Assembly (NCBI GenBank): GCA_963762565.1
Contig: CAVXLD010000007.1
Location: forward strand, 288,001 to 352,000
Reading direction: 5' to 3'
DNA length: 64,000 nucleotides
Source of the DNA: an uncultured Verrucomicrobiae bacterium
GTDB taxonomy: Bacteria > Verrucomicrobiota > Verrucomicrobiia > Chthoniobacterales > JAFAMB01
Shown here: in pieces, positions 1-64,000 of the stretch
Position numbering within the stretch: position 1 is the first letter of the stretch
Layout of the letters: each line of letters opens with the position of its first letter
Position numbers and translations under genes: made by a program
The notes under the pieces: model-generated
Database searches by the model: none
Told to the model about the DNA's origin: nothing
The model's input: only the letters and a program-made list of their open reading frames with translations

Positions 1-158
1 AGCCTACGTCGCGGCCAGGTTTCAGGCGTGTCAGACCTCACAACAAGGGCGCGCCATAGCGTAGCGACGGCGGCCTGCTGGTCCGTGTGTTCTCAATGAT
101 CTTCTCGCTCCGCGCGCCACGGATGAGCCCGGGCTCATCCCTACCGGTGCTGCTGGAA

Positions 159-1868
159 TTAGTCGTTTCCGGCGCGGCCCTCATACGCAGCGAGACATTC
201 TCGCAACGTCTCGAACATTCGGGTTGGACCGATGACTTCGGTTAGCTCTTGGCGGTCAAGATCCGCTCTGAAGTTCTGGTTGATATGGGCAAACACCAAA
301 GTAATCCCCTTTTTATCTAACTCCTTAGCTAATTCTTTAAGGCCGCCGGCCGCCGTATAGTCGATGCTCGTGATCGCTCCCGCATCAACTGCCAGCCAGG
401 TCACCGGAGATTGAGAGTCGGTCAGCAGTTTATGCGCCTGGCCGGCAAAACGATCGAAGTTTGCGTAGAATAGATCCGACCCAAACCAATACACAATGAG
501 ACCCGGCGCCGCCATGTGCTCCGGTGACAAAGCGTTCATCAACCAATGCCCTTCGGGGGCCCGCGTTTCTACCGCCGTATGAGGTCGGTAACTGTGCCGC
601 ACGTGCTGCAGCAGCGATAGAACTAACGCGAGCATGATCCCATCCTCCACCCCAAAAAGAACAACAGCGCCCGTGGTAATAAGCGCCAGAATCCATTCAC
701 CGGGGCTCTTTCGCTGCAATTCGCGTAACCCCTTAAGATCGACCAGCCGGACAGCGATGGTAAACACGATGGCGCCTAGCACGCAGACTGGAAGAAACTG
801 CAGAGGACCAGTTAGGAAAAGGAGCACAAGCATTACCACCAGCGCGGTCGACAGGTGCGCTAACTGGCTGCTGCCACCCGAGGTTTCCACCATCGCCGTC
901 TGCGTCGGACTACCGTTTACGACGAACGTTCCCGTGAACGCCGCTGCTGCATTAGCGGCAGAAATTCCGAGCAGATCGCGATTTTCATCTAGCACCTGAT
1001 GATGCTTAGCGGCGTAGGCTCGCGCTGTGACCGCGCTTTGAGCCACGATCATCACGAAGCAGGATCCGGCTATTGGCAGTAGCTGATTAACGAGCGTCCA
1101 ATTCAGTGGTGGCATCGAAAGATGAGGCAAACCGCCGGCTACAGCGCCGACGACGTGAATTCCGTGTTGCGAGAAATCGAATAGCGCGCTGGCTGCGATC
1201 GTTCCTACCACCGCGATCAGCGCGCCGGGGACTCGCGGGGCAAACCGGTGGAGGACCAGCACTAGAGCTACTACTCCCGCCGACAAGCACAGCGTCGGGA
1301 TATGAGTATTTGGCAATTGTCGTAAGACTTGGAACAATTGACCGACGGGATTGACGCCATGTACCTCCACGCCCAGCATCTCACTGAGGACAGCGATCCC
1401 GACCTGAAACCCGACACCGGTCAAAAACCCGATCAAGACCGTTCGAGACAGGAAATCCGCCAGGAAGCCAAGTTTGAGCAGCCGAGCCAGCATCAGGAGC
1501 CCGGCGGTCAGCAGCGCCACCAGGCCGGCCATCGAGACATAGTCCGCGTTCCCGACCGAAGCGACTCCCGTCAGACCTCCAGCTAGGATTGCCGCTGTGG
1601 CCGAATCGGACGCTACCACCAGGTAGCGCGACGATCCGAAAGCGGCGAAAGCTATCACCGGCAGTAGCAATGTGTAGAGCCCGGTTATCACCGGCATTCC
1701 GGCAATCTTGGCGTAGCCCAGGGCCTGGGGAATGTTTAGAGCCGCCAACGATATGCCGGCGGCGAAATTGGCTGCCAGCGTCGAGCGATTAAGCGGACGG
1801 ATGCTCTGAAACAGCGGGAAGCGCCATCCTTTGATTGGCTTGTCGGCCGAGGGCGTCGCTTCGCTCAT
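159..1868 (-). CDS. SulP/SLC26 family anion (sulfate/bicarbonate) permease with C-terminal STAS domain
   Basis: PQALGYAKIAG..GLY and FGSSR signature, many TM helices, STAS-like C-terminus (LFYANF, DAGAITSIDYTA). Confidence 0.95.
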   Translation of the reverse strand: MSEATPSADKPIKGWRFPLFQSIRPLNRSTLAANFAAGISLAALNIPQALGYAKIAGMPVITGLYTLLLPVIAFAAFGSSRYLVVASDSATAAILAGGLTGVASVGNADYVSMAGLVALLTAGLLMLARLLKLGFLADFLSRTVLIGFLTGVGFQVGIAVLSEMLGVEVHGVNPVGQLFQVLRQLPNTHIPTLCLSAGVVALVLVLHRFAPRVPGALIAVVGTIAASALFDFSQHGIHVVGAVAGGLPHLSMPPLNWTLVNQLLPIAGSCFVMIVAQSAVTARAYAAKHHQVLDENRDLLGISAANAAAAFTGTFVVNGSPTQTAMVETSGGSSQLAHLSTALVVMLVLLFLTGPLQFLPVCVLGAIVFTIAVRLVDLKGLRELQRKSPGEWILALITTGAVVLFGVEDGIMLALVLSLLQHVRHSYRPHTAVETRAPEGHWLMNALSPEHMAAPGLIVYWFGSDLFYANFDRFAGQAHKLLTDSQSPVTWLAVDAGAITSIDYTAAGGLKELAKELDKKGITLVFAHINQNFRADLDRQELTEVIGPTRMFETLRECLAAYEGRAGND

Positions 1869-1967
1869 CGTCAGTTAGAGTAACCTGTCCAGCGCTACAA
1901 CGGAAGTTTCCGTTGTGGCGGACAAAACGACGCGGCAGGCACTCACCAAACAACGCTCTGCTTACCG

Positions 1968-2702
1968 TTATGAACTAACTAACTCGACCTTCCCTGTCTT
2001 AAGATCGTAAACGCCACCGACAATTTTGAGTTTCTTTTGGTTGAATGCCTCACTTAAAATTGGCTCGGCTGTTTGCAGTTTTTGTACGGTTAGCACCACG
2101 TTTTGCTTGATCGCATTGCTCAGCAGATCGCCGGGCTGATTCTCGACCGCCTGAACCGCGGGCGTGAGGGCTTCGGTTAGCGATGGGATATGACCCGGAA
2201 ATGTGGCGCCATTTTTTATTTGCTTAATGGTTGAGTCCACTGCGCCACAAGCTTGGTGACCAAGAACCAAGATCAGGGGTGTGCTAAAAGTGGCCACCGC
2301 GTATTCGAAACTGGCGATCGTATCAGGATTGGCAAAGTTGCCTGCTACCCGGCAGACGAAGATATCGCCGCGGCCGGTATCGAATGCATATTCGGGTCCA
2401 ATTCGAGAATCGGCACAGCTGAGTATTCCGGCAAACGGATTTTGTCCGCCGGCTAACGCCTCCCGTTCCGTACTAAAATCGTGACGGCGCATGGTGCCCG
2501 CGGCGTAACGGTGGTTTCCCTTCATGAGCCGATCCAATGCCGCGTCCGGGGAAAGCACGTTTTGAGGTTTGGGCGGCGAACCTTTTTCAGCGGCTCGCGT
2601 TAAGACCGGGACTGATAACGATGCGGCTAGCAGCGCGAGAAATTTGCGCCGTGGCAAATGGACGCCGCCTTGAGCTAACGATGGGTCACATAATTTACAC
2701 AC
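1968..2702 (-). CDS. Beta-class carbonic anhydrase with twin-arginine (Tat) signal
   Basis: CADSR and HxxC (GHQACG) zinc ligands, RVAGN motif; N-terminal RRKFL followed by a hydrophobic stretch. Confidence 0.93.
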   Translation of the reverse strand: MCKLCDPSLAQGGVHLPRRKFLALLAASLSVPVLTRAAEKGSPPKPQNVLSPDAALDRLMKGNHRYAAGTMRRHDFSTEREALAGGQNPFAGILSCADSRIGPEYAFDTGRGDIFVCRVAGNFANPDTIASFEYAVATFSTPLILVLGHQACGAVDSTIKQIKNGATFPGHIPSLTEALTPAVQAVENQPGDLLSNAIKQNVVLTVQKLQTAEPILSEAFNQKKLKIVGGVYDLKTGKVELVSS

Positions 2703-2924
2703 AAAAGGAGAAGGGGTTGCATTCGATTCTGCTAGACGCGTGGGAAGATGTAAAGACCTTCTCGACTCGATGCCAGCAGAGGCTGAGGAATGGGACCGGA
2801 TTGTAGATTCGGCATTTGCCCCGCCTAAGCATTGCTGCGCACGCGGCTCTTCGCTCGATAAAACGGCCAGCCCGAAAGCGGGAGCAACAACTCACGCCTG
2901 ATCTACAATCATTCCTGTGAGGAG

Positions 2925-4255
2925 TTGGCGGTGCTATTGCAATCCAACCGAGACCTCTGGAACCGAACTGAGACTATCCAATCGGGGGACCATGTTTACC
3001 GATTACGATTCGCACGTGGTTCACGTCTTGCCGGTATCTGGAGTCCGGATTATTTCGATTTCTTCCGTACCCCGGCCCAGCTACATAAGAAATTTGATGG
3101 GTCCGCAGAGCCTAATAGTTGGGGAGGAGCTTTAGCGGGGGTACACCGAGAGCTGGATTCGAGGAAATATTTTCTTCCTCCAAGAGGCCTCGCGGTTTCG
3201 GTTACTGCGATCATCAATATAGATCGGCGAGAGGCGAAGGGCCACGGCGTGCGAGACGCGACCCTGACGCTTTATGAGCCGAGCAGGCGAGAAAGCATCC
3301 AAGTGGCGGGGGCGAGGAGAGCACTGGAAGCCGACTTCACGGCTCCGATCGCATACTATCGCAACCCGTTTCTCTTGGGTTTAGCTGCCATGTATAATGC
3401 CGGGAAAATATCGTGAACGCACGGGACTCTATTTGCTCGAGCCATACGATCCTGATCAGATCCCTGTGGTTTTTATTCACGTCTTAATGTCGTTACCGCA
3501 GATGTGGGTCCCAACGATCAAAGCGATCAATTCGGATCCGGAATTGCGGGGCCGGTTTCAATTTTGGGTATTCGCCTATCCGACCGGTGATCCCATTCTG
3601 TTATCAGCGCTGAAACTTCGAGAGGAATTGGCACGCGTTTATCAGCTTTATCCTCGAACCAAAGACATGATTCTGATTGGACACAGCATGGGCGGGCTAG
3701 TTGCCCGGCTGCATGCGGTGAACACGGATGCGGACCAGCTCTATGCCACTGTGCCGCCAGACAATCTTGCGAAGCATGCAATAATATTCGACGCGAACCC
3801 TCACGTAAGAAGGATCGTATTTATCTGTGTATCACACCGAGGCAGCTATCTCGCGACTAATTGGATAGGTTCGCTTGGCGTTGGTCTGGTTCGGCTGCCT
3901 GGAAATCTCCTAAGTGGTTCTGAAGGAAGCATTATCAGCACGCTTCGAGCCACCATGAGATTGACACACGTGCCCACGGGCATCAATGGCCTTTCGCCGC
4001 GGTCCCCAGTTCTTAAAACGCTCGATACGCTGCCAATTACGGCACCGTACCATTCTATCATTGGCGACCGCGGTCGTGGTGATTCGCCAAATAGTTCGGA
4101 CGGTGTCGTGCCTTATTGGAGCTCACATCTTGAAGGCGCCCGTCGTGCCGGGTCCACACGGATCGTACGCTCTTCCACAGACGGTGGCGGAGCTTAAGCG
4201 GATTCTACGGTTGGAACTGGCTGCTCGCGAGGGAGTCTCACACAAAGTCACGTAA
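2925..4255 (+). pseudogene. Alpha/beta-hydrolase (lipase/esterase-like), frameshifted
   Basis: GHSMGG nucleophile elbow, SDGVVPY and VPGPHGS motifs are spread over three frames (ORFs 2925-3416, 3397-4197, 3986-4255); oxyanion HG reads HV. Confidence 0.8.
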
Positions 4256-4404
4256 GCACAAAGAAGGCAGAGAAATCGCGCCTATTTGCCGCCCACCGCT
4301 ACCGAGGCGTTGACAGTGTTCTTAACCACCGATTTAAGGTTCGCCTTTCATAATAGAAAATCTGTGACCTTTTTGGGTCATAACGCCCTGAATTCGGGCT
4401 CGAA

Positions 4405-4812
4405 TTATCGATTCAACCGAGTGGACCCCTTGGCCAACACTTTGCCACTAGCGTCGGCTAGCACGAAGTCGAAGGACATTCGGGCCGGATGACCCGCACT
4501 AATGATTCTAGCGTTTCTTGCAGTCGAGTTTCGACCGGCCAAGTCGATATCGGTGAAGCGCAGGAGCAAACTGCAATTCGGAAACTTCGATTGCAGCACC
4601 GGTCTCAGTTCGTCTCTCACACTGTCGGCAAATAAGCCGGCCGTGTAGTTAGCATCACGTCCTCGGACTTGAAAGTCCGTAAATTTGGCAGGGTTAACGA
4701 ACTGGACGCTGACTGGTGGGGGCGTGGCCGCTGCCACTAAATTGACTGCTGGACCCATGGCTACAAAACAAAAACACATTGAGAGCCTCAACAGGGGGGG
4801 TAGATTTTTCAT
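4405..4812 (-). CDS. DUF3016-like secreted protein, probably C-terminally truncated
   Basis: Signal peptide, VxFVNPxKFTD and FTDIDLAG motifs; ends abruptly after GSTRL. Confidence 0.6.
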   Translation of the reverse strand: MKNLPPLLRLSMCFCFVAMGPAVNLVAAATPPPVSVQFVNPAKFTDFQVRGRDANYTAGLFADSVRDELRPVLQSKFPNCSLLLRFTDIDLAGRNSTARNARIISAGHPARMSFDFVLADASGKVLAKGSTRLNR

Positions 4813-4902
4813 AGCATTCTTGGGGTTTACGGCAACAATCGTCTCATATTTGGCGAACGCAAAAAAAGCTGCGCAAATGGGCAGGTATTTCAGGTCCAAC
4901 GG

Positions 4903-5040
4903 CTCGCCTTAGGCTCGCCGAATAGCAAATAGCAAATAGCAAATAGCAGATAGCAAAATTGATGCAGCCCAACGCTGGGCTCGCGGACGCTTTGCTATTT
5001 GCTATCTGCTATTTGCTATTCCGAACGAGCCTCAGGCGAG
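4903..5040. repeat. Inverted-repeat element with 7-bp tandem arms (AATAGCA)n / (TTTGCTA)n
   Basis: About 5 units at 4921-4956, 4 complementary units at 4991-5020, plus outer imperfect arms ctcgccttaggctcg / cgagcctcaggcgag. Confidence 0.92.
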
Positions 5041-5132
5041 TTTCGGATGCACCAGCAAACTGAGGTTATCCTTGCTCTTCGGATTTTATCCTCGGAGTAT
5101 AGGAACGAGTTCCATCCAGTGAAGCCCCCTCA

Positions 5133-6095
5133 ATGCAACGTTCACAATTCCTTGTAGCTCCCACGATCGCGGCGCTCTCTTTCTTGTTCTGTACCGCCTC
5201 TTCATATGGTCAGGCACATACGAAGGGAAAAGAGGTATCCCCGCTCACAAAAACCCTGAAGCCAGGCGATTATGTCTGGCATCCTGAGGTTTCTCCAAAT
5301 GGGCCGGTGGTCGTTCTTGTGAGCATACCAGACCAGCTTCTTTATGTTTACCGCAACGGTGTGCGTATTGGCCGGTCGACGGTCAGCACCGGTAAACCGG
5401 GTAAGCAAACACCCACGGGCGTTTTTACCGTTCTGCAGAAAAAGGTTCGCCATGAGTCCAGCATCTACAAAGGCGCGCAGATGCCGCACATGCAGCGACT
5501 AACCTGGAGTGGGGTTGCCATGCATGCCGGCCATTTACCGGGTTACCCTGCCTCAGCAGGCTGTGTCCGGATGCCAATTGACTTTGCGGCAAAGCTTTAT
5601 TCGGTTACCGGCCTGGGGAGCACCGTTATCATTGCGGACAATCGGTCTGCGCCCAGGGAGACGACCAATCCGGGACTTTTGTTTTCTGGGAAAACTGGAA
5701 CCCCAAGTGGCAAATTCCAATGGAGCCCGGACAAGGCGCCGAAAGGGCCGTTGTCTATCATTATTAGCAATCCGGATCGGGCGGCCTATGTCTATCGTAA
5801 CGGGATAGAAATCGGGAGGGCGCCGATCAACGCAGTTCCTCGATTAGCCGGTTCCTACGTGTATAACGCGTTGGATTTGGTCGATGCTAACGGGCAACGC
5901 GAATGGATTTCTACGGCAAGCAGCCGGGGCCGCGCGCCGAACCTAAAGGATGTCGCGAGCCAGCTGGGGATTCCCCCCGAATTCGATGCCGACCTGCGCG
6001 GCTTAATTACCCCAGGCACGACGCTGGTTTTGACGAACTTGGCGGTGAACGCCGGCACCCGAAGCGCACCTGGATTCGATATCCTGACCGACTAA
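5133..6095 (+). CDS. L,D-transpeptidase (YkuD family)
   Basis: Signal peptide; STG..TPTG and AMHAG..ASAGCVR catalytic motif. Confidence 0.9.
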   Translation: MQRSQFLVAPTIAALSFLFCTASSYGQAHTKGKEVSPLTKTLKPGDYVWHPEVSPNGPVVVLVSIPDQLLYVYRNGVRIGRSTVSTGKPGKQTPTGVFTVLQKKVRHESSIYKGAQMPHMQRLTWSGVAMHAGHLPGYPASAGCVRMPIDFAAKLYSVTGLGSTVIIADNRSAPRETTNPGLLFSGKTGTPSGKFQWSPDKAPKGPLSIIISNPDRAAYVYRNGIEIGRAPINAVPRLAGSYVYNALDLVDANGQREWISTASSRGRAPNLKDVASQLGIPPEFDADLRGLITPGTTLVLTNLAVNAGTRSAPGFDILTD

Positions 6096-6101
6096 ACCAA
6101 C

Positions 6102-6277
6102 AGCAAGGAGCTAGGAGCTAGGAGCTAGGAGGGCCGATCGGCACAAAGGCGTTCCCGCACGTGGTTTGCCAGTCACATTAGTCCCATAGGTCATATAGGT
6201 CCCATCCGTTCCACCCCTACTGCCGTTTGCTATCCAGCGGATCCGCTCAGCGACAAGGGCCCTCCTAGCTCCTTGCT
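6102..6277. repeat. Inverted-repeat element with (GGAGCTA)n arm and internal 9-mer repeat
   Basis: agcaaggagctaggagctaggagctaggagggcc at 6102-6135 vs ggccctcctagctccttgct at 6258-6277; gtcccatag-like repeat at about 6181-6206. Confidence 0.85.
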
Positions 6278-6322
6278 TTTTGCGGCTATTCTAATCTGTT
6301 TTCCCGTGAGATTGGGATGCTC

Positions 6323-6781
6323 CTACAGCCCGGAACCACCCTTTAATTTAGCGGCTGCGGCTTCGGCTTTCGCTGCGGCTCCGCGTTCAAGGTAGCCGTC
6401 GGTCGCCAGGATCAGAATGTGGTCGAGTTTCATGTGGATCGCGGTAAACCCTTTCACTACGTACATCGTCGATTCTGTTCCGTCGTCGACGACCTCCCAA
6501 CTCGCATCCGTGACTTGCTTTAGAAGGTTCTGGATATCGTTCCCGGTGAAAGGCTTGGCGCCGCCTACCCAATTTAGATAAGAAACTGCGTCTGCCTTGT
6601 CTTTGTAGAAATGAATTTCCAGGTAATGATTCCCCGTCTTAAACTTGTGCCATTCCTGGGCTTCCTTGCCGATGATCGCGCCGTATTTTGCGGTGCATTG
6701 CTTCTGGGTTAGCCCGAGTTGACCGTGGGCAGAACCCGCCACCATTAAAGTGGCGCAAGAGAGCAGAGTTATGAGCTTCAT
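6323..6781 (-). CDS. Hypothetical secreted protein
   Basis: 152-aa ORF with a clear signal peptide (MKLITLLSCATLMVAGSAHG). Confidence 0.7.
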   Translation of the reverse strand: MKLITLLSCATLMVAGSAHGQLGLTQKQCTAKYGAIIGKEAQEWHKFKTGNHYLEIHFYKDKADAVSYLNWVGGAKPFTGNDIQNLLKQVTDASWEVVDDGTESTMYVVKGFTAIHMKLDHILILATDGYLERGAAAKAEAAAAKLKGGSGL

Positions 6782-7127
6782 CGCTCTTGATTACTCTGTC
6801 TGTGAAGAACAATTCAAGCTTAGCGATGAATAAAAGATGTTGAGCAGACCCGTCTAAAGGCAGGTTAACTCGCCGACTAGGTGAGAGAAGCTCTGGCCGA
6901 TTACTTGACCTGTAACGTGTTAATCGATATAAAGAAGCGAATCGTTGGTTGGGTATTTCAGGACCCTGGTTTTCCCAGGTGTAGGCTGCGAGCCTCCCGT
7001 GCAAGGATGCCCTTCCTACAGTGAGTGAACGTTCCAAAGCACGCCGTCAGCAAGTCGACCCACCAAGTCTGCGTAGGCGGCTAGGCTCTTGCGTTCCGCT
7101 CATCGCTGCTACAGGAGGCTGCAGGTC

Positions 7128-8576
7128 ATGAACTGGATAACCATCGCGTGGCCCATGATAGCCGCTGCCTGCCTGACGCTCGCGCTAATGCAGCTGCGTA
7201 TCGCCATCGGTCGGACCCCGCGCTTACCTCATATTTTCTTCTTTCTGAACGCGCTCGCGGTCGCGTCACTCGCAGGGTTAGAACTGGCCCTGCTCGAGGC
7301 TAAGACTCTTGAGCGATATCAGTCGCTGTTGCACTGGGCGCAGCTGCCCTTGTGGCTGATGGTGGTTTCGCTTTTGGGTCTGGTGTGGAGTTTTTTTCGC
7401 ACAGGGCGGAAGTGGCTTGCGGTGGTGGCCGGAGCGCTGAACACCCTTGCTTTGGTCGCGAATTTCGTCGCCCCGACGCCCGCCATTCGACAGGCTGTCG
7501 CCATCGAGCGAGTGCACACATTCGGTGGCGCAGCGTTCACCTCTGCAAAGTTTGTTCACGGGCCCTGGAATACAGTGGCAGTGACCAGCATTGCCGCCTT
7601 GTTAATCTTTGTGTTGGATGCGTCTGTCGCGCTTTGGCGCAAAGGTGAGCGACAACGCGCGTTAGTAGCCGGCGGCGGCATCGTTCTCTTTTTGGTCGGT
7701 TCACGCGTTTACGGATCGCTGGTGGAGGCAGGTATCGTGCACACGCCCTACTTTGTTTGTTTTATGTACTTTGGCGTGCTGGTCGCGATGGGGCATGAGA
7801 TGAGCGAGCAGGTACTCCACGCAACCAAACTGGCGCGAGCGTTGCGGGAAAGCGAGAACCAGCTCGCTCACGCAAGCCGCGTTTCGACCATCGGGCAATT
7901 CACCGCCGGGCTCGCTCATGAGCTAAACCAACCGCTGGGGGCGATCCTTCGTAACGCTGAGGCGGCAGAGTTGTTTCTGCAAAGTCCTACGCCGGACTTG
8001 GAGGAACTGCGAGCCATCGTCCAGGACATTCGCAAAGACGAACAGCGTGCGTGCGACGTAATTGATCGATTACGCTCTTTCCTCAAGCGAGGCGATCTCA
8101 ACTCCGGCCCAGTAGCTGTCCGCGAGCTGCTCGAAGAGGCGGCAGCCCTTACCCGTGCCGATGCTGCTTCTAGGGGAGTGGTGCTCGAGATTGCAGCCGC
8201 GCCCGGACTGCCCGTCGTTTCCGGCGATCGCGTGCATCTCCAGCAGGTACTGGTGAACCTGGTCCTCAACGGGATGGAAGCGATGAATGGATACCCGCAT
8301 CGGGAGCGTTCTGTTACCCTTGGAGCTCTTAAGAAGTCGCGGGATACAGTCGAAGTCTTCGTTCGTGATACAGGTCCAGGCATCGCCTCGGAAAACTTGT
8401 CGCATCTTTTCGAACCATTCTTCACCACAAAGGAGCGCGGTATGGGGTTGGGTCTAGCCATTTCGCGCACCATTATCGAGGCCCATGGCGGACGACTTTG
8501 GACCGAGCCGAATGGAGACCACCGCGGAGCTACCTTTCGATTCACATTGTCGGCCTCAGCGGCTGACAGCTTATAA
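7128..8576 (+). CDS. Membrane sensor histidine kinase (FixL/NtrB-type HisKA)
   Basis: Multi-TM N-terminus, AHELNQPL H-box, N/G1/F/G2 boxes; GGAGG upstream of ATG 7128. Confidence 0.93.
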   Translation: MNWITIAWPMIAAACLTLALMQLRIAIGRTPRLPHIFFFLNALAVASLAGLELALLEAKTLERYQSLLHWAQLPLWLMVVSLLGLVWSFFRTGRKWLAVVAGALNTLALVANFVAPTPAIRQAVAIERVHTFGGAAFTSAKFVHGPWNTVAVTSIAALLIFVLDASVALWRKGERQRALVAGGGIVLFLVGSRVYGSLVEAGIVHTPYFVCFMYFGVLVAMGHEMSEQVLHATKLARALRESENQLAHASRVSTIGQFTAGLAHELNQPLGAILRNAEAAELFLQSPTPDLEELRAIVQDIRKDEQRACDVIDRLRSFLKRGDLNSGPVAVRELLEEAAALTRADAASRGVVLEIAAAPGLPVVSGDRVHLQQVLVNLVLNGMEAMNGYPHRERSVTLGALKKSRDTVEVFVRDTGPGIASENLSHLFEPFFTTKERGMGLGLAISRTIIEAHGGRLWTEPNGDHRGATFRFTLSASAADSL

Positions 8577-8582
8577 TAATAA

Positions 8583-9197
8583 ATGAACGCAGAACCTATT
8601 GTGCATCTGATCGATGACGACGCGTTGTTTCTCACTGCGACCGCAAGGTTATTGCACGGGAGCGGCATACCGGTCGCGACGTTCCGTTCGGCTCAGGAGT
8701 TTCTGGCTTCGCTAACCTTGGAAACCCGAGGATGCGTTGTGGCGGACTTGCGGATGCCAGGCTTGACCGGCCTGGACATGCAGGCGGCGCTCGCCCGAAC
8801 CAGCAATCCATTACCGGTAATATTTCTAAGCGGATACGGCGATATACCGGCTAGTGTCCGCGCGATGCGGAATGGAGCAGAGGACTTTCTGGAGAAATGC
8901 GCACCAAAGATGCAGTTATTAGATGCCGTGCGCCGAGCTTTGGTCCGCGACGCGGAAGCACAGGAGAAACGTTGCCGAGTTAGAGAGGTTAGCGAGCGCT
9001 TTGCCTGTCTTAGCGAGCGTGAACGCGAGGTTCTTGGTCATGTTGTCCAGGGTAAGCTGAACAAACAAATCGCTTTTGATCTGGCTATTCATGAACGCAC
9101 GGTCAAACTGCACCGGACTTCAATTACCAGGAAGTTGCGGGTATATTCAGTCGCCAATCTAACCCGCCTCGCCCACGAACTACGATTGTTCGAATAG
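8583..9197 (+). CDS. FixJ-type response regulator (REC + LuxR HTH)
   Basis: IDDD, DLRMPG, LSEREREV, NKQIAFDL..TVKLHR. Confidence 0.93.
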   Translation: MNAEPIVHLIDDDALFLTATARLLHGSGIPVATFRSAQEFLASLTLETRGCVVADLRMPGLTGLDMQAALARTSNPLPVIFLSGYGDIPASVRAMRNGAEDFLEKCAPKMQLLDAVRRALVRDAEAQEKRCRVREVSERFACLSEREREVLGHVVQGKLNKQIAFDLAIHERTVKLHRTSITRKLRVYSVANLTRLAHELRLFE

Positions 9198-9539
9198 GTC
9201 TGCCGGGTCTGCATCGTGGTAGCTCGTCAAGCTGGCTCCGCGAAAGTATTTCCAGCCCCCGGGCGCGGGATGCAATTCCGACACAGCCCAGTACTCCAAC
9301 CCTCCAATACTCTATCACCCAGCTCGGCGGGATTCGAGGACAGCCTGTCCGCCGTAGCCCAGGCTCCATGTTGCCACCCGCTCGAGGTCGGCCTCGCAAG
9401 CGATGCGCGCTCCACAACCAGGACGTTGGCGAAGGCGGAAGGACGACGAGGAGGAGGAGAACGAAGTGCCTGTGAGATGTGCCCTAAAGGGCAGTAGCTG
9501 CAACATCGTTCCCAGTTTATCCTCGGCATTACAAACCGG

Positions 9540-9956
9540 GTGAGCACCAGTATCAGAACTTATGTTGCCGTCGTCGACGATGATCAAAGCTTCTGCCGAT
9601 CGCTCGATCGGCTACTACGCGCGGCTGGCTTTCATTCGGTTACCTATCGAACAGCGGAGGATTTCTTACACGACAAGAAACGGCCACAGTTTGATTGCCT
9701 CGTGCTTGATATCAAGCTTCCCGGCATTTCCGGCATCGAGTTGCAAGGCCAACTCAAAGCCGAGGCAGTGCCGACACCGGTGATCTTTGTCACCTCTCAC
9801 GACAGCCCGGAACTACAGATGCAGGCGCAGGCCACTGGCTGCATCGCTTATTTCCGCAAGACGGACCCAGGTGATGCACTCATTGATTCAATTCGCCGGC
9901 TAGCGATGGGGCCATCTTCGCCCAAACCTCCCTTTAACCAAGGACACCGTTTCTGA
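9540..9956 (+). CDS. Single-domain response regulator
   Basis: VVDDD, LDIKLPG, FVTS and conserved K in receiver positions. Confidence 0.88.
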   Translation: MSTSIRTYVAVVDDDQSFCRSLDRLLRAAGFHSVTYRTAEDFLHDKKRPQFDCLVLDIKLPGISGIELQGQLKAEAVPTPVIFVTSHDSPELQMQAQATGCIAYFRKTDPGDALIDSIRRLAMGPSSPKPPFNQGHRF

Positions 9957-10009
9957 AAGGAAGCAAGGCACACCTAACAATCTCATCTGACAGCACGATT
10001 CCTCCCGAA

Positions 10010-11719
10010 ATGCAATCACACTTAATCCTGAATAAGCGCGCGCGCCCGAAGTGCATGCTCTGTTTGGCCGTTTGGTTCCATGTTGTACTATTTGCGCAAC
10101 TGACCAACGGAGATACTGACAAAACGACCACTCCGGCCTCGAAGCCGAACCTCCTGTTGATAGTAGCTGATGATATGGGGTTCTCGGACACCAGTCCATA
10201 TGGCGGCGAGATCTTCACGCCCAACATTGCCAAGCTCGCTTATGAAGGGGCGATGTTTACCAACTTCCATGTTGCGCCCACTTGTACACCCACACGGGCC
10301 ATGCTGTTGACCGGTCGTGACAATCACGATGTCGGAGTTGGCAATATGAAGGAGCTGTTGGCCGACAATCAATATGGCAAACCTGGTTATGAGGGTGGAC
10401 TGAATAGTCAGGCCGTAACAATTGCCACCATCCTTCGAGATGCCGGCTACCACACATATATGGCAGGCAAGTGGCACCTTGGACAAACAAAGGAACAGCT
10501 TCCCGCGTCACAGGGATTCGAAGATTCTGTGGTGTTGGGCGAAGGCGGTGCGGATAACTGGGAAAAGAAACCGTACACGCCCAAGTACAAAGCGGTTCAC
10601 TTTTACGAGGGCGTTAATGAGATTGAGTTGCCGGCCGATTTCTACTCCAGCGAGTTCTACACTGACAAACTGCTCGGTTATATTGATAAAAATGTAAGCG
10701 ATAGAAAGCCGTTCTTTGGCTATCTCGCGTTTCAAGCGGTCCATCAACCACATCAGGCGCCCGCTGAATTCACGGACCGTTACACATGGACCTACCGGGG
10801 TGGTTGGTCTGCTATAAAACAGACCCGTTATCAGCGAGAGGTAGAACTCGGTATAATGCCGGCGGGACTTCAATTGCTCTCCCTGCCCGGTGTCCCAGAA
10901 TGGTCTTCTCTGCCAGCAGACGAGAAGCTGATGAACGCGAAGCGAATGGCGGTCTACGCGGGAATGCTTGAATACATGGATATGAGCATCGGGCGCGTGT
11001 TGGCTTACCTCAAAGAAAAGAACCTACTAGAGAACACGGTCGTTGTTTTTATGAGCGACAACGGCGGAGAGGCCACCGAGCTACTAGATACTTTCCCGGA
11101 TTACTACCGGAAGAACTTTGATCTGACCTATGAGCATCTCGGGCAAAAAGGAAGCTACTCTGAATATGGCCCTGGTTGGGCAAATGTTGCGATGACTCCG
11201 TTTAGCGGTTTTAAGATTATGACCTCCGAGGGCGGGACCCGTGCACCGCTCATCATCAGCTATCCGCGGAAGATGGCGGAAGGTGAAATGACAAACGCAT
11301 TTGCCAGCGTGCTCGACATCGCGCCGACATTGCTTGATCTGGCGGGCGTTCAATCCAACAAGGACCGGCCTGCGCTCGCGGGCCACAGCATGGTCCCGCT
11401 GTTGGAGGGCAACTCGAAGGTGATTCGCGATACTGAGGAAGTGTTCGTAACCGAGATAGCAGGTAACGTGGCTTTGTATCGGGGCGAGTACAAGTTCGTG
11501 CGTAATCTGCCGCCGTTCGGGGACAAGAAGTGGCACCTTTATAACCTGCGCGTTGATCCCGTCGAAGCGAACGACCTCGCTTCTACGAATCCAGATTTGG
11601 TTAAGAGCCTGACCACGGCTTACGCGGATTACACAAAGGAGCACAACCTGGTAGAGGTGCCGGACGGTTACAGCGTGATCGAGCAAGCCAAAAAGAATAT
11701 GACCCGGGGGGATCATTAA
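10010..11719 (+). CDS. Cys-type arylsulfatase
   Basis: ADDMG, CTPTR formylglycine motif, GKWHLG, SDNG. Confidence 0.95.
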   Translation: MQSHLILNKRARPKCMLCLAVWFHVVLFAQLTNGDTDKTTTPASKPNLLLIVADDMGFSDTSPYGGEIFTPNIAKLAYEGAMFTNFHVAPTCTPTRAMLLTGRDNHDVGVGNMKELLADNQYGKPGYEGGLNSQAVTIATILRDAGYHTYMAGKWHLGQTKEQLPASQGFEDSVVLGEGGADNWEKKPYTPKYKAVHFYEGVNEIELPADFYSSEFYTDKLLGYIDKNVSDRKPFFGYLAFQAVHQPHQAPAEFTDRYTWTYRGGWSAIKQTRYQREVELGIMPAGLQLLSLPGVPEWSSLPADEKLMNAKRMAVYAGMLEYMDMSIGRVLAYLKEKNLLENTVVVFMSDNGGEATELLDTFPDYYRKNFDLTYEHLGQKGSYSEYGPGWANVAMTPFSGFKIMTSEGGTRAPLIISYPRKMAEGEMTNAFASVLDIAPTLLDLAGVQSNKDRPALAGHSMVPLLEGNSKVIRDTEEVFVTEIAGNVALYRGEYKFVRNLPPFGDKKWHLYNLRVDPVEANDLASTNPDLVKSLTTAYADYTKEHNLVEVPDGYSVIEQAKKNMTRGDH

Positions 11720-11724
11720 GAGCG

Positions 11725-12696
11725 ATGAAAAGCGGAATTCAAGTTTTGATCTTCGGATTAGCTATCTCCCTCCTCCCCTGGTATGCAAACGGCGAAGAAG
11801 GAGCAAGCGGACATTACATCCCGGGTGTCACGGCGGACTTCATGGACGCGCTCCCCAATGAGACTGGGCTGGCCGCATTCGACTTTTTTACGTACTACAA
11901 CGGCGGAGCCGGCGTAAGTGAACCATTCGACTTTGCTGGCCGTCTAGCTCTTGGGGTCGAGGGAACGGTTTATGCCGAGACAGTCGGCCTTCTTTATAAG
12001 ACACCATTACGGATCCTGGGCGGCAATTACGCTGCCAGTATTGCTATCCCGGTTGTATGGGTGGACGTCAAAGCTCAGACCGAGTTCGGTGGCCCATTCG
12101 GGAAACTTTTGTTAGGGCGTAATATAGAAGACACGGCTAGTGGTCTCGGGGATATTACCATTTACCCATTCATTCTCGGATGGAAGCAATTCAACGGTGA
12201 CCTGAAATATGATCTGCGGTTTGGCATTTATGCGCCAACCGGATCATACAACACCGGTGACCTGGCTAACGCCGGGAGAAACTTCTGGACGTTCGAACCT
12301 GGCTTTTCTATTAGTTGGTTGAGCAGCAAGATCGGCACGGAAGTCAGCCTTTTTTCAGGCTTTGATTTCAATACTGAAAACAATGCTACCCAATATCAAA
12401 GCGGGGCCGTATTCCATCTCGATGCCACGATCGCTCAGCATCTACCACTGTTCGGTGGATTTGTCGGTGTCGGGGCCAACGTCTTTTATTACCAGCAGAT
12501 TACTGGTGACAGCGGCTCGGGCGCTAAGCTTGGTTCTTTTGAGGGGAGTACGACGGGTATTGGTCCAGTGGTCAATTGCGCACATAAAATCGGGAAGATG
12601 GACGTGGTTGGTGAAGTGAAATGGTTACCCGAGCTCGGCGTCGATAAACGCCTGAAAGGCGACTATCTGTGGGTCAAGGTGGGGGTGGTGTTTTGA
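11725..12696 (+). CDS. Outer-membrane beta-barrel channel (SphA / phenol-MetA-deg-like)
   Basis: Signal peptide, GLGDI and APTGSY..GRNFWTFEP motifs, C-terminal Phe. Confidence 0.8.
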   Translation: MKSGIQVLIFGLAISLLPWYANGEEGASGHYIPGVTADFMDALPNETGLAAFDFFTYYNGGAGVSEPFDFAGRLALGVEGTVYAETVGLLYKTPLRILGGNYAASIAIPVVWVDVKAQTEFGGPFGKLLLGRNIEDTASGLGDITIYPFILGWKQFNGDLKYDLRFGIYAPTGSYNTGDLANAGRNFWTFEPGFSISWLSSKIGTEVSLFSGFDFNTENNATQYQSGAVFHLDATIAQHLPLFGGFVGVGANVFYYQQITGDSGSGAKLGSFEGSTTGIGPVVNCAHKIGKMDVVGEVKWLPELGVDKRLKGDYLWVKVGVVF

Positions 12697-12721
12697 ACAA
12701 AACCTAGTTTCTCGCGACCTG

Positions 12722-13855
12722 ATGGGCTCTCTTAGCTTTTCTCAGTGGGGCGAATCCCTAGTGTCCTGGTCCGCCTTGACCATGGTCTCTCTCCTCCTGT
12801 TTCAATCCGGTAACGCGGACAGTGCAACGCTGCTTCCCGCGGAGCAACGCGCTCCTAAGGTCGTTTGCCCGCCGGAAATGGTTTGGGTTTCCGGCGGCCA
12901 GTTCACCATGGGCACGGACGATTCCTCCAGTCTACCGAACGAGCGTCCCGCGCATCAGGAGAAGGTGGCTGGGTTCTGGATCGACGTCCATGATGTAACC
13001 AATGCTCAGTTTGCCAAGTTCGTTGAAGCCACTGGTTATGTAACGACGGCAGAGAAAAAGCCGAATTGGGAAGACCTGAAAAAGCAGTTGCCTACAGGTA
13101 CTCCGAAACCTGATGACGCCCTGTTCGTCCCGGGATCGGTAGTATTTACTCCTACTTCACAAGCCGTGCCACTAGATGATCTTTCGGCGTGGTGGCGTTG
13201 GGTGCCGGGCGCTTCGTGGCGGCATCCCGAAGGTCCTGCGAGTGATATTGTGGGTAGGGAAAATCATCCTGTCGTCCAGGTTTCCTGGGACGACGCCGCC
13301 GCATACGCAAAATGGTCAGCCAAACGCTTGCCTACCGAGGCCGAGTGGGAGTTTGCGGCGCGCGGCGGTTTAAACGGTAAACGCTATGTCTGGGGTGACG
13401 AATTTCGCCCGAATGGCAATTATATGGCGAACACCTGGCAAGGTCAGTTTCCGGTGACTAACGCGGCGGAAGATGGTTTTGTCGGAACCTCGCCCGTTGG
13501 ATCGTTTCCGCCCAACGGTTACGGTCTCTACGACATGGCCGGGAATGTCTGGCAATGGTGCAGCGACTGGTATCGGGTCGATGCCTTTGTCCAAGCGCTA
13601 ACGGCACTGGCAAGTAGGAATGTCTGCTCCGATACCAGAGGTCCAAGTGAAAGCTGGGATCCAGCCGATCCCAACATGCCGAAACGTGTGGTCAAAGGCG
13701 GATCGTTCTTATGTAGCCCGTCGTACTGTGAGAGCTATCGGCCGAGCGCGCGGCGAGGTGTATCTCCGGACATAGGGTCATCCCATACCGGGTTTCGATG
13801 TGTCATGTCTGCAGCCGATTCTGGAGTCGAATTATCGGCGAACGCCGGCGAGTGA
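12722..13855 (+). CDS. Formylglycine-generating enzyme (sulfatase-modifying factor)
   Basis: RLPTEAEWEFAARG, NGYGLYDMAGNVW, GGSFLCSPSYC (both catalytic Cys), GFRC. Confidence 0.93.
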   Translation: MGSLSFSQWGESLVSWSALTMVSLLLFQSGNADSATLLPAEQRAPKVVCPPEMVWVSGGQFTMGTDDSSSLPNERPAHQEKVAGFWIDVHDVTNAQFAKFVEATGYVTTAEKKPNWEDLKKQLPTGTPKPDDALFVPGSVVFTPTSQAVPLDDLSAWWRWVPGASWRHPEGPASDIVGRENHPVVQVSWDDAAAYAKWSAKRLPTEAEWEFAARGGLNGKRYVWGDEFRPNGNYMANTWQGQFPVTNAAEDGFVGTSPVGSFPPNGYGLYDMAGNVWQWCSDWYRVDAFVQALTALASRNVCSDTRGPSESWDPADPNMPKRVVKGGSFLCSPSYCESYRPSARRGVSPDIGSSHTGFRCVMSAADSGVELSANAGE

Positions 13856-13876
13856 AGCCGGCAATTAACTCACTTT

Positions 13877-14935
13877 ATGTCCAAGGATAACTCAACGAAA
13901 ATGAATCGTATCAATAACACCGACGGACGCCCGGCGATCCTTGCCTGGCTTACCTTTGGGCTCGTCAATAATGAAGTCAAGTGGCCGCTACCTGGAGGCC
14001 GGAGAGTGCCGCGAAAAATCAGCCAAAGAACTATCCCTCTGGCTGGTTGGGTTGCAGAATGCGCTCTGCTTTTCACGCCGTGCGTTTTAGTCCACGCCGG
14101 ATTAGTGAAAGGGGATGTCGACTTCTCAAATTATAACACGCCGTTAGTCGAGCAGATCGTCAACCGCATCAAAGACAAGGTGGCAGCGCGCTTGGGAGAA
14201 GGCGTTAATATGCGGGACCGCTACTTTATCGTTCCTTTCGCTTACCAGAACAAAAGGAATAACCCCTCGTTCTCCCACTCATTTCTCTCGGTGATACGCG
14301 TGCTTGGAGATGGTAAGCAGTCCAGTCTCAAATCAGGATTCAGACGGGGACAATTCAAGAACCGGAATTTTGAAGCATTTACAATTAGCTGGCTGCCTCA
14401 CGATTTTGATACTAATCCGGACCTCTGCGTTTTCGATGGCGTCGGTAGTCGCGTAGATCCGAAACTGAACAAATGTCCCATCGTCGTCGGGAGAAACTTC
14501 AGGCTAGATCAGACACTGAAGCTCGCGGTGAATGAGAAAGTTGCGGTCGGCATGTGGGGCCCGTACGAGATCAGGAAAGAAGCGTTTGATCTTGGGGTAA
14601 AACGGAAGCTGTTGCTCGACGGAGGAACTATACGATATAAAGCTGATGACCGGCTTGCTCGCAAGGATCGAGTCGCGATCAATTGTTTCCATGCGATGGC
14701 GGGGCTGGAAGAACTATATCCTAACGGCGGATTTCTTGGGACCGGATTTAGGATGTGGGGGATCAATGGCACCGCACGAGTGTTGATTGAGTACACGAAA
14801 AGTGTTCGAGCCAAAGGACTGCTTCTCGAACCGGTCGATATCAAGAAAGATCTCTACGGATTTGTGTATGCGCCGCAGCAGAATAGCAGCGGTCTCTATG
14901 ATCCTTTTCCGAATGCATCTGCATACCACAACTAG
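13877..14935 (+). CDS. Hypothetical protein (true start probably downstream)
   Basis: 352-aa ORF co-oriented with the sulfatase cluster; no family recognised. Confidence 0.6.
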   Translation: MSKDNSTKMNRINNTDGRPAILAWLTFGLVNNEVKWPLPGGRRVPRKISQRTIPLAGWVAECALLFTPCVLVHAGLVKGDVDFSNYNTPLVEQIVNRIKDKVAARLGEGVNMRDRYFIVPFAYQNKRNNPSFSHSFLSVIRVLGDGKQSSLKSGFRRGQFKNRNFEAFTISWLPHDFDTNPDLCVFDGVGSRVDPKLNKCPIVVGRNFRLDQTLKLAVNEKVAVGMWGPYEIRKEAFDLGVKRKLLLDGGTIRYKADDRLARKDRVAINCFHAMAGLEELYPNGGFLGTGFRMWGINGTARVLIEYTKSVRAKGLLLEPVDIKKDLYGFVYAPQQNSSGLYDPFPNASAYHN

Positions 14936-15029
14936 CGTTTTGAAAACTGGCTACGGTGGCAATTAATTACTCAAATCGAAAAAGACTTTTGTGTTCGCGA
15001 AAGGGCGATTGAGTGGGGAATGCCGTTGC

Positions 15030-16505
15030 TTACCAAAGGCCGAGCAGCTTCCACCAGAGGCCGCCGACAATCAGCCAGATCAGAATATTTATGATACTGG
15101 CCAGGGCACCTAACTTCCACCAGGTACTAAGCTCTACGTAGCCGGAGCCAAACAAGACTGGCGCTGGGCCGCTGCCATAGTGGGTTAGACTGCTGAAGAG
15201 ATTGCCCACGAACCCCAATACTAATGCAGCCAGAATCGGCGGCGTGCCAACCGCAACTGAGACAGACAGAAACGCCGCATACATTGAACTCACGTGCGCA
15301 GTCTGACTGGCGAACAGATAATGGCTATAAAAATAGACGAGGCACAACGCCAGGAATGCGATACGCCAGTTGACGCCACCAACCATACCCTGAGCAACAT
15401 GCGTAAACCAAGGTATGAGGCCTAGTTCGTTAAGGAAACTGGCCATCATGACCAACGCAGCGAACCAGACAAGAGTATCCCAGGCATTTTCTTCCTCGAG
15501 GACATCTTTCCAGGTAAGGACCCCGGTCAGTAGCAAGACGCCGAGCCCGACCAGAGCGGTAGTGGCGCTATCAATCTTGGCTAGTGGATCGCCGCAAATC
15601 CATAGGAATAGAAGTAGGACAAAGACGCCTAACATAGTCCATTCTTTCCGTCGCATTTTACCCATCTCCAGCAGCTTTTGTTTGGCAAGTTCACTAGCCC
15701 CAGGGGTTTCTTTGATTTCAGGAGGATAGCATTTATAGAGAACAAACGGGACTAGCACTAGACTTACGACTCCGGGAACAAGCGCGGCGATCGCCCATTG
15801 TGCCCAAGTGACATTGATGTGCATTTGTCCGGCTAGCTTCGCGGCAAGCGGATTAGCGGCCATGGCAGTGAGGAACATGGCACTGGTTACTACGTTGCCC
15901 TGGAACGCGGCCTGGATAAGAAATGCGCCGATCTTATGGGCGGTGCCATCGTCAGGATTACTGCCAAACGCTCTGGCTGATGCTCTTACGAGCGGGAAGA
16001 CGATCCCGCCCGCGCGGGCAGTGTTGCTAGGGATAGCCGGTGCTAACACGAGATCGGTTGCGATCAAACCGTAGCTTAATCCCAAAGTTTTTTTGCCGAG
16101 CGCCGCCATAAAAAGGTAAGCAATGCGACTGCCCAGACCCGTCTTGATAAAGCCGCGGGAGATAAAAAAGGCGACAACGATTAGCCAGATCGTGCTGTTG
16201 CCGAATCCGCTCAGCGCCTGATTAATGGTGAGCGTTCCGGAAAGCGCAGTCGCCGCGATCCCCAGCAAGGCCATAGCTCCCATCGGTAGCGGTTTAGCGA
16301 TAATCCCCACGATCGTTGCAACGAAAATCGCTAGCAGGTGCCACGCTTTGGGTTCGACGCCTGCCGGCTGAGGAATCAACCAAATAATAACGCCCACCAG
16401 TAAAACCGCTAGTAGGCGGAGCGCCTCGTTCCAACCGGAAATCGTCGCTCCGTGTTTGTGTTTGGCCGGCTCGACGGCCGTCGGACCAGTGTGGTTGGTA
16501 CTCAA
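15030..16505 (-). CDS. DASS family dicarboxylate carrier (2-oxoglutarate/malate translocator-like)
   Basis: PSNTARAGG, SAMFLTAMAANP, THYGSGPAP motifs; multi-TM. Confidence 0.93.
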   Translation of the reverse strand: MSTNHTGPTAVEPAKHKHGATISGWNEALRLLAVLLVGVIIWLIPQPAGVEPKAWHLLAIFVATIVGIIAKPLPMGAMALLGIAATALSGTLTINQALSGFGNSTIWLIVVAFFISRGFIKTGLGSRIAYLFMAALGKKTLGLSYGLIATDLVLAPAIPSNTARAGGIVFPLVRASARAFGSNPDDGTAHKIGAFLIQAAFQGNVVTSAMFLTAMAANPLAAKLAGQMHINVTWAQWAIAALVPGVVSLVLVPFVLYKCYPPEIKETPGASELAKQKLLEMGKMRRKEWTMLGVFVLLLFLWICGDPLAKIDSATTALVGLGVLLLTGVLTWKDVLEEENAWDTLVWFAALVMMASFLNELGLIPWFTHVAQGMVGGVNWRIAFLALCLVYFYSHYLFASQTAHVSSMYAAFLSVSVAVGTPPILAALVLGFVGNLFSSLTHYGSGPAPVLFGSGYVELSTWWKLGALASIINILIWLIVGGLWWKLLGLW

Positions 16506-16562
16506 TCGTAGACTTTCGCGGTTTGGAACCCGAAGGCGGCGCTGATTGGCACTCCGGGCAAA

Positions 16563-17309
16563 TCAGTTCGGAGATAATAATGCCCGGTTATACTCCCAGT
16601 TCATACGAGCGATGTGCAAAACCGATATCTGTTGTGGGCATTCTACCTGACAGGCCTCGGTGTTGCTGCAATGACCAAAGCCTTCCTTATCGGTCTGAAC
16701 CACCATTTGCAGGACCCGCCGCCGTGCCTCTATCTGGCCCTGCGGCAACAAAGCAAGCTGAGTAACCTTAGCGGAAGTAAATAGCGCCGCACTGGAGTTC
16801 TTGCAGGTAGCAACACAGGCGCCACAGGCAATACAGGCAGCAGCATCAAAAGCCGCTTCAGCTACATCATGACGGATGGGAATGCTGTTGGCTTCCGGCG
16901 CTTCCCCGGTGCTAGCTGAAATGTAACCCCCAGCCTGAATAATGCGGTCAAACGCGCTGCGGTCTACTTTCAGATCGCACTTTATCGGGAATGGAGTTGC
17001 CCGGAACGGCTCTATATAAATCATGTCGCCGTCTTTAAAGGTCCGCATATGCAGCTGGCAGGTAGTGGTATTCGGAAGGGGACCGTGCGCTCGCCCATTA
17101 ATCATGACGCCGCATTGGCCACAAATGCCCTCCCGACAGTCGTGATCGAACTCCACGGGCCTTTGCTTCTGTTGGACAAGCTGCTCATTCAGCATGTCCA
17201 GCATTTCCAAGAAAGACATATCCGGGGTCACATTCTGCAGGCTATAATCTATTAGCCGGCCTGGCTTAACCTGACTCTCCTGTCGCCAAATTTTGAGCTG
17301 TATACGCAT
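16563..17309 (-). CDS. sdhB: Succinate dehydrogenase/fumarate reductase iron-sulfur subunit
   Basis: DHDCREGICGQC, CIACGACVATC, CSNTEACQVECP. Confidence 0.93.
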   Translation of the reverse strand: MRIQLKIWRQESQVKPGRLIDYSLQNVTPDMSFLEMLDMLNEQLVQQKQRPVEFDHDCREGICGQCGVMINGRAHGPLPNTTTCQLHMRTFKDGDMIYIEPFRATPFPIKCDLKVDRSAFDRIIQAGGYISASTGEAPEANSIPIRHDVAEAAFDAAACIACGACVATCKNSSAALFTSAKVTQLALLPQGQIEARRRVLQMVVQTDKEGFGHCSNTEACQVECPQQISVLHIARMNWEYNRALLSPN

Positions 17310-17323
17310 ATAGCTTAAGTCCG

Positions 17324-19234
17324 TTATTTGTAGCTTCTTACCGTCGGAGTTACATAATCGAAGCGTAGCGGTTCTTTGTGCCAGATCGGTTCCTGGCCGG
17401 CTCCGGCCCATTCCCAAGCGGAGGTAAATGCGAAATCCTGATCATTACGAATCGCTTCTCCGTCGGAGGTCTGATGTTCTTCGCGGAAATGGGCTCCGCA
17501 AGATTCTTCTCTGGTCAACGCGTCGTAACACATTAACTCGCCGACCTCGAGGTAGTCAGCCACCCGGCCGGCCTTTTCGAGCTCACTGTTCATGTCCGGC
17601 CCGCCCGGCACACACAGCTCACTGTAAAACTGATCGCGAAGCGTGCGAATACTGGCAATGGCCTCTTCCAGCCCCGCGCGGGCACGCGATAAACCGCATT
17701 TATCGTATAGTATCTTGCCCAAGGTCTTATGGAACTGATCGGCGGGCATCGATCCCTGAATGCCCAGCAACCTTTGCACTTGCTCCGCGGCCGCCTCTTC
17801 CGCTGCGGCAAAAGCAGGATGATTGACATCGACTGGTCCAGTCTTGATTTCGTTGGCCAGATAGTTAGGAATCGTATACGGGGCGACAAAGTAACCGTCG
17901 ACACAGGCCTGGAGCAATGAGTTAGCTCCTAACCGGTTGGCGCCGTGATCAGCAAAATTCGCTTCCCCAATGGCGTACAATCCGGAAATATTCGTCATGA
18001 GTTCGTAGTCCACCCACAGACCACCCATAGAAAAGTGGGCGGCTGGCGAAATGCGCATCGGTTCGGCGTAGGCGTCAATGCCGGTAATTTTTTGGTACAT
18101 GCGAAAAAGGTTGCCGTACTTTTCTTCTATTCTCTCTTTCCCCTGTTCGCGGATAGCTTTGGAAAGATCCAAATACACGGCATTCTTCAGCGGTCCTACT
18201 CCGTAGCCCGAGTCGATTCTTTCCTTGGCCGCACGTGAGGCAATATCGCGTGGGCAAAGGTTCCCAAAGGCGGGGTACCGGCGTTCCAGGTAATAGTCTC
18301 GTTCCGCATCCGGAATATGAACAGGCGCTCGCTGCTCCGCCTTGTCCTTGGGTACCCAAATCCGGCCATCATTTCGCAACGATTCGGACATGAGGGTCAA
18401 CTTGGATTGGTATTCACCGGACTGAGGAAGACTCGTCGGATGAATCTGTGTCCAACTCGGATTGGCAAAAAAAGCTCCACGCTTGTGGGCGCGCCAAATA
18501 GCAGACGCGTTACACCCCATCGCCAGTGTCGACAAATAATAGATCTTGCCGAATCCGCCAGTGGCCAGCACAACCGCGTGGGCGCCGTGGCGTTCTATGG
18601 CGCCGGTATCCATATTGCGCACGATAATACCGCGAGCTTTTCCTTCTATAATTACCAAGTCCAGCAGTTCGTGACGCGGAAAAAGTGTTACGCGACCGGC
18701 TGCCACCTGTCGCATCAGAGCCTGATAAGCTCCCAAGAGTAGTTGTTGGCCCGTTTGCCCTCTGGCATAAAAAGTCCGCGATACTTGCACCCCGCCAAAG
18801 GAGCGGTTGCTCAGATACCCACTGTACTCGCGGGCAAAGGGCACTCCCTGGGCCACAGCCTGGTCTATCAGTTGAGCGCTACATTCCGCCAACCGGTACA
18901 CATTGGCCTCCCGCGAACGGAAATCGCCGCCTTTGATGGTGTCATAGAACATGCGGAACACAGTGTCCCCATCATTCTTATAATTCTTGCAGGCGTTTAC
19001 ACCGCCCTGTGCGGCAACCGAGTGAGCACGTCTGGCTGTATCCTGAAAACAAAAACAAGTCACCTGATAACCCATCTCCCCTAAAGACGCTGCCAGAGAG
19101 CTACCAGAAAGACCCGTCCCTACTACAATTACCTTTAGTTGTTTACGGTTAGCCGGACTGACCAGGTTGGCGGTTGAACGATAGTGGCTCCACTTTTGCT
19201 CAAGTGGCCCATCCGGTATCTTTGCTTCCAACAT
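17324..19234 (-). CDS. sdhA: Succinate dehydrogenase/fumarate reductase flavoprotein subunit
   Basis: [11 protein letters not shown] covalent-FAD His, [32 protein letters not shown]. Confidence 0.95.
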
Positions 19235-19236
19235 AA

Positions 19237-20016
19237 CTATGACCTGGTGAAATGAACGTATATCGGAATGAGAGCGAAACCGGCGCTAATGCCTATGCTA
19301 TATATCCACCCGACTACTCTTAACCACTTAACGTAACGAGGGTTATAGAGCCCCAGCGTTCGGGCGGCACTAAAAAAACCGTGCAGTAAGTGGTATCCAA
19401 GCGCTATCATGCACAGTACGTAGATCACCACATACCATCCTTGGCGGTATACCGTGACTACGAGAGTATAGAGGTCTTTCTGTCCGTCTTTGTCCAAAGG
19501 GACATGGCCAAACTGTAGTTGATACCAAAAGTCCCGTAAGTGGATGATGAGGAAAAACAGAATGACAGTGCCTAATAACCCCATCTTGCGAGAATACCAT
19601 TTGCTGCTTACAGCCCGGCGGTCGTACTCATAGCGTCTTCCATTGGATCGTCGATTTTGTATCGTGATAAGGAGTGCGTAGATGGCGTGGGCCAGTATGC
19701 TAGCAAACAGGACGTATGAAATGAGCTCGATAAAGATGTTTTCGGAGAGCAGCTTGGAATAAAAATTGAATTGCCACCGCGCCACTTCGGCGGGCAAGAG
19801 CAGCTGGAGGTTCCCGAATAGGTGTATAACCAGAAACAAGCACAGGAAGAAGCCCGTAAGCGCCATTAAATTCTTCCTGGATAAAGTATGCAATAACCAC
19901 CGTTGCCTATACTTGTGATCCTCTTGTGCCTTTCGCGTTTTGACGACGTCCGGGTTGCGCACCGGGCCATCTGAAAGTGCGACGCCTGGCTTGGGGTCTT
20001 CGTTGCCGTTGCTCAT
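19237..20016 (-). CDS. sdhC: Succinate dehydrogenase cytochrome b subunit (single-subunit anchor)
   Basis: [14 protein letters not shown] and HLLHGF heme-ligand motifs; first gene of sdhCAB. Confidence 0.88.
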
Positions 20017-20404
20017 AGCCTTTTCGTGAGGGACGTGACTTTCAGCTCCGATGTTAACCACTTTACAAATCGCGGGCAATTATTTTGAAACGCTGGCGAG
20101 TCGTGAAGCCGCGCTTCATCGTGAGTAATGAGGTCGGAGCAGTTCACTTAGCGGTCTCATTGCGTTCGAAACGCCCACGACTGCACTCCGGCAATCGCGA
20201 GGAAGCCTTGGCGCTGATGACGTTATCGAAAGGCATTCCTTGCCCTTGTTCATGAACTGGAGCAGTTGCGCATCAAAGGGCGTCGTTGAAATTGCCGGAA
20301 AATCGACGCAGGCATCAAGGAGCTCAGGGAAAAAAAGCGTTGGTCGCAGAGCTTCTGGTATGAGACAAGCATCGCAGCTAGAATATCACGCTAACCGATA
20401 GCGC

Positions 20405-22024
20405 GTGATGACAGCCTCCAATTGCCTCTCCGTCGAAAAACTCGCCCGTTGTTTTCCTTCACCCGAGGAGATCCCACCAGCATTTCGGGTGGGGACCTGC
20501 CGTGAGGAGCGACTTTACCTCCTCGACGGCCAAATCCGTCCCTGGGAAGGCACACTGGCCGAGGTGAGCTCGCCGATCTGCCTGCGCCAAGCCGACGGAA
20601 CCCTCCGGCGGCCAATCATCGGTCAGGTGCCAGCGATGGACGAGGAAACGGCGATGGCAGCGTTGAACGCCGCGGTCCGGGCTTGGGACTACGGCCGCGG
20701 CCCGTGGCCGACTATGAGTGTGGCATCGCGCATCGCGGCAGTGGAAACGTTCGCCGCCGAAATGTTCAGGGTGCGCGAGGAGGTTGTGAACCTGCTGATG
20801 TGGGAAGTCGGCAAGAGCTTTGACGACAGCAGCAAGGAATTTGACCGCACGTTTCAGTACATCCATAAGACCCTCGAGGCGCTTAAAGAAGTCGACCGTA
20901 CGAACTCCCGCTTCAACCTAGATGGGGGAGTGATCGCGCAAGTCCGGCGCGCGCCGCTTGGGGTCTGCCTTTCGATGGGGCCGTTCAATTACCCCTTAAA
21001 CGAAATGTATACGACACTGATCCCGGCGCTCATCATGGGCAACACGACGGTGGTGAAGCCGGCGAAATTCGGCGTGCTGCTGCATCAGCCCTTGTTGCGT
21101 GCCTTTGCGGCAAGCTTCCCGCCCGGCGTGGTCAATTTCATTTACGGCAGCGGCGCCAAGATTATCCCGGCGCTGATGAAAAGCGGGAAAGTGGACGTTC
21201 TTGCGCTCATCGGTTCGAGCCGGGCAGCCGATGCTCTGAAAAGAGAACATCCCCGGCCGCATCGACTTCGCAGCATCTTGGGCTTGGACGCCAAGAACCC
21301 TGCCCTGGTAATGGCTGACGCCGATCTTGACGTGGCAGTGCGAGAGGTCGTCGCCGGGGCGCTAAGTTTCAACGGTCAGCGTTGCACCGCCCTGAAGCTC
21401 ACTTTCGTTCACGCCTCGATCGTGGACGCCTTCCTTGAAAAACTGAGCCAAGCGGTCAACGCCCTCTCGATCGGCTTGCCCTGGGATCAAGACGTGAAGC
21501 TCACCCCGATGCCGGAATTTAATAAGGCCTCGACGATGCAGGCACTTGTAGACGACGCGGTGAGCAAGGGCGCGCGCGTCGTGAATGCGGGTGGAGGGAG
21601 CGCGTGTGAGACCCTTTACTTTCCCGCCGTGGTCTATCCCGTCCGGCCTGGTATGGAGCTCTACACTAAAGAACAGTTTGGACCTGTCGTTCCGGTTTGT
21701 GCTTACCAGGACGAGCAGGAATTCCTGGACTATGTGACTCAACCCAATTACGGCCAGCAGGTCAGCTTGTTCGGCCGCGACCCGGGCAAGTTTGTCAAAC
21801 TCATTGATCCCCTTGCAAACCAGGTCTGCAGGATCAACCTAAATACTCAGTGCCAACGGGGGCCGGATACGCTGCCTTTCACTGGTCGGAAAGACTCCGC
21901 AGAAGGGACGCTTTCTATCAGCGATGCCTTACGCTGCTTTTCCATCCGTTCGTTGGTCGCTGCCCAATCGAATCGTCCAAGCCTGAAAATCCTTGGAAAA
22001 CGGAGTACCCGAGTCATTATGTAG
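20405..22024 (+). CDS. gapN: Non-phosphorylating NADP-dependent glyceraldehyde-3-phosphate dehydrogenase (ALDH family); extreme C-terminus may be altered
   Basis: PFNYPLNE, GLDAKNP, FNGQRCTA, EQFGP, QRGPD..FTGRKDSAEG. Confidence 0.85.
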   Translation: MMTASNCLSVEKLARCFPSPEEIPPAFRVGTCREERLYLLDGQIRPWEGTLAEVSSPICLRQADGTLRRPIIGQVPAMDEETAMAALNAAVRAWDYGRGPWPTMSVASRIAAVETFAAEMFRVREEVVNLLMWEVGKSFDDSSKEFDRTFQYIHKTLEALKEVDRTNSRFNLDGGVIAQVRRAPLGVCLSMGPFNYPLNEMYTTLIPALIMGNTTVVKPAKFGVLLHQPLLRAFAASFPPGVVNFIYGSGAKIIPALMKSGKVDVLALIGSSRAADALKREHPRPHRLRSILGLDAKNPALVMADADLDVAVREVVAGALSFNGQRCTALKLTFVHASIVDAFLEKLSQAVNALSIGLPWDQDVKLTPMPEFNKASTMQALVDDAVSKGARVVNAGGGSACETLYFPAVVYPVRPGMELYTKEQFGPVVPVCAYQDEQEFLDYVTQPNYGQQVSLFGRDPGKFVKLIDPLANQVCRINLNTQCQRGPDTLPFTGRKDSAEGTLSISDALRCFSIRSLVAAQSNRPSLKILGKRSTRVIM

Positions 22025-22064
22025 AGACTGGCGGGCGATTTACGGTTCGCTAACAGAAACGTTG

Positions 22065-23458
22065 ATGAAACGCATCGGTATCCTGACCGCGGGTGGTGAC
22101 ACGCCAGCGATGAACGCTACCATCCACGGGGCGGTCGTTCGGGCCAACCAGCTCAAGGTTGAGATCTTTGGCTTAATCAAAGGTTTTAATAGCCTCTTCA
22201 ACCCGAAGGTCCCCCACGTGCATCTTAATCCGCTTTTTCAGGGGATCCCGGAGCTTGATCCAACCCATGGCGGCACGATCATCGGTGCTTCACGTGATTT
22301 CGTAGATTCGGAAAAGAGGACGGAGCTGGACCTGGTGGCATCGCGCTTGGAGAACCTTGGGATTGAAGGACTCATTTGCGTCGGCGGCGACGGAACGCTT
22401 AATGGGCTGCAGCCCTTAGCAGAGCGCTTGCCTACGGTGCTCGCTCCGAAAACCATAGACAACGATCTGGGCTTAACTATCCGAATGAGCCGGACGAATG
22501 GATGCGAGTGCCCGACCCCAACGCCAAGAGCGGATTTCGTTATGAGCAAAGGGATTCGCAGACGGTTTTTGATCTAGAATATCTCGTAAATTACGTCACC
22601 CCGGGATACGCGACGGCCGTATTCGTATCGGTGGGCGGCGTCGAACGAATTCGCACCACGGCGGAAAGTCATCGGAGAATCGCGATCATTGAAGTGATGG
22701 GCCGGCACTCCGGTTATATCGCGCTGGGCTCAGCTTACGGCCGGCCGGATATCATCCTCGTGCCGGAACACCCATTGGACCTCGAACATCTGGTGGAACG
22801 GGTGAAACAGCTCTACGATCTACAAAAAAATGTCGTCATCATTTGCGGCGAAGGAATTGTGGACGAGCAGGGTCGAGAACTCGGAGCCGAGACCAAGACG
22901 ACTGACCCCGCTGGTAATATCGCACTCAGTGGCGCGGCAGAAGCTCTGCGACAGAGGTTCATCCAGATGATCGGTGATCGTTATTTTCAACTTTATCGTC
23001 GAGGCAATTCCGCCCGGGAAGCAATCTTCACGCGTAAAGTTGGCCATACCCAGCGTGGCGGACGACCGATTCTATTTGATCGCTTCTACGCTGCTCAGCT
23101 TGGCGCTAAGACGGTTGACCTCCTGCTGGAAGGTCACAACAATGCAGTAGCCGTTTTACAGTACGCCTCGAGCAAAGGCTTTTCTGTAGATGGATACGAC
23201 GCTAACCGGTTTCGCGATCGCTGGGGTCACATTCACGCGCGGCGTATGTATCCGAGGTTCTATGATCCTAAGCTAATGAAACCTTCGCGCGTCGGGATTG
23301 ATTATTTGCTACCGATCTTCACCGACGCCATCGGCGAAGACGACATGGAACACATGCGGAGCACTCTTTTTTCGCAGGGTAACCTAGCCCAGCCCTATCA
23401 CTCGATTAACACGGATATTAATAAGCGGATTCGGTACCTAGCGGCAGACGCGAACTGA
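22065..23458 (+). pseudogene. pfkA: 6-phosphofructokinase, frameshifted near 22478
   Basis: TAGGD, GGDGT and PKTIDND in one frame; EVMGR and GHTQRGG in another. Confidence 0.85.
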
Positions 23459-23773
23459 TCGTTTCCATCTCAAGGACTCTCGCTGCAGACAACGCAAATC
23501 GTTGGAGGTGGATGAAGGTTAGCGTTGGCAGAATGTCGGAAAGAAGCCCATGCAGTAACAGAACGGGGCAGCGGACGCGATCGTAGATCGACCATAAATC
23601 CACGTCCCGGTCAATGACGAGGAAGGCCTGGGCAATGGCAGGATCCCAGGCGAGACTGAATTTGTTGTTGGGCATGGTTCGCGCGCCGAAACGCGCGCGA
23701 TGAGCGCCGTCATGTCGATTAGATATTGCGCATAGTTATTTACGCAAGAGAGACTCACGCTGCGGGCGCCCAT
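23418..23773 (-). pseudogene. Alpha/beta-hydrolase remnant
   Basis: Fragments QYLIDMTALIAR and WDPAIA..DLWSIYDRVRCPVLLLHG..SDIL in different frames. Confidence 0.55.
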
Positions 23774-23921
23774 CTGGTCGATCTCAAATTACTCTGCCTC
23801 CCGAGAATATCCCCGGGCAGCAGGAAAGGTCCTGTCAAAATAGGCTCGAAGAATTGTTACTCATACGTGAATTTGGATTTGCAGATCCGGTGCAGCTAGG
23901 GGCTACACACTCAGCTTTGAT

Positions 23922-25382
23922 TTATCCGCCGATCAAAGCACAAAGAAGTTCATCGAGTTTTACGGAAGCTATAATCGTTAACCTATCGCTAACCGCGTAA
24001 GGCAAAATCAGTTCCCCCCCATAGCTGAGTGCACCGCAGGTATAGATCACGTTCGGTACATAACCGTCCCGCTCGTCTTCTTCAGGCGCCAGGAGCGGCT
24101 CGCGCAATCGCCCGATTACCTTGGTCGGATCGGTCAGATCGAGTAAGACTGCGCCGATGCAATATTTGCGCATTGGGCCGACGCCGTGAGTGAGCAAGAG
24201 CCAGCCAGCCTCTGTCTAAATGGGTGAGCCGCAATTACCGATCTTGGATAATTGCCAGTTTTCCGATGGGCGCAGGAGTATCTGCGGGTCGTCCCAGAAA
24301 TGGGGATTGTCGGAGAACATGATGAAGAGGTTTTCATCGTCCTGGCGTGAAATCATCGCGTAGAGCCCGTCGATGCGTCGGGGAAAAAGCGCCATCCCCT
24401 TATTCTGGGCCGCTCGGCCATTCAGAGTAAGTACACGAAAATCCAGAAAATCCCGCGTTTTCATCAACTGGGGGAGAATAACGAGTCCGTTGTAGGCGGT
24501 ATAGGTGGCGTAGTAGAGCGCCGTTCCGTCGTCATCGACAAACCGGACAAAGCGGGTGTCTTCAATGCCATTGCTCTCATTAGAGGAAACTGGGAAAATA
24601 ACGCGCTCGCTCATCGCGAGGTCGGGTGAGAAGCGAAGTTCGTAATTACTCTCGGCCAACCAGCGTACGCATTCGAGGGTACGCTGTTCTTCGCGCCGGG
24701 TGACCGCCAAGCGGCGCCGTAAATGGAGTATAGTGCGGTCGAGTTCCCCGAGCGTGAAGGTCTCACCGAGCGATGCAAGTATGCTATCCGCGAAATCGGT
24801 CTCGAATCCCATCTCGTGCAGCTTGACGAGAAAGGTCGCTTTCTCATACGTCGGATTCGTCACAATCTCTGGCGGGTTGACAAAGCGCGTTACGTTCTCT
24901 GCGGAGATCTCACCAAGTGGACTGATCACACCCGTGCGGAACTCGATCGACGAGATATGGCCTTCCCCGATGGCACGTAGGCTCATGATAAAACGCAATG
25001 CGCCCGGTTCGAGACCTGACTGGTCCGGATGAGGCACGATAGAAGGATTCAAGAGCGCCGCAGATTCGAGTGCGTATTCCCCGCTGAAAAGCGCGCCAAT
25101 CAAGAGCCGGCGCGCTGTAGAGAGCGACCGATCGGTAAAGACATGTCCCTCGACCCGCCTGTAAATGCCCAGCAGCGACGAGTCCAGGTCACGGTGTCGG
25201 GCGCTAAATTCGCGGCGCAAGATCTCGAGTTCTCTTTCAGTCTCCTCTTCGCTCAGCGCGAGGGCGCGACCAATAACCTGAGTGAGACGTGAACGGTCTC
25301 CAGGAATGAACGGCAGGATCAACACGCGCGAACGGTCAGGCAAAAACCGCAACTCATGCCGCCGAAATTGAATCGAAGTCAT
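23922..25382 (-). pseudogene. Glycoside hydrolase family 130 protein interrupted by an in-frame TAG at 24216-24218
   Basis: NGIED, YYATYTAY, KIGNCGSPI*TEAGW.., GYVPNVIYTCG; both ORFs are in the same frame. Confidence 0.85.
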
Positions 25383-25541
25383 GTGACGATGGGCGTTCGA
25401 GCTTAAATTAAATTCTGCACGAGCCTCATTTTTGCGTGGGCAAGATAAGAACGCGAGACTGATTTGTCTCACGAATTTTGCGCTCAGACTGGTATTTTCG
25501 ATGAGGGTAGCAATCAGGGCATCAAACAATCGCCTTTCCGA

Positions 25542-26930
25542 TTAGGTTGTGACGTTTCTGGAAAGCGTAGGATCGAATCTCTTCTGTAATGCCCTAATGA
25601 AATACTCACTTGGTGAAGGATGAACGGTGGCAACGTTAAGCAATTTTTGGATACTTGATCCGGTATAAAGAGCCATGCCGGTAACGTTTACAATCTCGGT
25701 CGCTCCAGGTCCAATAGCTAAGCAGCCAAGAAGTCGCTTACTCTCAGGTTGGTAGAGGAGTTTGATCAGGGTTTTCTCAGGTTCGATGACGCTCCTGTTA
25801 TTATCTGAGATCGTTTCTACTTCATCGATGATAGTTTCAATTGGTTCGTCAGGTTGGTAACGATCCATTTGCGTTATACCAACCGTAGCAATCAGTGGAT
25901 TTGTGTAGATCGATTTGGGGATAGCATACATGCTAAAGGTAGTCGGTTGATCCAGAATATTTTGGACTGCAACCCTGGCTTGAGTAAAGGCGACGCTGTC
26001 AAGCAGCGCTATACCATTAACGTCCCCTATAGCGAAAACGTTTGAAAACTCCTCACTACAAACCTGCATTTGATTGCTAACTTCGATAAATTTGTCGGCT
26101 TTAACACCGACATTCTCTAAGCCCAAGCCTTCGATATTGCCTCTGCGTCCGGTGGCCATCAGAATCAAGTCCGTGTCTCGGAGGATATTGTGTTGGTTAA
26201 ATGGTCGATTTACATGAATGGTGACACCGTCGTTTATCAGCTGTTCGGCTGCTTTTGCTCCGGCCAGCGGGTCCCATTCTGGCAGGATACGCTCCTTTTG
26301 TTCGATCAGAGTCACTTTGGAGCCTAGAGCTCGGTAAATAGAAGCGAATTCGATACCGATGTAACCGGCGCCGACGATCAGGAGATGGGTTGGGATTCCT
26401 TCGTGCTCGAGGAGCTGATCACTACTGAGGGTAATATGATCCAGCGTTGGCCGGTGACCTTCACCAAGTGCGATTGACAAAGTCTCGGGATAAATGGGCC
26501 TTGAACCAGTAGCGATGATGAAGTTTTCAGCGGTAAGGCTTTTCTGTTTGCCGGCAGGATCGGTGATTTGTATTTGATGGTTATCGATAAAGCTGGCGGC
26601 GCCGTACTCGACTCCGATTCCGGCTTCGGTGAGGTCTCGACTGAGCTGTGCTGTCAGCCTGCTGGTAACTCGGCGGCGTACACGGGACCAATCGGCCCAC
26701 CCTGTGTCGAAAAATTCGATTCCAATACCGAATTTTTCGCTTCTTTCGGCTGTTTTGGTAGCCGAGGCGCAGGCTTGCAGGGCCCTCATCGCGTAACATC
26801 CTCGGTGATAGCTGGTTCCTCCCAGCTGGTTTTTTTCGACAAGCAGGGTTTTGATGCCTGCTCTAGCTGCGAAAAGTGCGGCATCTTTGCCGGCGGCGCC
26901 TCCGCCGATGATAATCAAGTGATAGTCCAT
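25542..26930 (-). CDS. Pyridine nucleotide-disulfide oxidoreductase (dihydrolipoamide dehydrogenase-like), first redox Cys replaced by Ser
   Basis: GGGAAG, GGTSYHRGC, ATGSRP, GAGYIG, AIGD, HPSPSE. Confidence 0.85.
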   Translation of the reverse strand: MDYHLIIIGGGAAGKDAALFAARAGIKTLLVEKNQLGGTSYHRGCYAMRALQACASATKTAERSEKFGIGIEFFDTGWADWSRVRRRVTSRLTAQLSRDLTEAGIGVEYGAASFIDNHQIQITDPAGKQKSLTAENFIIATGSRPIYPETLSIALGEGHRPTLDHITLSSDQLLEHEGIPTHLLIVGAGYIGIEFASIYRALGSKVTLIEQKERILPEWDPLAGAKAAEQLINDGVTIHVNRPFNQHNILRDTDLILMATGRRGNIEGLGLENVGVKADKFIEVSNQMQVCSEEFSNVFAIGDVNGIALLDSVAFTQARVAVQNILDQPTTFSMYAIPKSIYTNPLIATVGITQMDRYQPDEPIETIIDEVETISDNNRSVIEPEKTLIKLLYQPESKRLLGCLAIGPGATEIVNVTGMALYTGSSIQKLLNVATVHPSPSEYFIRALQKRFDPTLSRNVTT

Positions 26931-27075
26931 GGGGAGAGAGTTCCTTCTAGGAATCCTAGGATCTTTGATCCTGATGTCACGGAGAAAGGCCCAAAGAAGA
27001 AGGAAACGCGAAAAGTAGTGCCGTAACCGAGCCCAGTTCGGGTTTTCCGCATCACACTTTAGCGCCTTGCCCGAG

Positions 27076-27969
27076 CTATTTTAACATTTGGCGCGGCGAT
27101 TTCGATTCGCGATACGCAGAGGGAGATTGACCAACCACTTTCTGAAAAGTCCGATTGAAATGAGTCAGCGATTGGAATCCGACATCGTACGCGATTTCGC
27201 TGACCCTAAGATGAGGGTTGAGCAGGAGATTCTTAGCTCTTTCGACGCGCACCCGGCCGAGATATTCCGTAAACGTCAGGCCAGTTGACTTCTTGAACAT
27301 TTTACAAAAGTAAAAGGGGCTGACGTGCACCGCTTGGCTGACTGTGGCTAAGTCAATTGGGTCCGCCTGGTTGGCTAGAATGTAGGCTCGCGCACGACGA
27401 ATGAGAGGTGACTCTGCGTCTTCCTGCTGCAGCACGATCTGATTTGCCATCAGTGATAACTGCTTCGCGAACATCTCCAAGAGTTCCACCATTGCCGCGT
27501 ATCGCTGAGGAGCAAGGTAGCGCGAGTGATAGTAAGCATGTTCCAGTTTCTGCAAATCAACTGTTACACCCCAATCCAGGAGTTGCTTGGTAATCTTTCT
27601 AAACTGCGCCGCAGTATGCTTATGTAAGACCACTTGGCCAGTCTGCAGAAAACCGATAATCTTTTCTCCAGCCTGTACCGGAACGGCGCTTTCGCTGAAA
27701 CCGGTAAAGCAGCTAACTGTTCTGGCTTCTGTCCCAGGTATATCATCCATTTTCCTTTGCGCCTCTAAGAAAGCGGCGCACGTGCGATTGCTCTTAGCGA
27801 GGATCGCGCAAAACGGGTCTTCATGCCTTTTGCCTTCCAAGCCGAGCCTCCATCCCTCTACCGCTCTGAAGGCCATCGGGAGCCGCATTGACTCGGTAAA
27901 GGCGCTCTCGTAGTTTTTCTAGACCTTGGAGCCCGCGATCCGCTCGACGATTAGTGCGCTCCGGTTCAT
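27076..27969 (-). pseudogene. PocR-sensor AraC regulator with premature TAG at 27919-27921
   Basis: Frame from ATG 27969 reads MNRSALIVERIAGSKV*KNYESAF, colinear with the paralog at 38442; AraC HTH intact. Confidence 0.85.
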
Positions 27970-28262
27970 AACATGCAGCTCCTGGTAAAGTTCACTTCGG
28001 TCTTCCTCCACATCCGGCTCACTGGTCATTTTGCAATTAGCCGTTACGAATCTCGTTGGGATTGATCAGTTTCTCTTATACTCTTAGCCACGAGTTACCG
28101 TTGTTTTTCAGTATGCCGGTCATGGGAGAGACCAGTCGACGGAAGCTTTGACAAGCCCGGAGGTTGGTCAAGATGTCGTTTCAATCCTCCAGAACCTTCG
28201 CCATTTGGAGAGATCCCTAACTTCGTTGGCAGCCCAAACCCTTGCGCAACCTGCGGGTCCTC

Positions 28263-29279
28263 TCAGGTTGTCAGGACTACCTTGCCAATGTTCCTGCGTT
28301 CTTCAATATAGGTTTGCGCTGCGCCGACCTGCGCGAGCGGGAAGCTCTTGTCCACATGGGGGCGAACCCAGCCATCCGCGACACCCTTCAACAGTATTTC
28401 CATCCAACCCGCAACCATACCGATCTCGTGCCACATGTGGCCGAGGTTCACCCCGAAGACGGATTTGTTGGAGCTCATCAGCGCGAGCGGATGAAAGAAG
28501 GGCGCGCCGAGCGCCACCGGCAGTAGGCGCAACGACCCGGATAGCTTTGAACTGGTTGCCACCGAAATGCCAAACACGCCGAGCCGTCCCGTTGAACGCA
28601 GCGCCTTGTAGCTCTTCCTCCAGTGCTTGCCGCCAAGCGGATCGGTGATTAGCGCCACGCCTTTCCCATTGGTGAGCCTGTCCAGTTCGACCGCCCAGTC
28701 CTTCGTGCGGTAGTCGATGGCTTCGTGCAGGCCGCGCTGCATCAGGAAGGCGTGCTTGCCGCTGCTTGCCGTTCCGTAGATGGTGGCGCCGATGTGGCGG
28801 GCGATGTCGATTGAGGCAAGCCCGACTCCCCCGCCGGCATTGTGAATCAGCACGGTCTCCTCGGGCCTCAATGCGCCCATGACCACGAGCAGTTGCCATG
28901 CTGTGAGGTAGTTTACCGGGATTGCCGCCGCGTGTTCATGGGAGAGCGAGGCCGGTTTGGCGAAGGCCTGTTTCTGGGGCACGATCAGCACGTCCGAATA
29001 GCCGCCGAAACGCGTCAGCGCGAAGACGTCTCTGCCGACCCAGGACGGGTCCACGTCGGGACCTGTGGCGTCCACCTTAGCGGATACTTCGTAGCCGATT
29101 ACGCAGGGAAGCTTGGGTGCGTCCGGATAGAGGCCCTGGCGCGGGAGGATGTCGGCAAAATTGACGCCGCTCGCTTTGACGCGAATGCGGATCTCGCCTC
29201 TAACGGGGTCCGGATCGGGCGATTCACGCAACTGTAGCTTGTCTACGCCACCATGACCCACGATGAAGATCTGTTTCAT
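28263..29279 (-). CDS. MDR-family NADPH:quinone oxidoreductase (VAT-1-like)
   Basis: GVNFAD, GYE, AAIPVNYLTA, AGGGVG, NIGKVVL. Confidence 0.88.
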   Translation of the reverse strand: MKQIFIVGHGGVDKLQLRESPDPDPVRGEIRIRVKASGVNFADILPRQGLYPDAPKLPCVIGYEVSAKVDATGPDVDPSWVGRDVFALTRFGGYSDVLIVPQKQAFAKPASLSHEHAAAIPVNYLTAWQLLVVMGALRPEETVLIHNAGGGVGLASIDIARHIGATIYGTASSGKHAFLMQRGLHEAIDYRTKDWAVELDRLTNGKGVALITDPLGGKHWRKSYKALRSTGRLGVFGISVATSSKLSGSLRLLPVALGAPFFHPLALMSSNKSVFGVNLGHMWHEIGMVAGWMEILLKGVADGWVRPHVDKSFPLAQVGAAQTYIEERRNIGKVVLTT

Positions 29280-29447
29280 TTGAAGCTCCTCACTGGCTAA
29301 CTCCGGTGACTCGTTGCGGTTCCACTTCATGTCGTATCGCAGCTCACGCGGGCACCAATACCCTAGTTTGAACTCGACGTAGTCCGCTAAGAAAATTTCA
29401 GCAAAAACGCCTAACCGGATTAATGTTGCTCGCCGAAAAGAGGACAC

Positions 29448-30921
29448 ATGCGTGTAGGCGATACCTGGAGAAAGCTCGCATCCAGTGACCTTGCTGTCTT
29501 GGTTCTATGGGCTACAGGCGGAGTTCTTCTGCATAGCGTCACCAATGGCCAATATGGTTTCCACAGTGACGAACTGGCCACCCTCGATGACGCACGCTCA
29601 CTGGCGTGGGGCTATGTTGCCTATCCGCCGCTCACGCCCTTCCTTGCGCGAATCGCATTCATTCTGTTTGGACCGTCGCTGATTGGGCTGCGTCTTTTTC
29701 CAGCCGCGGCGCTGGGTCTTGTTCTGGTGCTCACCGGTCTGATGGCTCGCCGTTTGGGAGGGGGAAGGCAAGCACAAGTCGCGGCAGCATTGGCCGCGGC
29801 GATCGGCGGTGTCGCATTCAGCGGTGGCTCGCTCTTTCAATACGTCAGCTTCGACTATCTGTGGTGGGTGGCGGCTGCGTACTTCATGGTTCGCCTTCTT
29901 GCCTCAGACGATCCTCGCTGGTGTCTCGCTGTCGGGGCTGCGATCGGTCTGGGAATGCTGACGAAGTACACCATGATCTTTCTGGCTGTGGGCATTGCTG
30001 CCGGCTTTGTTTTAACGCCGGCGAGGCGCCAACTCCGCAGCCCGTGGCTCTGGTGCGGCGTCGGTCTCGCACTCGTGATCTTCCTACCCAACCTGTCATG
30101 CTCGCGACATTCGCGTCGGACGAACCGATACATTTGTGCTCGACCAGTTCTGGATCGCGACGAACCCTCTCACTGTCCCATTGTGGCTGGCCGGCCTCTT
30201 CTATCTGTTCGCCACCCAGGATGGCAAGCGGTATCGCCCGATTGGTTGGATGTTCATTGTCCCTTTCGTGCTGTTCGTGATCGGAAGAGGTCGGGGGTAC
30301 TATATGGCCCCGGGCTATCCCATGTTGTTCGCTGCAGGGGCGGTATGGGGCGAGCGGTGGGTTGCTTCGTTGAGTTTGCGGTGCGCCCTCGTAATCCGAA
30401 GGACTATCTGGATGGCTCTTGCAATTGGTGCCCTGGTAGATGCCGCGATTGTTCTGCCAATTGCACCGCCCGGATCTTTGTGGTGGCGGTTCGCTGATAA
30501 AGCCCACGGCGGCGACTTCAATGAGGAAATCGGGTGGCCCGAGCTTGTCCAAACCATCGCCAGCATCCGCGATTCTCTACCGGTCGAAGAGCGATCCCGT
30601 TTAGGCATCATCGCAGGCGGTTCAGGCCAGGCCGGCGCAATCAATCTGTACGGCCCTGCGCTGAGGTTGCCGAGGGCAATCTGCGGGATGAACTCTGATT
30701 GGCTTCGCGGGTATGGCGATCCGCCTCCAGATACGGTGATCGTTGTAGGTCTGTCGCGCGAATTCGCAGAGAGCGCGTTCGAGTCTTGTCAAATTGCTGG
30801 TCATGTCAGCAATCGTTTCGGGATCGAAAACAGCGCCATTCGCAACACTGACATTTTTCTGTGCCACCGTCTGCGGCAGCCTTGGCCCCTGTTCTGGCAG
30901 GGATTCGAGTACTATGGCTAG
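29448..30921 (+). pseudogene. Glycosyltransferase family 39 (PMT/ArnT-like) membrane protein, frameshifted or internally deleted near 30095-30135
   Basis: GFHSDE, YVAYPPLTP and GMLTKY in one frame; EEIGWPEL and GAINLYG in another. Confidence 0.8.
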
Positions 30922-31009
30922 CCAGCTAGAGGAGTAATGGATAACGGGGAACTCTTCGGTTCTCATTTTCTTAGCTGCCTGGCACAAGGACTCTATGACC
31001 AGAATCCTT

Positions 31010-31690
31010 CTAGTGGCGCAAAACCGATTGCACAATAATGTCTGCTGTGCGCTCGAAGCCGAGTTTAGCGGTGTTTAGGACGAGATGATAGAGCAAAGGG
31101 TTATCCCCATCAGCGTCGAAATAGCGTCTTACGTAGCGACGCCGAGCATGATCCTCGTCTGAGACTTTCAGTGCTGCTTCATTCGGCGACATTCCATAGA
31201 ATTCCACTGCGTGGTCAATTCGTTTCGACAATGGCGCAACTAGTCGGACATGAAGGACAGAAGGTAAAAGCTGAGTAATTACCTCTGCACCTCGACCTAC
31301 TACGACGACTCTGCCCATACTGGTGAGTCGTAGAATCGTCTTGGTTGTTTGTTGGACCAACGACCAAGAAGTTGGATGGAGCCCTAATAGTTCTTCCACA
31401 ATCGACTGAATCGGTAGCCGCGCATCCTCAACCATAAACTCTTCTAAGCGTGATGGAAGCTTATGCTCGACTAGGACTTGTTTCGCCAGGTTCTTATCGA
31501 AAACCGTCCAGGCGGCTTCATTCGCTGCCGGCTTTTTGATTGCGTTTAGGCGATCAACGACTAACTGCGCGACGGTACTGGCGCCGGCCCCTGATTCCCG
31601 CGAGATCGTGATCGATGGTTCTCGGGGGCGGGGCGCCTTCTCTTTGATGGCTACCTGCAGCTGCAGGTAGCGACGGAACATTTCAAGTGC
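31010..31690 (-). CDS. Cytidylate kinase-like family protein, native N-terminus apparently replaced by IS110 sequence
   Basis: ITISRESGAG P-loop-like motif, VVVGRGA, LHVRLVAP, YHLVLNT. Confidence 0.85.
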   Translation of the reverse strand, partial: ALEMFRRYLQLQVAIKEKAPRPREPSITISRESGAGASTVAQLVVDRLNAIKKPAANEAAWTVFDKNLAKQVLVEHKLPSRLEEFMVEDARLPIQSIVEELLGLHPTSWSLVQQTTKTILRLTSMGRVVVVGRGAEVITQLLPSVLHVRLVAPLSKRIDHAVEFYGMSPNEAALKVSDEDHARRRYVRRYFDADGDNPLLYHLVLNTAKLGFERTADIIVQSVLRH

Positions 31691-32145
31691 TGGACCCAAG
31701 ATAGCTCCCCGCTTGCTGGCCGAGATTGGCGACGACCGCGAGCGCTTCGGCGATGACGCTCAAGGGCTGCAATGCCTGGGCGGAACAGCCCCAGTGACCA
31801 AACGTTCCGGAAAACAGCGCAAATACTGGCACGTTCATCAGCGCTGGGCGTGTGACAAACACCTTCGCCACACTCTGCATCTGTTTGCTGAGCAGAGTCT
31901 GTCCCGTTGCGTTTGGGCCGAGCTCTACTATCAGCATCATCGCCAAAAGAACCAAAGTCACGCCAATGCCTTACGCCGGCTCGCTAACCGCTGGCTCAAA
32001 ATCATCTACAAAATGTGGACCCATCGAACTCCTTACAACGCCGAGCTCCATCACCGCAATCAACTCCAGCACGGATCTTGGATCTTTCAGCTCAAAGTAA
32101 CTTAACCCCTAACCTATTTTTCCCCTTGAAGACCGATAGAAAGTC
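31685..32145 (+). mobile_element. IS110-family transposase remnant (C-terminal domain only) with short right end
   Basis: GPKIAPRLLAEIGDD, GTAPVTKRSG (catalytic Ser), ALRRLANRWLKIIYKMW; N-terminal DEDD domain absent; boundaries approximate. Confidence 0.85.
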
Positions 32146-32174
32146 TTTCGGGGCTGGAATAGGTTAGAAAAGGC

Positions 32175-33145
32175 ATCCCGTCCTGTAGGGACGCTGTGAT
32201 CTCTATCCCTGGCTGTGCCTGAGAGCTAACGGCGCCGTTGACCGACTCAATCATACCGTCCCGCTGGGACGGGGCACCTTTTTATACGCACCCCAGGCAG
32301 TAAACTGCCTGGCTAGTGCGCCGTGGAACGCGCATCACAGCAGGTGAGAGTCCTGCATTGTTAAACCGTGAAAGAACAAGAAGTACAAAGTAAGGGCGTT
32401 GTCGAGAGGCGGGGTCTGAAGCAACCGAGTACGAGACACCTAGTCCGCAACGCAAGTGAACACGATTCGGCAAGGCAAGCTGGTGAGCCTGCTAGCCAAG
32501 AGCGAAACCAAGTCCGCCAAGAGCGGAACCAGTGGCATTCACAGAGCACGGGAAAGGATGGCCATTGGAGCTTGTCGGGTGGTTGGTGGTGGAATGGGAG
32601 TCGAAGTGATGAGCGGTTAACACGGGAGAACCACGTAGAGAACGAGACTGGCGTTCATTCCGCTGAGAGGGCAAAGAGGGCGGACAAAGAACCAGGCTAC
32701 GTGGAAGTCAGAGCGTCCATAGTAGCGAAGAAGCGGGGTAACGCCCGTGGAGCCAAGGGACGTAGGAAGATAGAACGAATCAGGTCAGCCGGAAGGAAGA
32801 AAACCCCGTTAGTGATCAACCTCTTGAGAGCTCGATCTATACAAGGGTGGAGAACTCTGTCCCGCGAAGGGAGCACAGAGGAATACCTTCCAGCCAACAC
32901 TGATCCATTGCTGGCAGGCTGCCGCAAACGGCAGTCAGACACCGGGGAAAAGCAAGCCCGATGTCGCCGAACCTCGAACTTTCTCGTTGAGGTTCCCAGG
33001 TTCAATTCGGCATGTCAGTCTCACTGTAGACCCTATCGACTGGAGAGCCGGATGCGGGAAAACCGCCTGTCCGGTTCGGAGGGAGGGGCGGCTCCAATAC
33101 AGTCGTCCCTACCCCTATCCTTCATTCAGTCCCTTCGGGACAAAC
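32175..33145. repeat. REP-like multi-palindrome element split by the group II intron
   Basis: Three related palindromes gtcctgtagggac, gtcccgctgggac and gtcccttcgggac, plus hairpin ccaggcag-taaa-ctgcctgg; flanks rejoin as ...cctggcta|ccttcattcagtcccttcgggac. Confidence 0.7.
32316..33118 (+). ncRNA. Group II intron, ORF-less (803 nt)
   Basis: 5' GTGCG at 32316; domain V GAGCCGGATGCGGGAAAACCGCCTGTCCGGTTC (33045-33077, AGC triad); domain VI with bulged A, ending ..CCCCTAT; candidate EBS1 TAGCCA (32493-32498) complementary to the 5' exon end TGGCTA; no RT ORF. Confidence 0.92.
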
Positions 33146-33203
33146 GGCTTCGCCGCGAATTCGCAGCCCCGTAAAAGACCGGGTTTTTCAACAGCCTGCG
33201 GGG

Positions 33204-33767
33204 CTATAATCTATCAGCGCTTCGCGCCTTACTTTGCGGCAGCCGCCGAACTCCCGTCTTTTGGCGCTTCGCCCCGGACTTCCGAAGTTCTGAACCCATT
33301 TTCTCGTTATATATCAAGACCGAACACCGGGCTTGATGCATAATATTGGACGGTTCATTCAGGCCAAAAAGACTGCTAAGGATATTCGAATTGTGGCTAC
33401 CGGTCACAATCAGATCAATATCATTATCATAAGCAAACGCGGCAATTTCATCTGCCGGATCTCCGACCAAAAAGGTCCATTCAGCTTCAGGCACAATCTG
33501 GCGGACCTTCTTGGTTAACTGGTCGAGTCGGGTTGCTTTTTCATGACGTCGTTTTTCGAACGCGCGAACCGTTCCTTCTCCGGCAAAATCGTACCTTGGT
33601 TCCGCGGGAAAGACGTGAGCCAAAGTCAGATCGGCATGGAAAGATTTGGCAACTCTTGCCGCGAAAAACGCCGTAGCTTCGGAGTGCTTTGAAAGATCGA
33701 CTGCTACCAAGATTCGATCAGTTGCTTTTTCTGCTTTACCCGACGAACTAAGAGACAGAGTTTTCAT
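33204..33767 (-). CDS. Universal stress protein
   Basis: ILVAVDLS, GDPADEI, DLIVTGSH, ARCSVL. Confidence 0.9.
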   Translation of the reverse strand: MKTLSLSSSGKAEKATDRILVAVDLSKHSEATAFFAARVAKSFHADLTLAHVFPAEPRYDFAGEGTVRAFEKRRHEKATRLDQLTKKVRQIVPEAEWTFLVGDPADEIAAFAYDNDIDLIVTGSHNSNILSSLFGLNEPSNIMHQARCSVLIYNEKMGSELRKSGAKRQKTGVRRLPQSKARSADRL

Positions 33768-34310
33768 ACCGCGCGTCTATTTTTGCTGAACGAGGAGGAG
33801 CTACAACCGGCCTTGCCGGTCTCACTGAGGCCAACTCTTCGATCGTAGGTAACTCTTCTGGATGAAACTTCTGTGCTGGCACACAGAGCACTGGACAATC
33901 AGCTTTTCGCACAAGTTCATCCAGCAATTCCTCGGGTAGCCAGCACCACCTAATTAAATCCAAAGGCAATGGTACAGCGATGAGGTCGGCTTTTAACGCC
34001 TGGCTTTGTCGAACAATCTGGGTAGCGGGAGAGCCTAAAGCAACTCGCCCAATGCACTTGCTGTAGAGGCTTCGAGCTGCCGTCAGCCAGCTCGTACAGA
34101 CGGGTTCGCACCCTGCCGCAATGCAGAGACACGTCGGCCAGCGCCACGTCGCCCACCGCAAAATCAAAACTTGGCGGATCGACATAGCAGTGCAAGAGCG
34201 TTACCGTAGCCCCCAGCCGGCGAGCCATTCGCAGAATCGGGCTCAAATCGCTCAGCTTCGTGTGAAATGGCATCTACCGGAACCAGGATCTCGTTGATTT
34301 CCGATTGACC
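33748..34310 (-). pseudogene. Universal stress protein, frameshifted
   Basis: EILVPVD, VTLLHC and GSPATQIV..ADCPVLCVP lie in different frames; 5' end uncertain. Confidence 0.7.
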
Positions 34311-34504
34311 TGCTTGAGGTTGCCTCAACGGGTCCACATGAGGGCCCGGATCTGGGGCGCCCGATGCCGCTTGAGGACCAACCTTTTTGGTCGCCGTTTC
34401 TGTTGAGTCCTGTTCACAGAACTAGATTAGTCGTACCCGGCAGCAACCACTCTCCTTTTGCGTTGCCAGCCTTTGGGCGTCCATTTGTAGCAGAATTGAA
34501 ACCG

Positions 34505-35182
34505 CTACATCTGCTGCTTCGATTGAGTCGCTGCCCAACGAGCTGAAAAAGAGATCAGCTCAGCTGTCGTGTTGATCTTTAACTTCGTTTTGATATTGGC
34601 CCGGTGTGCGTCCACCGTTTTCGCGCTTAGGTGCAGCTTCTTGGCAATCTCGTGGGATGATAGTCCTTCGCCTAATGCTTCAAAAACTTCGAATTCTCGG
34701 TCGCTCAGTTTTTGGATCGATGAGCGATCAATCCCGGTTTGACCCCCAGAGAAAATTTCCAGGATATGCGCTGACATACTTTCGCTGACGTAGATCCTGC
34801 CGCTCAGGACATGCCGGATTGCGCCCATTAATTTGTCGCCGCCCTCATGCTTAGTGATATAACCGCGAGCGCCTGCTCTGAGGACGCGGTCGGCATACAA
34901 AGATTCGTCGTGCATCGAGAGCACCAGCATCGGCAGATCGGGATGCATCGCCTTAACATCCTTGATTAGTTCCAAACCGCTCTTACCGGGAAGGGTGATA
35001 TCTATCAGCATTAAATCGGGGCGCTTGCTGGCGAGTAAATCAAGCGCTTGAGCAGCATCCTCAGCCTCTCCATCCACAACCATTTCAGGCTGATGGTTGA
35101 TCAAATGAACCAAACCGGCCCGGGTCATCGGGTGATCGTCCACAATCAGGATGCGAGTCTTTTTTTCTTTCTCGGCTTTCAT
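34505..35182 (-). CDS. NarL/FixJ family response regulator
   Basis: IVDDHP, DITLPG, LSMHDE, LSDREFEVF, KTVDAHRANI. Confidence 0.95.
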   Translation of the reverse strand: MKAEKEKKTRILIVDDHPMTRAGLVHLINHQPEMVVDGEAEDAAQALDLLASKRPDLMLIDITLPGKSGLELIKDVKAMHPDLPMLVLSMHDESLYADRVLRAGARGYITKHEGGDKLMGAIRHVLSGRIYVSESMSAHILEIFSGGQTGIDRSSIQKLSDREFEVFEALGEGLSSHEIAKKLHLSAKTVDAHRANIKTKLKINTTAELISFSARWAATQSKQQM

Positions 35183-36894
35183 CAGCCTAGCCTCAATCTG
35201 CAGGCAACCTTCGTCCCTTTGCTTTCGACAGAATCGATCCTCAACATCGCTCCGATCATCTCCGCGCGATACTCCATAATTCTTAACCCCATGCCCTCGA
35301 TTGGCCCAGTCTTCTGAGCAAAGCCGGCGCCATCGTCCTCGACCGTGAGCACGAGTTCGCCATCCAATTTCTTTAACCCGACAAGGATAGTCTTTGCCCT
35401 TCCGTGTTTGACTGCGTTACCGATCGCTTCTTGCGCAATGCGATAGAGATGGGTGCCGGATGCTCGATTCTCCAATAAAACCGGTTGCGGGCACTCAAAA
35501 GTACAGGCGATCCGGAAGAGGTCGGCGGCATTTGCGGCTAAACGGCTCAGCGCCGCCATCAGACCATTAGACTCAATTTCGACCGGCGCGAGTCCTCGAG
35601 CTAGCGCCCGGGCTTGTTTAGTCGCGTTGCGAATCAGTTCGCCGATTTGAGCCGCTTCTGCTTTGGCTTTCGGATTCTTCGCTAACTGGTGCACCAGAAC
35701 CGAATTTCGAAACTCGATCCCAGCTAATTGCTGGCACAAGCTGTCGTGTAAATCTTGCCCTATGCGCTGTTGCTCGCGGCTGCTGACATTGAGCAGCTCT
35801 TCTTCCAATACTCGCCGCTCGATCGCGGCTGCCAAAACATCAGCCACGGACTGCAAGAAGTGCACATCATCCCCGGTGAATGACCGTCGCCGGCCCGTGT
35901 GCGCTCCCAACACCCCATAGGGTTTGCCTAAACCGTGGATGACGACGCTGATGCCGCTACGAATCCCGTGATCCAAGAAAAATGCCGGCGCCTGGAAGCG
36001 AGTTTCGTTGGTGAGATCTTCCACCACAACGGGAGAACTGGATAGCAGGGTAAAACCACCATGAGATCCTAACCCAGTCGGTAAAGCTACTTTCCCAACG
36101 GAGCCTTTTTTCCAGCCAACACCTGCCCGTAGACAGAGAGATTCGCCTACCAATTCCAGCACCTTGCAAAATTCTACATCCAGAACGCTGGTGACCAGTG
36201 AGACGGCATCATCCAAGAGCGAGGTTAGATCGCGGCCTTCCAATGCACGGCGGTTCAGTTTTGCTACCGCGCCCTGCTGACGAGCCCGGTTCTCAAAAGC
36301 GGTTACCGCGGTTTGGGTCGCGTAGGTCAATTCCGCAGTCCGTTCTCGAACCCGGGCTTCCAGTTCCTCGCGTGATTTTCGCAGCGCCTCTTCCGCTCTT
36401 TTGTGTTCGGTGACATCCCTGATTGTAGCGATCACCGTTCTCCCTTCTTCGGTATCGATTGGGCTGAGCATGATGTCGACCGGGAACTCCGAGCCATCTT
36501 TGCGTAGGGCGAACAGATCGAGATTTATCCCCATTTCGCGCAGACGAGGTTCGGCCATGTAGTTCTGGCGATGGCCGAGGTGACGGCCCCTAAAACGCGG
36601 AGGTATGAGTATTTCGATCCGCTTACCCACCAATTCACGAGCGGTATAGCCAAACATCGTCTTAACATGATCGTTTACCTGGCTGATGGCGCCTTGTTCA
36701 TCGACGATAATCACCGCATCAGGAGCAAAGCGGAAGAACGTGGCCAGCGCCCTGTCTGTCTTCTGGGATTTCTTTGGGATCTGCCTAGCCCTGCGAGCCT
36801 TTGGGGTCTGTACAGAGCGGTTGCGCTTGTCCTGAATTGCCGAAACCTGGGAACGCGCCTTGACCTTCTTTGCCACGCTTTTTTGTGACTTCAT
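35182..36894 (-). CDS. Cytoplasmic PAS-GAF sensor histidine kinase (HisKA_3)
   Basis: PAS (FGY..ELVG, RKDGSEFPVDI), GAF, RIGQDLHDSLCQ H-box, EAIGNAVKHG, DDGAG, GMGL; no TM segment. Confidence 0.93.
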   Translation of the reverse strand: MKSQKSVAKKVKARSQVSAIQDKRNRSVQTPKARRARQIPKKSQKTDRALATFFRFAPDAVIIVDEQGAISQVNDHVKTMFGYTARELVGKRIEILIPPRFRGRHLGHRQNYMAEPRLREMGINLDLFALRKDGSEFPVDIMLSPIDTEEGRTVIATIRDVTEHKRAEEALRKSREELEARVRERTAELTYATQTAVTAFENRARQQGAVAKLNRRALEGRDLTSLLDDAVSLVTSVLDVEFCKVLELVGESLCLRAGVGWKKGSVGKVALPTGLGSHGGFTLLSSSPVVVEDLTNETRFQAPAFFLDHGIRSGISVVIHGLGKPYGVLGAHTGRRRSFTGDDVHFLQSVADVLAAAIERRVLEEELLNVSSREQQRIGQDLHDSLCQQLAGIEFRNSVLVHQLAKNPKAKAEAAQIGELIRNATKQARALARGLAPVEIESNGLMAALSRLAANAADLFRIACTFECPQPVLLENRASGTHLYRIAQEAIGNAVKHGRAKTILVGLKKLDGELVLTVEDDGAGFAQKTGPIEGMGLRIMEYRAEMIGAMLRIDSVESKGTKVACRLRLG

Positions 36895-37018
36895 GATCAG
36901 GTTTTACGGACTTCGAATCGGTTCCAACCGCCGAGGTCTCTATAAAAAGCCCGCCAGGAAAGTCAAGAATTCACCCGCACCCCGAACCAATTGACCACTG
37001 ATTTTGCCGTCCGCCGTC

Positions 37019-37555
37019 CTAGTCACTAAGCAATTCAATATCGACGTTATCGTTCGGCCAATCCGCATCCGCGGCGGTGAGAATTACGATCGGACAGGGC
37101 AAAGAACAGTCGCCAGTCTCAAGTGCGGCGAGCCCCGGCCGCTGCAAACCAGCAGCTAGCTCCTCGGGAATTAGGATGACATCCGCCTTACGTTCTGATG
37201 CCTCGGCCAGGAGCTGTCGCCAAGAGTGCATAATGTGTCTGCTAATAGAGAGGTCGGAGTAATGGTTTTTCAACTCCCAAGCAAAACAAAGCAGGTCGAC
37301 GAGGTCATCGCGATCAGACCCTCCAGCCGCTCGATCCGAACTCCGAAGTTTGCCTCCGTGCAAGAGGGTGATCTGAGGATACCAGCGTTCTGCTAACTGA
37401 AGTACCATGGCCAAGACTGCTTCTGGAGGATCGCCTGGATCTATCACCAGGAGTAGAGGGCCAACCCCCCGGGGAAAGAGGTTCAAGATATCACGCATTT
37501 TTCGGGCGTGGGTAATGAAATGATCGGCTGTTGGCAGATGTTCGATGGATCGCAT
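37019..37555 (-). CDS. Degenerate USP-like protein
   Basis: ITLLHG, ADVILI and LPCPIVIL resemble the USP fold. Confidence 0.5.
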   Translation of the reverse strand: MRSIEHLPTADHFITHARKMRDILNLFPRGVGPLLLVIDPGDPPEAVLAMVLQLAERWYPQITLLHGGKLRSSDRAAGGSDRDDLVDLLCFAWELKNHYSDLSISRHIMHSWRQLLAEASERKADVILIPEELAAGLQRPGLAALETGDCSLPCPIVILTAADADWPNDNVDIELLSD

Positions 37556-37793
37556 ATTGGTAGCGAGGGTTAAAACTTGCGGTCAGTGCTTTGACGGCTG
37601 GTGGTCTTCGCTGTAAGAAATCATCGTTTGCTACCTGCAACTACACGGATCTTGTCTAGGACTTATCAGGCATTGCCAACCTTAGATCAGCCGTCGCCTT
37701 ACTAAATAATTAAGATTGCCGGTTACAACCAGTGGTTAACAGTGGACAATCTCCGGTGAGTTACCGAATGGCGGCTCCGATAGTTTACTGTAA

Positions 37794-38132
37794 ATGAAAA
37801 AGATCGAAGCTATCATACCGCCGGCGACTGTAGCCACAATAAGAGCGGAGCTGGAGCGTCGAGGCGTCTACGGTAAATTCACCTTGACCGAGGTGCGTCA
37901 CGGCGAAACCCAAAGGCCTTCGATCCGCACTGAACACGACCAAAACGAGTCGTTGCAATCAAAGATCAAGGTGGAGCTCATCGTGTCTGACCGGCAGGCC
38001 GAAAAAGCCATCAACGTAATTCTCAGGCATGCCACCACCGATTCGGATGCGCATGATGGCCATTTGACCCTCGTCAATGTGGACGAAGTTTTGCAGATTA
38101 CCCAGCCGAACGGAACTGGACCGGCTGTCTAG
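37794..38132 (+). CDS. Divergent PII-family signalling protein
   Basis: MKKIEAII, KIKVELIVSD, DGHL..VDEV; T-loop and C-loop motifs altered. Confidence 0.8.
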   Translation: MKKIEAIIPPATVATIRAELERRGVYGKFTLTEVRHGETQRPSIRTEHDQNESLQSKIKVELIVSDRQAEKAINVILRHATTDSDAHDGHLTLVNVDEVLQITQPNGTGPAV

Positions 38133-38441
38133 CCAGGATCAACTGCTGTAAGTTGGAGCGTTCAGCCTCCTATCACTAGGTAAAATCCCTAGTCGGACTA
38201 GGGAACTCTCCGCTAGTCCGGTTACACTGCTCGACTACCCTGATTGGGCTTTTGCCTAGATGCGTCGCGGACTTCGCCCAATTGTGGGTTTGCGTCGCCT
38301 AATTCACAATACAGGAGCATGAGAGAACAATATTTGATGATCGCACCTGCTCCCGGCTTGGCCGCTGGCGCCGCGGCGATTCATCCCACTGTTCTTCCCA
38401 AAACAGAGTTTTAACCGAACTGAACCGAAGAGAGTCCCACC

Positions 38442-39335
38442 ATGAACCGTCCAGCAGATCTAATCCAGCGGATTTCGAAATCCGACATCTATAAAGATTA
38501 CGAACGCGCCTTCAGCGACGCCACCGAACTTCCTATGGCCCTCCGGCCAACTGAGATCTGGAGGTTCGCTCTAGAAGGAAAACGCTACCGAAACCCTTTC
38601 TGCGCCATGCTGGCCAAAACGAGTCGAACCTGTGCCGCTTGCTTGGAAACCCAGAAAAGAATGCAAGATATGCCGGGCGAAGGACCGAAGACAGTCACTT
38701 GTTTTGCCGGCCTCTGCGACACGGCAGTACCGGTGCGAGCCGGCGACAAACTGATCGGGTACTTGCAGACTGGACAGGTAGCCCTCCGGAAACCGAACGA
38801 GGTGCAGTTCAATAAGATCACTCAGCAACTCGTCGACTGGGGCGTGACGGTCGATCTGACTCAGCTGCAAGATGCGTACTATCACTCGCGAACTTTAGCT
38901 CCTCAACAGTACACGGCCGTGGTTAAGCTGCTGGAGATCTTTGCTACCCATATCTCGACCTTAGCCAATGAGATCGTTGTGCAAGAGGATGAAGCCGAGT
39001 CACCAATGATCCGGCGGGCACGTGCTTACATCCATGCGAATCAGGCCGATCCTATCGATCTCGATCAGGTAGCCAAAGCCATGCATGTTAGTACCTTTTA
39101 TTTCTGCAAAATGTTCAAGAAGGCGACCGGCTTGACCTTTACGGACTACTTGAGCCGAGTGCGAGTGGAAAAGGCCAAAACACTGCTGCTCAATCCGCAT
39201 CTCAGAATCAGTGAAATCGCCTACGATATAGGTTTCCAATCATTAACCCACTTCAATCGTATGTTTCGCAAAATTGTGGGTGAGTCGCCTACGCATTATC
39301 GGGACACGAAGTCGGTACGGCAATTGTTGAACTAA
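38442..39335 (+). CDS. PocR-sensor AraC family regulator
   Basis: NPFC..CAAC..CFAGL..AVPV..GYLQTGQV PocR domain plus AraC double HTH. Confidence 0.9.
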   Translation: MNRPADLIQRISKSDIYKDYERAFSDATELPMALRPTEIWRFALEGKRYRNPFCAMLAKTSRTCAACLETQKRMQDMPGEGPKTVTCFAGLCDTAVPVRAGDKLIGYLQTGQVALRKPNEVQFNKITQQLVDWGVTVDLTQLQDAYYHSRTLAPQQYTAVVKLLEIFATHISTLANEIVVQEDEAESPMIRRARAYIHANQADPIDLDQVAKAMHVSTFYFCKMFKKATGLTFTDYLSRVRVEKAKTLLLNPHLRISEIAYDIGFQSLTHFNRMFRKIVGESPTHYRDTKSVRQLLN

Positions 39336-39345
39336 GGTCAGCCAT

Positions 39346-39894
39346 ATGGAGATGGGTGCTATCAGAGACGAGGGCCTACGGGCTAATAAATTGCTACCGG
39401 GATACACAAAAGAAATTCCGCGGCGGTTGATTCGTTGCCTGAACGACAGCGGTGTTCGCTACTATATTCAGCACGAGCCGGACTCGAATAGGCTAGTCCA
39501 GGAATCGGTCGATCTCGTGGGCCTCGTTCACACCGCCGTGATTCGGGCTGGTAAGCAGCGCCTCTTAGCGGTTGTGCCAAATGGCTGTGACATCGACTTG
39601 AAAAAGTTCGGCACGTTAGTTGGTGAGCCGGCGCGTTTGGAGACCGAGGACGAATTCAAATGGCTGTTTCCTGACTGTGCGCTTGGCGCCGTTCCGCCCT
39701 TTGGTAATCTGTACGGCCTAGCGACCTGGTTAGACACAAGTTTGACTAAGACAGCGGAGATTGCCTTCCTCGCCGGAACTATTATTGACGCCATCAAGCT
39801 CAGCTATTCCGCCTACGCGGAGGTGGTCGAGCCAAGGGTTGGTAAGTTCGGAGCGAAATCCGGAGAGAGCAAAAGAGCGCTGAAGGCGCGGTAG
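39346..39894 (+). CDS. YbaK/EbsC (aminoacyl-tRNA deacylase-like) protein
   Basis: FPDCALGAVPPFGNLYG motif. Confidence 0.8.
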   Translation: MEMGAIRDEGLRANKLLPGYTKEIPRRLIRCLNDSGVRYYIQHEPDSNRLVQESVDLVGLVHTAVIRAGKQRLLAVVPNGCDIDLKKFGTLVGEPARLETEDEFKWLFPDCALGAVPPFGNLYGLATWLDTSLTKTAEIAFLAGTIIDAIKLSYSAYAEVVEPRVGKFGAKSGESKRALKAR

Positions 39895-40174
39895 AGGGCG
39901 TTGAACAGACTCGCACGAAGGGCAAGTTCGGCGGGCGTGCTTTTCAACGGCTCTACCGTGTCTTCAGCGCTCGAGGCGCTGGCTTTGCACTCCGGTGCGA
40001 ATAAGTGGCCGTCGGCGGCTCATCCATGCAATCTGTGGGTAAAGTTGAACAACCATCGGTGAGTCAACCTCGGTCGGTGGGGTTAATTGAGCTACAACAG
40101 GTTGGCAAATTCACCCCGCGACGAGCGACGTGGCTGGCCCGTCGAGATTGAAATGACGAAAGTGACCCAGGCCC

Positions 40175-41815
40175 ATGAATACCTTTGAACGACAAAACGT
40201 GATCGGAATGCGGTTACTTCACGATCCTGTGTTGAATAAAGGGACCAGTTTTACCGAAAAGGAGAGAGATGTGTTTTGCTTGCGAGGTTTGTTACCGCCC
40301 CGCGTCTTTTCTCAGGAGCAGCAGGTCACGCGAGCTCTGGAGAACCTTCGTCGCAAGAATTCCGATATTGAACGCTATATTTTCCTGATGGCTCTTCAGG
40401 ATCGAAACGAGAAGCTGTTTTACCGGCTAATCTTGGATCATTTGGAAGAGATCGTCCCAATTATCTACACGCCGACCGTCGGGCAAGCTTGTCAGGAGTA
40501 CGGGCACATATTCCGGCGTCCTCGCGGTATTTTTATCTCGCTGGAAGATGCAGGCCGAGTCGCGAATCTGCTCTGTAACTGGCCGTACAAAGATGTTCGC
40601 GTGATCGTGGTGACCGACGGTGAACGGATCCTCGGTCTGGGCGATCTAGGCGCAGACGGCATGGGAATCCCGGTCGGAAAACTCTCTCTTTACACCGCTT
40701 GTGGAGGTATTGACCCAACCGTTTGTCTACCGGTTACCATTGACGTCGGTACGAATAATGAAGAGCTGCTGAAAGACCCGCTTTACATTGGTCGAGGACA
40801 TCACCGGGTTCGCGGCCCAGCTTATGACAGCTTGATCCAGGAGTTTGTAGAGGCGGTCCAAGGTCTTTTCCCACAAGCATTAATTCAGTTTGAAGATTTC
40901 GGAAACAAGAACGCGTTCCGTCTTTTAGCAGAGTATCGGGACAAAGGGTGCGTCTTTAACGACGATATTCAGGGAACTGCCGCCGTGGTGCTCGCAGGGC
41001 TCCGTTCGGCCAGTACGTTCACTGAGAGGCCGATTTCAGAACAGCGGTATCTCTTTTTTGGAGCCGGCGAAGCGGGGACCGGCATTGCCGATCTGCTAGT
41101 CGAAGAGATGAAAGCAAGCGGCTTATCAGAAAAGGCGGCCCGGCGTTCTTGTTGGTTCATCGATTCGAAAGGATTGGTGGTAAATGGCCGGCACGACCTG
41201 CCGGAGCATAAACTTCGGTACGCGCATCATCATTCTTTTATAAGTGACCCTCTCGCCATTGTTGAGGCGGTTCGACCGGCGGTAATCATCGGCGTGTCCG
41301 GACAGCCGGGTATCTTTAGCGAATCCATCCTGACGCGTATGGGCGAGATCAACGAACGACCGGTTATCTTCGCGCTTTCGAATCCAACGTCCAAATCAGA
41401 ATGTACGGCCGAAGCTGCGTATCGTCTGACCGGCGGGCGCGCGATTTTCGCCTCTGGCAGTCCTTTCAATTCGGTGATGCTGAATGGTCGGAAGTTCGTC
41501 CCCAGCCAAGGTAACAATGTTTATATTTTCCCTGGGCTAGGCTTGGGAATTGTGGCGAGCCAAAGCCGGCGAGTTACGGATACCATGCTTTTGGCAGCCG
41601 CACGAGCCCTGGCCAATGAAGTCTCTGAGGCGGATCTTGGCGAAGGCCGAATTTATCCTCCTTTGGGTCGGATTCGCGAAGTGTCCGAGAAGATCGCTCG
41701 AGCGGTCGCTGAAGTAGCGTACGCTGAGGGGTTGGCCGACTCTCCACGGCCGGCTGATCTTGAGTCATCTATCCGGGAACACATCTTTGTGCCTTCTTAT
41801 ACAAGCTACGTATAG
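40175..41815 (+). CDS. maeA: NAD-dependent malic enzyme
   Basis: NKGTSF, YTPTVG, TDGERILGLGD, FNDDIQGT, GAGEAG, ALSNP, QGNN. Confidence 0.93.
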   Translation: MNTFERQNVIGMRLLHDPVLNKGTSFTEKERDVFCLRGLLPPRVFSQEQQVTRALENLRRKNSDIERYIFLMALQDRNEKLFYRLILDHLEEIVPIIYTPTVGQACQEYGHIFRRPRGIFISLEDAGRVANLLCNWPYKDVRVIVVTDGERILGLGDLGADGMGIPVGKLSLYTACGGIDPTVCLPVTIDVGTNNEELLKDPLYIGRGHHRVRGPAYDSLIQEFVEAVQGLFPQALIQFEDFGNKNAFRLLAEYRDKGCVFNDDIQGTAAVVLAGLRSASTFTERPISEQRYLFFGAGEAGTGIADLLVEEMKASGLSEKAARRSCWFIDSKGLVVNGRHDLPEHKLRYAHHHSFISDPLAIVEAVRPAVIIGVSGQPGIFSESILTRMGEINERPVIFALSNPTSKSECTAEAAYRLTGGRAIFASGSPFNSVMLNGRKFVPSQGNNVYIFPGLGLGIVASQSRRVTDTMLLAAARALANEVSEADLGEGRIYPPLGRIREVSEKIARAVAEVAYAEGLADSPRPADLESSIREHIFVPSYTSYV

Positions 41816-41899
41816 AGAACAATTGGCGAGAGACCTTCGACAAGGCGGGTAAGGCGGCCGCGGGCCCCTGGCTTACGGTCATTAAGACAAAGAAAGCGG

Positions 41900-42439
41900 G
41901 TGACTATGAATCTTTTGGTACCTCCTCTCCTCGAAGGACGCACAACGACCACGTCTCACCGGTTAGTCCGTCAGCAAAAAAGATTGTTACGGATACGCGC
42001 TGCCCTATTACAACGGATTAAGCGCCTGACTCAGGACGCCGCTGAAGACACGCCGGGATATAGTATCCACATGGCTGACGCAGCAACCGACAGCTTTGAC
42101 CGTGACCTTACGCTCGGCTTGGCGTCGTTCGAGCAAGAGGCTCTTTACGAAGTTGACGCCGCCTTAAACCGGATAGCGGACGGGACCTACGGAGTTTGTG
42201 AACTAACCGGGCAGCCCATTCCCTGGATACGGTTGGAAGCTGTTCCCTGGACCCGGTTTTCCGTTGAAGCTGAGGCAAAACTGGAGGCCGGCACCCACCC
42301 TCATATCGGCCTGCTCGGAACCGTGCAGCCAGTTAGTGAAGAGGCTGTTGAAGCCCTTTCCAGCCAAAACGTTGAACCGTTGTTGGGAGAATTTATAGGC
42401 GGGCTTTCTAATCGCCGGGTTAGCGATGAAGATTCGTAA
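41900..42439 (+). CDS. TraR/DksA family protein
   Basis: HMADAATD coiled-coil tip, AL.RI..GTYGVCELTG..RLEAVPW. Confidence 0.85.
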   Translation: MTMNLLVPPLLEGRTTTTSHRLVRQQKRLLRIRAALLQRIKRLTQDAAEDTPGYSIHMADAATDSFDRDLTLGLASFEQEALYEVDAALNRIADGTYGVCELTGQPIPWIRLEAVPWTRFSVEAEAKLEAGTHPHIGLLGTVQPVSEEAVEALSSQNVEPLLGEFIGGLSNRRVSDEDS

Positions 42440-42457
42440 TAACCTGAGGTAATTCTT

Positions 42458-42946
42458 ATGAAGACACTTTTCACTGCGGAACCAAGATCCTATTTTTCGC
42501 TGGCCGCGCGAAGAAACATTTTTAGCGAGATCTTGGTTCCGACCGATTTTTCGACCCGATCAAACCGGGCGGTGGACTATGCTGTCGAGTTAGCGAGAGG
42601 ATTAGCATCGCATCTGACTTTGTTACATGTTGTTCCGGCGCCATTCGCGCTCGACTACACGTTGGGCGGCATCCCGAATGGAGAGTGGGAAATGGTCCGA
42701 CAGCTAGCAGATCGGAAGCTGGAAGCGGCTCTCCAGCGAGCCAGAATCAGATATGAAAAAGTCGATACCTTGGTTCGAACTGGCTCCGATCTACATGAGG
42801 AAATTGTAGACGCCGTGATGGAAGTACAGGCGAAGCTGATCGTGCTCTCGAGTCACGGATACAAGGGCTGGAAGCACGTTCTGTTCGGCAATGACGCAGA
42901 TGATTTATTGCTGGAGGTCCCTTGTCCCGCCCTGGTAATTCGTTAG
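42458..42946 (+). CDS. Universal stress protein
   Basis: ILVPTDFS, LTLLHV, SSHGYKG..LFG, PCPALV. Confidence 0.9.
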   Translation: MKTLFTAEPRSYFSLAARRNIFSEILVPTDFSTRSNRAVDYAVELARGLASHLTLLHVVPAPFALDYTLGGIPNGEWEMVRQLADRKLEAALQRARIRYEKVDTLVRTGSDLHEEIVDAVMEVQAKLIVLSSHGYKGWKHVLFGNDADDLLLEVPCPALVIR

Positions 42947-43285
42947 ATGAGACTACCCGAAGCAGCGCAAACCAAATCGTCCTCCCGCCGTCGTCCAACA
43001 ACTTTCCCCGGGCATTGAATTGTTGGCGGACTATGGCGGGCAGGCTGTCCTTCGTCGTCGTCCTCGTCCTCGAAAACAAGTTTCTTCCCAGGATTTCCTA
43101 ACTCCCTAGAAATCGATTCTGCCAAGGCGCATTAGGAGTTAAGAAAGCCAGCGGCTCGACTGAAGGTCACCGAAGTCCTGCCCAACGTAGCTTTTGTTCC
43201 GTCGTTCTAGAGATCTCCGTTGCCTTTGTTCAAATCCGTCTTTGTCTTAACTCTGTGTGTCTTGGTGCCGAGTTTGGGAATTGGG

Positions 43286-43798
43286 CTAATTCCCGAATCG
43301 CTCCACACCGGCGTTCCACCATTCCTGAACGCGAGCCACTATTTCTGGCACGATGGCTTCGACCCTCGGACTCAGCTCTCGGCCGCAGTCAAACGAACTA
43401 CCAGCCACGGAGATCAATAGAGCCTTGGGGCTAGCGCCGTACATGGCCTGCGCATAACTCAGCAGATTCATCGCTGTGAAATAGTGGGTGTATGCGTCCA
43501 CCGGCTTCGGATCTGGATGAATGGTTTCGCAGGTCCAACTCCCGGGTTGCCCTTCGTAGCACGCATCGATGAAGATAACCAAGTTAGCCTCGCTGATCGG
43601 TTCCGCGAGTTCGGGTGTCAGTTGGTGCACCGCCAACACCTTGGTCGAGTCGCCGGCGAGCTTAGCCAGTTGATCAACCACTTGCCAGCCGATACCGTCA
43701 TCTCCACGTAGCGGGTTACCATACCCAATGATCAGCACTCCGGAGGGCGGTTCTCGCTTAGCTAGAGTTTCCGGCTTGTCAGTTGCGTTTGATTTCAT
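43286..43798 (-). CDS. hoxW: Hydrogenase maturation protease
   Basis: [25 protein letters not shown]; directly after hoxH. Confidence 0.88.
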
Positions 43799-45266
43799 CC
43801 AGTACTTCCTTCCCAGGTCCGAGGAGTTGGATATGAAGCGGCATTCGACCGATCGCATGCGTCGAACAGCTCAAACAAGGATCGAAACAGCGGATCACGG
43901 CTTCAACCCGGTTAAGCATCCCTTCCTGCAGATGCGTGCCTTTAACATAGTGTTGTGCGACTTGTTTTACGCCGCGGTTCATGGCCAGGTTATTATGCCC
44001 GGTAGCGATGATCAAATTCACCGATTTGATCAATCCATGTTCGTCGATGGTGTAATGATGAAACAGCGTACCGCGGGGCGCTTCGGCAACCCCGACCCCC
44101 TCGAATCGGTTAGGCTCGGCAAAGGCTCGAACGTGTTTATCTAAGATGTCGGGCTCGTGCAAAATCTGTTCAATTCGTTCGATGCCGTACAAGATCTCAA
44201 CCAGCCGGGCGTAGTGCTGATGGAACGAGCTTAAGATTACCCCTCGATCCTGCGCCCGGAATTCGGTCCAGGCCGCGTCCGCCTTTGGTGTGCCGCACCG
44301 ATCGATGATATTCAGGCGAGCCAGCGGTCCCACTCGATAGATCCCATCGGGATAACCCGCCGGTTTGAAATAAGGCGATTTCAGATACGAGAACGGCTCA
44401 ACCGCCTCTGCCAGGTAATCCTGATACCTGGTTGGATCTACTCCATCCAATACGATGTTACCCTCAGCATCCATCATCCGCAGCACCCCATCATAATGTT
44501 CCAGCGCCGCCGCCTGCCTCAGTTCCCGCCCGTTCCCGCCTCCCGCGGCCGCGGGGCTCGGTTCTCGCTCGTTATTTGGAGCGACCAGACCCATGAACAT
44601 GCTGGGAAAATTTCCGAAAATGCGGATCTCATCCTTGAACTGTTCCTGGATGCCTGTATACCAAGCCAAGGTCCGCTCAATCATCGTGACGGCGTCGGGA
44701 AGCATTACCAGGATTCGTTCCCTTTTTTCTTCGGAGAGCGGTTCGCTGACACCACCGGGCACTACCCAGGCCGGATGAATTCGTTTACCGCCCAGCATGG
44801 CAATGATCTCCTGACCAAACTTGCGGAGAGCGATCCCATCCTTGGCGAGTTGTGGATGGGTTTCGATGACCCCGAAAATGTTACGTTTGGCTGGATCGCT
44901 ATCCATGCCAAACAACAAGTCGGGCGATGACAAATGGAAAAAACTCAGGGCATGTGATTGCACGAGTTGCGCCAGGTTCATTATGCGGCGGAGTTTGGCC
45001 GCCGTGGGCGGTATCTCCACCGCCAGGAGCGCGTCGCAGGCCTTGGCCGATGCCATGAGATGACTCACCGGACAGATGCCGCAGATCCTAGCCGTGATTG
45101 CGGGCATCTCGGCGAATGGACGCCCTTCGCAAAATTTTTCGAATCCACGAAATTGGGTGACGTGAAAACGAGCGTCCTGGACTTCACCCGCGTCGTCCAG
45201 CTGGATGGTGATTTTCGAGTGCCCCTCGATGCGAGTAACCGGATCGATAACGATTTCTTTGGCCAT
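43779..45266 (-). CDS. hoxH: Bidirectional [NiFe]-hydrogenase large subunit
   Basis: RIEGH, RICGICP (L1), DPCLSCSTH (L2) plus cleavable C-terminal tail. Confidence 0.95.
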
Positions 45267-45268
45267 GG

Positions 45269-45802
45269 CTAAGCTCCAAATCGGGTGAGACCAGTCAGAT
45301 CAGGTTTCGGTCCGGCTAATAATTGAGTTAGTACAAAATAGATGGTGTCGGCCGAGGGCGGGCACCCCGGGACAAATACGTCCACCGTTACATACTCATG
45401 CACCGGACGAGCCTTGGGTAGCAATGGGGGAACCACCTGTTTCGGCACTTGCCGATTCAGCTGCGCGTTTTCGATGTACGAACGATTCTCCAGATCCCGA
45501 ACCGAAAACCGGTTCCGCATACCGGGTACATTCGAAGTCACCGCGCAGTCTCCCAGTGAGACCAGGATTTTGCTTCGTTGCCGAACCTTCCGGATTTTCT
45601 CCAGATCCTCTTCACTGCTCACGGCCCCTTCGACGAGCACAATATCCACATTCTCCGGATACTCTTTGGTATCGACTAGTGGGCTGTAAACCAGATCAAC
45701 TAACCCGGCCAGCTCAAGCCAGCGTTCATCCATGTCCAGCGCCGACATGTGGCAGCCGGAACAACCATCCAGCCAAATTGTGGCTAGTTTCACTTTGCTC
45801 AT
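45269..45802 (-). CDS. hoxY: Bidirectional hydrogenase small subunit
   Basis: [17 protein letters not shown]. Confidence 0.95.
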
Positions 45803-46503
45803 CTTGGTTGTTGGCGCATGAGCGCCAGGTAGGGCAGAAACTCTCGCTGTTTCGCCATCTCAGCCACGGATTTGCCTTTTTCAAAAAGCGCACCAGTAGG
45901 ACAGACTTGGACACACTTCCCGCAACTTGTGCAGGTCTCAGAACTGCCCCATGGCTGATTCAAATCGGTGATCACCCGCGAATTGGTGCCGCGTCCCATT
46001 ACATCCCAAGTGTGAGCCCCTTCAATCTCATCGCAAACCCGAACACACCGGGTGCAAAGGATGCAGCGATTGTGATCGACCACGAAGCGATCATGCGACG
46101 CATCTACCGTCGCTTGGGGATACAGATAGGAGAATCGCACGTGCGTCATTCCGTGCTGCTGAGCCAGGCTCTGTAATTCGCAATGGCCGTTCGAAACGCA
46201 TACTGCGCAAATATGGTTTCGTTCCGCAAACAGCAGCTCCAGAATCATTAGCCGATATTTGCCCAACCGCTCGGTATCAGTCTTCACCTCCATGCCTTCT
46301 GAAACTTTGGTAACGCATGCCGGTAACAGTTTCGCGGAGCCCGCTACTTCCACCAGGCATAATCGGCAGGCGCCGGCTTCGCTTAGCCCTTCTAACCGAC
46401 AGAGTGTGGGAATCTTTATCCCGGCATCAGTCGCTGCCTCGAGGAGCGTTTGTTCATCCTCAGCACTCACATGCTGTTCGTTGATGGTTAACGTTTTAGC
46501 CAT
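45799..46503 (-). CDS. hoxU: Bidirectional hydrogenase diaphorase Fe-S subunit
   Basis: IPTLC, GACRLC, HICAVC..CELQ, CILCTRC, CTSCGKC. Confidence 0.95.
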
Positions 46504-46517
46504 AGCGTGGAAGTGAT

Positions 46518-46718
46518 CAGTAAGCGGTAAGCAGTAAGCGGTAAGCAGTAAGCGGTAAGCGGTAAGCGGTAATAGTGCTTGCGAACACAGGGGCTTGGAC
46601 GCAGGAACGTGTGCTTACTTTGTATAAATAACTTCATTAGAAGTTGGCAGGTTCTTACTGTTGTGATGTTTATTTTTCGAGTAGCTATTGCTTACCGCTT
46701 ACCGCTTACCGCTTACTG
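46518..46718. repeat. Inverted-repeat element with (CRGTAAG)8 / (CTTACYG)4 arms inside the hox operon
   Basis: Units at 46518-46573 and 46691-46718 around an AT-rich spacer. Confidence 0.93.
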
Positions 46719-46720
46719 GT

Positions 46721-48319
46721 TTACTGGTTAGTGTCCTGGAGTAATTCCAGATACTCGTTTCTAAAATAACGGAGGGTACTTAGCACAGGATTTGGGGCGG
46801 TCTGTCCAAGGCCGCAAAGACTGGTGTGTTTAACCAAATCACAGAGCTCTTCTAATTGCTCCAAGTCTTTCAGAGTGCCCCGGCGTTCGACAATCTTGTT
46901 CAAGAGTTCGTACATTTGCACGGTGCCGGCCCGGCAGGGGATACATTTACCGCACGACTCCTCCATGCAGAACTGCATGTAGAAACGAGCCACGTCCACC
47001 ATGTTCGTATGCTCGTCCATGACGACCATGCCGCCTGATCCCATAATCGAGCCTAAGCTCACTAAGGATTCGTAATCGACCGGCGTATCAAAGTGTTCGC
47101 TGGGAATACAACCTCCGGAGGGTCCCCCGGTTTGCACTGCCTTGATTCTAGCTCCATCCGGAGCACCGCCTCCCAGATCTTGAACGATCTCACGAATCGT
47201 TATCCCGATTGGCACTTCAATTAGCCCGGTATTTCGTATCTTTCCGGTCAACGAAAAGACTTTCGTTCCTTTGCTTTTTTCCGTGCCCAATGCGGCGAAC
47301 CATTCTGGCCCTTTGTCCAGAATCGGGACGATGTTCGCATAAGTTTCGACGTTATTAATTAACGTAGGATAACCCCACAGCCCGCTTTGAGCCGGGAAAG
47401 GTGGACGAGGGTGCGGCTGTCCCCGTTTGCCTTCGATCGACGCCATCAGGGCCGTCTCTTCGCCGCAGACAAAAGCGCCGGCGCCGATGCGAAGTTCAAT
47501 ATTGAAATTGAACGGAGATTCAAAGATACCGCTCCCCAGCAAGCCATGATGTTTGGCTTGACGGATCGCGGTTTGCAGGCGGCTGACTGCCAGCGGGTAT
47601 TCAGCACGGACATAGAGGTATGCCTGGTCCGCCCCAACCGCGAAACCGGCGATCGCCATTCCTTCCAGTACCCGATGCGGATCGCTCTCCAGCACGCTGC
47701 GATCCATAAAAGCACCCGGGTCACCCTCGTCGCCGTTGCAGATAACGAATTTGTGCAGGCCCGGAGATTTTGCAACAGTACCCCACTTAAGACCGGTCGG
47801 GTAACCAGCGCCGCCCCGGCCGCGCAAACCGCTTTTGATGACTGCGTCGATCACCTCGGTTGGCTGCATTTCCGACAAAACATGATGCAACGTGCTATAC
47901 CCTCCGGCTTCGATGTAATCCTCGATTCGTTCCGGATCGATGCGTCCGCTGTTGGCGCATACGACCAAGGTTTGACGTCTGAAGAATGGATGGCTCGGGT
48001 CTCCCAGCTCGGCCTCAGCTACGCCGCCGGCGAGCGCCTCCACAATGGACGGAGCGTTCTCCGGAGTGACATATTGGTAAAGCAGGCCGCCCGGTTCTAC
48101 GGTCACCATTGGCCCTTGACCACACGAACCCATACAACCAACCCGCCGGACCTCTACTCGGCTGACCATGCCTTTGTCGGAGACAGCCTGCTGAAGCGTT
48201 TCTTTGATTTCGGCTGCTCGGGAGGACATGCAACCTGCAGCCATACAACAACGAATGCAGATTTCCTTTCGGGCCTGCTTTTCCTTCTCGGCAACCTCTT
48301 GCAATTGTTCAAGGACCAC
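46721..48319 (-). CDS. hoxF: Bidirectional hydrogenase diaphorase subunit (NuoF-like)
   Basis: [41 protein letters not shown]. Confidence 0.95.
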
Positions 48320-48809
48320 AACCGATGACTCCTTTTAGCTTTTCCACTGCATTGTCCGGTGTCCGATGACCCGCTACCACGCCGTCATAGACCACAGCCG
48401 GTCCGATGGCACAGGCACCGATACATCGAGCCGTCAAAAGCGATAGCTGTTTATCCGGCGTTGTTTCGCCCGACTTAATGCCGCCGAACTTTTCGATAGC
48501 TGCTAGTATCTTGTCAGCGCCTTTGACATAGCAAGCCGTACCCAGGCAGACCACGCAGGCGTGGGCGCCTTGCGGTTTGAGGCTAAAAAAGTTGTAAAAA
48601 GTAGCGACACCGTAGACGCGACTCGGTGGGACACGCAGTGCCTTCGCGACAAAAGTCAGCGCTTCGTGATCCAAATAACCGAACGATTCCTGGACCGTAT
48701 GCAACGTTTCAATCAGCGCGTGGCCTGCATAACCGAGGCGGCGCATCTTCGCATCGACGATTTTCCACCGTTTATCTTGTGATGGGAGAGACTGCTTTAT
48801 CGGTTTCAT
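48309..48809 (-). CDS. hoxE: Bidirectional hydrogenase subunit (NuoE-like)
   Basis: [22 protein letters not shown]. Confidence 0.93.
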
Positions 48810-49024
48810 GGTTTCTGGGTGGGCGATCCTTACGTTTTCTCAGGCATTCCGTAACAACACGTTGCCTGTAAAGTTGGCCCTCGTGCTAACCCGTTGCCCG
48901 GTCATCTTTATGCTTCTTGGGGGAAGTTACCAATGCGCCGCAGATCGCTCTTGGCTTCTAATGGCTAACTATAACCGAGTGTTGTCAAGAGTTTAACCGT
49001 TTCCACAAAATCGACCCGATACTA

Positions 49025-49178
49025 GTGCACCAAGTCAGTGACTGGGGTAGTGGCGCTGCTGCGTTGCTCCTCAGTTACGTATCGATTCAGATATGCTCCT
49101 TCGTCGCGTCCGGCAGCTGTCGGACCGACGGCCCATTTTGATCGCAACGCCGCTACCCCAGTCACTGACTTGGTGCGT
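49025..49178. mobile_element. MITE-like element with about 33-bp terminal inverted repeats, flanked by TA
   Basis: gcaccaagtcagtgactggggtagtggcgctgc (49027-49059) vs its near-perfect complement at 49144-49176; TA at 49023-49024 and 49179-49180. Confidence 0.7.
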
Positions 49179-49339
49179 TAAGCCGAGTCCTTTTCTTGTT
49201 TCCGGTTCATTTGTCAGCTTGGTCTGCCACCCTCGCCGAAAGAAAGGTGGGCAGTACCAGAGCTGGTCAGCAAAAAGCAAAACAGGGCGAGACAACGCGC
49301 TCGTTTTTTGAAATGATCAGGCTACAGAAAGCAGCCCCC

Positions 49340-50542
49340 ATGATTACTCCCCACGTGATCGTGATTGGCGCCGGATCCACAGGATCGGCAACCGCCCACG
49401 ATTTAGCGTTGCGCGGCTTAAGTGTCACCGTCATCGAACGCGGCGAAGTCGCTTTCGGCACGACCGGGCGCAACCATTGTCTGTTGCATTCCGGCGGCCG
49501 CTACTGTGTGACCGACCAGGAATCCGCCATAGAGTGCATCGACGAGAATCTCATTCTGCGGAAGATCATGCCCGATCTTCTCGAATTGAATGACGGTCTT
49601 TTTGTGGCGGTCAGCGAAAGTGATCTTGCGTTCAAGCAAAAATTCCTCGAAGGCTGTGCCGCTTGCCATATCCCAGCCCGCGAGATTACCGTTGCTCACG
49701 CTCTGGCCATTGAGCCATTTCTTAACCCGGCGATTTTGACGGCAGTCCAGATACCGGACGGCGTTTTTGAACCATTCCGGTTTTGTCTGGCCTTTCTGGC
49801 GACCGCCCTCCAAAACGGCGCCACGGTTCGCACTTTTACGGAGGTCACTGATTTTACCTTTTCCAACCGGAACCTATCCGGCGTGAAAATCCACGATCAC
49901 CGGACGGGTAACGATGAAACCCTGGGCGCCGACCTGATTATCAACGCTTCCGGCCCATGGGCTGGAGAAATGGCCGCTAAAGCGGGAGTTCAGGTTCCAG
50001 AGGTGCCGACTGCGGGGGTGATGGTGGCACTGGATTGTCGCTTGAACAACATGGTTATTAATCGCCTCAACAAACCGTCTGACGGCGATATTGTTGTGCC
50101 GCAACGCGCTACTTCGGTGATCGGCACCACCTCCTGGGCGGTCGAAGATCCCGACTTAATTACCATACCGGCCGAGCACGTGGAGCGGATGATTTCCCAA
50201 GGGGAGCAACTATTGCCCGTCGTGAAAAAAGTGCCCATGCGGGCGAAGATGGCAGTTGCTCGGCCGCTCATTGCCACGGCTGGGACGGATGCTCGAGAGT
50301 TAAGCCGCACCTTCGAGTGTTTCGACCATGCTCGTGACGGCGTGAATGGCTTTGTCACGATAACCGGCGGCAAAACCACTACCGCACGCGCGATGGCCGA
50401 GCGCGTCGCCGACATCGTTTGTCAGAAGCTCGGTATCAAGGCGGAGTGTCGGACCCGAGATGTTCCACTTAGTTCTTACCGCTTGTTCTTTGCTAAACAG
50501 AATCTTTTTAAAAAAACGTCCCCGCTGCTGGCCGCAGGCTAA
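49340..50542 (+). CDS. GlpA-like FAD-dependent dehydrogenase (DAO fold) lacking the C-terminal BFD-type Fe-S domain
   Basis: GAGSTG, GTTGRNHCLLHSGGRY, NASGPWA, SDGDIVVP, GGKTTTARAMAE. Confidence 0.85.
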   Translation: MITPHVIVIGAGSTGSATAHDLALRGLSVTVIERGEVAFGTTGRNHCLLHSGGRYCVTDQESAIECIDENLILRKIMPDLLELNDGLFVAVSESDLAFKQKFLEGCAACHIPAREITVAHALAIEPFLNPAILTAVQIPDGVFEPFRFCLAFLATALQNGATVRTFTEVTDFTFSNRNLSGVKIHDHRTGNDETLGADLIINASGPWAGEMAAKAGVQVPEVPTAGVMVALDCRLNNMVINRLNKPSDGDIVVPQRATSVIGTTSWAVEDPDLITIPAEHVERMISQGEQLLPVVKKVPMRAKMAVARPLIATAGTDARELSRTFECFDHARDGVNGFVTITGGKTTTARAMAERVADIVCQKLGIKAECRTRDVPLSSYRLFFAKQNLFKKTSPLLAAG

Positions 50543-50564
50543 CCCGTTTAGGGAGGTATTTCGA

Positions 50565-51335
50565 ATGAACATGCTTAAGGTTCCAATAGAAATCTTCCGC
50601 TATAAGCTAGGGCAGCCGGCTCGTTACGATACTTTCACGATCGAAATCGCAGACACTGCCCATGTGATTGATGCGATTGATATGGTTTGGGCGAAGCATG
50701 ACCCAACTCTAACCTTTCGCCGAGCTTGTCACCATTCGTCGTGTGGTTCTTGTGCGTTGCGGATTAACGGGGTCGAGAAGTTACCCTGCATCGCTCGCAT
50801 AACCGACGTTTGGAATGGTAAAATGCCCGTACGCCTCGAGCCGCTTCGTAATTTCCCGGTTGTCAGCGATCTGGTAGTAGAAGTTGGCTACTTTTTTGAA
50901 CGGATGGCCGCTGCCGGAATGACAATTACCTGCGAAGCCGAAGGCTTCTTGCCATTGACTGTCGACAGCTTTGCTGTGGCTGACGTTCTTCCCAAAACCG
51001 TCGAACTACCGGAGAACCTTTCTCGGTTCAATCGGTTCGAGCAATGCATTGAGTGTGGGATTTGCATGAGCGCTTGCCCAACCATGGCGACCGACGACAA
51101 ATTTCTTGGGCCGGCGGGTCTAGCCGCCATTTATCAGGCTCGACAAAAAACGAATGATCCGGCAACGATTAAACATTTGTTAGGATTAGCCGACGGAGAG
51201 CATGGCGTTTGGCGGTGTCACAGTGCGTTCGAATGCACCGAGGCATGTCCACAAGCCGTTGATCCTGCCTCTAAGATAATGGCTTTGCGCCGCGAGCTCG
51301 CTCTCCGCCGGCTAAGAACGCTGTTCAAAAGATAG
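50565..51335 (+). CDS. SdhB/FrdB-like iron-sulfur subunit
   Basis: CHHSSCGSC..C, CIECGICMSACP, CHSAFECTEACP; GGAGG upstream of ATG 50565. Confidence 0.9.
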   Translation: MNMLKVPIEIFRYKLGQPARYDTFTIEIADTAHVIDAIDMVWAKHDPTLTFRRACHHSSCGSCALRINGVEKLPCIARITDVWNGKMPVRLEPLRNFPVVSDLVVEVGYFFERMAAAGMTITCEAEGFLPLTVDSFAVADVLPKTVELPENLSRFNRFEQCIECGICMSACPTMATDDKFLGPAGLAAIYQARQKTNDPATIKHLLGLADGEHGVWRCHSAFECTEACPQAVDPASKIMALRRELALRRLRTLFKR

Positions 51336-51337
51336 GT

Positions 51338-51727
51338 ATGTCAACGCTCAACTACAGTAAAGCCAAGCGAGCCGCTCGTTGGTTCGATGTGCGTGGGCGG
51401 AAATCCGGGATGTGGGCTTATGCTTTGAATCGTATTACCGGGATTGGTTTGGTTATCTATCTCTATCTTCACTTGGGAGTGTTAAGTACCCTGATAAGGG
51501 GCCAATCAGCCTGGGATTCGTTTGTGGCGCTAGCGCGTTCCCCATTCTATTTGGCGCTCGATGTGATTTTGCTTGCCGGCATATTAATTCATGGCCTTAA
51601 CGGCTTACGCCTGGCCGTGACTGGTTTCGGGTTCAATGTTGGTGCACAAAAAGCTTTCTTCGTTGTCTTAATGATTATCGGCGCAATCATTTTGATAATT
51701 GCCGCTTTGAAGATTTTCCAGGTGTGA
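51338..51727 (+). CDS. SdhC-like cytochrome b556 anchor subunit
   Basis: LNRITG, YLHL, HGLNGLR; three TM helices. Confidence 0.85.
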   Translation: MSTLNYSKAKRAARWFDVRGRKSGMWAYALNRITGIGLVIYLYLHLGVLSTLIRGQSAWDSFVALARSPFYLALDVILLAGILIHGLNGLRLAVTGFGFNVGAQKAFFVVLMIIGAIILIIAALKIFQV

Positions 51728-52092
51728 ATATGACAGAACATTCCTTTGCTGAAGAATCGAAACCTACTGCGGCCTGGCTTTGGCAGGTATTCACCGGGGT
51801 CGGACTTGTAGTCCTGCTTGGGCTGCACATGATCGCTAACCATTTCGTGGCTAAAGGTGGGTTACGCGATTACGCCGCCGTGGTCTCCTACCTCCGGAAC
51901 CCGGTCGTTTTGACGCTTGAAGTACTCTTTCTCATTTGTGTAACCACTCATGCCTTGCTTGGCGTTCGGGCAATTTTTCTCGACTTTGGTCTGAACCAGC
52001 GCGCCGAGAAACGATTGACTAAGATTCTGAACATCGTCGGGGTTCTCACTGTCGGTTACGGGTTAGTGGTGATGTGGTTTGTTATCCGGTAA
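51724..52092 (+). CDS. SdhD-like hydrophobic anchor subunit
   Basis: WLWQVFTG..H, HALLGVRAIFLD; three TM helices. Confidence 0.85.
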   Translation: MNMTEHSFAEESKPTAAWLWQVFTGVGLVVLLGLHMIANHFVAKGGLRDYAAVVSYLRNPVVLTLEVLFLICVTTHALLGVRAIFLDFGLNQRAEKRLTKILNIVGVLTVGYGLVVMWFVIR

Positions 52093-52280
52093 TGTTTGTC
52101 CTCGAGGGACCGAATGAAGGTAGCCAGAAATCGCGGCGAGTCCTTTGCTTCGGGCGACGCAACGGTTCTCATCAGCCTGACGCAGGCAATCCAAGATCGA
52201 TGTTCCACAATCGATGGTTAGTTCGGTCGCAATGCCTCCGTACAATTAGCTCATCAAGTTTATCACCACGGAGCCCATCT

Positions 52281-52754
52281 ATGAAAAGTTTAGTTTCCCA
52301 AGAGCCGGTTACGCACATCCAACCGTTTATTCGGAGGGTCGTAGTCGCAGTCGATTTAACCGCCCGTTCCACCACCACCTCCGAGTATGCAGTCAAGATC
52401 GCTAAATCCTTTGGTGCCTCGCTGCTATTCGTTTACGTCCATCCCATGGAAACTATGTTCAACTTTGTCATGAACGGTGGCTACGATCTGATCGACGAGG
52501 AGCAACTAAATCGGCGATATGCGCTCAGTAACCTGGTGGAAGCGGCCTGCAAAGAATATCCCTTCTGTACCTCCACTTTTTTGGTTGGCGATCCCGCTGA
52601 AGAAGTTGCTAAATATGCCCAAGAGACGGACGCCGATCTAATCGTAGTGGCTAGCCACCATCCGAATGTCCTGGCGAGCTTACTTCATCTCGACCAAGCT
52701 CCCAAGATGATCCATCGAGCGCCGTGTCCGGTGTTGGTTTATCAGACAGAGTGA
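52281..52754 (+). CDS. Universal stress protein
   Basis: VVVAVDLT, GDPAEEV, DLIVVASHHP, APCPVLVY. Confidence 0.9.
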   Translation: MKSLVSQEPVTHIQPFIRRVVVAVDLTARSTTTSEYAVKIAKSFGASLLFVYVHPMETMFNFVMNGGYDLIDEEQLNRRYALSNLVEAACKEYPFCTSTFLVGDPAEEVAKYAQETDADLIVVASHHPNVLASLLHLDQAPKMIHRAPCPVLVYQTE

Positions 52755-52755
52755 A

Positions 52756-52934
52756 AGAAGTGAGAAGTGAGAAGTGATTGGTAGAGTGCGCCGACGCCGT
52801 TGAGTGACATCGTTTGATTACTCCAACGCTCACTACTCCCCGCCGATCCCCCGATTCACCGTCCCCCCTGACGCTTACCAATCACTAATCACCAATCACT
52901 AATCACCAATCACTAATCACTTCTCACCTCTCAC
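52756..52934. repeat. Inverted-repeat element with (AGAAGTG)n and (AATCACY)n/(TCTCAC) arms
   Basis: agaagtg x3 + attggta at 52756-52783; taccaatcactaatcacc... ttctcacctctcac at 52876-52934. Confidence 0.88.
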
Positions 52935-52979
52935 GCCTACTTCTCCCCGGCTAGCGCTTCGAATCCAGCGATCATAACT

Positions 52980-53026
52980 GCGAACAGCGAACGGTGAACG
53001 GTGAACCGCCAACCGCCAACCGCGAA
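52980..53026 (+). repeat. Single 7-bp tandem array (GGTGAAC/CGCCAAC)
   Basis: gcgaacagcgaacggtgaacggtgaaccgccaaccgccaaccgcgaa. Confidence 0.75.
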
Positions 53027-53070
53027 GCCCACCAACCCGCGGTTAAGCTCGAACAACCGCGGGTTGGTGG

Positions 53071-54483
53071 ATGTCCAAGGATCAGCCACACTTATCCACC
53101 GTGAAAAAGCACTATCAATTAGCAGTTGTGGGATCCGGATCCGGAGGTCAGGAGGCCGCGCTGGCTGCGGCAAAGGAAGGAATATCCGTGCTTTTAGTTG
53201 AAAAAGCGACTCTGGGCGGGACCTGTCTTCATCATGGCTGTTACCCTGTCCGAGCGCTGCGGGCGTGCGCGGAAGCAGCCAAGGATCGCCAGCTAAGCTC
53301 GAAATTCGGCCTGGAAAACGGTGGTAGCATGGTGGGTTTAGAAAAATGGCTTACCATTCAACGGCGAGTTAGCGCTCGCTTGACCCAAGATATAAACAAT
53401 CAACTCGAAAAAGCCGGCGTCACAATTCGGTTTGCCAAAGCTTCGCTCACCTCCCGGAATGAACTTCGGATAGCCAGCAGCCATGGCGAGATCGAGGAGA
53501 TCAAAGCTGACTACGTCGTAGTGGCTACCGGTTCGAGGCCCGCCTTTGAACCGAGGCTGTCTGGAACACACTACGTCAATAGCGATGCCTTGCTGACTCG
53601 AGCCGAGATACCGAAACATCTACTAATCGTTGGAGGTGGCTACATCGGCTGCGAGTTCGCTTCAATATTTCGTTCCTTAGGATCCGTTGTCACCCTTGTC
53701 GAAAGGGAGAACCGGTTGTTGCCAACTTGGGACGCTTCACTAGGCAGGTATATTGCTGACTGTCTGCGTTCGGCCGGAATCAATATTTTGCTTGAGCACG
53801 ATATGGACTTCCCAAGTCCAGGCCAGACCTTGGATGAACCGCTTATTGTCCTCGAGAACGGGATCCGCATTAACCCCGACCTGGTTCTGGCTGCGATTGG
53901 ACGGAAACCGAACATCGAAGATCTCGGCCTAGAAAATTTGGGTATTGAGACCAACCCTTTTGTGGTAGTCAATGAGCAACTGCAGACCAGTTGTCCGACA
54001 ATCTTCGCTGTCGGAGACATCAATGGATTAAGTTTGCTGGACAGCTCAGCGGTAGCGCAAGCTCGCATCGCGGTGGGTGCTATTTTCGGAAGGAAAGAGC
54101 CGTTCTCAGCGCGCTGGATCCCGCGATGTATCCATACGGATCCTCCGATTGCTTCTATCGGTTGGAACGAAGAAGAGGCGAATACAGCCGGCCTTGAAGT
54201 GATTTCTCATTGTCAGACTTTCCGGTTGGTTACGGATGATGAAAGAACGGTAGTGAATCCGTTGCCGACGATGGTGAAGGTTTTACTGCAACCCGAATCT
54301 CGCCAAATCATCGGTGTACACGTCGTTGGAACCCATGCGGCGGAGATTGTCAATCTCGCATCGATAGCAGCCCGGACTGGACTGACGCTTGATCAATTAC
54401 TGCAAGTTCCCTTAGTTCACCCCAGCGCGACTGAAGTGTTCCAGGAATGCGCCAAAGGTCTGGGGAAGGTCCCGGCGGGGTAG
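53071..54483 (+). CDS. Pyridine nucleotide-disulfide oxidoreductase (dihydrolipoamide dehydrogenase-like); start may be GTG 53101
   Basis: GSGSGG, GGTCLHHGCYP, ATGSRP, GGGYIG, AVGD, HPSATE. Confidence 0.88.
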   Translation: MSKDQPHLSTVKKHYQLAVVGSGSGGQEAALAAAKEGISVLLVEKATLGGTCLHHGCYPVRALRACAEAAKDRQLSSKFGLENGGSMVGLEKWLTIQRRVSARLTQDINNQLEKAGVTIRFAKASLTSRNELRIASSHGEIEEIKADYVVVATGSRPAFEPRLSGTHYVNSDALLTRAEIPKHLLIVGGGYIGCEFASIFRSLGSVVTLVERENRLLPTWDASLGRYIADCLRSAGINILLEHDMDFPSPGQTLDEPLIVLENGIRINPDLVLAAIGRKPNIEDLGLENLGIETNPFVVVNEQLQTSCPTIFAVGDINGLSLLDSSAVAQARIAVGAIFGRKEPFSARWIPRCIHTDPPIASIGWNEEEANTAGLEVISHCQTFRLVTDDERTVVNPLPTMVKVLLQPESRQIIGVHVVGTHAAEIVNLASIAARTGLTLDQLLQVPLVHPSATEVFQECAKGLGKVPAG

Positions 54484-54492
54484 GGGTCAGGG

Positions 54493-54761
54493 GGTTATGA
54501 GTTATGAGTTATAAGTTATAGGTTGTGGGTTGTAGTTCGCGCCTGCAATTTTCGCTGCGGTGGCTTCCGTGGGTTGGTTCTGGTGTGTTTTCGCTATCCG
54601 CTTAATCGAGCAAGACCGGAGCTTTGTTGACCAAAACGCGGATAGCAGGTCAGAGGGGAATCCGGGAAATTCGGAATCATGAAACCAGGTACGCGACGAG
54701 AATTAATAACCCTGCACGTGGTTACCTAAAACCCATAACAGATAACCTATAGCCTATAACT
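54493..54761. repeat. Inverted-repeat element with (RGTTRTR)n / (YATAACY-like)n arms
   Basis: ggttatgagttatgagttataagttataggttgtgggttgtag vs ctaaaacccataacagataacctatagcctataact. Confidence 0.82.
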
Positions 54762-55309
54762 TACGACTTGTGATCCAATAGCAGCCTGGTCGTGACCACG
54801 CCCGCTAAACAGGTGATCCCTCCGGCAACCGCCGCCGGTATCGAGGCGGTGGTTAACAGTGGAACGTTCAGAGAGAACCAAAGTGCGGACGTAATCATGC
54901 AGCAGATCACCGCGTCCAGCCACAAGGCGGCAATACCAATTAGAACGCCAGCCAACGTGCACAGCAGCCATTTAGAAAAGACGACATTCGGAGGAGCGAA
55001 AATGTCAAAAGCAAAAAAAACAATAATCCAAGGAAGCATAAGAGGAAATCCGGCAACCGTGATCATTAGGGCAAGCGCTGCGGCAATCATCGCTGTGGAC
55101 GTTGGTGAAAATGGAAGCTGGGCATCGAAGCCGCCCAGCCCGATGATCCCTTGAATTGTTAGGGTAAGCCAAAGGGCGAATAAGCCCGTTAAGAGAGCCA
55201 GCGTGGCTCCCTGGAGCTGCTTCGTATACAAAGCTAAGCTGCTGGTCGGATGCGAACTCTTAGGTTGTGCAATGTGGTTGAATTCAGGAAGAAAATGGAC
55301 GGTGTTCAT
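54761..55309 (-). CDS. Hypothetical membrane protein
   Basis: Several hydrophobic helices; start uncertain. Confidence 0.6.
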   Translation of the reverse strand: MNTVHFLPEFNHIAQPKSSHPTSSLALYTKQLQGATLALLTGLFALWLTLTIQGIIGLGGFDAQLPFSPTSTAMIAAALALMITVAGFPLMLPWIIVFFAFDIFAPPNVVFSKWLLCTLAGVLIGIAALWLDAVICCMITSALWFSLNVPLLTTASIPAAVAGGITCLAGVVTTRLLLDHKS

Positions 55310-55421
55310 ACTTCCGTTTATACCCGTAACCAGAGTCGCACCTCCCGCCCTTTGGCAAAGGTTCAACTTGGATTGCTTTTGCGATAGCTCGCCTGACCCG
55401 GAACGAGGACGCTTCCCCCAG

Positions 55422-55466
55422 CTACAACCTACAACTTAAAACCTATAACCTACAACCTATAACTTA
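55422..55466. repeat. 7-bp tandem array (CTAYAAC-like)
   Basis: ctacaacctacaacttaaaacctataacctacaacctataac. Confidence 0.85.
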
Positions 55467-56324
55467 ACCTCTATCCCATGCCGCGAGGAAAGTATCCACC
55501 AACATCGGTAGCAGGTGGCTGTAACCTCCCTCTAAGATGGCGGCGGTGGGTAGGCCTGTTTCTCTGAGTCGTTGGCCAAGGCCGGCAAAATGTTCAGGCT
55601 GTAACGTCATATCGGTGAGTGGATCACCAGCAAAGGCATCAAAGCCGGCTGATACCAAGAGCAGGTCAGGAATAAACTGCAGGCATCGATCCAGTGCTTG
55701 GTGGAGGGCTGACATGTGCTCAGTAGCGTCGCTGCCCGGGGAGATCGGCCAATTGAACACATTGCCGCCAGAGCTGTTGCCAGTACCTGGATAGCCCGGG
55801 TATTGGTGGACTGAGGCGAACCGGATCCGATTATTACCGGAAACAATCGCTTCCGTACCGTTACCATGGTGGGCGTCGAAATCCCAGATGGCGACTCGTT
55901 CACAACCGGTGGCGATAGCGTGTAGTGCGGCGATGGCGATCGAATTTAAATAGCAGAAACCCATCGCCTTGCTCGACGTGGCGTGATGGCCAGGGGGGCG
56001 CATAAGCGAGAAACTTTCTCGACCGCGAAGTGCCAGATCAATGGAACCAATCGCAGCTCCTGCGGCGCGGCGAGCGTGTTCGTCGATACCCGGATAGTAG
56101 GGGGTATCCGCGTCGAAATCGACGGGTTGCCGCAGCCGGTCCAGATGCTCCTGGCGGTGCCCGCGCAGGACCTCTTCCTCAGCGGCTAGTCGCGGTCTAA
56201 TCCAAGGCCAATCGGAGTGTTTATCGAGTAGATAAGCCTCGGTGTTGATCAACCGCGCCGGATGTTCAGGATGCTCATCCTGGCCAAACTCGGTCGCGGC
56301 TTTGTCATAGATCAACGTAACCAT
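55464..56324 (-). CDS. Zn-dependent deacetylase (HDAC/AcuC family)
   Basis: HPE..RL, RPPGHHA, GFC, DFDAHHGNGT, SAGFDA, LEGGY. Confidence 0.93.
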   Translation of the reverse strand: MVTLIYDKAATEFGQDEHPEHPARLINTEAYLLDKHSDWPWIRPRLAAEEEVLRGHRQEHLDRLRQPVDFDADTPYYPGIDEHARRAAGAAIGSIDLALRGRESFSLMRPPGHHATSSKAMGFCYLNSIAIAALHAIATGCERVAIWDFDAHHGNGTEAIVSGNNRIRFASVHQYPGYPGTGNSSGGNVFNWPISPGSDATEHMSALHQALDRCLQFIPDLLLVSAGFDAFAGDPLTDMTLQPEHFAGLGQRLRETGLPTAAILEGGYSHLLPMLVDTFLAAWDRG

Positions 56325-56354
56325 GAATAGAAATCGATTCCGGCTGCCTGGAAC

Positions 56355-56414
56355 AAACACCTAACACCTAACACGTAAAACCTAAAACCTAAAACTTACA
56401 ACGAATAACCTATA
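56355..56414. repeat. 7-bp tandem array (CTAAMAC-like)
   Basis: aaacacctaacacctaacacgtaaaacctaaaacctaaaacttacaac. Confidence 0.85.
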
Positions 56415-56486
56415 GAAACGTCCACGTTGCCGGCGCTCACGTGGAGTCACCATATTACTCGGGACGCACGATCTGCACAGCGCCTT

Positions 56487-56777
56487 TCATATCGCGGCTC
56501 GGTGTACCAGTGATTCTTGCCGAGATAAAATTCTTTGGCACTTGAGCGCTTGCTCCGCTTCAAATTTCGCTTCACCCAGCGAGAAGTAGCCGTGAGGGCT
56601 GCCAATCAATTGGCTGTTTTCTATGCAGAAGTGTGGTCCGGCGCTGTACAGCACAAGCCACCGCCTGCAACCGACCGAACTATCGACTCGACTGAATATA
56701 AAGAGATATCCAGGCCCGCTTTTCGCGAGCCATCCGTCTTCATGTCTAGACCATTCAACTGTGTCAATCGTAATCAT
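56487..56777 (-). CDS. Hypothetical protein
   Basis: 96-aa ORF with ATG and GGAAGA upstream, co-oriented with neighbours. Confidence 0.5.
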   Translation of the reverse strand: MITIDTVEWSRHEDGWLAKSGPGYLFIFSRVDSSVGCRRWLVLYSAGPHFCIENSQLIGSPHGYFSLGEAKFEAEQALKCQRILSRQESLVHRAAI

Positions 56778-56857
56778 TTTCTTCCGCGACCGGTGTGGGT
56801 TTTACATTATAAGTTAAGGTTGTTACCTCTATTGGTAATCAGTGGAAATTGACTTGC

Positions 56858-57091
56858 TTACAAACCATTGTCGCCGATTGCTTCAACCGGGCAATCTGCC
56901 ATTGCCTCCTGACACAAAGCTTCTTCGTCCGGTGTCTCCGGTTGACGGAAAACATAGGAGTGACCACTTGCCTCGTCGCGCCTGAAGATATCAGGTGCGA
57001 TTTCCCGGCACTGATCGCAATCAATACACTGGTCGTCCACATAGAATCGCCCTAGGGCATTTTCTTGGTATTTGTTAGTTACGTCTGCCAT
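56858..57091 (-). CDS. Small single-cluster ferredoxin
   Basis: CIDCDQC...AP..F and CPVEAI. Confidence 0.9.
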   Translation of the reverse strand: MADVTNKYQENALGRFYVDDQCIDCDQCREIAPDIFRRDEASGHSYVFRQPETPDEEALCQEAMADCPVEAIGDNGL

Positions 57092-57146
57092 ATGGTATGG
57101 ATGCGTCTGGTTCGACCGTCGTACTGCCCATGCCTTGGCCAATTGC

Positions 57147-57763
57147 ATCCGCAGATTGATGACGCGCCTCGTTTTTGATAGGAGCCAAAGTCCGCAGAGT
57201 GTCCAGTTTACGGTTTTAGGGATTATGACTCGTTACCGGTTCAACTGGTACTTTGCTCAATCCGCAACGCGCCAGACCTAAGACCGTATCTGCGTTGATC
57301 TGTGTGATTTCACCCCGAAAGCTTTCGGGGCTGCGGATATTTCAATCTGAGGATCGGAGTTGATATCCTTGGCAAAGTCCACGGATCATGACATCAAAGA
57401 AAGCATGAAAATCGGCATCGTCGGTTGTGGAATGGTGGGATCAAGTGTTGCCTTTGCCTTGGTCATGAGGGGCGTGGGTCGAGAAGTCGTCCTTAGCAGA
57501 ATTCCGTTACGTCTTGACCCTTGTGAACAAAAGGACTTAGAACGCAGCGCATCGATTGTCCACGACGCGATCGAATCCCTGCGACTCTAAAATAATTCCA
57601 CCAAGATACAGGTGAGAAATTATAGACATCCGCAGATTACACAGACTTACACGAAGTCTCGCTAGCGAGGTAGGACAAGAACAGCGCGGCCCTGTTGGAA
57701 CGGCTTTCTTTATCCCAGAACAAGCATTCAACCTCTAAACGAAATCTGCGGAGTCTGCGGATA
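57147..57763. repeat. Two inverted-repeat elements with 9-bp-period (CGCAGATTA-like) arms flanking the ldh relic
   Basis: atccgcagatt (57147) / atctgcgttgatctgtgtgat..ctgcggat (57288-57340); atccgcagattacacagac (57628) / aatctgcggagtctgcggat (57743-57762). Confidence 0.7.
57405..57590 (+). pseudogene. ldh: L-lactate dehydrogenase relic with large in-frame internal deletion
   Basis: N-terminal MKIGIVGCGMVGSSVAFALV..GVGREVVL joined directly to the C-terminal helix L..EQKDLERSASIV. Confidence 0.78.
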
Positions 57764-57791
57764 TTTCCACTAGTTGGCTATCGGCTATTGA

Positions 57792-58286
57792 CTATGCGGC
57801 TTCCGTTTGATAGACCAAAACCGGACAACTTGCCCGATGGAATATATGCGGCGCCTGGTCCAATCCCAAAGTCCGGGCTAAGAAGCCGGGATGATGACTA
57901 GCAGCAATGATAAGGTCCGCGTCGATGGCTTGGGCTGAGAGCACGACTTCTTCGGCGGGATCGCCGACTCGAAAATCATCATGACATTCAATGCCGGTCC
58001 GCCGGAGGTTTTCGATCAGCTTAGCTAACTTAGCTACCGTTCGGCGCCGCCCTTCCTCGAAGGCGTCGTGAGCTAGTTCGCCGGTGAATTCGGTGACCGG
58101 TTCCGGCGCGAACACGTGTACGACCGTAAGAGCCGCATCGAAGCGTTTAGCCAACTCGGCGGCGTAAGCCGCCGTCTTCTTCGATCGTGACGTCAAGTCG
58201 ATGGCCACCACGATCTTTCGTATGTTCAAGTTGGATGTACTCAACTCTTCACTCTCTGCCTCTGTTCTCGATAAAGCCTGGGACAC
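57792..58286 (-). CDS. Universal stress protein
   Basis: IVVAIDLT, GDPAEEV, ASHHPG, ASCPVLVY. Confidence 0.9.
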   Translation of the reverse strand: MSQALSRTEAESEELSTSNLNIRKIVVAIDLTSRSKKTAAYAAELAKRFDAALTVVHVFAPEPVTEFTGELAHDAFEEGRRRTVAKLAKLIENLRRTGIECHDDFRVGDPAEEVVLSAQAIDADLIIAASHHPGFLARTLGLDQAPHIFHRASCPVLVYQTEAA

Positions 58287-58325
58287 GTTCTGTTCCTTTC
58301 TCTAACTGCGGGTAACGCCAAGCTT

Positions 58326-58820
58326 TTACTCGGCGCCCTCGTGATAGACGAGAACCGGACAGCCGGCGCGATGCAAGATCCTCGGCGCTTGATCCAACCC
58401 AAACAAACGACCCAGGAAACCGGGATGATGGCTGGCGGTAATAATCAGATCAGCGTTCGTTTCCCGAGCCAGTTGCGTTACTTGTTCAGCGGGGTCTCCA
58501 ATGCGGAACTCCACATTGCAATCCGGATAGCCTTCACGGAGACTTTCCATTAGCGTCCGTAATCTTCGCTGAGTCGCGCGTTGCTCCTCTTCGAAGGATT
58601 CGTGAACTTCCTGAGTAGTGAATTCAGTGATGTGCTCCGTTGGGAACACGTGCACCAAAGTAATTGACGCCGCAAAACTTCTGGCAAACTCAACCGCATA
58701 AGCCGCCGTCTTTTCAGAGTGCGGCGACAGGTCGACCGCCACCACAATCGTTTTGATATTCAAGTCGTATTCGCTCGATATATCTTTTTCTGTTTCTCTT
58801 TGTTCTAGGATTTCGTTCAT
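58326..58820 (-). CDS. Universal stress protein
   Basis: IVVAVDLSPHS, GDPAEQV, ASHHPG, AGCPVLVY. Confidence 0.9.
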   Translation of the reverse strand: MNEILEQRETEKDISSEYDLNIKTIVVAVDLSPHSEKTAAYAVEFARSFAASITLVHVFPTEHITEFTTQEVHESFEEEQRATQRRLRTLMESLREGYPDCNVEFRIGDPAEQVTQLARETNADLIITASHHPGFLGRLFGLDQAPRILHRAGCPVLVYHEGAE

Positions 58821-58915
58821 ATCGTCTCCTAACCTTTTCTCTGTGTGACTGTAGATTACTGGATGGGTGCTTACTGATCCTTTATTGACCAAAGCAGCAC
58901 GCTGGTTGCCGTGAT

Positions 58916-59425
58916 TCAGCCTCGCCCACAGGCCAATTTCTCTGGTGCTTCGTGATAGACCAAAACCGGACAACTAGCCTGATGTAAAATCCTTGGCGCC
59001 TGATCCCAGCCGAACAGCCGAGTCAGAAAAGGTGGGTGATGGCTTGCTGTAATGATCAGATCAGCGCCCAAATCCTGTGCTAGCCCTGTGATCTGTTCAG
59101 CCGGATCACCGTTTCGAAATCGCATGTCACAATTTTCGTAAGTCTGCCGGATCTTTCTGACCAATTCGCCGAGCTTTCGCTCGGTCTTGTGTCGTTCCTC
59201 CTCCGCAGGCGTCTCATTGGCGTTGTGCGTTCTTACCGGCTCGGTGTTGAAAACATGTACCAGTGTGATCGAAGCGCCGAAGCTCTTAGCAAAATCCGCT
59301 GCATAGGCAGCGGTCCTCTCTGAATGCGGAGATAGATCCACCGCAACGACGATCCTCTTAATGTTAAGGTCGTCCATGCTTGTCTCTTTGGCGTTTGTTG
59401 CTGATTGCTCTAAGACTTTTTTCAT
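58916..59425 (-). CDS. Universal stress protein
   Basis: IVVAVDLSPHS, GDPAEQI, ASHHP, ASCPVLVY. Confidence 0.9.
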   Translation of the reverse strand: MKKVLEQSATNAKETSMDDLNIKRIVVAVDLSPHSERTAAYAADFAKSFGASITLVHVFNTEPVRTHNANETPAEEERHKTERKLGELVRKIRQTYENCDMRFRNGDPAEQITGLAQDLGADLIITASHHPPFLTRLFGWDQAPRILHQASCPVLVYHEAPEKLACGRG

Positions 59426-59518
59426 GATCTTCCTTCTGTCTTTGATATGAGCAAAGCTAGGGCAGCAATCGTTCTAACGCTGACCCGCCATTGCTCAAAG
59501 CCAGTCCTGTTTTGCTGA

Positions 59519-59965
59519 TCATACGAGAAAAGCCCATCTCGCTTCATCCTCGATTCTGTCCCTGATCTCCGGCCATAAGGTCCCAAAAAAACCCTCTACG
59601 GCTAAATACCGAATTAACGCCGCTTCGCGCTCAGGGGTTAAGGGACGGCAGCTTGCCAATCGAAATTGCTTTTTCCCGTCTGGGGATTCGCTTTCGTATG
59701 CGACGAGGTAGTAGCCATGAAGTTGAATGGAACCCAATTCGACACCGTTTATTTCCATTGGTAGTCCATCTTCTTCAGTCGCGATCAGGAACAATCTAAA
59801 TCCAATGATGCACAGGGTAACTCCCCCGAGCCCAAGAGCGAGATTCACCGCCAAACAAACAGAGCTTTCCCAGTTTAGTATGCCGATTAGGACGAAACCG
59901 CTGATTAAACTTAAAAATCCGCCACAGGTGTGCAAGAGAACCCATTTCTTTTTACGTTTTTGCAT
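59519..59965 (-). CDS. Hypothetical protein with two N-terminal TM helices
   Basis: 148-aa ORF, hydrophobic N-half and soluble C-half. Confidence 0.55.
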   Translation of the reverse strand: MQKRKKKWVLLHTCGGFLSLISGFVLIGILNWESSVCLAVNLALGLGGVTLCIIGFRLFLIATEEDGLPMEINGVELGSIQLHGYYLVAYESESPDGKKQFRLASCRPLTPEREAALIRYLAVEGFFGTLWPEIRDRIEDEARWAFLV

Positions 59966-60229
59966 GGTCTGCTATCGGTTAAATTCTTTTGTCTTTGTGT
60001 TCTTATGTGTTCGAAAATCAAACGGCTTGGTGGAATTAAAAACGACTGACCATACATGCCGGCTGAACAGCGCGCTGCGCGTCTATTGTTCGATATGCCG
60101 CGGATTTTGGTCTAGCAGGCTGCTGAAGAGAACGAAGGGGATTGCTTTGTCCGCCAGGGACTAACCGACGTTAGTCTGTTATGGCGCCAAGCGGTCGCTA
60201 TCAGGTCAAACCCACCCTATTCAATAGTC

Positions 60230-61684
60230 TCAAGACAACTCAGAATCCCCTGCTGGTAGAAATAGCCGGTGGAAAGGCCGACGGGCCAGGCGTCCCTTGG
60301 TTCTCCGGTTTAAGAGCGATGTCCGGAACCGCTCCAGATTATCTTGGCAATGTGGTTGGAAACAGATGTTCTGTGCTTGAGTCGAGCAACAATTGAAATC
60401 GACCAAATCATCGTAACCGGCAAGAATGAGTCCGGCAAAGACCCGAGTAAAAAATTCCGCTCTGGCGGCTGGGTCGTAATTATTACAATAGACTTTCCCC
60501 TCAAAATCACGCTCAAATCGTGAGCGGATCAACCCGGCGATGTTACGAGGATGCCAGCCGAGCGACAACAATGTGATCACGACTCTTCGCATGCTAGAGG
60601 GACGGAGCAGAAAATCGTTCGGGTTTTGCAGCAAGAACCGGACACACGGAGGTAAATGATTCATGTCGATGCCATCAGAAGCTGTGAGCCAGCTCTCTAG
60701 TGGATCCGGTTCTTGGGCATAGAAGTCGCAATGAAACTGGGCGAGATCGGACGAAAGGCAGCTGTTTAGCAACCTTTCGGTTCCCTCCGAGCAATCTGGA
60801 ATCTTTGCCGGCGCATAGCGAGCAAGAGCAATGACCGCCTCCGGATTACGCATCGTATGCAAGGCCTCAGGTACGTCCATCTCATAGAGGGGGATCACAA
60901 ACAGTGGCGGTAGACTCGATGCGACCTGACCCATAGTGTCGCCAACCTGTACCGGGCCTTCAAGGTAACGACTGTAGGCGGCTCTCGTGAAACGCGCATA
61001 CAGCGGATCGCCAAACTCGGAAATATCAAAACAAATCATCTCTCGACCCAGCTCGCTTGGCCCCACTTCGATAGCGGAGAGCTCAATCGGCAATTTCAGG
61101 ATGGGCGCGCACTGTTTTTTTATCTCGGCGGCGAAGTATTCGACGATCTGGCCGAGGCCGGCAAAGGCATTGCCTAAGAGGTGATCAATCTTGGCGCCAG
61201 AAGGCAAAATCTGTTTATCGTAGCGATCTCTCAGTGAAGAAGGCATTCTGCCCAAGTGGGCGAGTCGAGAAAAACAATCTGAGTTGCGCCGAATCCGCCA
61301 CAGGAAATGGTGGCCTCGTCCGCTCAGCAAGTGAAGCGGCGCGATTCCATAGCTCAAGAGAGTTTTTTGTATCTCGTGCCTTAGCGGTTCTTGCAGGCTG
61401 AATGCCCGTTCAAACTGAGTATCCGGTAGAGCCGGGTTATCGAAGTTAACATATTGGATATGCAGATCGGCGAGCAGAGAGTCTCGATCCCAGAGCGGAC
61501 CAAAGATTTCCCGATGGTTGCGCAAGCTAGCGCTTAACTCGCTGAGGGGGCGGGGAGCAGGAGAGAGCTGCGTCTCTATATCGGGGGTAGCGAAATAGAC
61601 CGCTGCGCAATTTGAACTATTTGCTTCGACGCCCAGAAATTCCGCGATCCTGGCGCGGACTGACCAATCTGAATAATGGTTCAT
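60230..61684 (-). CDS. Uncharacterised protein, putative archaeo-eukaryotic primase (AEP)-like domain plus Cys-rich C-terminus
   Basis: SGRGHHF, hhhD-type strands, LPPC and CCxxQxxxxCxxxxC; assignment by motif only. Confidence 0.55.
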   Translation of the reverse strand: MNHYSDWSVRARIAEFLGVEANSSNCAAVYFATPDIETQLSPAPRPLSELSASLRNHREIFGPLWDRDSLLADLHIQYVNFDNPALPDTQFERAFSLQEPLRHEIQKTLLSYGIAPLHLLSGRGHHFLWRIRRNSDCFSRLAHLGRMPSSLRDRYDKQILPSGAKIDHLLGNAFAGLGQIVEYFAAEIKKQCAPILKLPIELSAIEVGPSELGREMICFDISEFGDPLYARFTRAAYSRYLEGPVQVGDTMGQVASSLPPLFVIPLYEMDVPEALHTMRNPEAVIALARYAPAKIPDCSEGTERLLNSCLSSDLAQFHCDFYAQEPDPLESWLTASDGIDMNHLPPCVRFLLQNPNDFLLRPSSMRRVVITLLSLGWHPRNIAGLIRSRFERDFEGKVYCNNYDPAARAEFFTRVFAGLILAGYDDLVDFNCCSTQAQNICFQPHCQDNLERFRTSLLNRRTKGRLARRPFHRLFLPAGDSELS

Positions 61685-61977
61685 GTGCTAAACGACTTAA
61701 ACAAGGGGAAACACCAGACTACGTGTGATCCAGTGTTTGGCATTCACTAACCTAACATCGAAGAGTGCCGCTGGGTCGCTCACCGCTTCTTGGCAGAGTA
61801 TGACCGCTGATTGCGGCGCTGCCGGTGGAGGCGAAAGGATCTAAATCCACGCGAAACTCGGAAGAATGATCACTCATCACTACGCGCATGCCAGAGCAAA
61901 TGGCGCGTAGCTTTCGACAATCCGGCGCTGGTTAGCTTTATCCAGAAAGCTAATTTTCTTAAAGGAGGAGGTTCACT

Positions 61978-62530
61978 ATGATCCCTTTGAAACAAAACAA
62001 CCTAGGCTGGCGGGAATCGCTCGCTCCTTCCCTGATGACCCGGATCCTCGTACCGACGGATTTAACCGATGATTCTCGGATCGCCATCTGGTATGCCATC
62101 GGTTTAGCCCGACGAGCTAGGGCAAAGCTGACGCTCTTACACGTCCGGATAATCCGACGCCAGCTTGGCCGCCCTCCAGCCCGTACTATCACGCTGAGCT
62201 TGAATTGGATGGTAGAAGAATGTTGGCGGAAAGCGAAGAAGCGGAGTTGGCGCTCCGCTCGATGCGAGATTGGACTCGAGCTCTGTACTCAGCTACCGAG
62301 GACTGCTTCTTGATCGGTGAAACGGGTTCGCTGGTTTTGCGGGCCGCTAAAGACTTGGCCAGCGACCTATTGTCGTTTCAAGAAGCGACGATGAGCGCCT
62401 AAGCGGGTCGTTGTTGGGCAAGACCTGTGACTGGATTGTTCGGGAAGCACCATGTCCTGTGCTTGTCGTCCCTGAAATCAGGCGGAGATCCTCTCACGCC
62501 GGCGCGAATCGTATTCGGAAGCGAGCAAAG
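61978..62530 (+). pseudogene. Universal stress protein, frameshifted
   Basis: ILVPTDLT..LTLLHV, then IGETGSLVLRAAKDLASDL, then LLGKTCDWIVREAPCPVLVVP in different frames; 3' end approximate. Confidence 0.75.
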
Positions 62531-62727
62531 CGTTACCCTTGGGTGTTGGCGACCTGATCGCGGTGAATAGCTTCAGTGAGCGGTACTAACACAAAGGGCG
62601 CGCCGTTCGCGCCGAACATCATCGCGCCGCAGCAGCTCACCAATCAGTAGGGGATAGTCGCTGAGGGTTCTGATATGCGGCGAATACTGAACGGATTCTT
62701 GTCGCTCTGAATATCTCTGATGCAAGA

Positions 62728-63105
62728 TCATAAGTAGCTCGTTGTTAGTTTGCCGGACAATTTTACCCGTTGTACCGATTTGCGCCGCGATAGGCCGGCG
62801 CACATCAGCCGAGTATGGTACTTTCGCATTTTACGCGCCACCCGATCGACCGCTTGGTCAATCGATGCATACATATCGTCGGTTTCTGCACTGATCTTGA
62901 TCGTAATATGCCGGTTGCAACGCAAAATGATGTCCACTCGGTTGCGATATTTTTCGTGACTGAGAAGCCCGTGAATCTCCAGAATTGCCGGATAATCGAG
63001 ATGCAGCGCTGCCAGACGATGGCGAAAGTAGCCTTCCATGGCTTCCGTCATGATTAGGTGCCGGCCTGTCAGCCGGATGGGGGGATTCGCATTCTTAGTT
63101 TGCAT
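62728..63105 (-). CDS. hpf: Ribosome hibernation promoting factor (RaiA/HPF, short form)
   Basis: TGRHL..TEAM, DMYASIDQAVDRVARKMRKYH. Confidence 0.85.
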   Translation of the reverse strand: MQTKNANPPIRLTGRHLIMTEAMEGYFRHRLAALHLDYPAILEIHGLLSHEKYRNRVDIILRCNRHITIKISAETDDMYASIDQAVDRVARKMRKYHTRLMCAGLSRRKSVQRVKLSGKLTTSYL

Positions 63106-63571
63106 AGTTTTCTCGCTTCCAGTGGCCATGACTTTCCAAGTCGGCCAGGATGGTTGCTAAATCGGCGGTCCAAGCCGACCTCCTGGCTTCGTGAGCGCCA
63201 GCCGCGTTCCGATCTAAAACAAAGGTCGCGCGCGCCGAATCGGTAATAAGCACCAGAGGAATGGCGCTCCATTGCTCAGAGTGACGTAGCAGGTGCGCGA
63301 AATTGATGGCGCTGCCCCCCGATAAATTCGAATCGGCGACGATGAGATGATACGGTATACATTTGAGCAGCGGCAGAGCTTGTTGGACCCTGCTTGTTCC
63401 ATGAGCGATCCAGCCTCGTTTCTTTAAATAGTCGGCTAACAAACCCCGCAGCAAGGTGGATTCCTCGATAACGAGAGCGCTGCGAAAGTTTAACCGGTCG
63501 ATACGGACATTAATCGTTGGCGAACGATGCGTAACTCTATCTGCAAGGATCGCAGGCGATCTTAAAAACAT
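63095..63571 (-). CDS. Atypical single-domain receiver protein
   Basis: LVIEES..LLADYL, LIVADSNLSG, IPLVLIT; conserved Lys absent. Confidence 0.6.
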   Translation of the reverse strand: MFLRSPAILADRVTHRSPTINVRIDRLNFRSALVIEESTLLRGLLADYLKKRGWIAHGTSRVQQALPLLKCIPYHLIVADSNLSGGSAINFAHLLRHSEQWSAIPLVLITDSARATFVLDRNAAGAHEARRSAWTADLATILADLESHGHWKRENYAN

Positions 63572-63605
63572 AGTAGTTCCTTCCTTGAAAGATGTTGGTT
63601 AACGG

Positions 63606-63998
63606 TTATTGGTTCTTGGCGAACGCCCACTGCACGGTATTAGACACCGCCTTCTCGCGGTCTGATGGGAAAAGGATTTCCAACTTCTCGGCCCCGTGCG
63701 CGGCTCGAACCTGCAGAGCAAGAACTCCAAAGCGCCCGTGATGAGAAATATGATAGTCTGATAGCCGAGCAATCGGAAAATAAGTGATGATTCCGCCGAA
63801 TTTGTGAAGGTCGCCAGGGTGTTGACGCTGGGCTGTTTTCTGTTCCAGAATTGATATTAGGCTGCGTGAGGTCACCAGGAGAGCTCCGGCGGGGGACAGG
63901 TCTCGCTCAAATCCACCGGTAACGGCATTCCAACGGGTCGCGGTGATCAGACTCTGATCGTTTGGCCGATACCGCTCAGCTTCCAATCGGAACTTCAT
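63606..63998 (-). CDS. Hypothetical protein (may extend beyond the window)
   Basis: ORF of at least 130 aa at the window edge. Confidence 0.5.
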   Translation of the reverse strand: MKFRLEAERYRPNDQSLITATRWNAVTGGFERDLSPAGALLVTSRSLISILEQKTAQRQHPGDLHKFGGIITYFPIARLSDYHISHHGRFGVLALQVRAAHGAEKLEILFPSDREKAVSNTVQWAFAKNQ

Positions 63999-64000
63999 CG

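Follow-up and report, generated by a model that had tools for sequence, protein, structure and literature searches.

The 64-kb window (the whole stretch of DNA analysed here), part of a 6.12-Mb soil Verrucomicrobial genome, holds five inverted pairs of short tandem arrays, E1 to E5, and three solo arrays (Table 1). All of these were recovered, with Tandem Repeats Finder and by direct reading, at the positions named in an earlier sequence-only reading of this DNA. The 5' arm of E1 begins 4 nt from the start of a DUF3016 gene (4405-4899, minus strand), and the YkuD transpeptidase gene (5133-6095) starts at 5133, beyond its 3' arm; a convergent ORF (6323-6781) has its end near the 3' arm of E2. 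E3 sits within a hox operon, where one arm adjoins the start of a hoxU-like gene (45799-46503, minus strand) and the TAA stop of the hoxF-like gene (46721-46723) lies within array-like sequence, the final codons of this gene being unlike those of its relatives. The 5' arm of E4 starts at the stop of a Usp gene (52074-52754). The solo arrays 55422-55467 and 56356-56415 both belong to the rare unit family of E5.

Table 1. Heptamer arms, loop and solo arrays in the window.
Feature	Position	Strand	Description
E1 5' arm	4903-4957		outer non-repeat stem 4903-4916, then AATAGCA x5.3 array 4921-4957
E1 3' arm	4991-5040		TTTGCTA x4.3 array 4991-5020, then outer non-repeat stem 5027-5040
E2 5' arm	6102-6131		AGCTAGG x4.3; 7 nt past stop of YkuD gene
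E2 3' arm	about 6261-6277		short complement, about 2.3 units, read by eye; T-run next
E3 arm, hoxU side	46518-46572		RGTAAGC, 7.6 units, AGTAAGC/GGTAAGC alternating
E3 arm, hoxF side	46690-46729		overlaps end of hoxF-like gene (46721-48319, minus strand)
E4 5' arm	52751-52783		array 52756-52777 (AGAAGTG); RGTGAGA units, then GTGATTG
E4 3' arm	52877-52945		expanded AATCACY units, then CTTCTCA units; longer than 5' arm
Solo array	52976-53026	+	GAACRGY drifting to CAACCGC; upstream of oxidoreductase gene (53071-54483)
E5 5' arm	54494-54533		RGTTATR/GGTTGTR units; 10 nt past stop of oxidoreductase gene
E5 loop	54534-54723	+	homologous to L081 DNA downstream of its array
E5 3' arm	54724-54760		degenerate ACCTATA-type units; abuts end of minus-strand ORF 54761-55366
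Solo array	55422-55467	-	minus-strand reading RGTTRTA; right after stop (55464) of histone-deacetylase-family gene (minus strand)
Solo array	56356-56395, span to 56415	-	minus-strand reading RGTTTTA/GGTGTTA; overlaps start of gene 55464-56360

When compared with 100 mononucleotide shuffles each, the predicted RNA folds were strong for E1 (46 pairs between the arms, z = -12.3), E3 (63 such pairs, z = -9.3) and E4 (z = -5.1), and only z = -2.1 and -2.0 for E2 and E5, respectively. Contigs from public runs cover E5 and both downstream solo arrays with no differing letters (record X2 16), which supports the assembly weakly, as X2 may be a source sample; one public contig has a 7-nt (one-unit) deletion at 54507, in the 5' arm of E5.

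The window elements lack genes and belong to a population of palindromic elements with tandem-heptamer stems that occupies intergenic DNA throughout the genome. The genome contains 1329 heptamer arrays and 351 inverted heptamer pairs; direct pairs number 110, and a reversed-not-complemented control yields 23. At a net self-match of at least 16, the whole genome has 427 arrays at period 7, as compared with 79 at period 8, 74 at period 9, and 5-24 at each of periods 2-6 and 10-13. Only about 50 strand-collapsed units are represented among 515 arrays, and those of the window recur elsewhere (AAATAGC in 30 arrays, AGCTAGG in 21, AAGCAGT in 32, AAGTGAG in 24 and AATCACC in 99), so the observation that each arm matches its own partner rather than other elements holds inside the window but not genome-wide. 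The spacers, which had been described as unrelated, are unique in the genome for 36 of 65 loops, including those of E1 and E3, but the other 29 hold other dispersed repeats. Because so many loops are unique sequence, transposition of whole elements is not evident, which counts against the explanation that we favour below. The single duplicated cassette found (C3:44094 and C5:442953) also counts against it, as it lies within a paralogous kinase-regulator operon and so represents segmental duplication and not transposition.

The arms have a pronounced polarity. The 5' arm is the purine-rich one (R>Y) in 243 of 277 hairpins with 7-mer arms, 44 of 47 with 8-mer arms and 39 of 44 with 9-mer arms, and the 5'-arm strand is fixed for each unit family, for example GGTGATT (16/16) and the stop-free GGCGTTT (6/6). 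An inverted repeat is identical on both strands, so this order is intrinsic to the element and no strand effect. Nor is it a physical necessity, given that in one 6-mer family (TCGTCC...CGAGGA) all 44 of the 44 hairpins have their arms in the reverse order. Our favoured explanation does not account for the polarity, and the reversed 6-mer family goes against it. According to the sequence-only reading, every left arm follows the frame R-G-Y-N-R; all six units listed for the window do share it in one rotation, but genome-wide only 32 of 48 units (16.2 ± 3.1 in shuffles) and 340 of 510 arrays conform to it. The second, third and sixth commonest units do not, the misfits including GGCGTTT (59 arrays), AAATGAC (43), CGGCGTT (28) and ACAGATG (20), and by eye it is lacking from many arms in other phyla. 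Unbiased phasing of the units gave 4.77 bits versus 3.84 ± 0.16; period and polarity are fixed together genome-wide as had been claimed, and phase only in part. The RGYNR frame is the mark of a small vocabulary of related units, a tendency and not a strict rule.

The orthologous loci show discrete gain or loss of elements with differing units, as the first reading had anticipated. Hairpins of three kinds are found at the hoxF|hoxU junction, built of AGTAAGC in the window, of the 8-mer AGTTCAGG in L036 and of AGTTGTC in L003, and the junction is empty of hairpins in the other 13 of the 16 Verrucomicrobial loci read, including L002 at 88% amino acid identity; no target-site duplication is visible there. 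Such gain and loss of multi-copy, palindromic, intergenic elements would fit non-autonomous elements of a REPIN-like or MITE-like kind, mobilized in trans by a transposase encoded elsewhere, such as RAYT/Y1 or an IS enzyme, and the genome has 12 Y1_Tnp matches. The REP/REPIN-RAYT elements that Bertels and Rainey are said to have described in 2011 are likewise intergenic, palindromic and multi-copy, with gene-less copies. However, none of the 10 Y1 loci examined has a tandem array within 600 nt, and among the five hits with the best scores (small, RAYT-sized), four have long non-tandem palindromes of their own on their flanks (IR scores 41-52), three of these palindromes belonging to one sequence family. 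With the loops mostly unique and no visible target-site duplication at hoxF|hoxU, this origin is highly improbable.

At other sites, arrays are retained. In L084 (75% amino acid identity in the neighbouring gene), the E4 5'-arm unit family occurs at the equivalent spot without a partner arm; L083 (78%) has GGTGAAC units at the site orthologous to the solo array 52976-53026; and in L081 (86%) the 5' arm of E5 is kept in both position and unit family. Homology between the E5 loop and L081 runs to the shared ATGAAACCAG (window 54679-54688), which opens an ORF in L081, and synteny stops at the E5 3' arm. The loop, homologous to the ancestral intergenic DNA of a relative, is ancestral local DNA, which weighs against our favoured explanation, and the idea that the arms are the ends of a mobile element does not fit E5. 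At orthologous sites in all three relatives, solo arrays persist after stop codons, so arms can arise or survive without a cassette, another point against it. The retained partnerless arrays and the ancestral loop would suit a history in which the arrays are primary: heptanucleotide LSSRs formed by polymerase slippage in neutral DNA, with hairpins arising secondarily by inverted duplication or template switching and small genes colonizing the loops later. The one-unit indel between public contigs also agrees with slippage, as do the local clustering of unit families (164 same-family array pairs at 1.6-30 kb versus 121.6 ± 11.5 in shuffles) and Mrazek's proposal, reported in PMC4679880, that 7 nt matches a polymerase contact. 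Slippage alone, however, predicts zero polarity, where 243 to 34 is observed, and does not predict species-specific units at one junction such as hoxF|hoxU.

By crude longest-ORF calls, 358 of 510 arrays are intergenic, and long ORFs enclose just 16 of the 510. Arrays are flush with ORF ends, beginning at stop codons or a few nucleotides away. The inward-reading strand usually has a stop triplet, which the 7-nt period puts in all three frames; it is found on the 5'-arm strand in 54 of 65 pairs and on its complement in 8 of 65. Polarity counts made relative to genes could be skewed, since arrays that contain stops terminate ORFs in such calls. This placement, the strong predicted stems and the persistence of arrays at orthologous sites across 75-86% amino acid divergence could point to RNA signals that serve the host (intrinsic terminators, 3' hairpins that stabilize mRNA, or processing sites uncoupling neighbouring genes), the polarity then depending on what either cleaved half leaves on the flanking mRNAs. 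Convergent genes also have a slight excess of hairpins between them (73 of 277, or 26%, versus 19% of all gene pairs). Yet 153 of the 277 lie between co-directional genes, E3 being inside an operon, and only 17 of the 277 have a T4 run after the 3' arm (6.1%, versus 4.5% of random intergenic 14-mers). Units and loops vary freely among elements, and 13 of 16 hoxF|hoxU junctions do without a hairpin, all of which makes a host signal improbable.

A suggestion in the sequence-only reading, that similar short repeats flank small four-helix-bundle genes in other genomes, proved correct: seven of eight TIGR02436 loci in the host genome lie between inverted short-period arrays. Five of the seven have 7-mer arms; of the other two, one is bounded by 8-mer arms and the second by 6-mer arms with reversed polarity. 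The five belong to families that also form gene-less hairpins (GGTGATT, GTGAGAA, AGTAAGC twice, and AATAGCC). A second family, GxxExxY, has flanking inverted-repeat (IR) scores of at least 19 at 11 of 11 loci, versus 41 of 2247 control small ORFs, and its arms, read by eye, are tandem units of roughly 9 nt at all 11. Ordinary genes were found only between divergent arms, that is, between arms of neighbouring hairpins. In the same order, where the support is overstated because the counts come from kin genomes that are not independent, IR scores reach at least 19 at 13 of 27 TIGR02436 loci (of 14 arms whose IR score is at least 16, 13 have period 7) and at 15 of 26 GxxExxY loci (best arm period 8-10 in 23 of 26, purine-rich left arm in 25 of 26). 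The TIGR02436 association recurs in Bacteroidetes, Chloroflexus and two cyanobacterial genomes, with a best arm period of 7 at 13 of 16 loci and IR of at least 19 at 8 of 16. Four-helix-bundle genes (TIGR02436/PF05635, the protein family of 23S rRNA IVS) thus sit in the loops of 7-mer-armed hairpins across the order and in other phyla, and genes for GxxExxY proteins of the PD-(D/E)XK nuclease fold sit in those of 8-10-mer-armed hairpins. This tie between cargo family and arm period is what the present analysis adds. Slippage does not predict that 11 of 11 GxxExxY genes fall in arms built of units of about 9 nt when inverted pairs of 7-mers are more frequent by a factor of six (351 versus 57), and each colonizing family would still need to recognize its own arm type; we regard primary slippage as rather unlikely. 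The link also makes a candidate role of the arrays as phased protein-binding sites more plausible.

In the explanation that we favour, the hairpins are palindromic heptamer elements of IVS-like architecture whose loop proteins act on their own arm type; taken as a whole, it has about an even chance of being right. Whole hairpins are seen to be gained, lost or replaced at gene junctions, one length difference of a single 7-nt unit was observed between public contigs, and unit families stay at a site over long divergence. By analogy with IVS, the arms of the transcript would pair into long duplexes removable by RNase III, whose gene is present in the host genome, and this removal could make insertion between co-transcribed genes nearly neutral. 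Arm complementarity may be kept by hairpin-templated repair or by selection, arms would spread mostly locally, and loop-encoded proteins would act in cis and may also reach gene-less copies in trans. Two further observations count against this scheme: all five elements of the window lack a gene, and an hmmsearch with the TIGR02436 profile of 230 loops of 60-700 nt found no decayed remnants in gene-less loops, an absence that is in line with the slippage history; each of the 5 hits that it gave at E up to 1 was an intact gene, and these lay at 4 loci.

The Drosophila foldback (FB) transposons, which have long inverted arms of short tandem repeats in variable copy number and central DNA that is variable or absent, offer an analogy only, being eukaryotic, with far longer arms and mobility tied to known cargo. 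Cyanobacterial STRR sequences have heptamers as their dominant tandem unit length and are intergenic and phylogenetically scattered. Heptanucleotide LSSRs (Mrazek et al. 2007, in the account given by PMC4679880) are also intergenic and phylogenetically scattered, with heptamers as the dominant tandem unit; both groups are treated as direct repeats, and inverted pairing, fixed polarity and loop genes do not figure in the descriptions compared. The TAACTGA repeats of Beggiatoaceae and cyanobacteria, as presented by MacGregor (2015, PMC4679880), have stops in all three frames when read in one orientation, so that arrays overlap only the very end of ORFs, and show indels between strains in 7-nt steps. 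Unlike the inverted pairs of the host genome, they comprise a single unit in 169 direct sets versus 1 inverted, oriented towards downstream start codons (PMC4679880).

Closer are the convergent paired GGGAATC heptamers of Xanthomonas and the GGGGAYT heptamers of Nostoc PCC 7120 described by Rehm et al. (2015, PMC4692102). We take the window elements to be objects of this kind. The published ones are tandem 7-nt units, mostly intergenic, with a convergent G-rich orientation and 70-75 pairs in each genome, located downstream of ORFs on the coding strand (0-50 bp from the stop or overlapping it) and upstream on the non-coding one. Thus the same polarity and gene-end proximity as in the host genome were already published. 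That account associates them with changes in flanking regions and reports no link to mobile elements, and its text mentions S23p or IVS 0 times (PMC4692102). The Xanthomonas unit is a single G-tract sequence able to form G-quadruplexes, whereas the units of the host genome number about 50, all free of G3+ tracts and mostly bearing a stop triplet.

The IVS of 23S rRNA, known from Coxiella, Leptospira and others, are stem-loops with terminal inverted repeats and a PF05635/TIGR02436 four-helix-bundle (S23p) ORF; as characterized by Warrier et al. (2016, PMC4990558), such sequences undergo cleavage by RNase III, occur sporadically, behave in a selfish-looking way, have no known mobility mechanism, and include ORF-less forms. 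They lie within 23S rRNA helices, whereas the stems described here are tandem heptamers between protein genes that RNase III would be predicted to cut, and the 23S rRNA of the host genome has no insertion (2851 nt versus a 2925-position model). Nonetheless, the two share an architecture, a long stem whose loop is empty, contains local or other repeat DNA, or encloses one small gene.

Tandem Repeats Finder and direct reading of the sequence placed all five inverted heptamer pairs of the window (E1–E5) and its three unpaired (solo) arrays where the sequence-only reading had put them, with the units reported there: AGCAAAT, AGCTAGG, RGTAAGC, AGTGAGA, AGTTATG and GGTGAAC (see the table). In every element the arms adjoin gene ends, several of them nearly or exactly flush. 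The terminal inverted repeats form long stems in predicted folding of E1 (z -12.3 relative to shuffles), E3 (-9.3) and E4 (-5.1), and folding is weak for E2 (-2.1) and E5 (-2.0). None of the five loops (35–200 nt) encodes a four-helix-bundle protein, and the window's hairpins are ordinary gene-less members of a genome-wide population. Members of the rare RGTTNTA family occur four times in 2 kb of the window. Public contigs that cover the window mostly end at the arrays and yield joins from other loci; the sole usable difference among them is the deletion of a single 7-nt unit at 54507 in one contig.

Positions of repeat elements and neighbouring features. Plain positions refer to the window; those with C1, C3, C5 or C7 refer to contigs of the same genome, and those with an L number to individual loci
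Feature	Position	Setting or content
E1	4903-5040	in the gap separating the divergently oriented DUF3016 and YkuD genes
E2	6102-6277	begins 7 nt past the YkuD stop
E3	46518-46718	within the hox operon, in the gap between the hoxF-like and hoxU-like genes
E4	52756-52934	begins at the stop of the Usp gene
E5	54493-54761	begins 10 nt past the stop of the pyridine-nucleotide-disulphide oxidoreductase gene
Solo array	52976-53026
Solo array	55422-55467
Solo array	56356-56415
HoxF C-terminus, window	46721-46750	ends LLQDTNQ-stop
HoxF C-terminus, L003	about 5560-5640	ends LLQPEGSRQ-stop, with TAG inside the array
HoxF C-terminus, L036	about 5560-5640	about 17 extra residues by read-through of the 8-mer arm
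Possible array remnant, L004	about 5600-5650	CTGCTAA CCGCTAA just before hoxU, each unit one mismatch from E3 arm units
Oxidoreductase leader	53027-53068	hairpin-forming, just 5' of the gene (CCAACC...GGTTA...TCGAACAA...GGGT)
Group II intron catalytic domain	33043-33118	RF00029, 54.8 bits, at the end of ORF 32368-33174
Reversed 6-mer pair	C1:479040-479376	TCGTCC...CGAGGA
Reversed 6-mer pair	C5:382068-382597	TCGTCC...CGAGGA
Four-helix-bundle gene with 8-mer arrays	C7:440889-441842	arrays of GGAGTGRT (about 170 nt) and CTCCAAMA (about 220 nt)
HNH-domain ORF	C1:982231-982821	196 aa, between divergent AAATGAC arrays
RAYT-like Y1 gene with palindromes	C7:408772-409116	IR score within 41-52
RAYT-like Y1 gene with palindromes	C3:712536-712877	IR score within 41-52
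RAYT-like Y1 gene with palindromes	C3:55497-55838	IR score within 41-52
RAYT-like Y1 gene with palindromes	C1:119032-119367	IR score within 41-52
9-mer array, rRNA operon L220 (contig C12)	L220 306-344	AACGCCGAG
Inverted 9-mer array, rRNA operon L220 (contig C12)	L220 3998-4033	CGGCGTTGA

Across the 6.12-Mb assembly (54% G+C), in which the window occupies C7:288001-352000, strong self-matching arrays are dominated by period 7 (427 arrays), followed by periods 8 (79) and 9 (74), with 5–24 arrays at each of the periods 2–6 and 10–13. A more sensitive detector returned 1329 heptamer arrays, which form 351 inverted pairs within 1.6 kb, against 23 in a reversed-but-not-complemented control; direct pairs number 110. 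By crude ORF calls, 358 of 510 stricter arrays are intergenic, and long ORFs contain only 16 of them. The impression that each element has a unit of its own breaks down at the genome scale, because the genome contains only about 50 strand-collapsed units, a dozen of them dominant (AATCACC, 99; AAACGCC, 59; AAATGAC, 43; AAGCAGT, 32; AAATAGC, 30; and others). Unit families cluster locally, with 164 same-family pairs genome-wide against 121.6 ± 11.5 in shuffles. The loops are largely individual: for 36 of the 65 strict-pair loops, a search of the genome (E up to 1e-4) brought up nothing besides the loop itself, which argues against a MITE with a conserved interior, and the remaining 29 contain other dispersed repeats. 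A cyanobacterial origin, and with it a place among the STRR heptamer arrays of filamentous cyanobacteria, was not supported: judged by HoxF, the nearest relatives are soil Verrucomicrobiota/Chthoniobacterales MAGs, and HIP1 is only 3.7-fold over expectation.

The proposed polarity of the arms proved to be strongly fixed throughout the genome: purines outnumber pyrimidines in the 5' arm of 243 of 277 7-mer hairpins, 44 of 47 8-mer hairpins and 39 of 44 9-mer hairpins. Among the 65 strict pairs, the 5' arm has more G than C in 49, equal numbers in 12 and less G in only four, and every unit family has one fixed 5'-arm strand. Because a pair of the form X...X' reads X...X' on both strands, a purine-rich left arm is an intrinsic property of the element, in which the G-rich strands converge. 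Where a solo array lies no more than 40 nt from a crude gene end, its G-rich strand points away from the gene in 172 cases and towards it in 23, a count that may be biased because arrays bearing stop codons themselves end ORFs. Stop codons were also considered as the cause of polarity, since a stop triplet within a unit of 7 nt reaches all three frames. Such a triplet is present on the 5'-arm strand in 54 of 65 pairs and on the complement in eight, yet polarity is unchanged in the families GGCGTTT and CGGCGTT, which lack stops (9/9), so stops are not the whole cause and are not sufficient; the stop-free GGGAATC of Xanthomonas likewise keeps its polarity (PMC4692102). The 6-mer family TCGTCC...CGAGGA shows the opposite arrangement, with the pyrimidine arm leading in all 44 inverted pairs, and polarity is therefore family-specific rather than a physical necessity. 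Loop length showed no trend with reversed polarity, as considered under a Rho-loading idea. The octamers CGAGGACG and CGTCCTCG of this 6-mer family are among the commonest in the genome, and one of its pairs encloses a weakly TIGR02436-like gene (52 bits).

The common RGYNR frame proposed for the left-arm units survives as a tendency above chance but not as a strict rule. RGYNRNN accommodates 32 of the 48 oriented units and 340 of the 510 arrays, compared with 16.2 ± 3.1 for letter-shuffled units, which reached 32 in none of 2000 shuffles; on the complementary strand only two of the 48 units fit. The frame fails for GGCGTTT, AAATGAC, CGGCGTT and ACAGATG, and by eye it is not followed in arms around four-helix-bundle genes of other phyla. 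A pattern-free phase optimiser gave 4.77 bits against 3.84 ± 0.16 for shuffled units (maximum 4.22 in 40 runs), with a consensus of approximately G-S-N-R-W-T-W, which shares with the proposed frame the G and the purine three positions on, but not the Y. We read the shared phase tendency as real, and as apparently reflecting a limited set of related units (RGTGAnn, AGCnnnn etc.).

Discrete gain, loss and replacement of hairpins at orthologous sites, as anticipated, were seen at the hoxF–hoxU junction. In the window this gap holds an AGTAAGC/GGTAAGC hairpin, and hoxF stops in array-like sequence beside it. The orthologous locus L036 (88% amino acid identity) has an 8-mer hairpin instead (AGTTCAGG), through which hoxF reads, whereas in L003 (82%) an AGTTGTC hairpin provides a TAG, and in L002 (88%) the gap is repeat-free and 10 nt long, with a HoxF that ends LLQSE-stop. 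No hairpin was found in 12 further Verrucomicrobial loci, although one of them, L004, may retain a two-unit remnant. The C-terminus of HoxF thus differs between species because of the hairpins. Arrays can also persist for long as solo tails, as indicated by three relatives: L081 (86%) keeps an RGTTNTA array directly after the oxidoreductase stop, L083 (78%) keeps GGTGAAC units at the solo-array site, and in L084 (75%) RGTGAnn units still follow the stop of the Usp gene but have no partner arm. In L081, DNA past the array aligns with the E5 loop up to a shared ATGAAACCAG, which opens an ORF there, and synteny ends exactly at the 3' arm of E5 in the window; at least one loop is therefore ancestral local DNA and not imported cargo. 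Comparison of the arms in mirror register, as a test of their co-evolution, was uninformative: identity was 0.90 in the best register and 0.86 across all in-phase ones, and the inner alignment was indistinguishable from the outer. The leader of the window's oxidoreductase gene is recognisable before the L083 and L084 orthologues and, more loosely, before L082, L085, L087 and L088; it matches no Rfam family at gathering score and may be a cis-regulatory RNA. Elsewhere in the window, the ORF that ends in a group II intron domain has no Pfam match.

Some hairpins in the genome do carry genes. The association of TIGR02436 genes with such arms, which the sequence-only reading had suggested, was borne out: seven of the eight TIGR02436 loci of this genome lie within inverted short-period arrays. 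Five have 7-mer arms (GGTGATT, GTGAGAA, AGTAAGC twice, AATAGCC) from the same families as gene-less hairpins, the sixth has 8-mer arms and the seventh has reversed 6-mer arms. Pfam and NCBIfam name these proteins 23S_rRNA_IVP or four helix bundle protein, and they show weak similarity to Avd, a protein of diversity-generating retroelements to which the four-helix-bundle protein of IVS is related. The largest arrays seen surround a four-helix-bundle gene on contig C7, and their GGAGTGRT and CTCCAAMA arms are only imperfectly complementary.

A second cargo family, GxxExxY (TIGR04256/PF13366), has the PD-(D/E)XK fold. The inverted-repeat (IR) score of its flanks is at least 19 in 11 of 11 loci, compared with 41 of 2247 control small ORFs (1.8%). 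Its arms consist, by eye, of tandem units of about 9 nt, which in the printed arms are often CRCRRAG-like. In 40 other genomes of the order, TIGR02436 loci have an IR score of at least 19 in 13 of 27 cases, with period 7 in 13 of the 14 arms that score at least 16, and GxxExxY loci reach 19 in 15 of 26 cases, with period 8–10 in 23 of 26 and a purine-rich left arm in 25 of 26. One Bacteroidetes, one Chloroflexus and two cyanobacterial genomes gave scores of at least 19 at 8 of 16 TIGR02436 loci, with a best period of 7 in 13 of 16; these cross-genome figures are counts, not tests, because kin are not independent. Cargo family and arm period go together; whether the genes own or colonise the arms, something must recognise the type of arm. 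Ordinary small genes (MaoC, glyoxalase, ABM, EamA, OsmC, MobA-like, DLH, HNH) are found only between divergent arms, which belong to the hairpins of two adjacent gaps. In NCBIfam, the HNH domain of the ORF on contig C1 is matched best by the HNH regions of Cas9d, Cas9 and IscB.

If gene-less hairpins were decayed cargo cassettes, their loops might retain traces of these genes, but an hmmsearch of 230 loops (60–700 nt) with the TIGR02436 profile matched only intact genes and nothing in the gene-less loops, which speaks against decay as far as a profile search sees. The hairpins are not intrinsic terminators, because T-runs are not enriched: T4 occurs in the 14 nt beyond the 3' arm in 17 of 277 hairpins, against a background of 4.5%; E2 does have a U-run after its stem. 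Similarly, some units (GGTGATT, AGAGGTG) pair with the 3' tail of 16S rRNA, as an anti-Shine-Dalgarno sponge would, but over all arrays the mean duplex energy of -4.52 is close to that of letter-shuffled units (-4.23 ± 0.46), and such a role was rejected as a general rule. A RAYT/REPIN link was dismissed because no tandem array lies within 600 nt of any of the 10 Y1 loci examined. Four of the five best-scoring small Y1 loci have long non-tandem palindromes of their own; three of these four palindrome-flanked genes share the motif GTCCCG.AGGGAC...AGCCTGGCA, and the four represent a REP-like system of this genome that is distinct from the tandem arrays.

The genome encodes RNase III (rnc, 240 bits), and a search for RNA runs containing the locus returned none. 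By analogy with IVS, whose stems, associated with the TIGR02436 protein family, are cut by this enzyme (PMC4990558), the arms would pair in transcripts and be cut by RNase III, and the elements would consequently be nearly neutral between co-transcribed genes. Arms may lengthen and shorten by slippage, with their complementarity presumably maintained by hairpin-templated repair or by selection; the elements would spread mainly locally, and the loop proteins may act on their own type of arm. No IVS was found in helix 25 or 45 of the 23S rRNA, as the LSSU match covers model positions 1–2925 in 2851 nt with no insertion. The inverted 9-mer arrays of the rRNA operon, 3.6 kb apart, bracket its tRNA-tRNA-23S segment, the expected place of an RNase III processing stem.

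A broader reading, which we put forward tentatively and consider rather unlikely as a whole, is that the intergenic heptamer repeats described over decades (STRR, heptanucleotide LSSRs, the Xanthomonas pairs) and 23S rRNA IVS form one cross-phylum class of hairpin cassettes. The length of the arm unit would be dictated by the protein family in the loop, at 7 nt where this is the pentameric four-helix-bundle protein and at 8–10 nt where it is the GxxExxY nuclease-fold protein. Acting in cis and also in trans, these proteins would make, bind or sustain the arms; the hundreds of hairpins that lack a gene, the window's five among them, would represent their footprints, and the fixed purine-first polarity would be a signature of the protein-driven mechanism. 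If this is true, two old puzzles, the dominance of heptamers among the tandem repeats of many bacterial genomes and the role of selfish 23S rRNA intervening sequences with the four-helix-bundle protein that they encode, reduce to a single question that can be tested, namely whether the small loop proteins recognise or produce arms of a fixed period. The hairpins also rewrite gene ends, coincide in at least one case with a synteny breakpoint, break short-read assemblies and probably cut operon transcripts, all of which bears on the annotation of genomes from soil metagenomes.

Several components of this picture are already in print: PMC4692102 covers heptamer arrays, the way they pair convergently and the polarity they show with respect to ORFs, and PMC4990558 covers IVS and S23p. 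In the open-access papers searched, we found none that ties heptamer repeats to genes for four-helix-bundle or GxxExxY proteins, and the text of PMC4692102 makes no mention of S23p or IVS. The G-quadruplex-capable G-tracts described there by Rehm (2015) are absent here, as none of the 40 commonest units, the CCCCCCC homopolymer (later dropped) aside, contains GGG or CCC on either strand. With the IVS-type cassette (S23p/TIGR02436), E1, E3 and E4 share the long stem, and the loop ORF, absent from the window, is present at seven of the eight TIGR02436 loci. The Xanthomonas GGGAATC repeats form 70–75 convergent pairs per genome; those on the coding strand follow stops at 0–50 bp, and those on the non-coding strand precede starts (PMC4692102). 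The tandem, mostly intergenic 7-nt units, the convergent G-rich pairing and the polarity of those paired heptamers are all found in this genome too.

Follow-up and report, generated by a model that had tools for sequence, protein, structure and literature searches.

A stretch of 64,000 nucleotides from a soil bacterium (the window) was analyzed, and it contains, at 32316-33118, a complete-looking group II intron ribozyme whose reverse transcriptase (RT) gene has been lost and which is inserted at a precise point of a REP-like palindromic repeat. The reading that we favor, with a probability of roughly 85%, is that the intron is a non-autonomous, ORF-less retroelement, which has been spread by retrohoming with an RT provided in trans and which homes to one fixed point of the REP. 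The evidence comprises the conserved ribozyme, the covariation between the intron and its exons, and numerous related insertions in other REP copies.

Ribozyme domains and loss of the RT gene

The 5' end given in the original prediction, GTGCG at 32316, was confirmed from the sequence. Domain VI had been proposed to end in AT at 33118, and the intron end was indeed read as ...CCCCTAT, with the AT at 33117-18. When the covariance models proposed as a check were applied, RF00029 (domains V-VI) matched 33043-33118 with 54.8 bits (gathering score 40, E 5.1e-8), which is the sole gathering-level match in the 64-kb window in the Rfam search. This match and the alignment also bear out the canonical domain V that had been recognized at 33045-33077 (Table 1). 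The domain V pairs are 732-740/756-764 and 741-744/750-753 in alignment A2, and the bulged A of domain VI corresponds to column 798, which is unpaired between the pairs 771/797 and 770/799. The score of group-II-D1D4-4 with the intron, 31.1 bits (E 1.5e-4 when 2.5 kb were searched), fell short of its gathering score of 49. At E ≤ 0.01, the Rfam D1-D4 models matched neither the sibling intron (L003) nor the relative from G021 (L056) nor the locus on C11 (L074). Without domain IV, approximately 540 nt of the intron remain.

No RT reading frame was detected in the intron, as had been stated before. The sole long frame (32368-33174, 268 aa) matched none of the Pfam families and was treated as spurious, and a tblastn search with the intact IEP of a relative gave no match to the intron at E ≤ 10. 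Both hairpins that had been named for domain IV are present in the sequence and also form when 32775-33042 is folded at minimum free energy (z −2.77). Alignment A2, which comprises 8 sequences, shows compensatory changes at three pairs of this domain (546/561, 632/644, and 667/677).

Table 1. Positions of the intron, its domains, the interrupted repeat, and related elements of the genome (window positions unless a contig is given)
Feature	Position	Strand	Remarks
5' part of the REP-like element (5' exon)	32198..32315	+	profile core 32250-32315
REP hairpin 1 (CCGTCCC-GCT-GGGACGG), then T run	32256..32272	+	read from sequence; terminator-like
REP hairpin 2 (CCAGGCAG-TAAA-CTGCCTGG)	32293..32312	+	8-bp stem, ends 3 nt before the splice site
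IBS1 (TGGCTA)	32310..32315	+	last 6 nt of the 5' exon, complementary to 32493-32498
ORF-less group II intron	32316..33118	+	803 nt, GTGCG...CTAT
Domain I, 5' part	32338..32455	+	weak Rfam group-II-D1D4-4 match
EBS1 stem-loop of domain Id	32482..32509	+	alignment A1, 37 lineages
EBS1 (TAGCCA)	32493..32498	+	complement of IBS1, 6 bp
Conserved domain II/III segment (intron 394-460)	32709..32775	+	84-94% identity in other-genus relatives
Domain IV	32776..33040	+	non-coding, ~265 nt, with several hairpins and without an RT remnant
Domain IV hairpin ctctgtccc..gggagcacagag	32855-32880		sequence and MFE fold
Domain IV hairpin ctgccgcaaacggcag	32919-34		sequence and MFE fold
Domain V	33045..33077	+	9-bp basal helix with AGC triad, 2-nt bulge, 4-bp distal helix, 5-nt loop GAAAA
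Domain VI and 3' end	33078..33118	+	bulged A at 33111
3' part of the REP-like element (3' exon)	33119..33199	+	first C is the presumed IBS3
Hairpin 3 (GTCCC-TTC-GGGAC) in the 3' exon	33129-33141	+	read from sequence
Second intron copy in the genome	C7:389586-390388		differs from the first at 4/803 positions
Y1 transposase genes flanked by inverted REP copies	C7:408772-409116, C3:712536-712877, C3:55497-55838

The interrupted REP repeat

The original prediction that removal of the intron rejoins a multi-palindrome element agrees with natural empty copies of this element, for example, C5:512829-513065 and C7:389406-389470. The upstream part shares 90% identity with the empty copy C5:512829-512948, and the nhmmer profile match of the intron's target (C7:320250-320315, model positions 2-66) ends at the intron. 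A terminator-like site (32258-32275 plus ACCTTTTTAT) precedes hairpin 2, which reads GTAG plus CCAGGCAG-TTTA-CTGCCTGG on the minus strand and is thus a GTAG-tagged REP; the tetranucleotide GTAG at one end of the palindrome has been described as the tag of REPs (PMC3733652). The intron is inserted 3 nt after hairpin 2 and splits the tag of the REP's opposite strand as G/TAG (slash, insertion point).

Far from being single-copy, the rejoined flank belongs to a repeat with 91 profile matches in the genome, among which there are 24 adjacent inverted (opposite-strand) pairs. The intact core GCCNGGCTA/C occurs in 46 of the 91 matches, all of them empty sites; the filled sites amount to just 2 of approximately 52 with the target core. 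Three small Y1_Tnp (IS200-type) genes are each located between a minus-strand and a plus-strand REP copy, as in REP/RAYT systems. Their product was recognized by PF01797 (99.8 bits) and by the IS200/IS605 model NF033573 (72.3 bits, cut-off 55), whereas the score with the curated RAYT model NF047646 was 24.6 bits, under the cut-off of 80.

Pairing of EBS1 with the 5' exon

TAGCCA at 32493-32498, which had been taken as complementary to the end of the 5' exon, is the only stretch in intron positions 1-450 that is exactly complementary to the final 6 letters of the exon. Its predicted position in the EBS1 loop was also verified, as it is part of the terminal loop (32490-32500) of a stem-loop with an outer stem (32482-84/32507-09) and an inner stem (32487-89/32501-03). 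Compensatory changes occur in these closing stems, and the loop covaries with the exon. Among the 37 lineages of alignment A1, all six pairs of the closing stems are 95-100% paired, and compensatory changes were found at pair 33/59 (GC 31, AU 5, GU 1) and pair 34/58 (CG 31, UA 3, GC 2, UG 1). The relatives display 24 distinct EBS1 5-mers at the aligned position, each pairing with its own 5' exon end. At least five contiguous EBS1-exon pairs were present in 53 of 87 candidate junctions, compared with a mean of 8.1 and a maximum of 16 in shuffles. The pairing comprises 6 bp in the intron studied here and 5-8 bp in the relatives, and GGCTA is retained at all other filled sites of the ORF-less lineage. 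In the sibling intron with the broken RT, the EBS1 loop mismatches its own exon.

Downstream, the first letter of the 3' exon is C in 28 of the 32 3' exons located in the clade. The search for an EBS2 covered 57 junctions and the first 420 nt of the introns; the stretches most complementary to the exon sequence before IBS1 lay at scattered offsets without a recurrent position. No covariation with the exon was seen in the variable region that precedes the EBS1 stem.

A model of site choice can be proposed from these features. The homing site would lie in the complement of the GTAG head (..CCAGGCAG-TAAA-CTGCCTGG-CTA/C..), at a distance of 3 nt from a GC-rich hairpin of 8 bp upstream. It would be recognized by the EBS1 loop TAGCCA pairing with the last 5-6 exon letters (GGCTA), and the C that opens the 3' exon probably pairs with one fixed intron base. 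Judging by the class IIC introns, the hairpin itself is probably read instead of an EBS2-IBS2 pairing, which would imply its recognition as a structure. The model further supposes that the intron is able to splice, that it is mobilized in trans by an RT from elsewhere, and that this RT, lacking an endonuclease domain, would use single-stranded DNA at replication forks.

Possible sources of the reverse transcriptase

The original prediction had recommended a search for an RT-encoding sibling. A sibling intron with an RT gene is present in the genome, but this RT is broken (one TGA, one TAA, and one frame break), and the intron is the genome's sole close sibling. The only intact group II RT of the genome (contig C11) shares 35% identity with the IEP of the clade, and no intact cognate RT was found in the 93.7%-complete assembly. 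An ORF-containing form was absent from all seven metagenome contigs with a lineage-specific word (see below), and L028 and L088 contained no clade intron with an RT. In G031 and G032, the intron interior is unassembled.

In G021, a full-length form of 1901 nt encoding an intact RT+X protein of 444 aa and ORF-less forms of 747-756 nt have EBS1 and the target in common, and one of the ORF-less forms contains remnants of the IEP N-terminus. Judged from these sequences, trans-mobilization is plausible in the relatives. The IEP of the clade was assigned solely to TIGR04416 by NCBIfam (380.7 bits) and contains Pfam RVT_1 and GIIM without an endonuclease domain. Its closest solved relatives are class IIC RTs (7uim, 3.2e-62; 6ar1, 1.2e-60), compared with 8.4e-46 for 6me0.

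Because the RT gene of the sole close sibling is broken, the two intron copies of the genome may be stranded at present. It is conceivable that both are dead relics, which no longer splice or move and have been kept since REP regions are neutral. The lack of a cognate RT in the genome is in line with such a fate, as is the small share of filled sites. Two DNA and two RNA runs contained no joint and hence no spliced or empty form of the locus, a result to be read with the restriction that contigs cannot show absence. Each of the six RNA runs contains merely 7-9% of the sampled words. Contigs with intron pieces of 93-95% identity, domain IV included, were present in two metatranscriptome libraries, which does not demonstrate transcription. 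One DNA run with matching sequence may be the source sample.

We nevertheless regard the relic explanation as unlikely, since features of the intron are maintained across a divergence of about 10% within the lineage: the length stays at 802-805 nt, EBS1 is invariant, domain V and the 3' end are kept, and several helices carry compensatory changes. Related genomes moreover contain many independent insertions, which are described below. Because of these conserved features and insertions, the lineage appears to have been active recently, even if the two copies found here may still be stranded.

Further copies of the ORF-less lineage

In keeping with the original prediction, other copies do not lie in unrelated targets; the second copy in the genome and those in sister genomes and metagenomes are nearly all located in a REP. 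In two genomes of the same genus, the intron occupies the same REP position at different loci in 9 of 10 5' junctions and 5 of 6 3' junctions. Seven metagenome contigs contained a 22-nt lineage-specific word; five carry complete copies (802-805 nt, 89-92% identity), one copy is cut by the contig end, and one contig is unrelated. A REP was found at 6/6 visible 5' junctions and at 6/6 visible 3' junctions. The ORF-less lineage has thus been inserted independently in many REP copies.

Since the host repeat is itself thought to be mobile (PMC3733652), the intron might have been passive cargo that was copied along with the REP/REPIN, either by the Y1 (RAYT-like) transposase or through REP-REP recombination, and not by retrohoming. 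The genome's want of an intact cognate RT and a 23-nt 3' flank that is identical in both genome copies would fit such a passive spread. However, the two introns are identical at 799 of 803 positions (99.5%), whereas their 5' REP flanks agree at just 47 of 64 positions and differ in spacers and loops. The REP units on either side of the intron also vary among the copies in the sister genomes and in metagenomes. The insertion is always found at the same phosphodiester bond. The tenth 5' junction in the same-genus genomes is located outside a REP, yet its exon ends in GGGCTA, which is predicted by EBS1 pairing but not by REP transposition. Passive multiplication is therefore highly improbable, and retrohoming to the REP remains the preferred reading.

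Hairpin targeting across phyla

The insertion behind a hairpin is not restricted to the ORF-less lineage. Across phyla, 35 of 45 unique junctions of the clade are preceded by a perfect stem of at least 6 bp, whose distance from the splice site is 0-6 nt (mode 3), compared with 151 of 2000 random positions. Many of the sequences counted in the analysis are interrelated, so that the counts overstate their independence. The target motifs of the relatives are multicopy as well (68 matches in G025 and 424 in G021; 0 in the reversed control). Hairpin targeting is a trait of the whole intron clade across phyla. The original description of a non-autonomous retroelement adapted to a multicopy repeat consequently holds with regard to its non-autonomous nature and its specialization on REPs, but the adaptation is not peculiar to this copy.

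A broader interpretation is offered tentatively, and we would put it at slightly less than even odds. Group II introns that home to DNA hairpins, lack an endonuclease, and are not of class IIC may form a clade across phyla, in about a third of whose lineages EBS1 corresponds to the letters of the REP head (TAG plus stem), so that they insert inside the GTAG tag recognized by RAYTs; long-lived ORF-less lineages of this clade would exist in Verrucomicrobia-type soil bacteria. If this is true, the intron would be a two-level parasite, depending on the RT of another intron and on a REP family that is itself non-autonomous and mobile, and it may disable each REP that it enters. Two kinds of selfish DNA would be linked, both acting on single-stranded hairpins, with the signature motif of REP/RAYT systems as the target. 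Landing behind DNA hairpins has been described so far just for another intron class, and an IIB-like ribozyme with hairpin-dependent site choice runs contrary to the picture in the literature, as do ORF-less lineages of constant length over about 10% divergence and at many sites. The locus and its relatives lend themselves to experiments on the way in which a group II RNP recognizes a DNA hairpin. The findings also suggest that surveys of soil bacteria based on domain V would detect many more protein-less introns than those based on RT genes.

Comparison with known systems

Class IIC introns, such as B.h.I1 of Bacillus halodurans, insert after intrinsic terminators and resemble the intron in several respects. 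They are described as intergenic insertions a few nt behind a DNA stem-loop, which takes the place of IBS2 in the absence of an EBS2, and as having an IEP without an endonuclease domain and causing low harm to the host (PMC1702495; PMC4424553). The differences concern the ribozyme. In class IIC, the distal stem of domain V is described as 2 bp shorter with CGC instead of AGC, EBS1-IBS1 as just 3-4 bp long, and the ribozyme as approximately 400 nt (PMC1702495). Here, domain V is not IIC-like: the AGC triad is kept, the distal helix has 4 bp, and the loop has 5 nt, with 33 nt in total. The stem-loop is a REP and not a terminator, and the lineage is ORF-less. That the intron is an ordinary IIC member with the known habit of inserting after terminator or attC stem-loops, and hence nothing new, is scarcely credible: the insertion 3 nt after a stem-loop, the terminator-like hairpin 1 just upstream, the lack of a detectable EBS2, the IIC RTs as the closest solved relatives of the IEP, and the naming of "other inverted repeats" among IIC targets (PMC1702495) are all outweighed by the domain V just described, an EBS1-IBS1 pairing of 5-8 instead of 3-4 bp, a ribozyme of about 540 instead of about 400 nt, and a 5-nt domain V loop, which is given as a trait of classes IIE/IIF (PMC3753933).

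The IIC-attC introns (S.ma.I2 lineage) are a sub-lineage that is likewise reported to have specialized in a single family of recombination sites, which are repeated and form hairpins, and attC sites are recognized as single-stranded DNA by a tyrosine recombinase (PMC7923331). They belong to another intron class, and the target here is a GTAG-type REP with a Y1 HUH transposase, not attC with an integrase. In classes IIE/IIF (Cl.be.I2, Pe.th.I2), as here, the ribozyme is IIB-like and, apart from the IEP, 450-700 nt long, the loop of domain V has 5 nt, the IEP is En-minus, and the pairing that decides is EBS1-IBS1 (PMC3753933). An apparent EBS2-IBS2 pairing is reported for them, whereas none was found here, and the account of these classes in the same source mentions no upstream stem-loop, whereas a hairpin is the rule here.

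ORF-less introns are described as rare in bacteria and as having, in nearly all cases, an intact close relative next to them (PMC4424553; PMC3245105). Those using the IEP of a related intron are, like the intron studied here, non-autonomous copies with a related ORF-containing intron in the genome. In the present case, the RT of the related intron is broken, and the ORF-less copies form a lineage of their own with about 10% divergence in several genomes, located in REP sites with the exception of one copy.

The REP family corresponds to REP/REPIN-RAYT systems in its multicopy palindromes, inverted pairs, GTAG tag, and single Y1 genes flanked by inverted copies; the difference is that the transposase fails the curated RAYT model NF047646. 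A preprint on Minerva treats both group II introns and REPs and draws no link between them. The use of REPs as safe landing sites is shared with the insertion sequences ISPpu9, ISPpu10, ISPa11, and IS1397, which are DNA transposons (PMC1525189). The group II intron of P. putida KT2440 is reported to be REP-associated in 2 of 9 copies (PMC1525189). In contrast to this loose association, the insertion described here is site-exact and is explained by the pairing of EBS1 with the complement of the REP head.

Identity and structure of the intron

The window contains a group II intron that has lost its ORF (Table). Its match to the Rfam domain V/VI model RF00029 is the sole RNA match at gathering level within the window. 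The consensus fold derived from eight copies gives domain V a basal helix of 9 bp that contains the AGC triad and, beyond a bulge of 2 nt, a distal helix of 4 bp capped by a 5-nt loop; domain VI carries an unpaired A. No RT gene was found in the intron; its single long frame, of 268 aa, matches no Pfam family, and a tblastn search of a relative's intact intron-encoded RT protein (IEP) against the 803-nt intron gave zero matches at E ≤ 10. The absence of an RT ORF, as claimed in the original prediction, is thus borne out, and the hairpins named there for domain IV are present in the fold of this non-coding domain.

The sequence TAGCCA had been proposed as EBS1, the intron loop pairing with IBS1 at the end of the 5′ exon. 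It is the only exact complement to the final six letters of the 5′ exon in the first 450 nt of the intron. An alignment of 37 related introns placed EBS1 in a 12-nt terminal loop that two short helices close; these are 95–100% paired and display compensatory changes. At the aligned position, 24 distinct 5-mers were identified, each pairing with its own 5′ exon end, which confirms both the proposed EBS1 and the EBS1–IBS1 pairing. At least five contiguous EBS1–exon pairs were counted at 53 of 87 candidate junctions, compared with a mean of 8.1 (maximum 16) for exons shuffled among introns; these counts are descriptive only, because the list takes in spurious internal GTGCG sites and many kin sequences.

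Coordinates of the features (window positions unless a contig is named; C7, contig carrying the window; C11, another contig of the source assembly)
Feature	Position	Strand	Remarks
Group II intron	32316-33118	+	GTGCG start, CTAT end, domain V/VI match
Domain I model match (group-II-D1D4-4)	32338-32455		31.1 bits, below gathering score 49
EBS1	32493-32498		TAGCCA
Domain IV	~32776-33040		non-coding; fold z -2.77
Domain V/VI match (RF00029)	33043-33118		54.8 bits, gathering score 40
Unpaired A, domain VI	33111		
3′ flank, window copy	33119-33141		23 nt
Second intron copy	C7:389586-390388		4 differences in 803 positions
3′ flank, second copy	C7:390389-390411		23 nt
Sibling intron	C7:605990-607903		1914 nt; conserved parts common with 803-nt intron
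Group II RT/maturase, intact	C11:224500-226000 (locus L074, 1168-2667)		453 aa; TIGR04416 382.5 bits
ORF	31010-31699	-	
IS110-family transposase, C-terminal fragment	31713-32105	+	130 aa; PF02371, E 4.4e-8
GTCCC..GGGAC unit	32173-32194	-	followed by T run
GTCCC..GGGAC unit	32258-32275	+	followed by T run
Gene	33204-33767	-	
Two introns head to tail (locus L040)	G025:C15:88100-91630		starts 1733 and 2479

The target repeat

The intron enters a REP-like repeat, a palindromic element with three hairpins, just behind hairpin 2. Both copies in the genome occupy the identical bond of this element of approximately 90 nt, which reads ATCATACCGTCCC-nnn-GGGACGG, spacer, CCAGGCAG-TAAA-CTGCCTGG-CTA / C-n-ATCAT-nn-AGTCCC-nnn-GGGAC (slash, insertion site). 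A profile made from ten natural empty copies yielded 91 matches in the genome, with 24 adjacent inverted pairs. Two of the 91 hold an intron. The empty sites include 46 with the core GCCNGGCTA/C and four with a different first 3′ letter; among the remaining matches, ten have a single mismatch and 29 lack the core. The target is therefore multicopy, as predicted.

On the opposite strand, hairpin 2 presents GTAG followed by an 8-bp stem with a 4-nt loop. According to the accessible text of PMC3733652, GTAG before a stem-loop is the mark of 'GTAG-tagged' REPs, and an E. coli RAYT cleaves the tag on single-stranded DNA. As the intron splits G/TAG, a filled REP is left without the tag, which follows directly from the sequence; this loss may affect the transposase. 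Inverted repeat copies bracket each of three small Y1 transposase genes. The one protein tested matched PF01797 (99.8 bits) and passed the NCBI IS200/IS605 model (72.3 vs. 55), but failed the NCBI RAYT model (24.6 vs. 80), so that the system is REP/RAYT-like by context and not by protein family.

The two GTCCC..GGGAC units belong to the repeat cluster. With the T run that each has on its own strand, they resemble a bidirectional terminator separating the IS110 fragment from the minus-strand gene downstream. The fragment lies directly upstream of the REP cluster and lacks the N-terminal part, in whose place a minus-strand ORF stands.

The 5′ flanks of the two genome copies are identical at 47 of 64 nt, and the first 23 nt of the 3′ flanks are identical, with unrelated sequence farther downstream. 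This 3′ identity contrasts with the variation in other REP copies there and may stem from co-conversion in the course of homing or from a preference for a particular 3′ exon.

The source assembly (6.1 Mb, 15 contigs) is 93.7% complete, and the window corresponds to C7:288001-352000 in it. The sibling intron has an RT gene broken by stops and a frame break, and an EBS1 loop mismatched to its own exon. Only one group II RT of the assembly is intact, that on C11, and it shares 35% identity with the clade's IEP. It is adjoined by a domain V/VI match of 39.3 bits, slightly below the cut-off of 40; a clear 5′ end and a domain I match were looked for at this locus, and neither was found. The locus represents a second, distant intron type.

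Distribution of the lineage and its relatives

The ORF-less lineage has inserted repeatedly and independently into the multicopy GTAG-REP target. Parts of the intron were matched in 25 of 43 genomes of the bacterial family, source genome counted. Two same-genus genomes hold an approximately 90% identical version at contig ends, its interior being unassembled. Nine of ten same-genus 5′ junctions lie behind the same REP hairpin and end in ..GGCTA; the tenth is outside any REP, yet ends in GGGCTA. Five of six 3′ junctions run into hairpin 3. A 22-nt lineage-specific word retrieved seven metagenome contigs, comprising five complete copies (802–805 nt, 89–92% identity), one copy truncated at the contig end, and one unrelated sequence; all junctions visible at the 5′ end (6/6) and the 3′ end (6/6) are in REPs, at differing loci. 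An ORF-containing form was sought on these seven contigs, and none was found. The lineage copies do not vary in EBS1, domain V, or the 3′ end, and compensatory changes occur at ten predicted pairs, including three of domain IV. Since complete ORF-less copies with about 10% divergence all reside at REPs of different loci, the ORF-less state is old relative to that divergence, and insertions continued.

A metagenome contig of 3130 nt (L183) holds the 803-nt intron at least three times, as copies or pieces and in both orientations; its REP cluster is densely occupied.

Other genera of the family contain full-length relatives (approximately 1901 nt) encoding an intact 444-aa RT+X protein without endonuclease domain, as well as ORF-less forms of 743–756 nt. 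In the related genome G021, both forms have a common EBS1 and a common target. In one of its ORF-less forms, remnants of the N-terminal part of the IEP are still matched by tblastn (8.8e-9); in the others, domain IV is non-coding, conserved, and about 170 nt long, and is common to the ORF-less forms of G023, G025, and G027. One G023 lineage occupies the same REP position as the window intron. The targets of the individual lineages are all multicopy. The 22-nt target in G021 has 424 matches at ≤2 mismatches (reversed pattern 0), often in inverted pairs spaced by about 35 nt, and is a very abundant REPIN-like family with a sequence unlike the window's repeat; the target motif in G025 has 68 at the same tolerance (reversed pattern 0). 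The closest named IEP records are from Verrucomicrobiae, Chthoniobacterales, and Ca. Udaeobacter MAGs, and record titles at 53–62% identity name Acidobacteriota, Planctomycetota, Chloroflexota, Pseudomonadota, and others.

In G025, two ORF-less introns are arranged head to tail, so that the second has the final letters of the first as its 5′ exon (..CCCTACCCTAT/GTGCG); EBS1 fails to pair there. The arrangement may have arisen by tandem duplication or by an unusual insertion at a 3′ splice site.

The introns of the clade follow a hairpin rule. At 35 of 45 unique junctions, the splice site is preceded at a distance of 0–6 nt (mode 3) by the end of a perfect stem measuring 6 bp or more, compared with 151 of 2000 random positions of the same loci. 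At 15 of the 45, the 5′ exon closes with CTA, followed by C in all 11 with a located 3′ end; CTA plus C is the complement of GTAG. Overall, 28 of 32 located 3′ exons begin with C.

Proposed mechanism and comparison with known introns

By established group II biology, the excised intron RNA would reverse-splice into the DNA strand bearing ..GGCTA/C, and an IEP acting in trans would make the cDNA. The clade's IEP has no endonuclease, so nascent DNA at a replication fork would serve as primer (PMC4424553, in the part available). By analogy with class IIC, the hairpin itself is probably read during target choice.

Among the texts, partly accessible, that a full-text literature search returned, none describes a lineage of group II introns that specialises in REPs. 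The nearest precedent is a P. putida intron, which a table in the retrieved part of PMC1525189 lists as REP-associated in two of nine copies. According to the excerpt of PMC7923331, upstream stem-loops had been reported for IIC alone. The window's clade is IIC-like in having a stem-loop where IBS2 would sit, an En-minus IEP, and intergenic sites, and the closest solved relatives of its IEP are IIC enzymes. Class IIC is nevertheless unlikely, as the intron lacks three of its traits given in the accessible section of PMC1702495 (a CGC triad instead of AGC, a distal stem of domain V shortened by 2 bp, and a 3–4-bp EBS1). For classes IIE and IIF, the available text of PMC3753933 describes a 5-nt domain V loop, a given ribozyme size, and an apparent EBS2. 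Whereas a recurrent EBS2 position was sought in the clade and none found, the window intron agrees with these classes in domain V loop and ribozyme size. The provisional label 'IIB-like, E/F-type domain V' is drawn from these ribozyme features.
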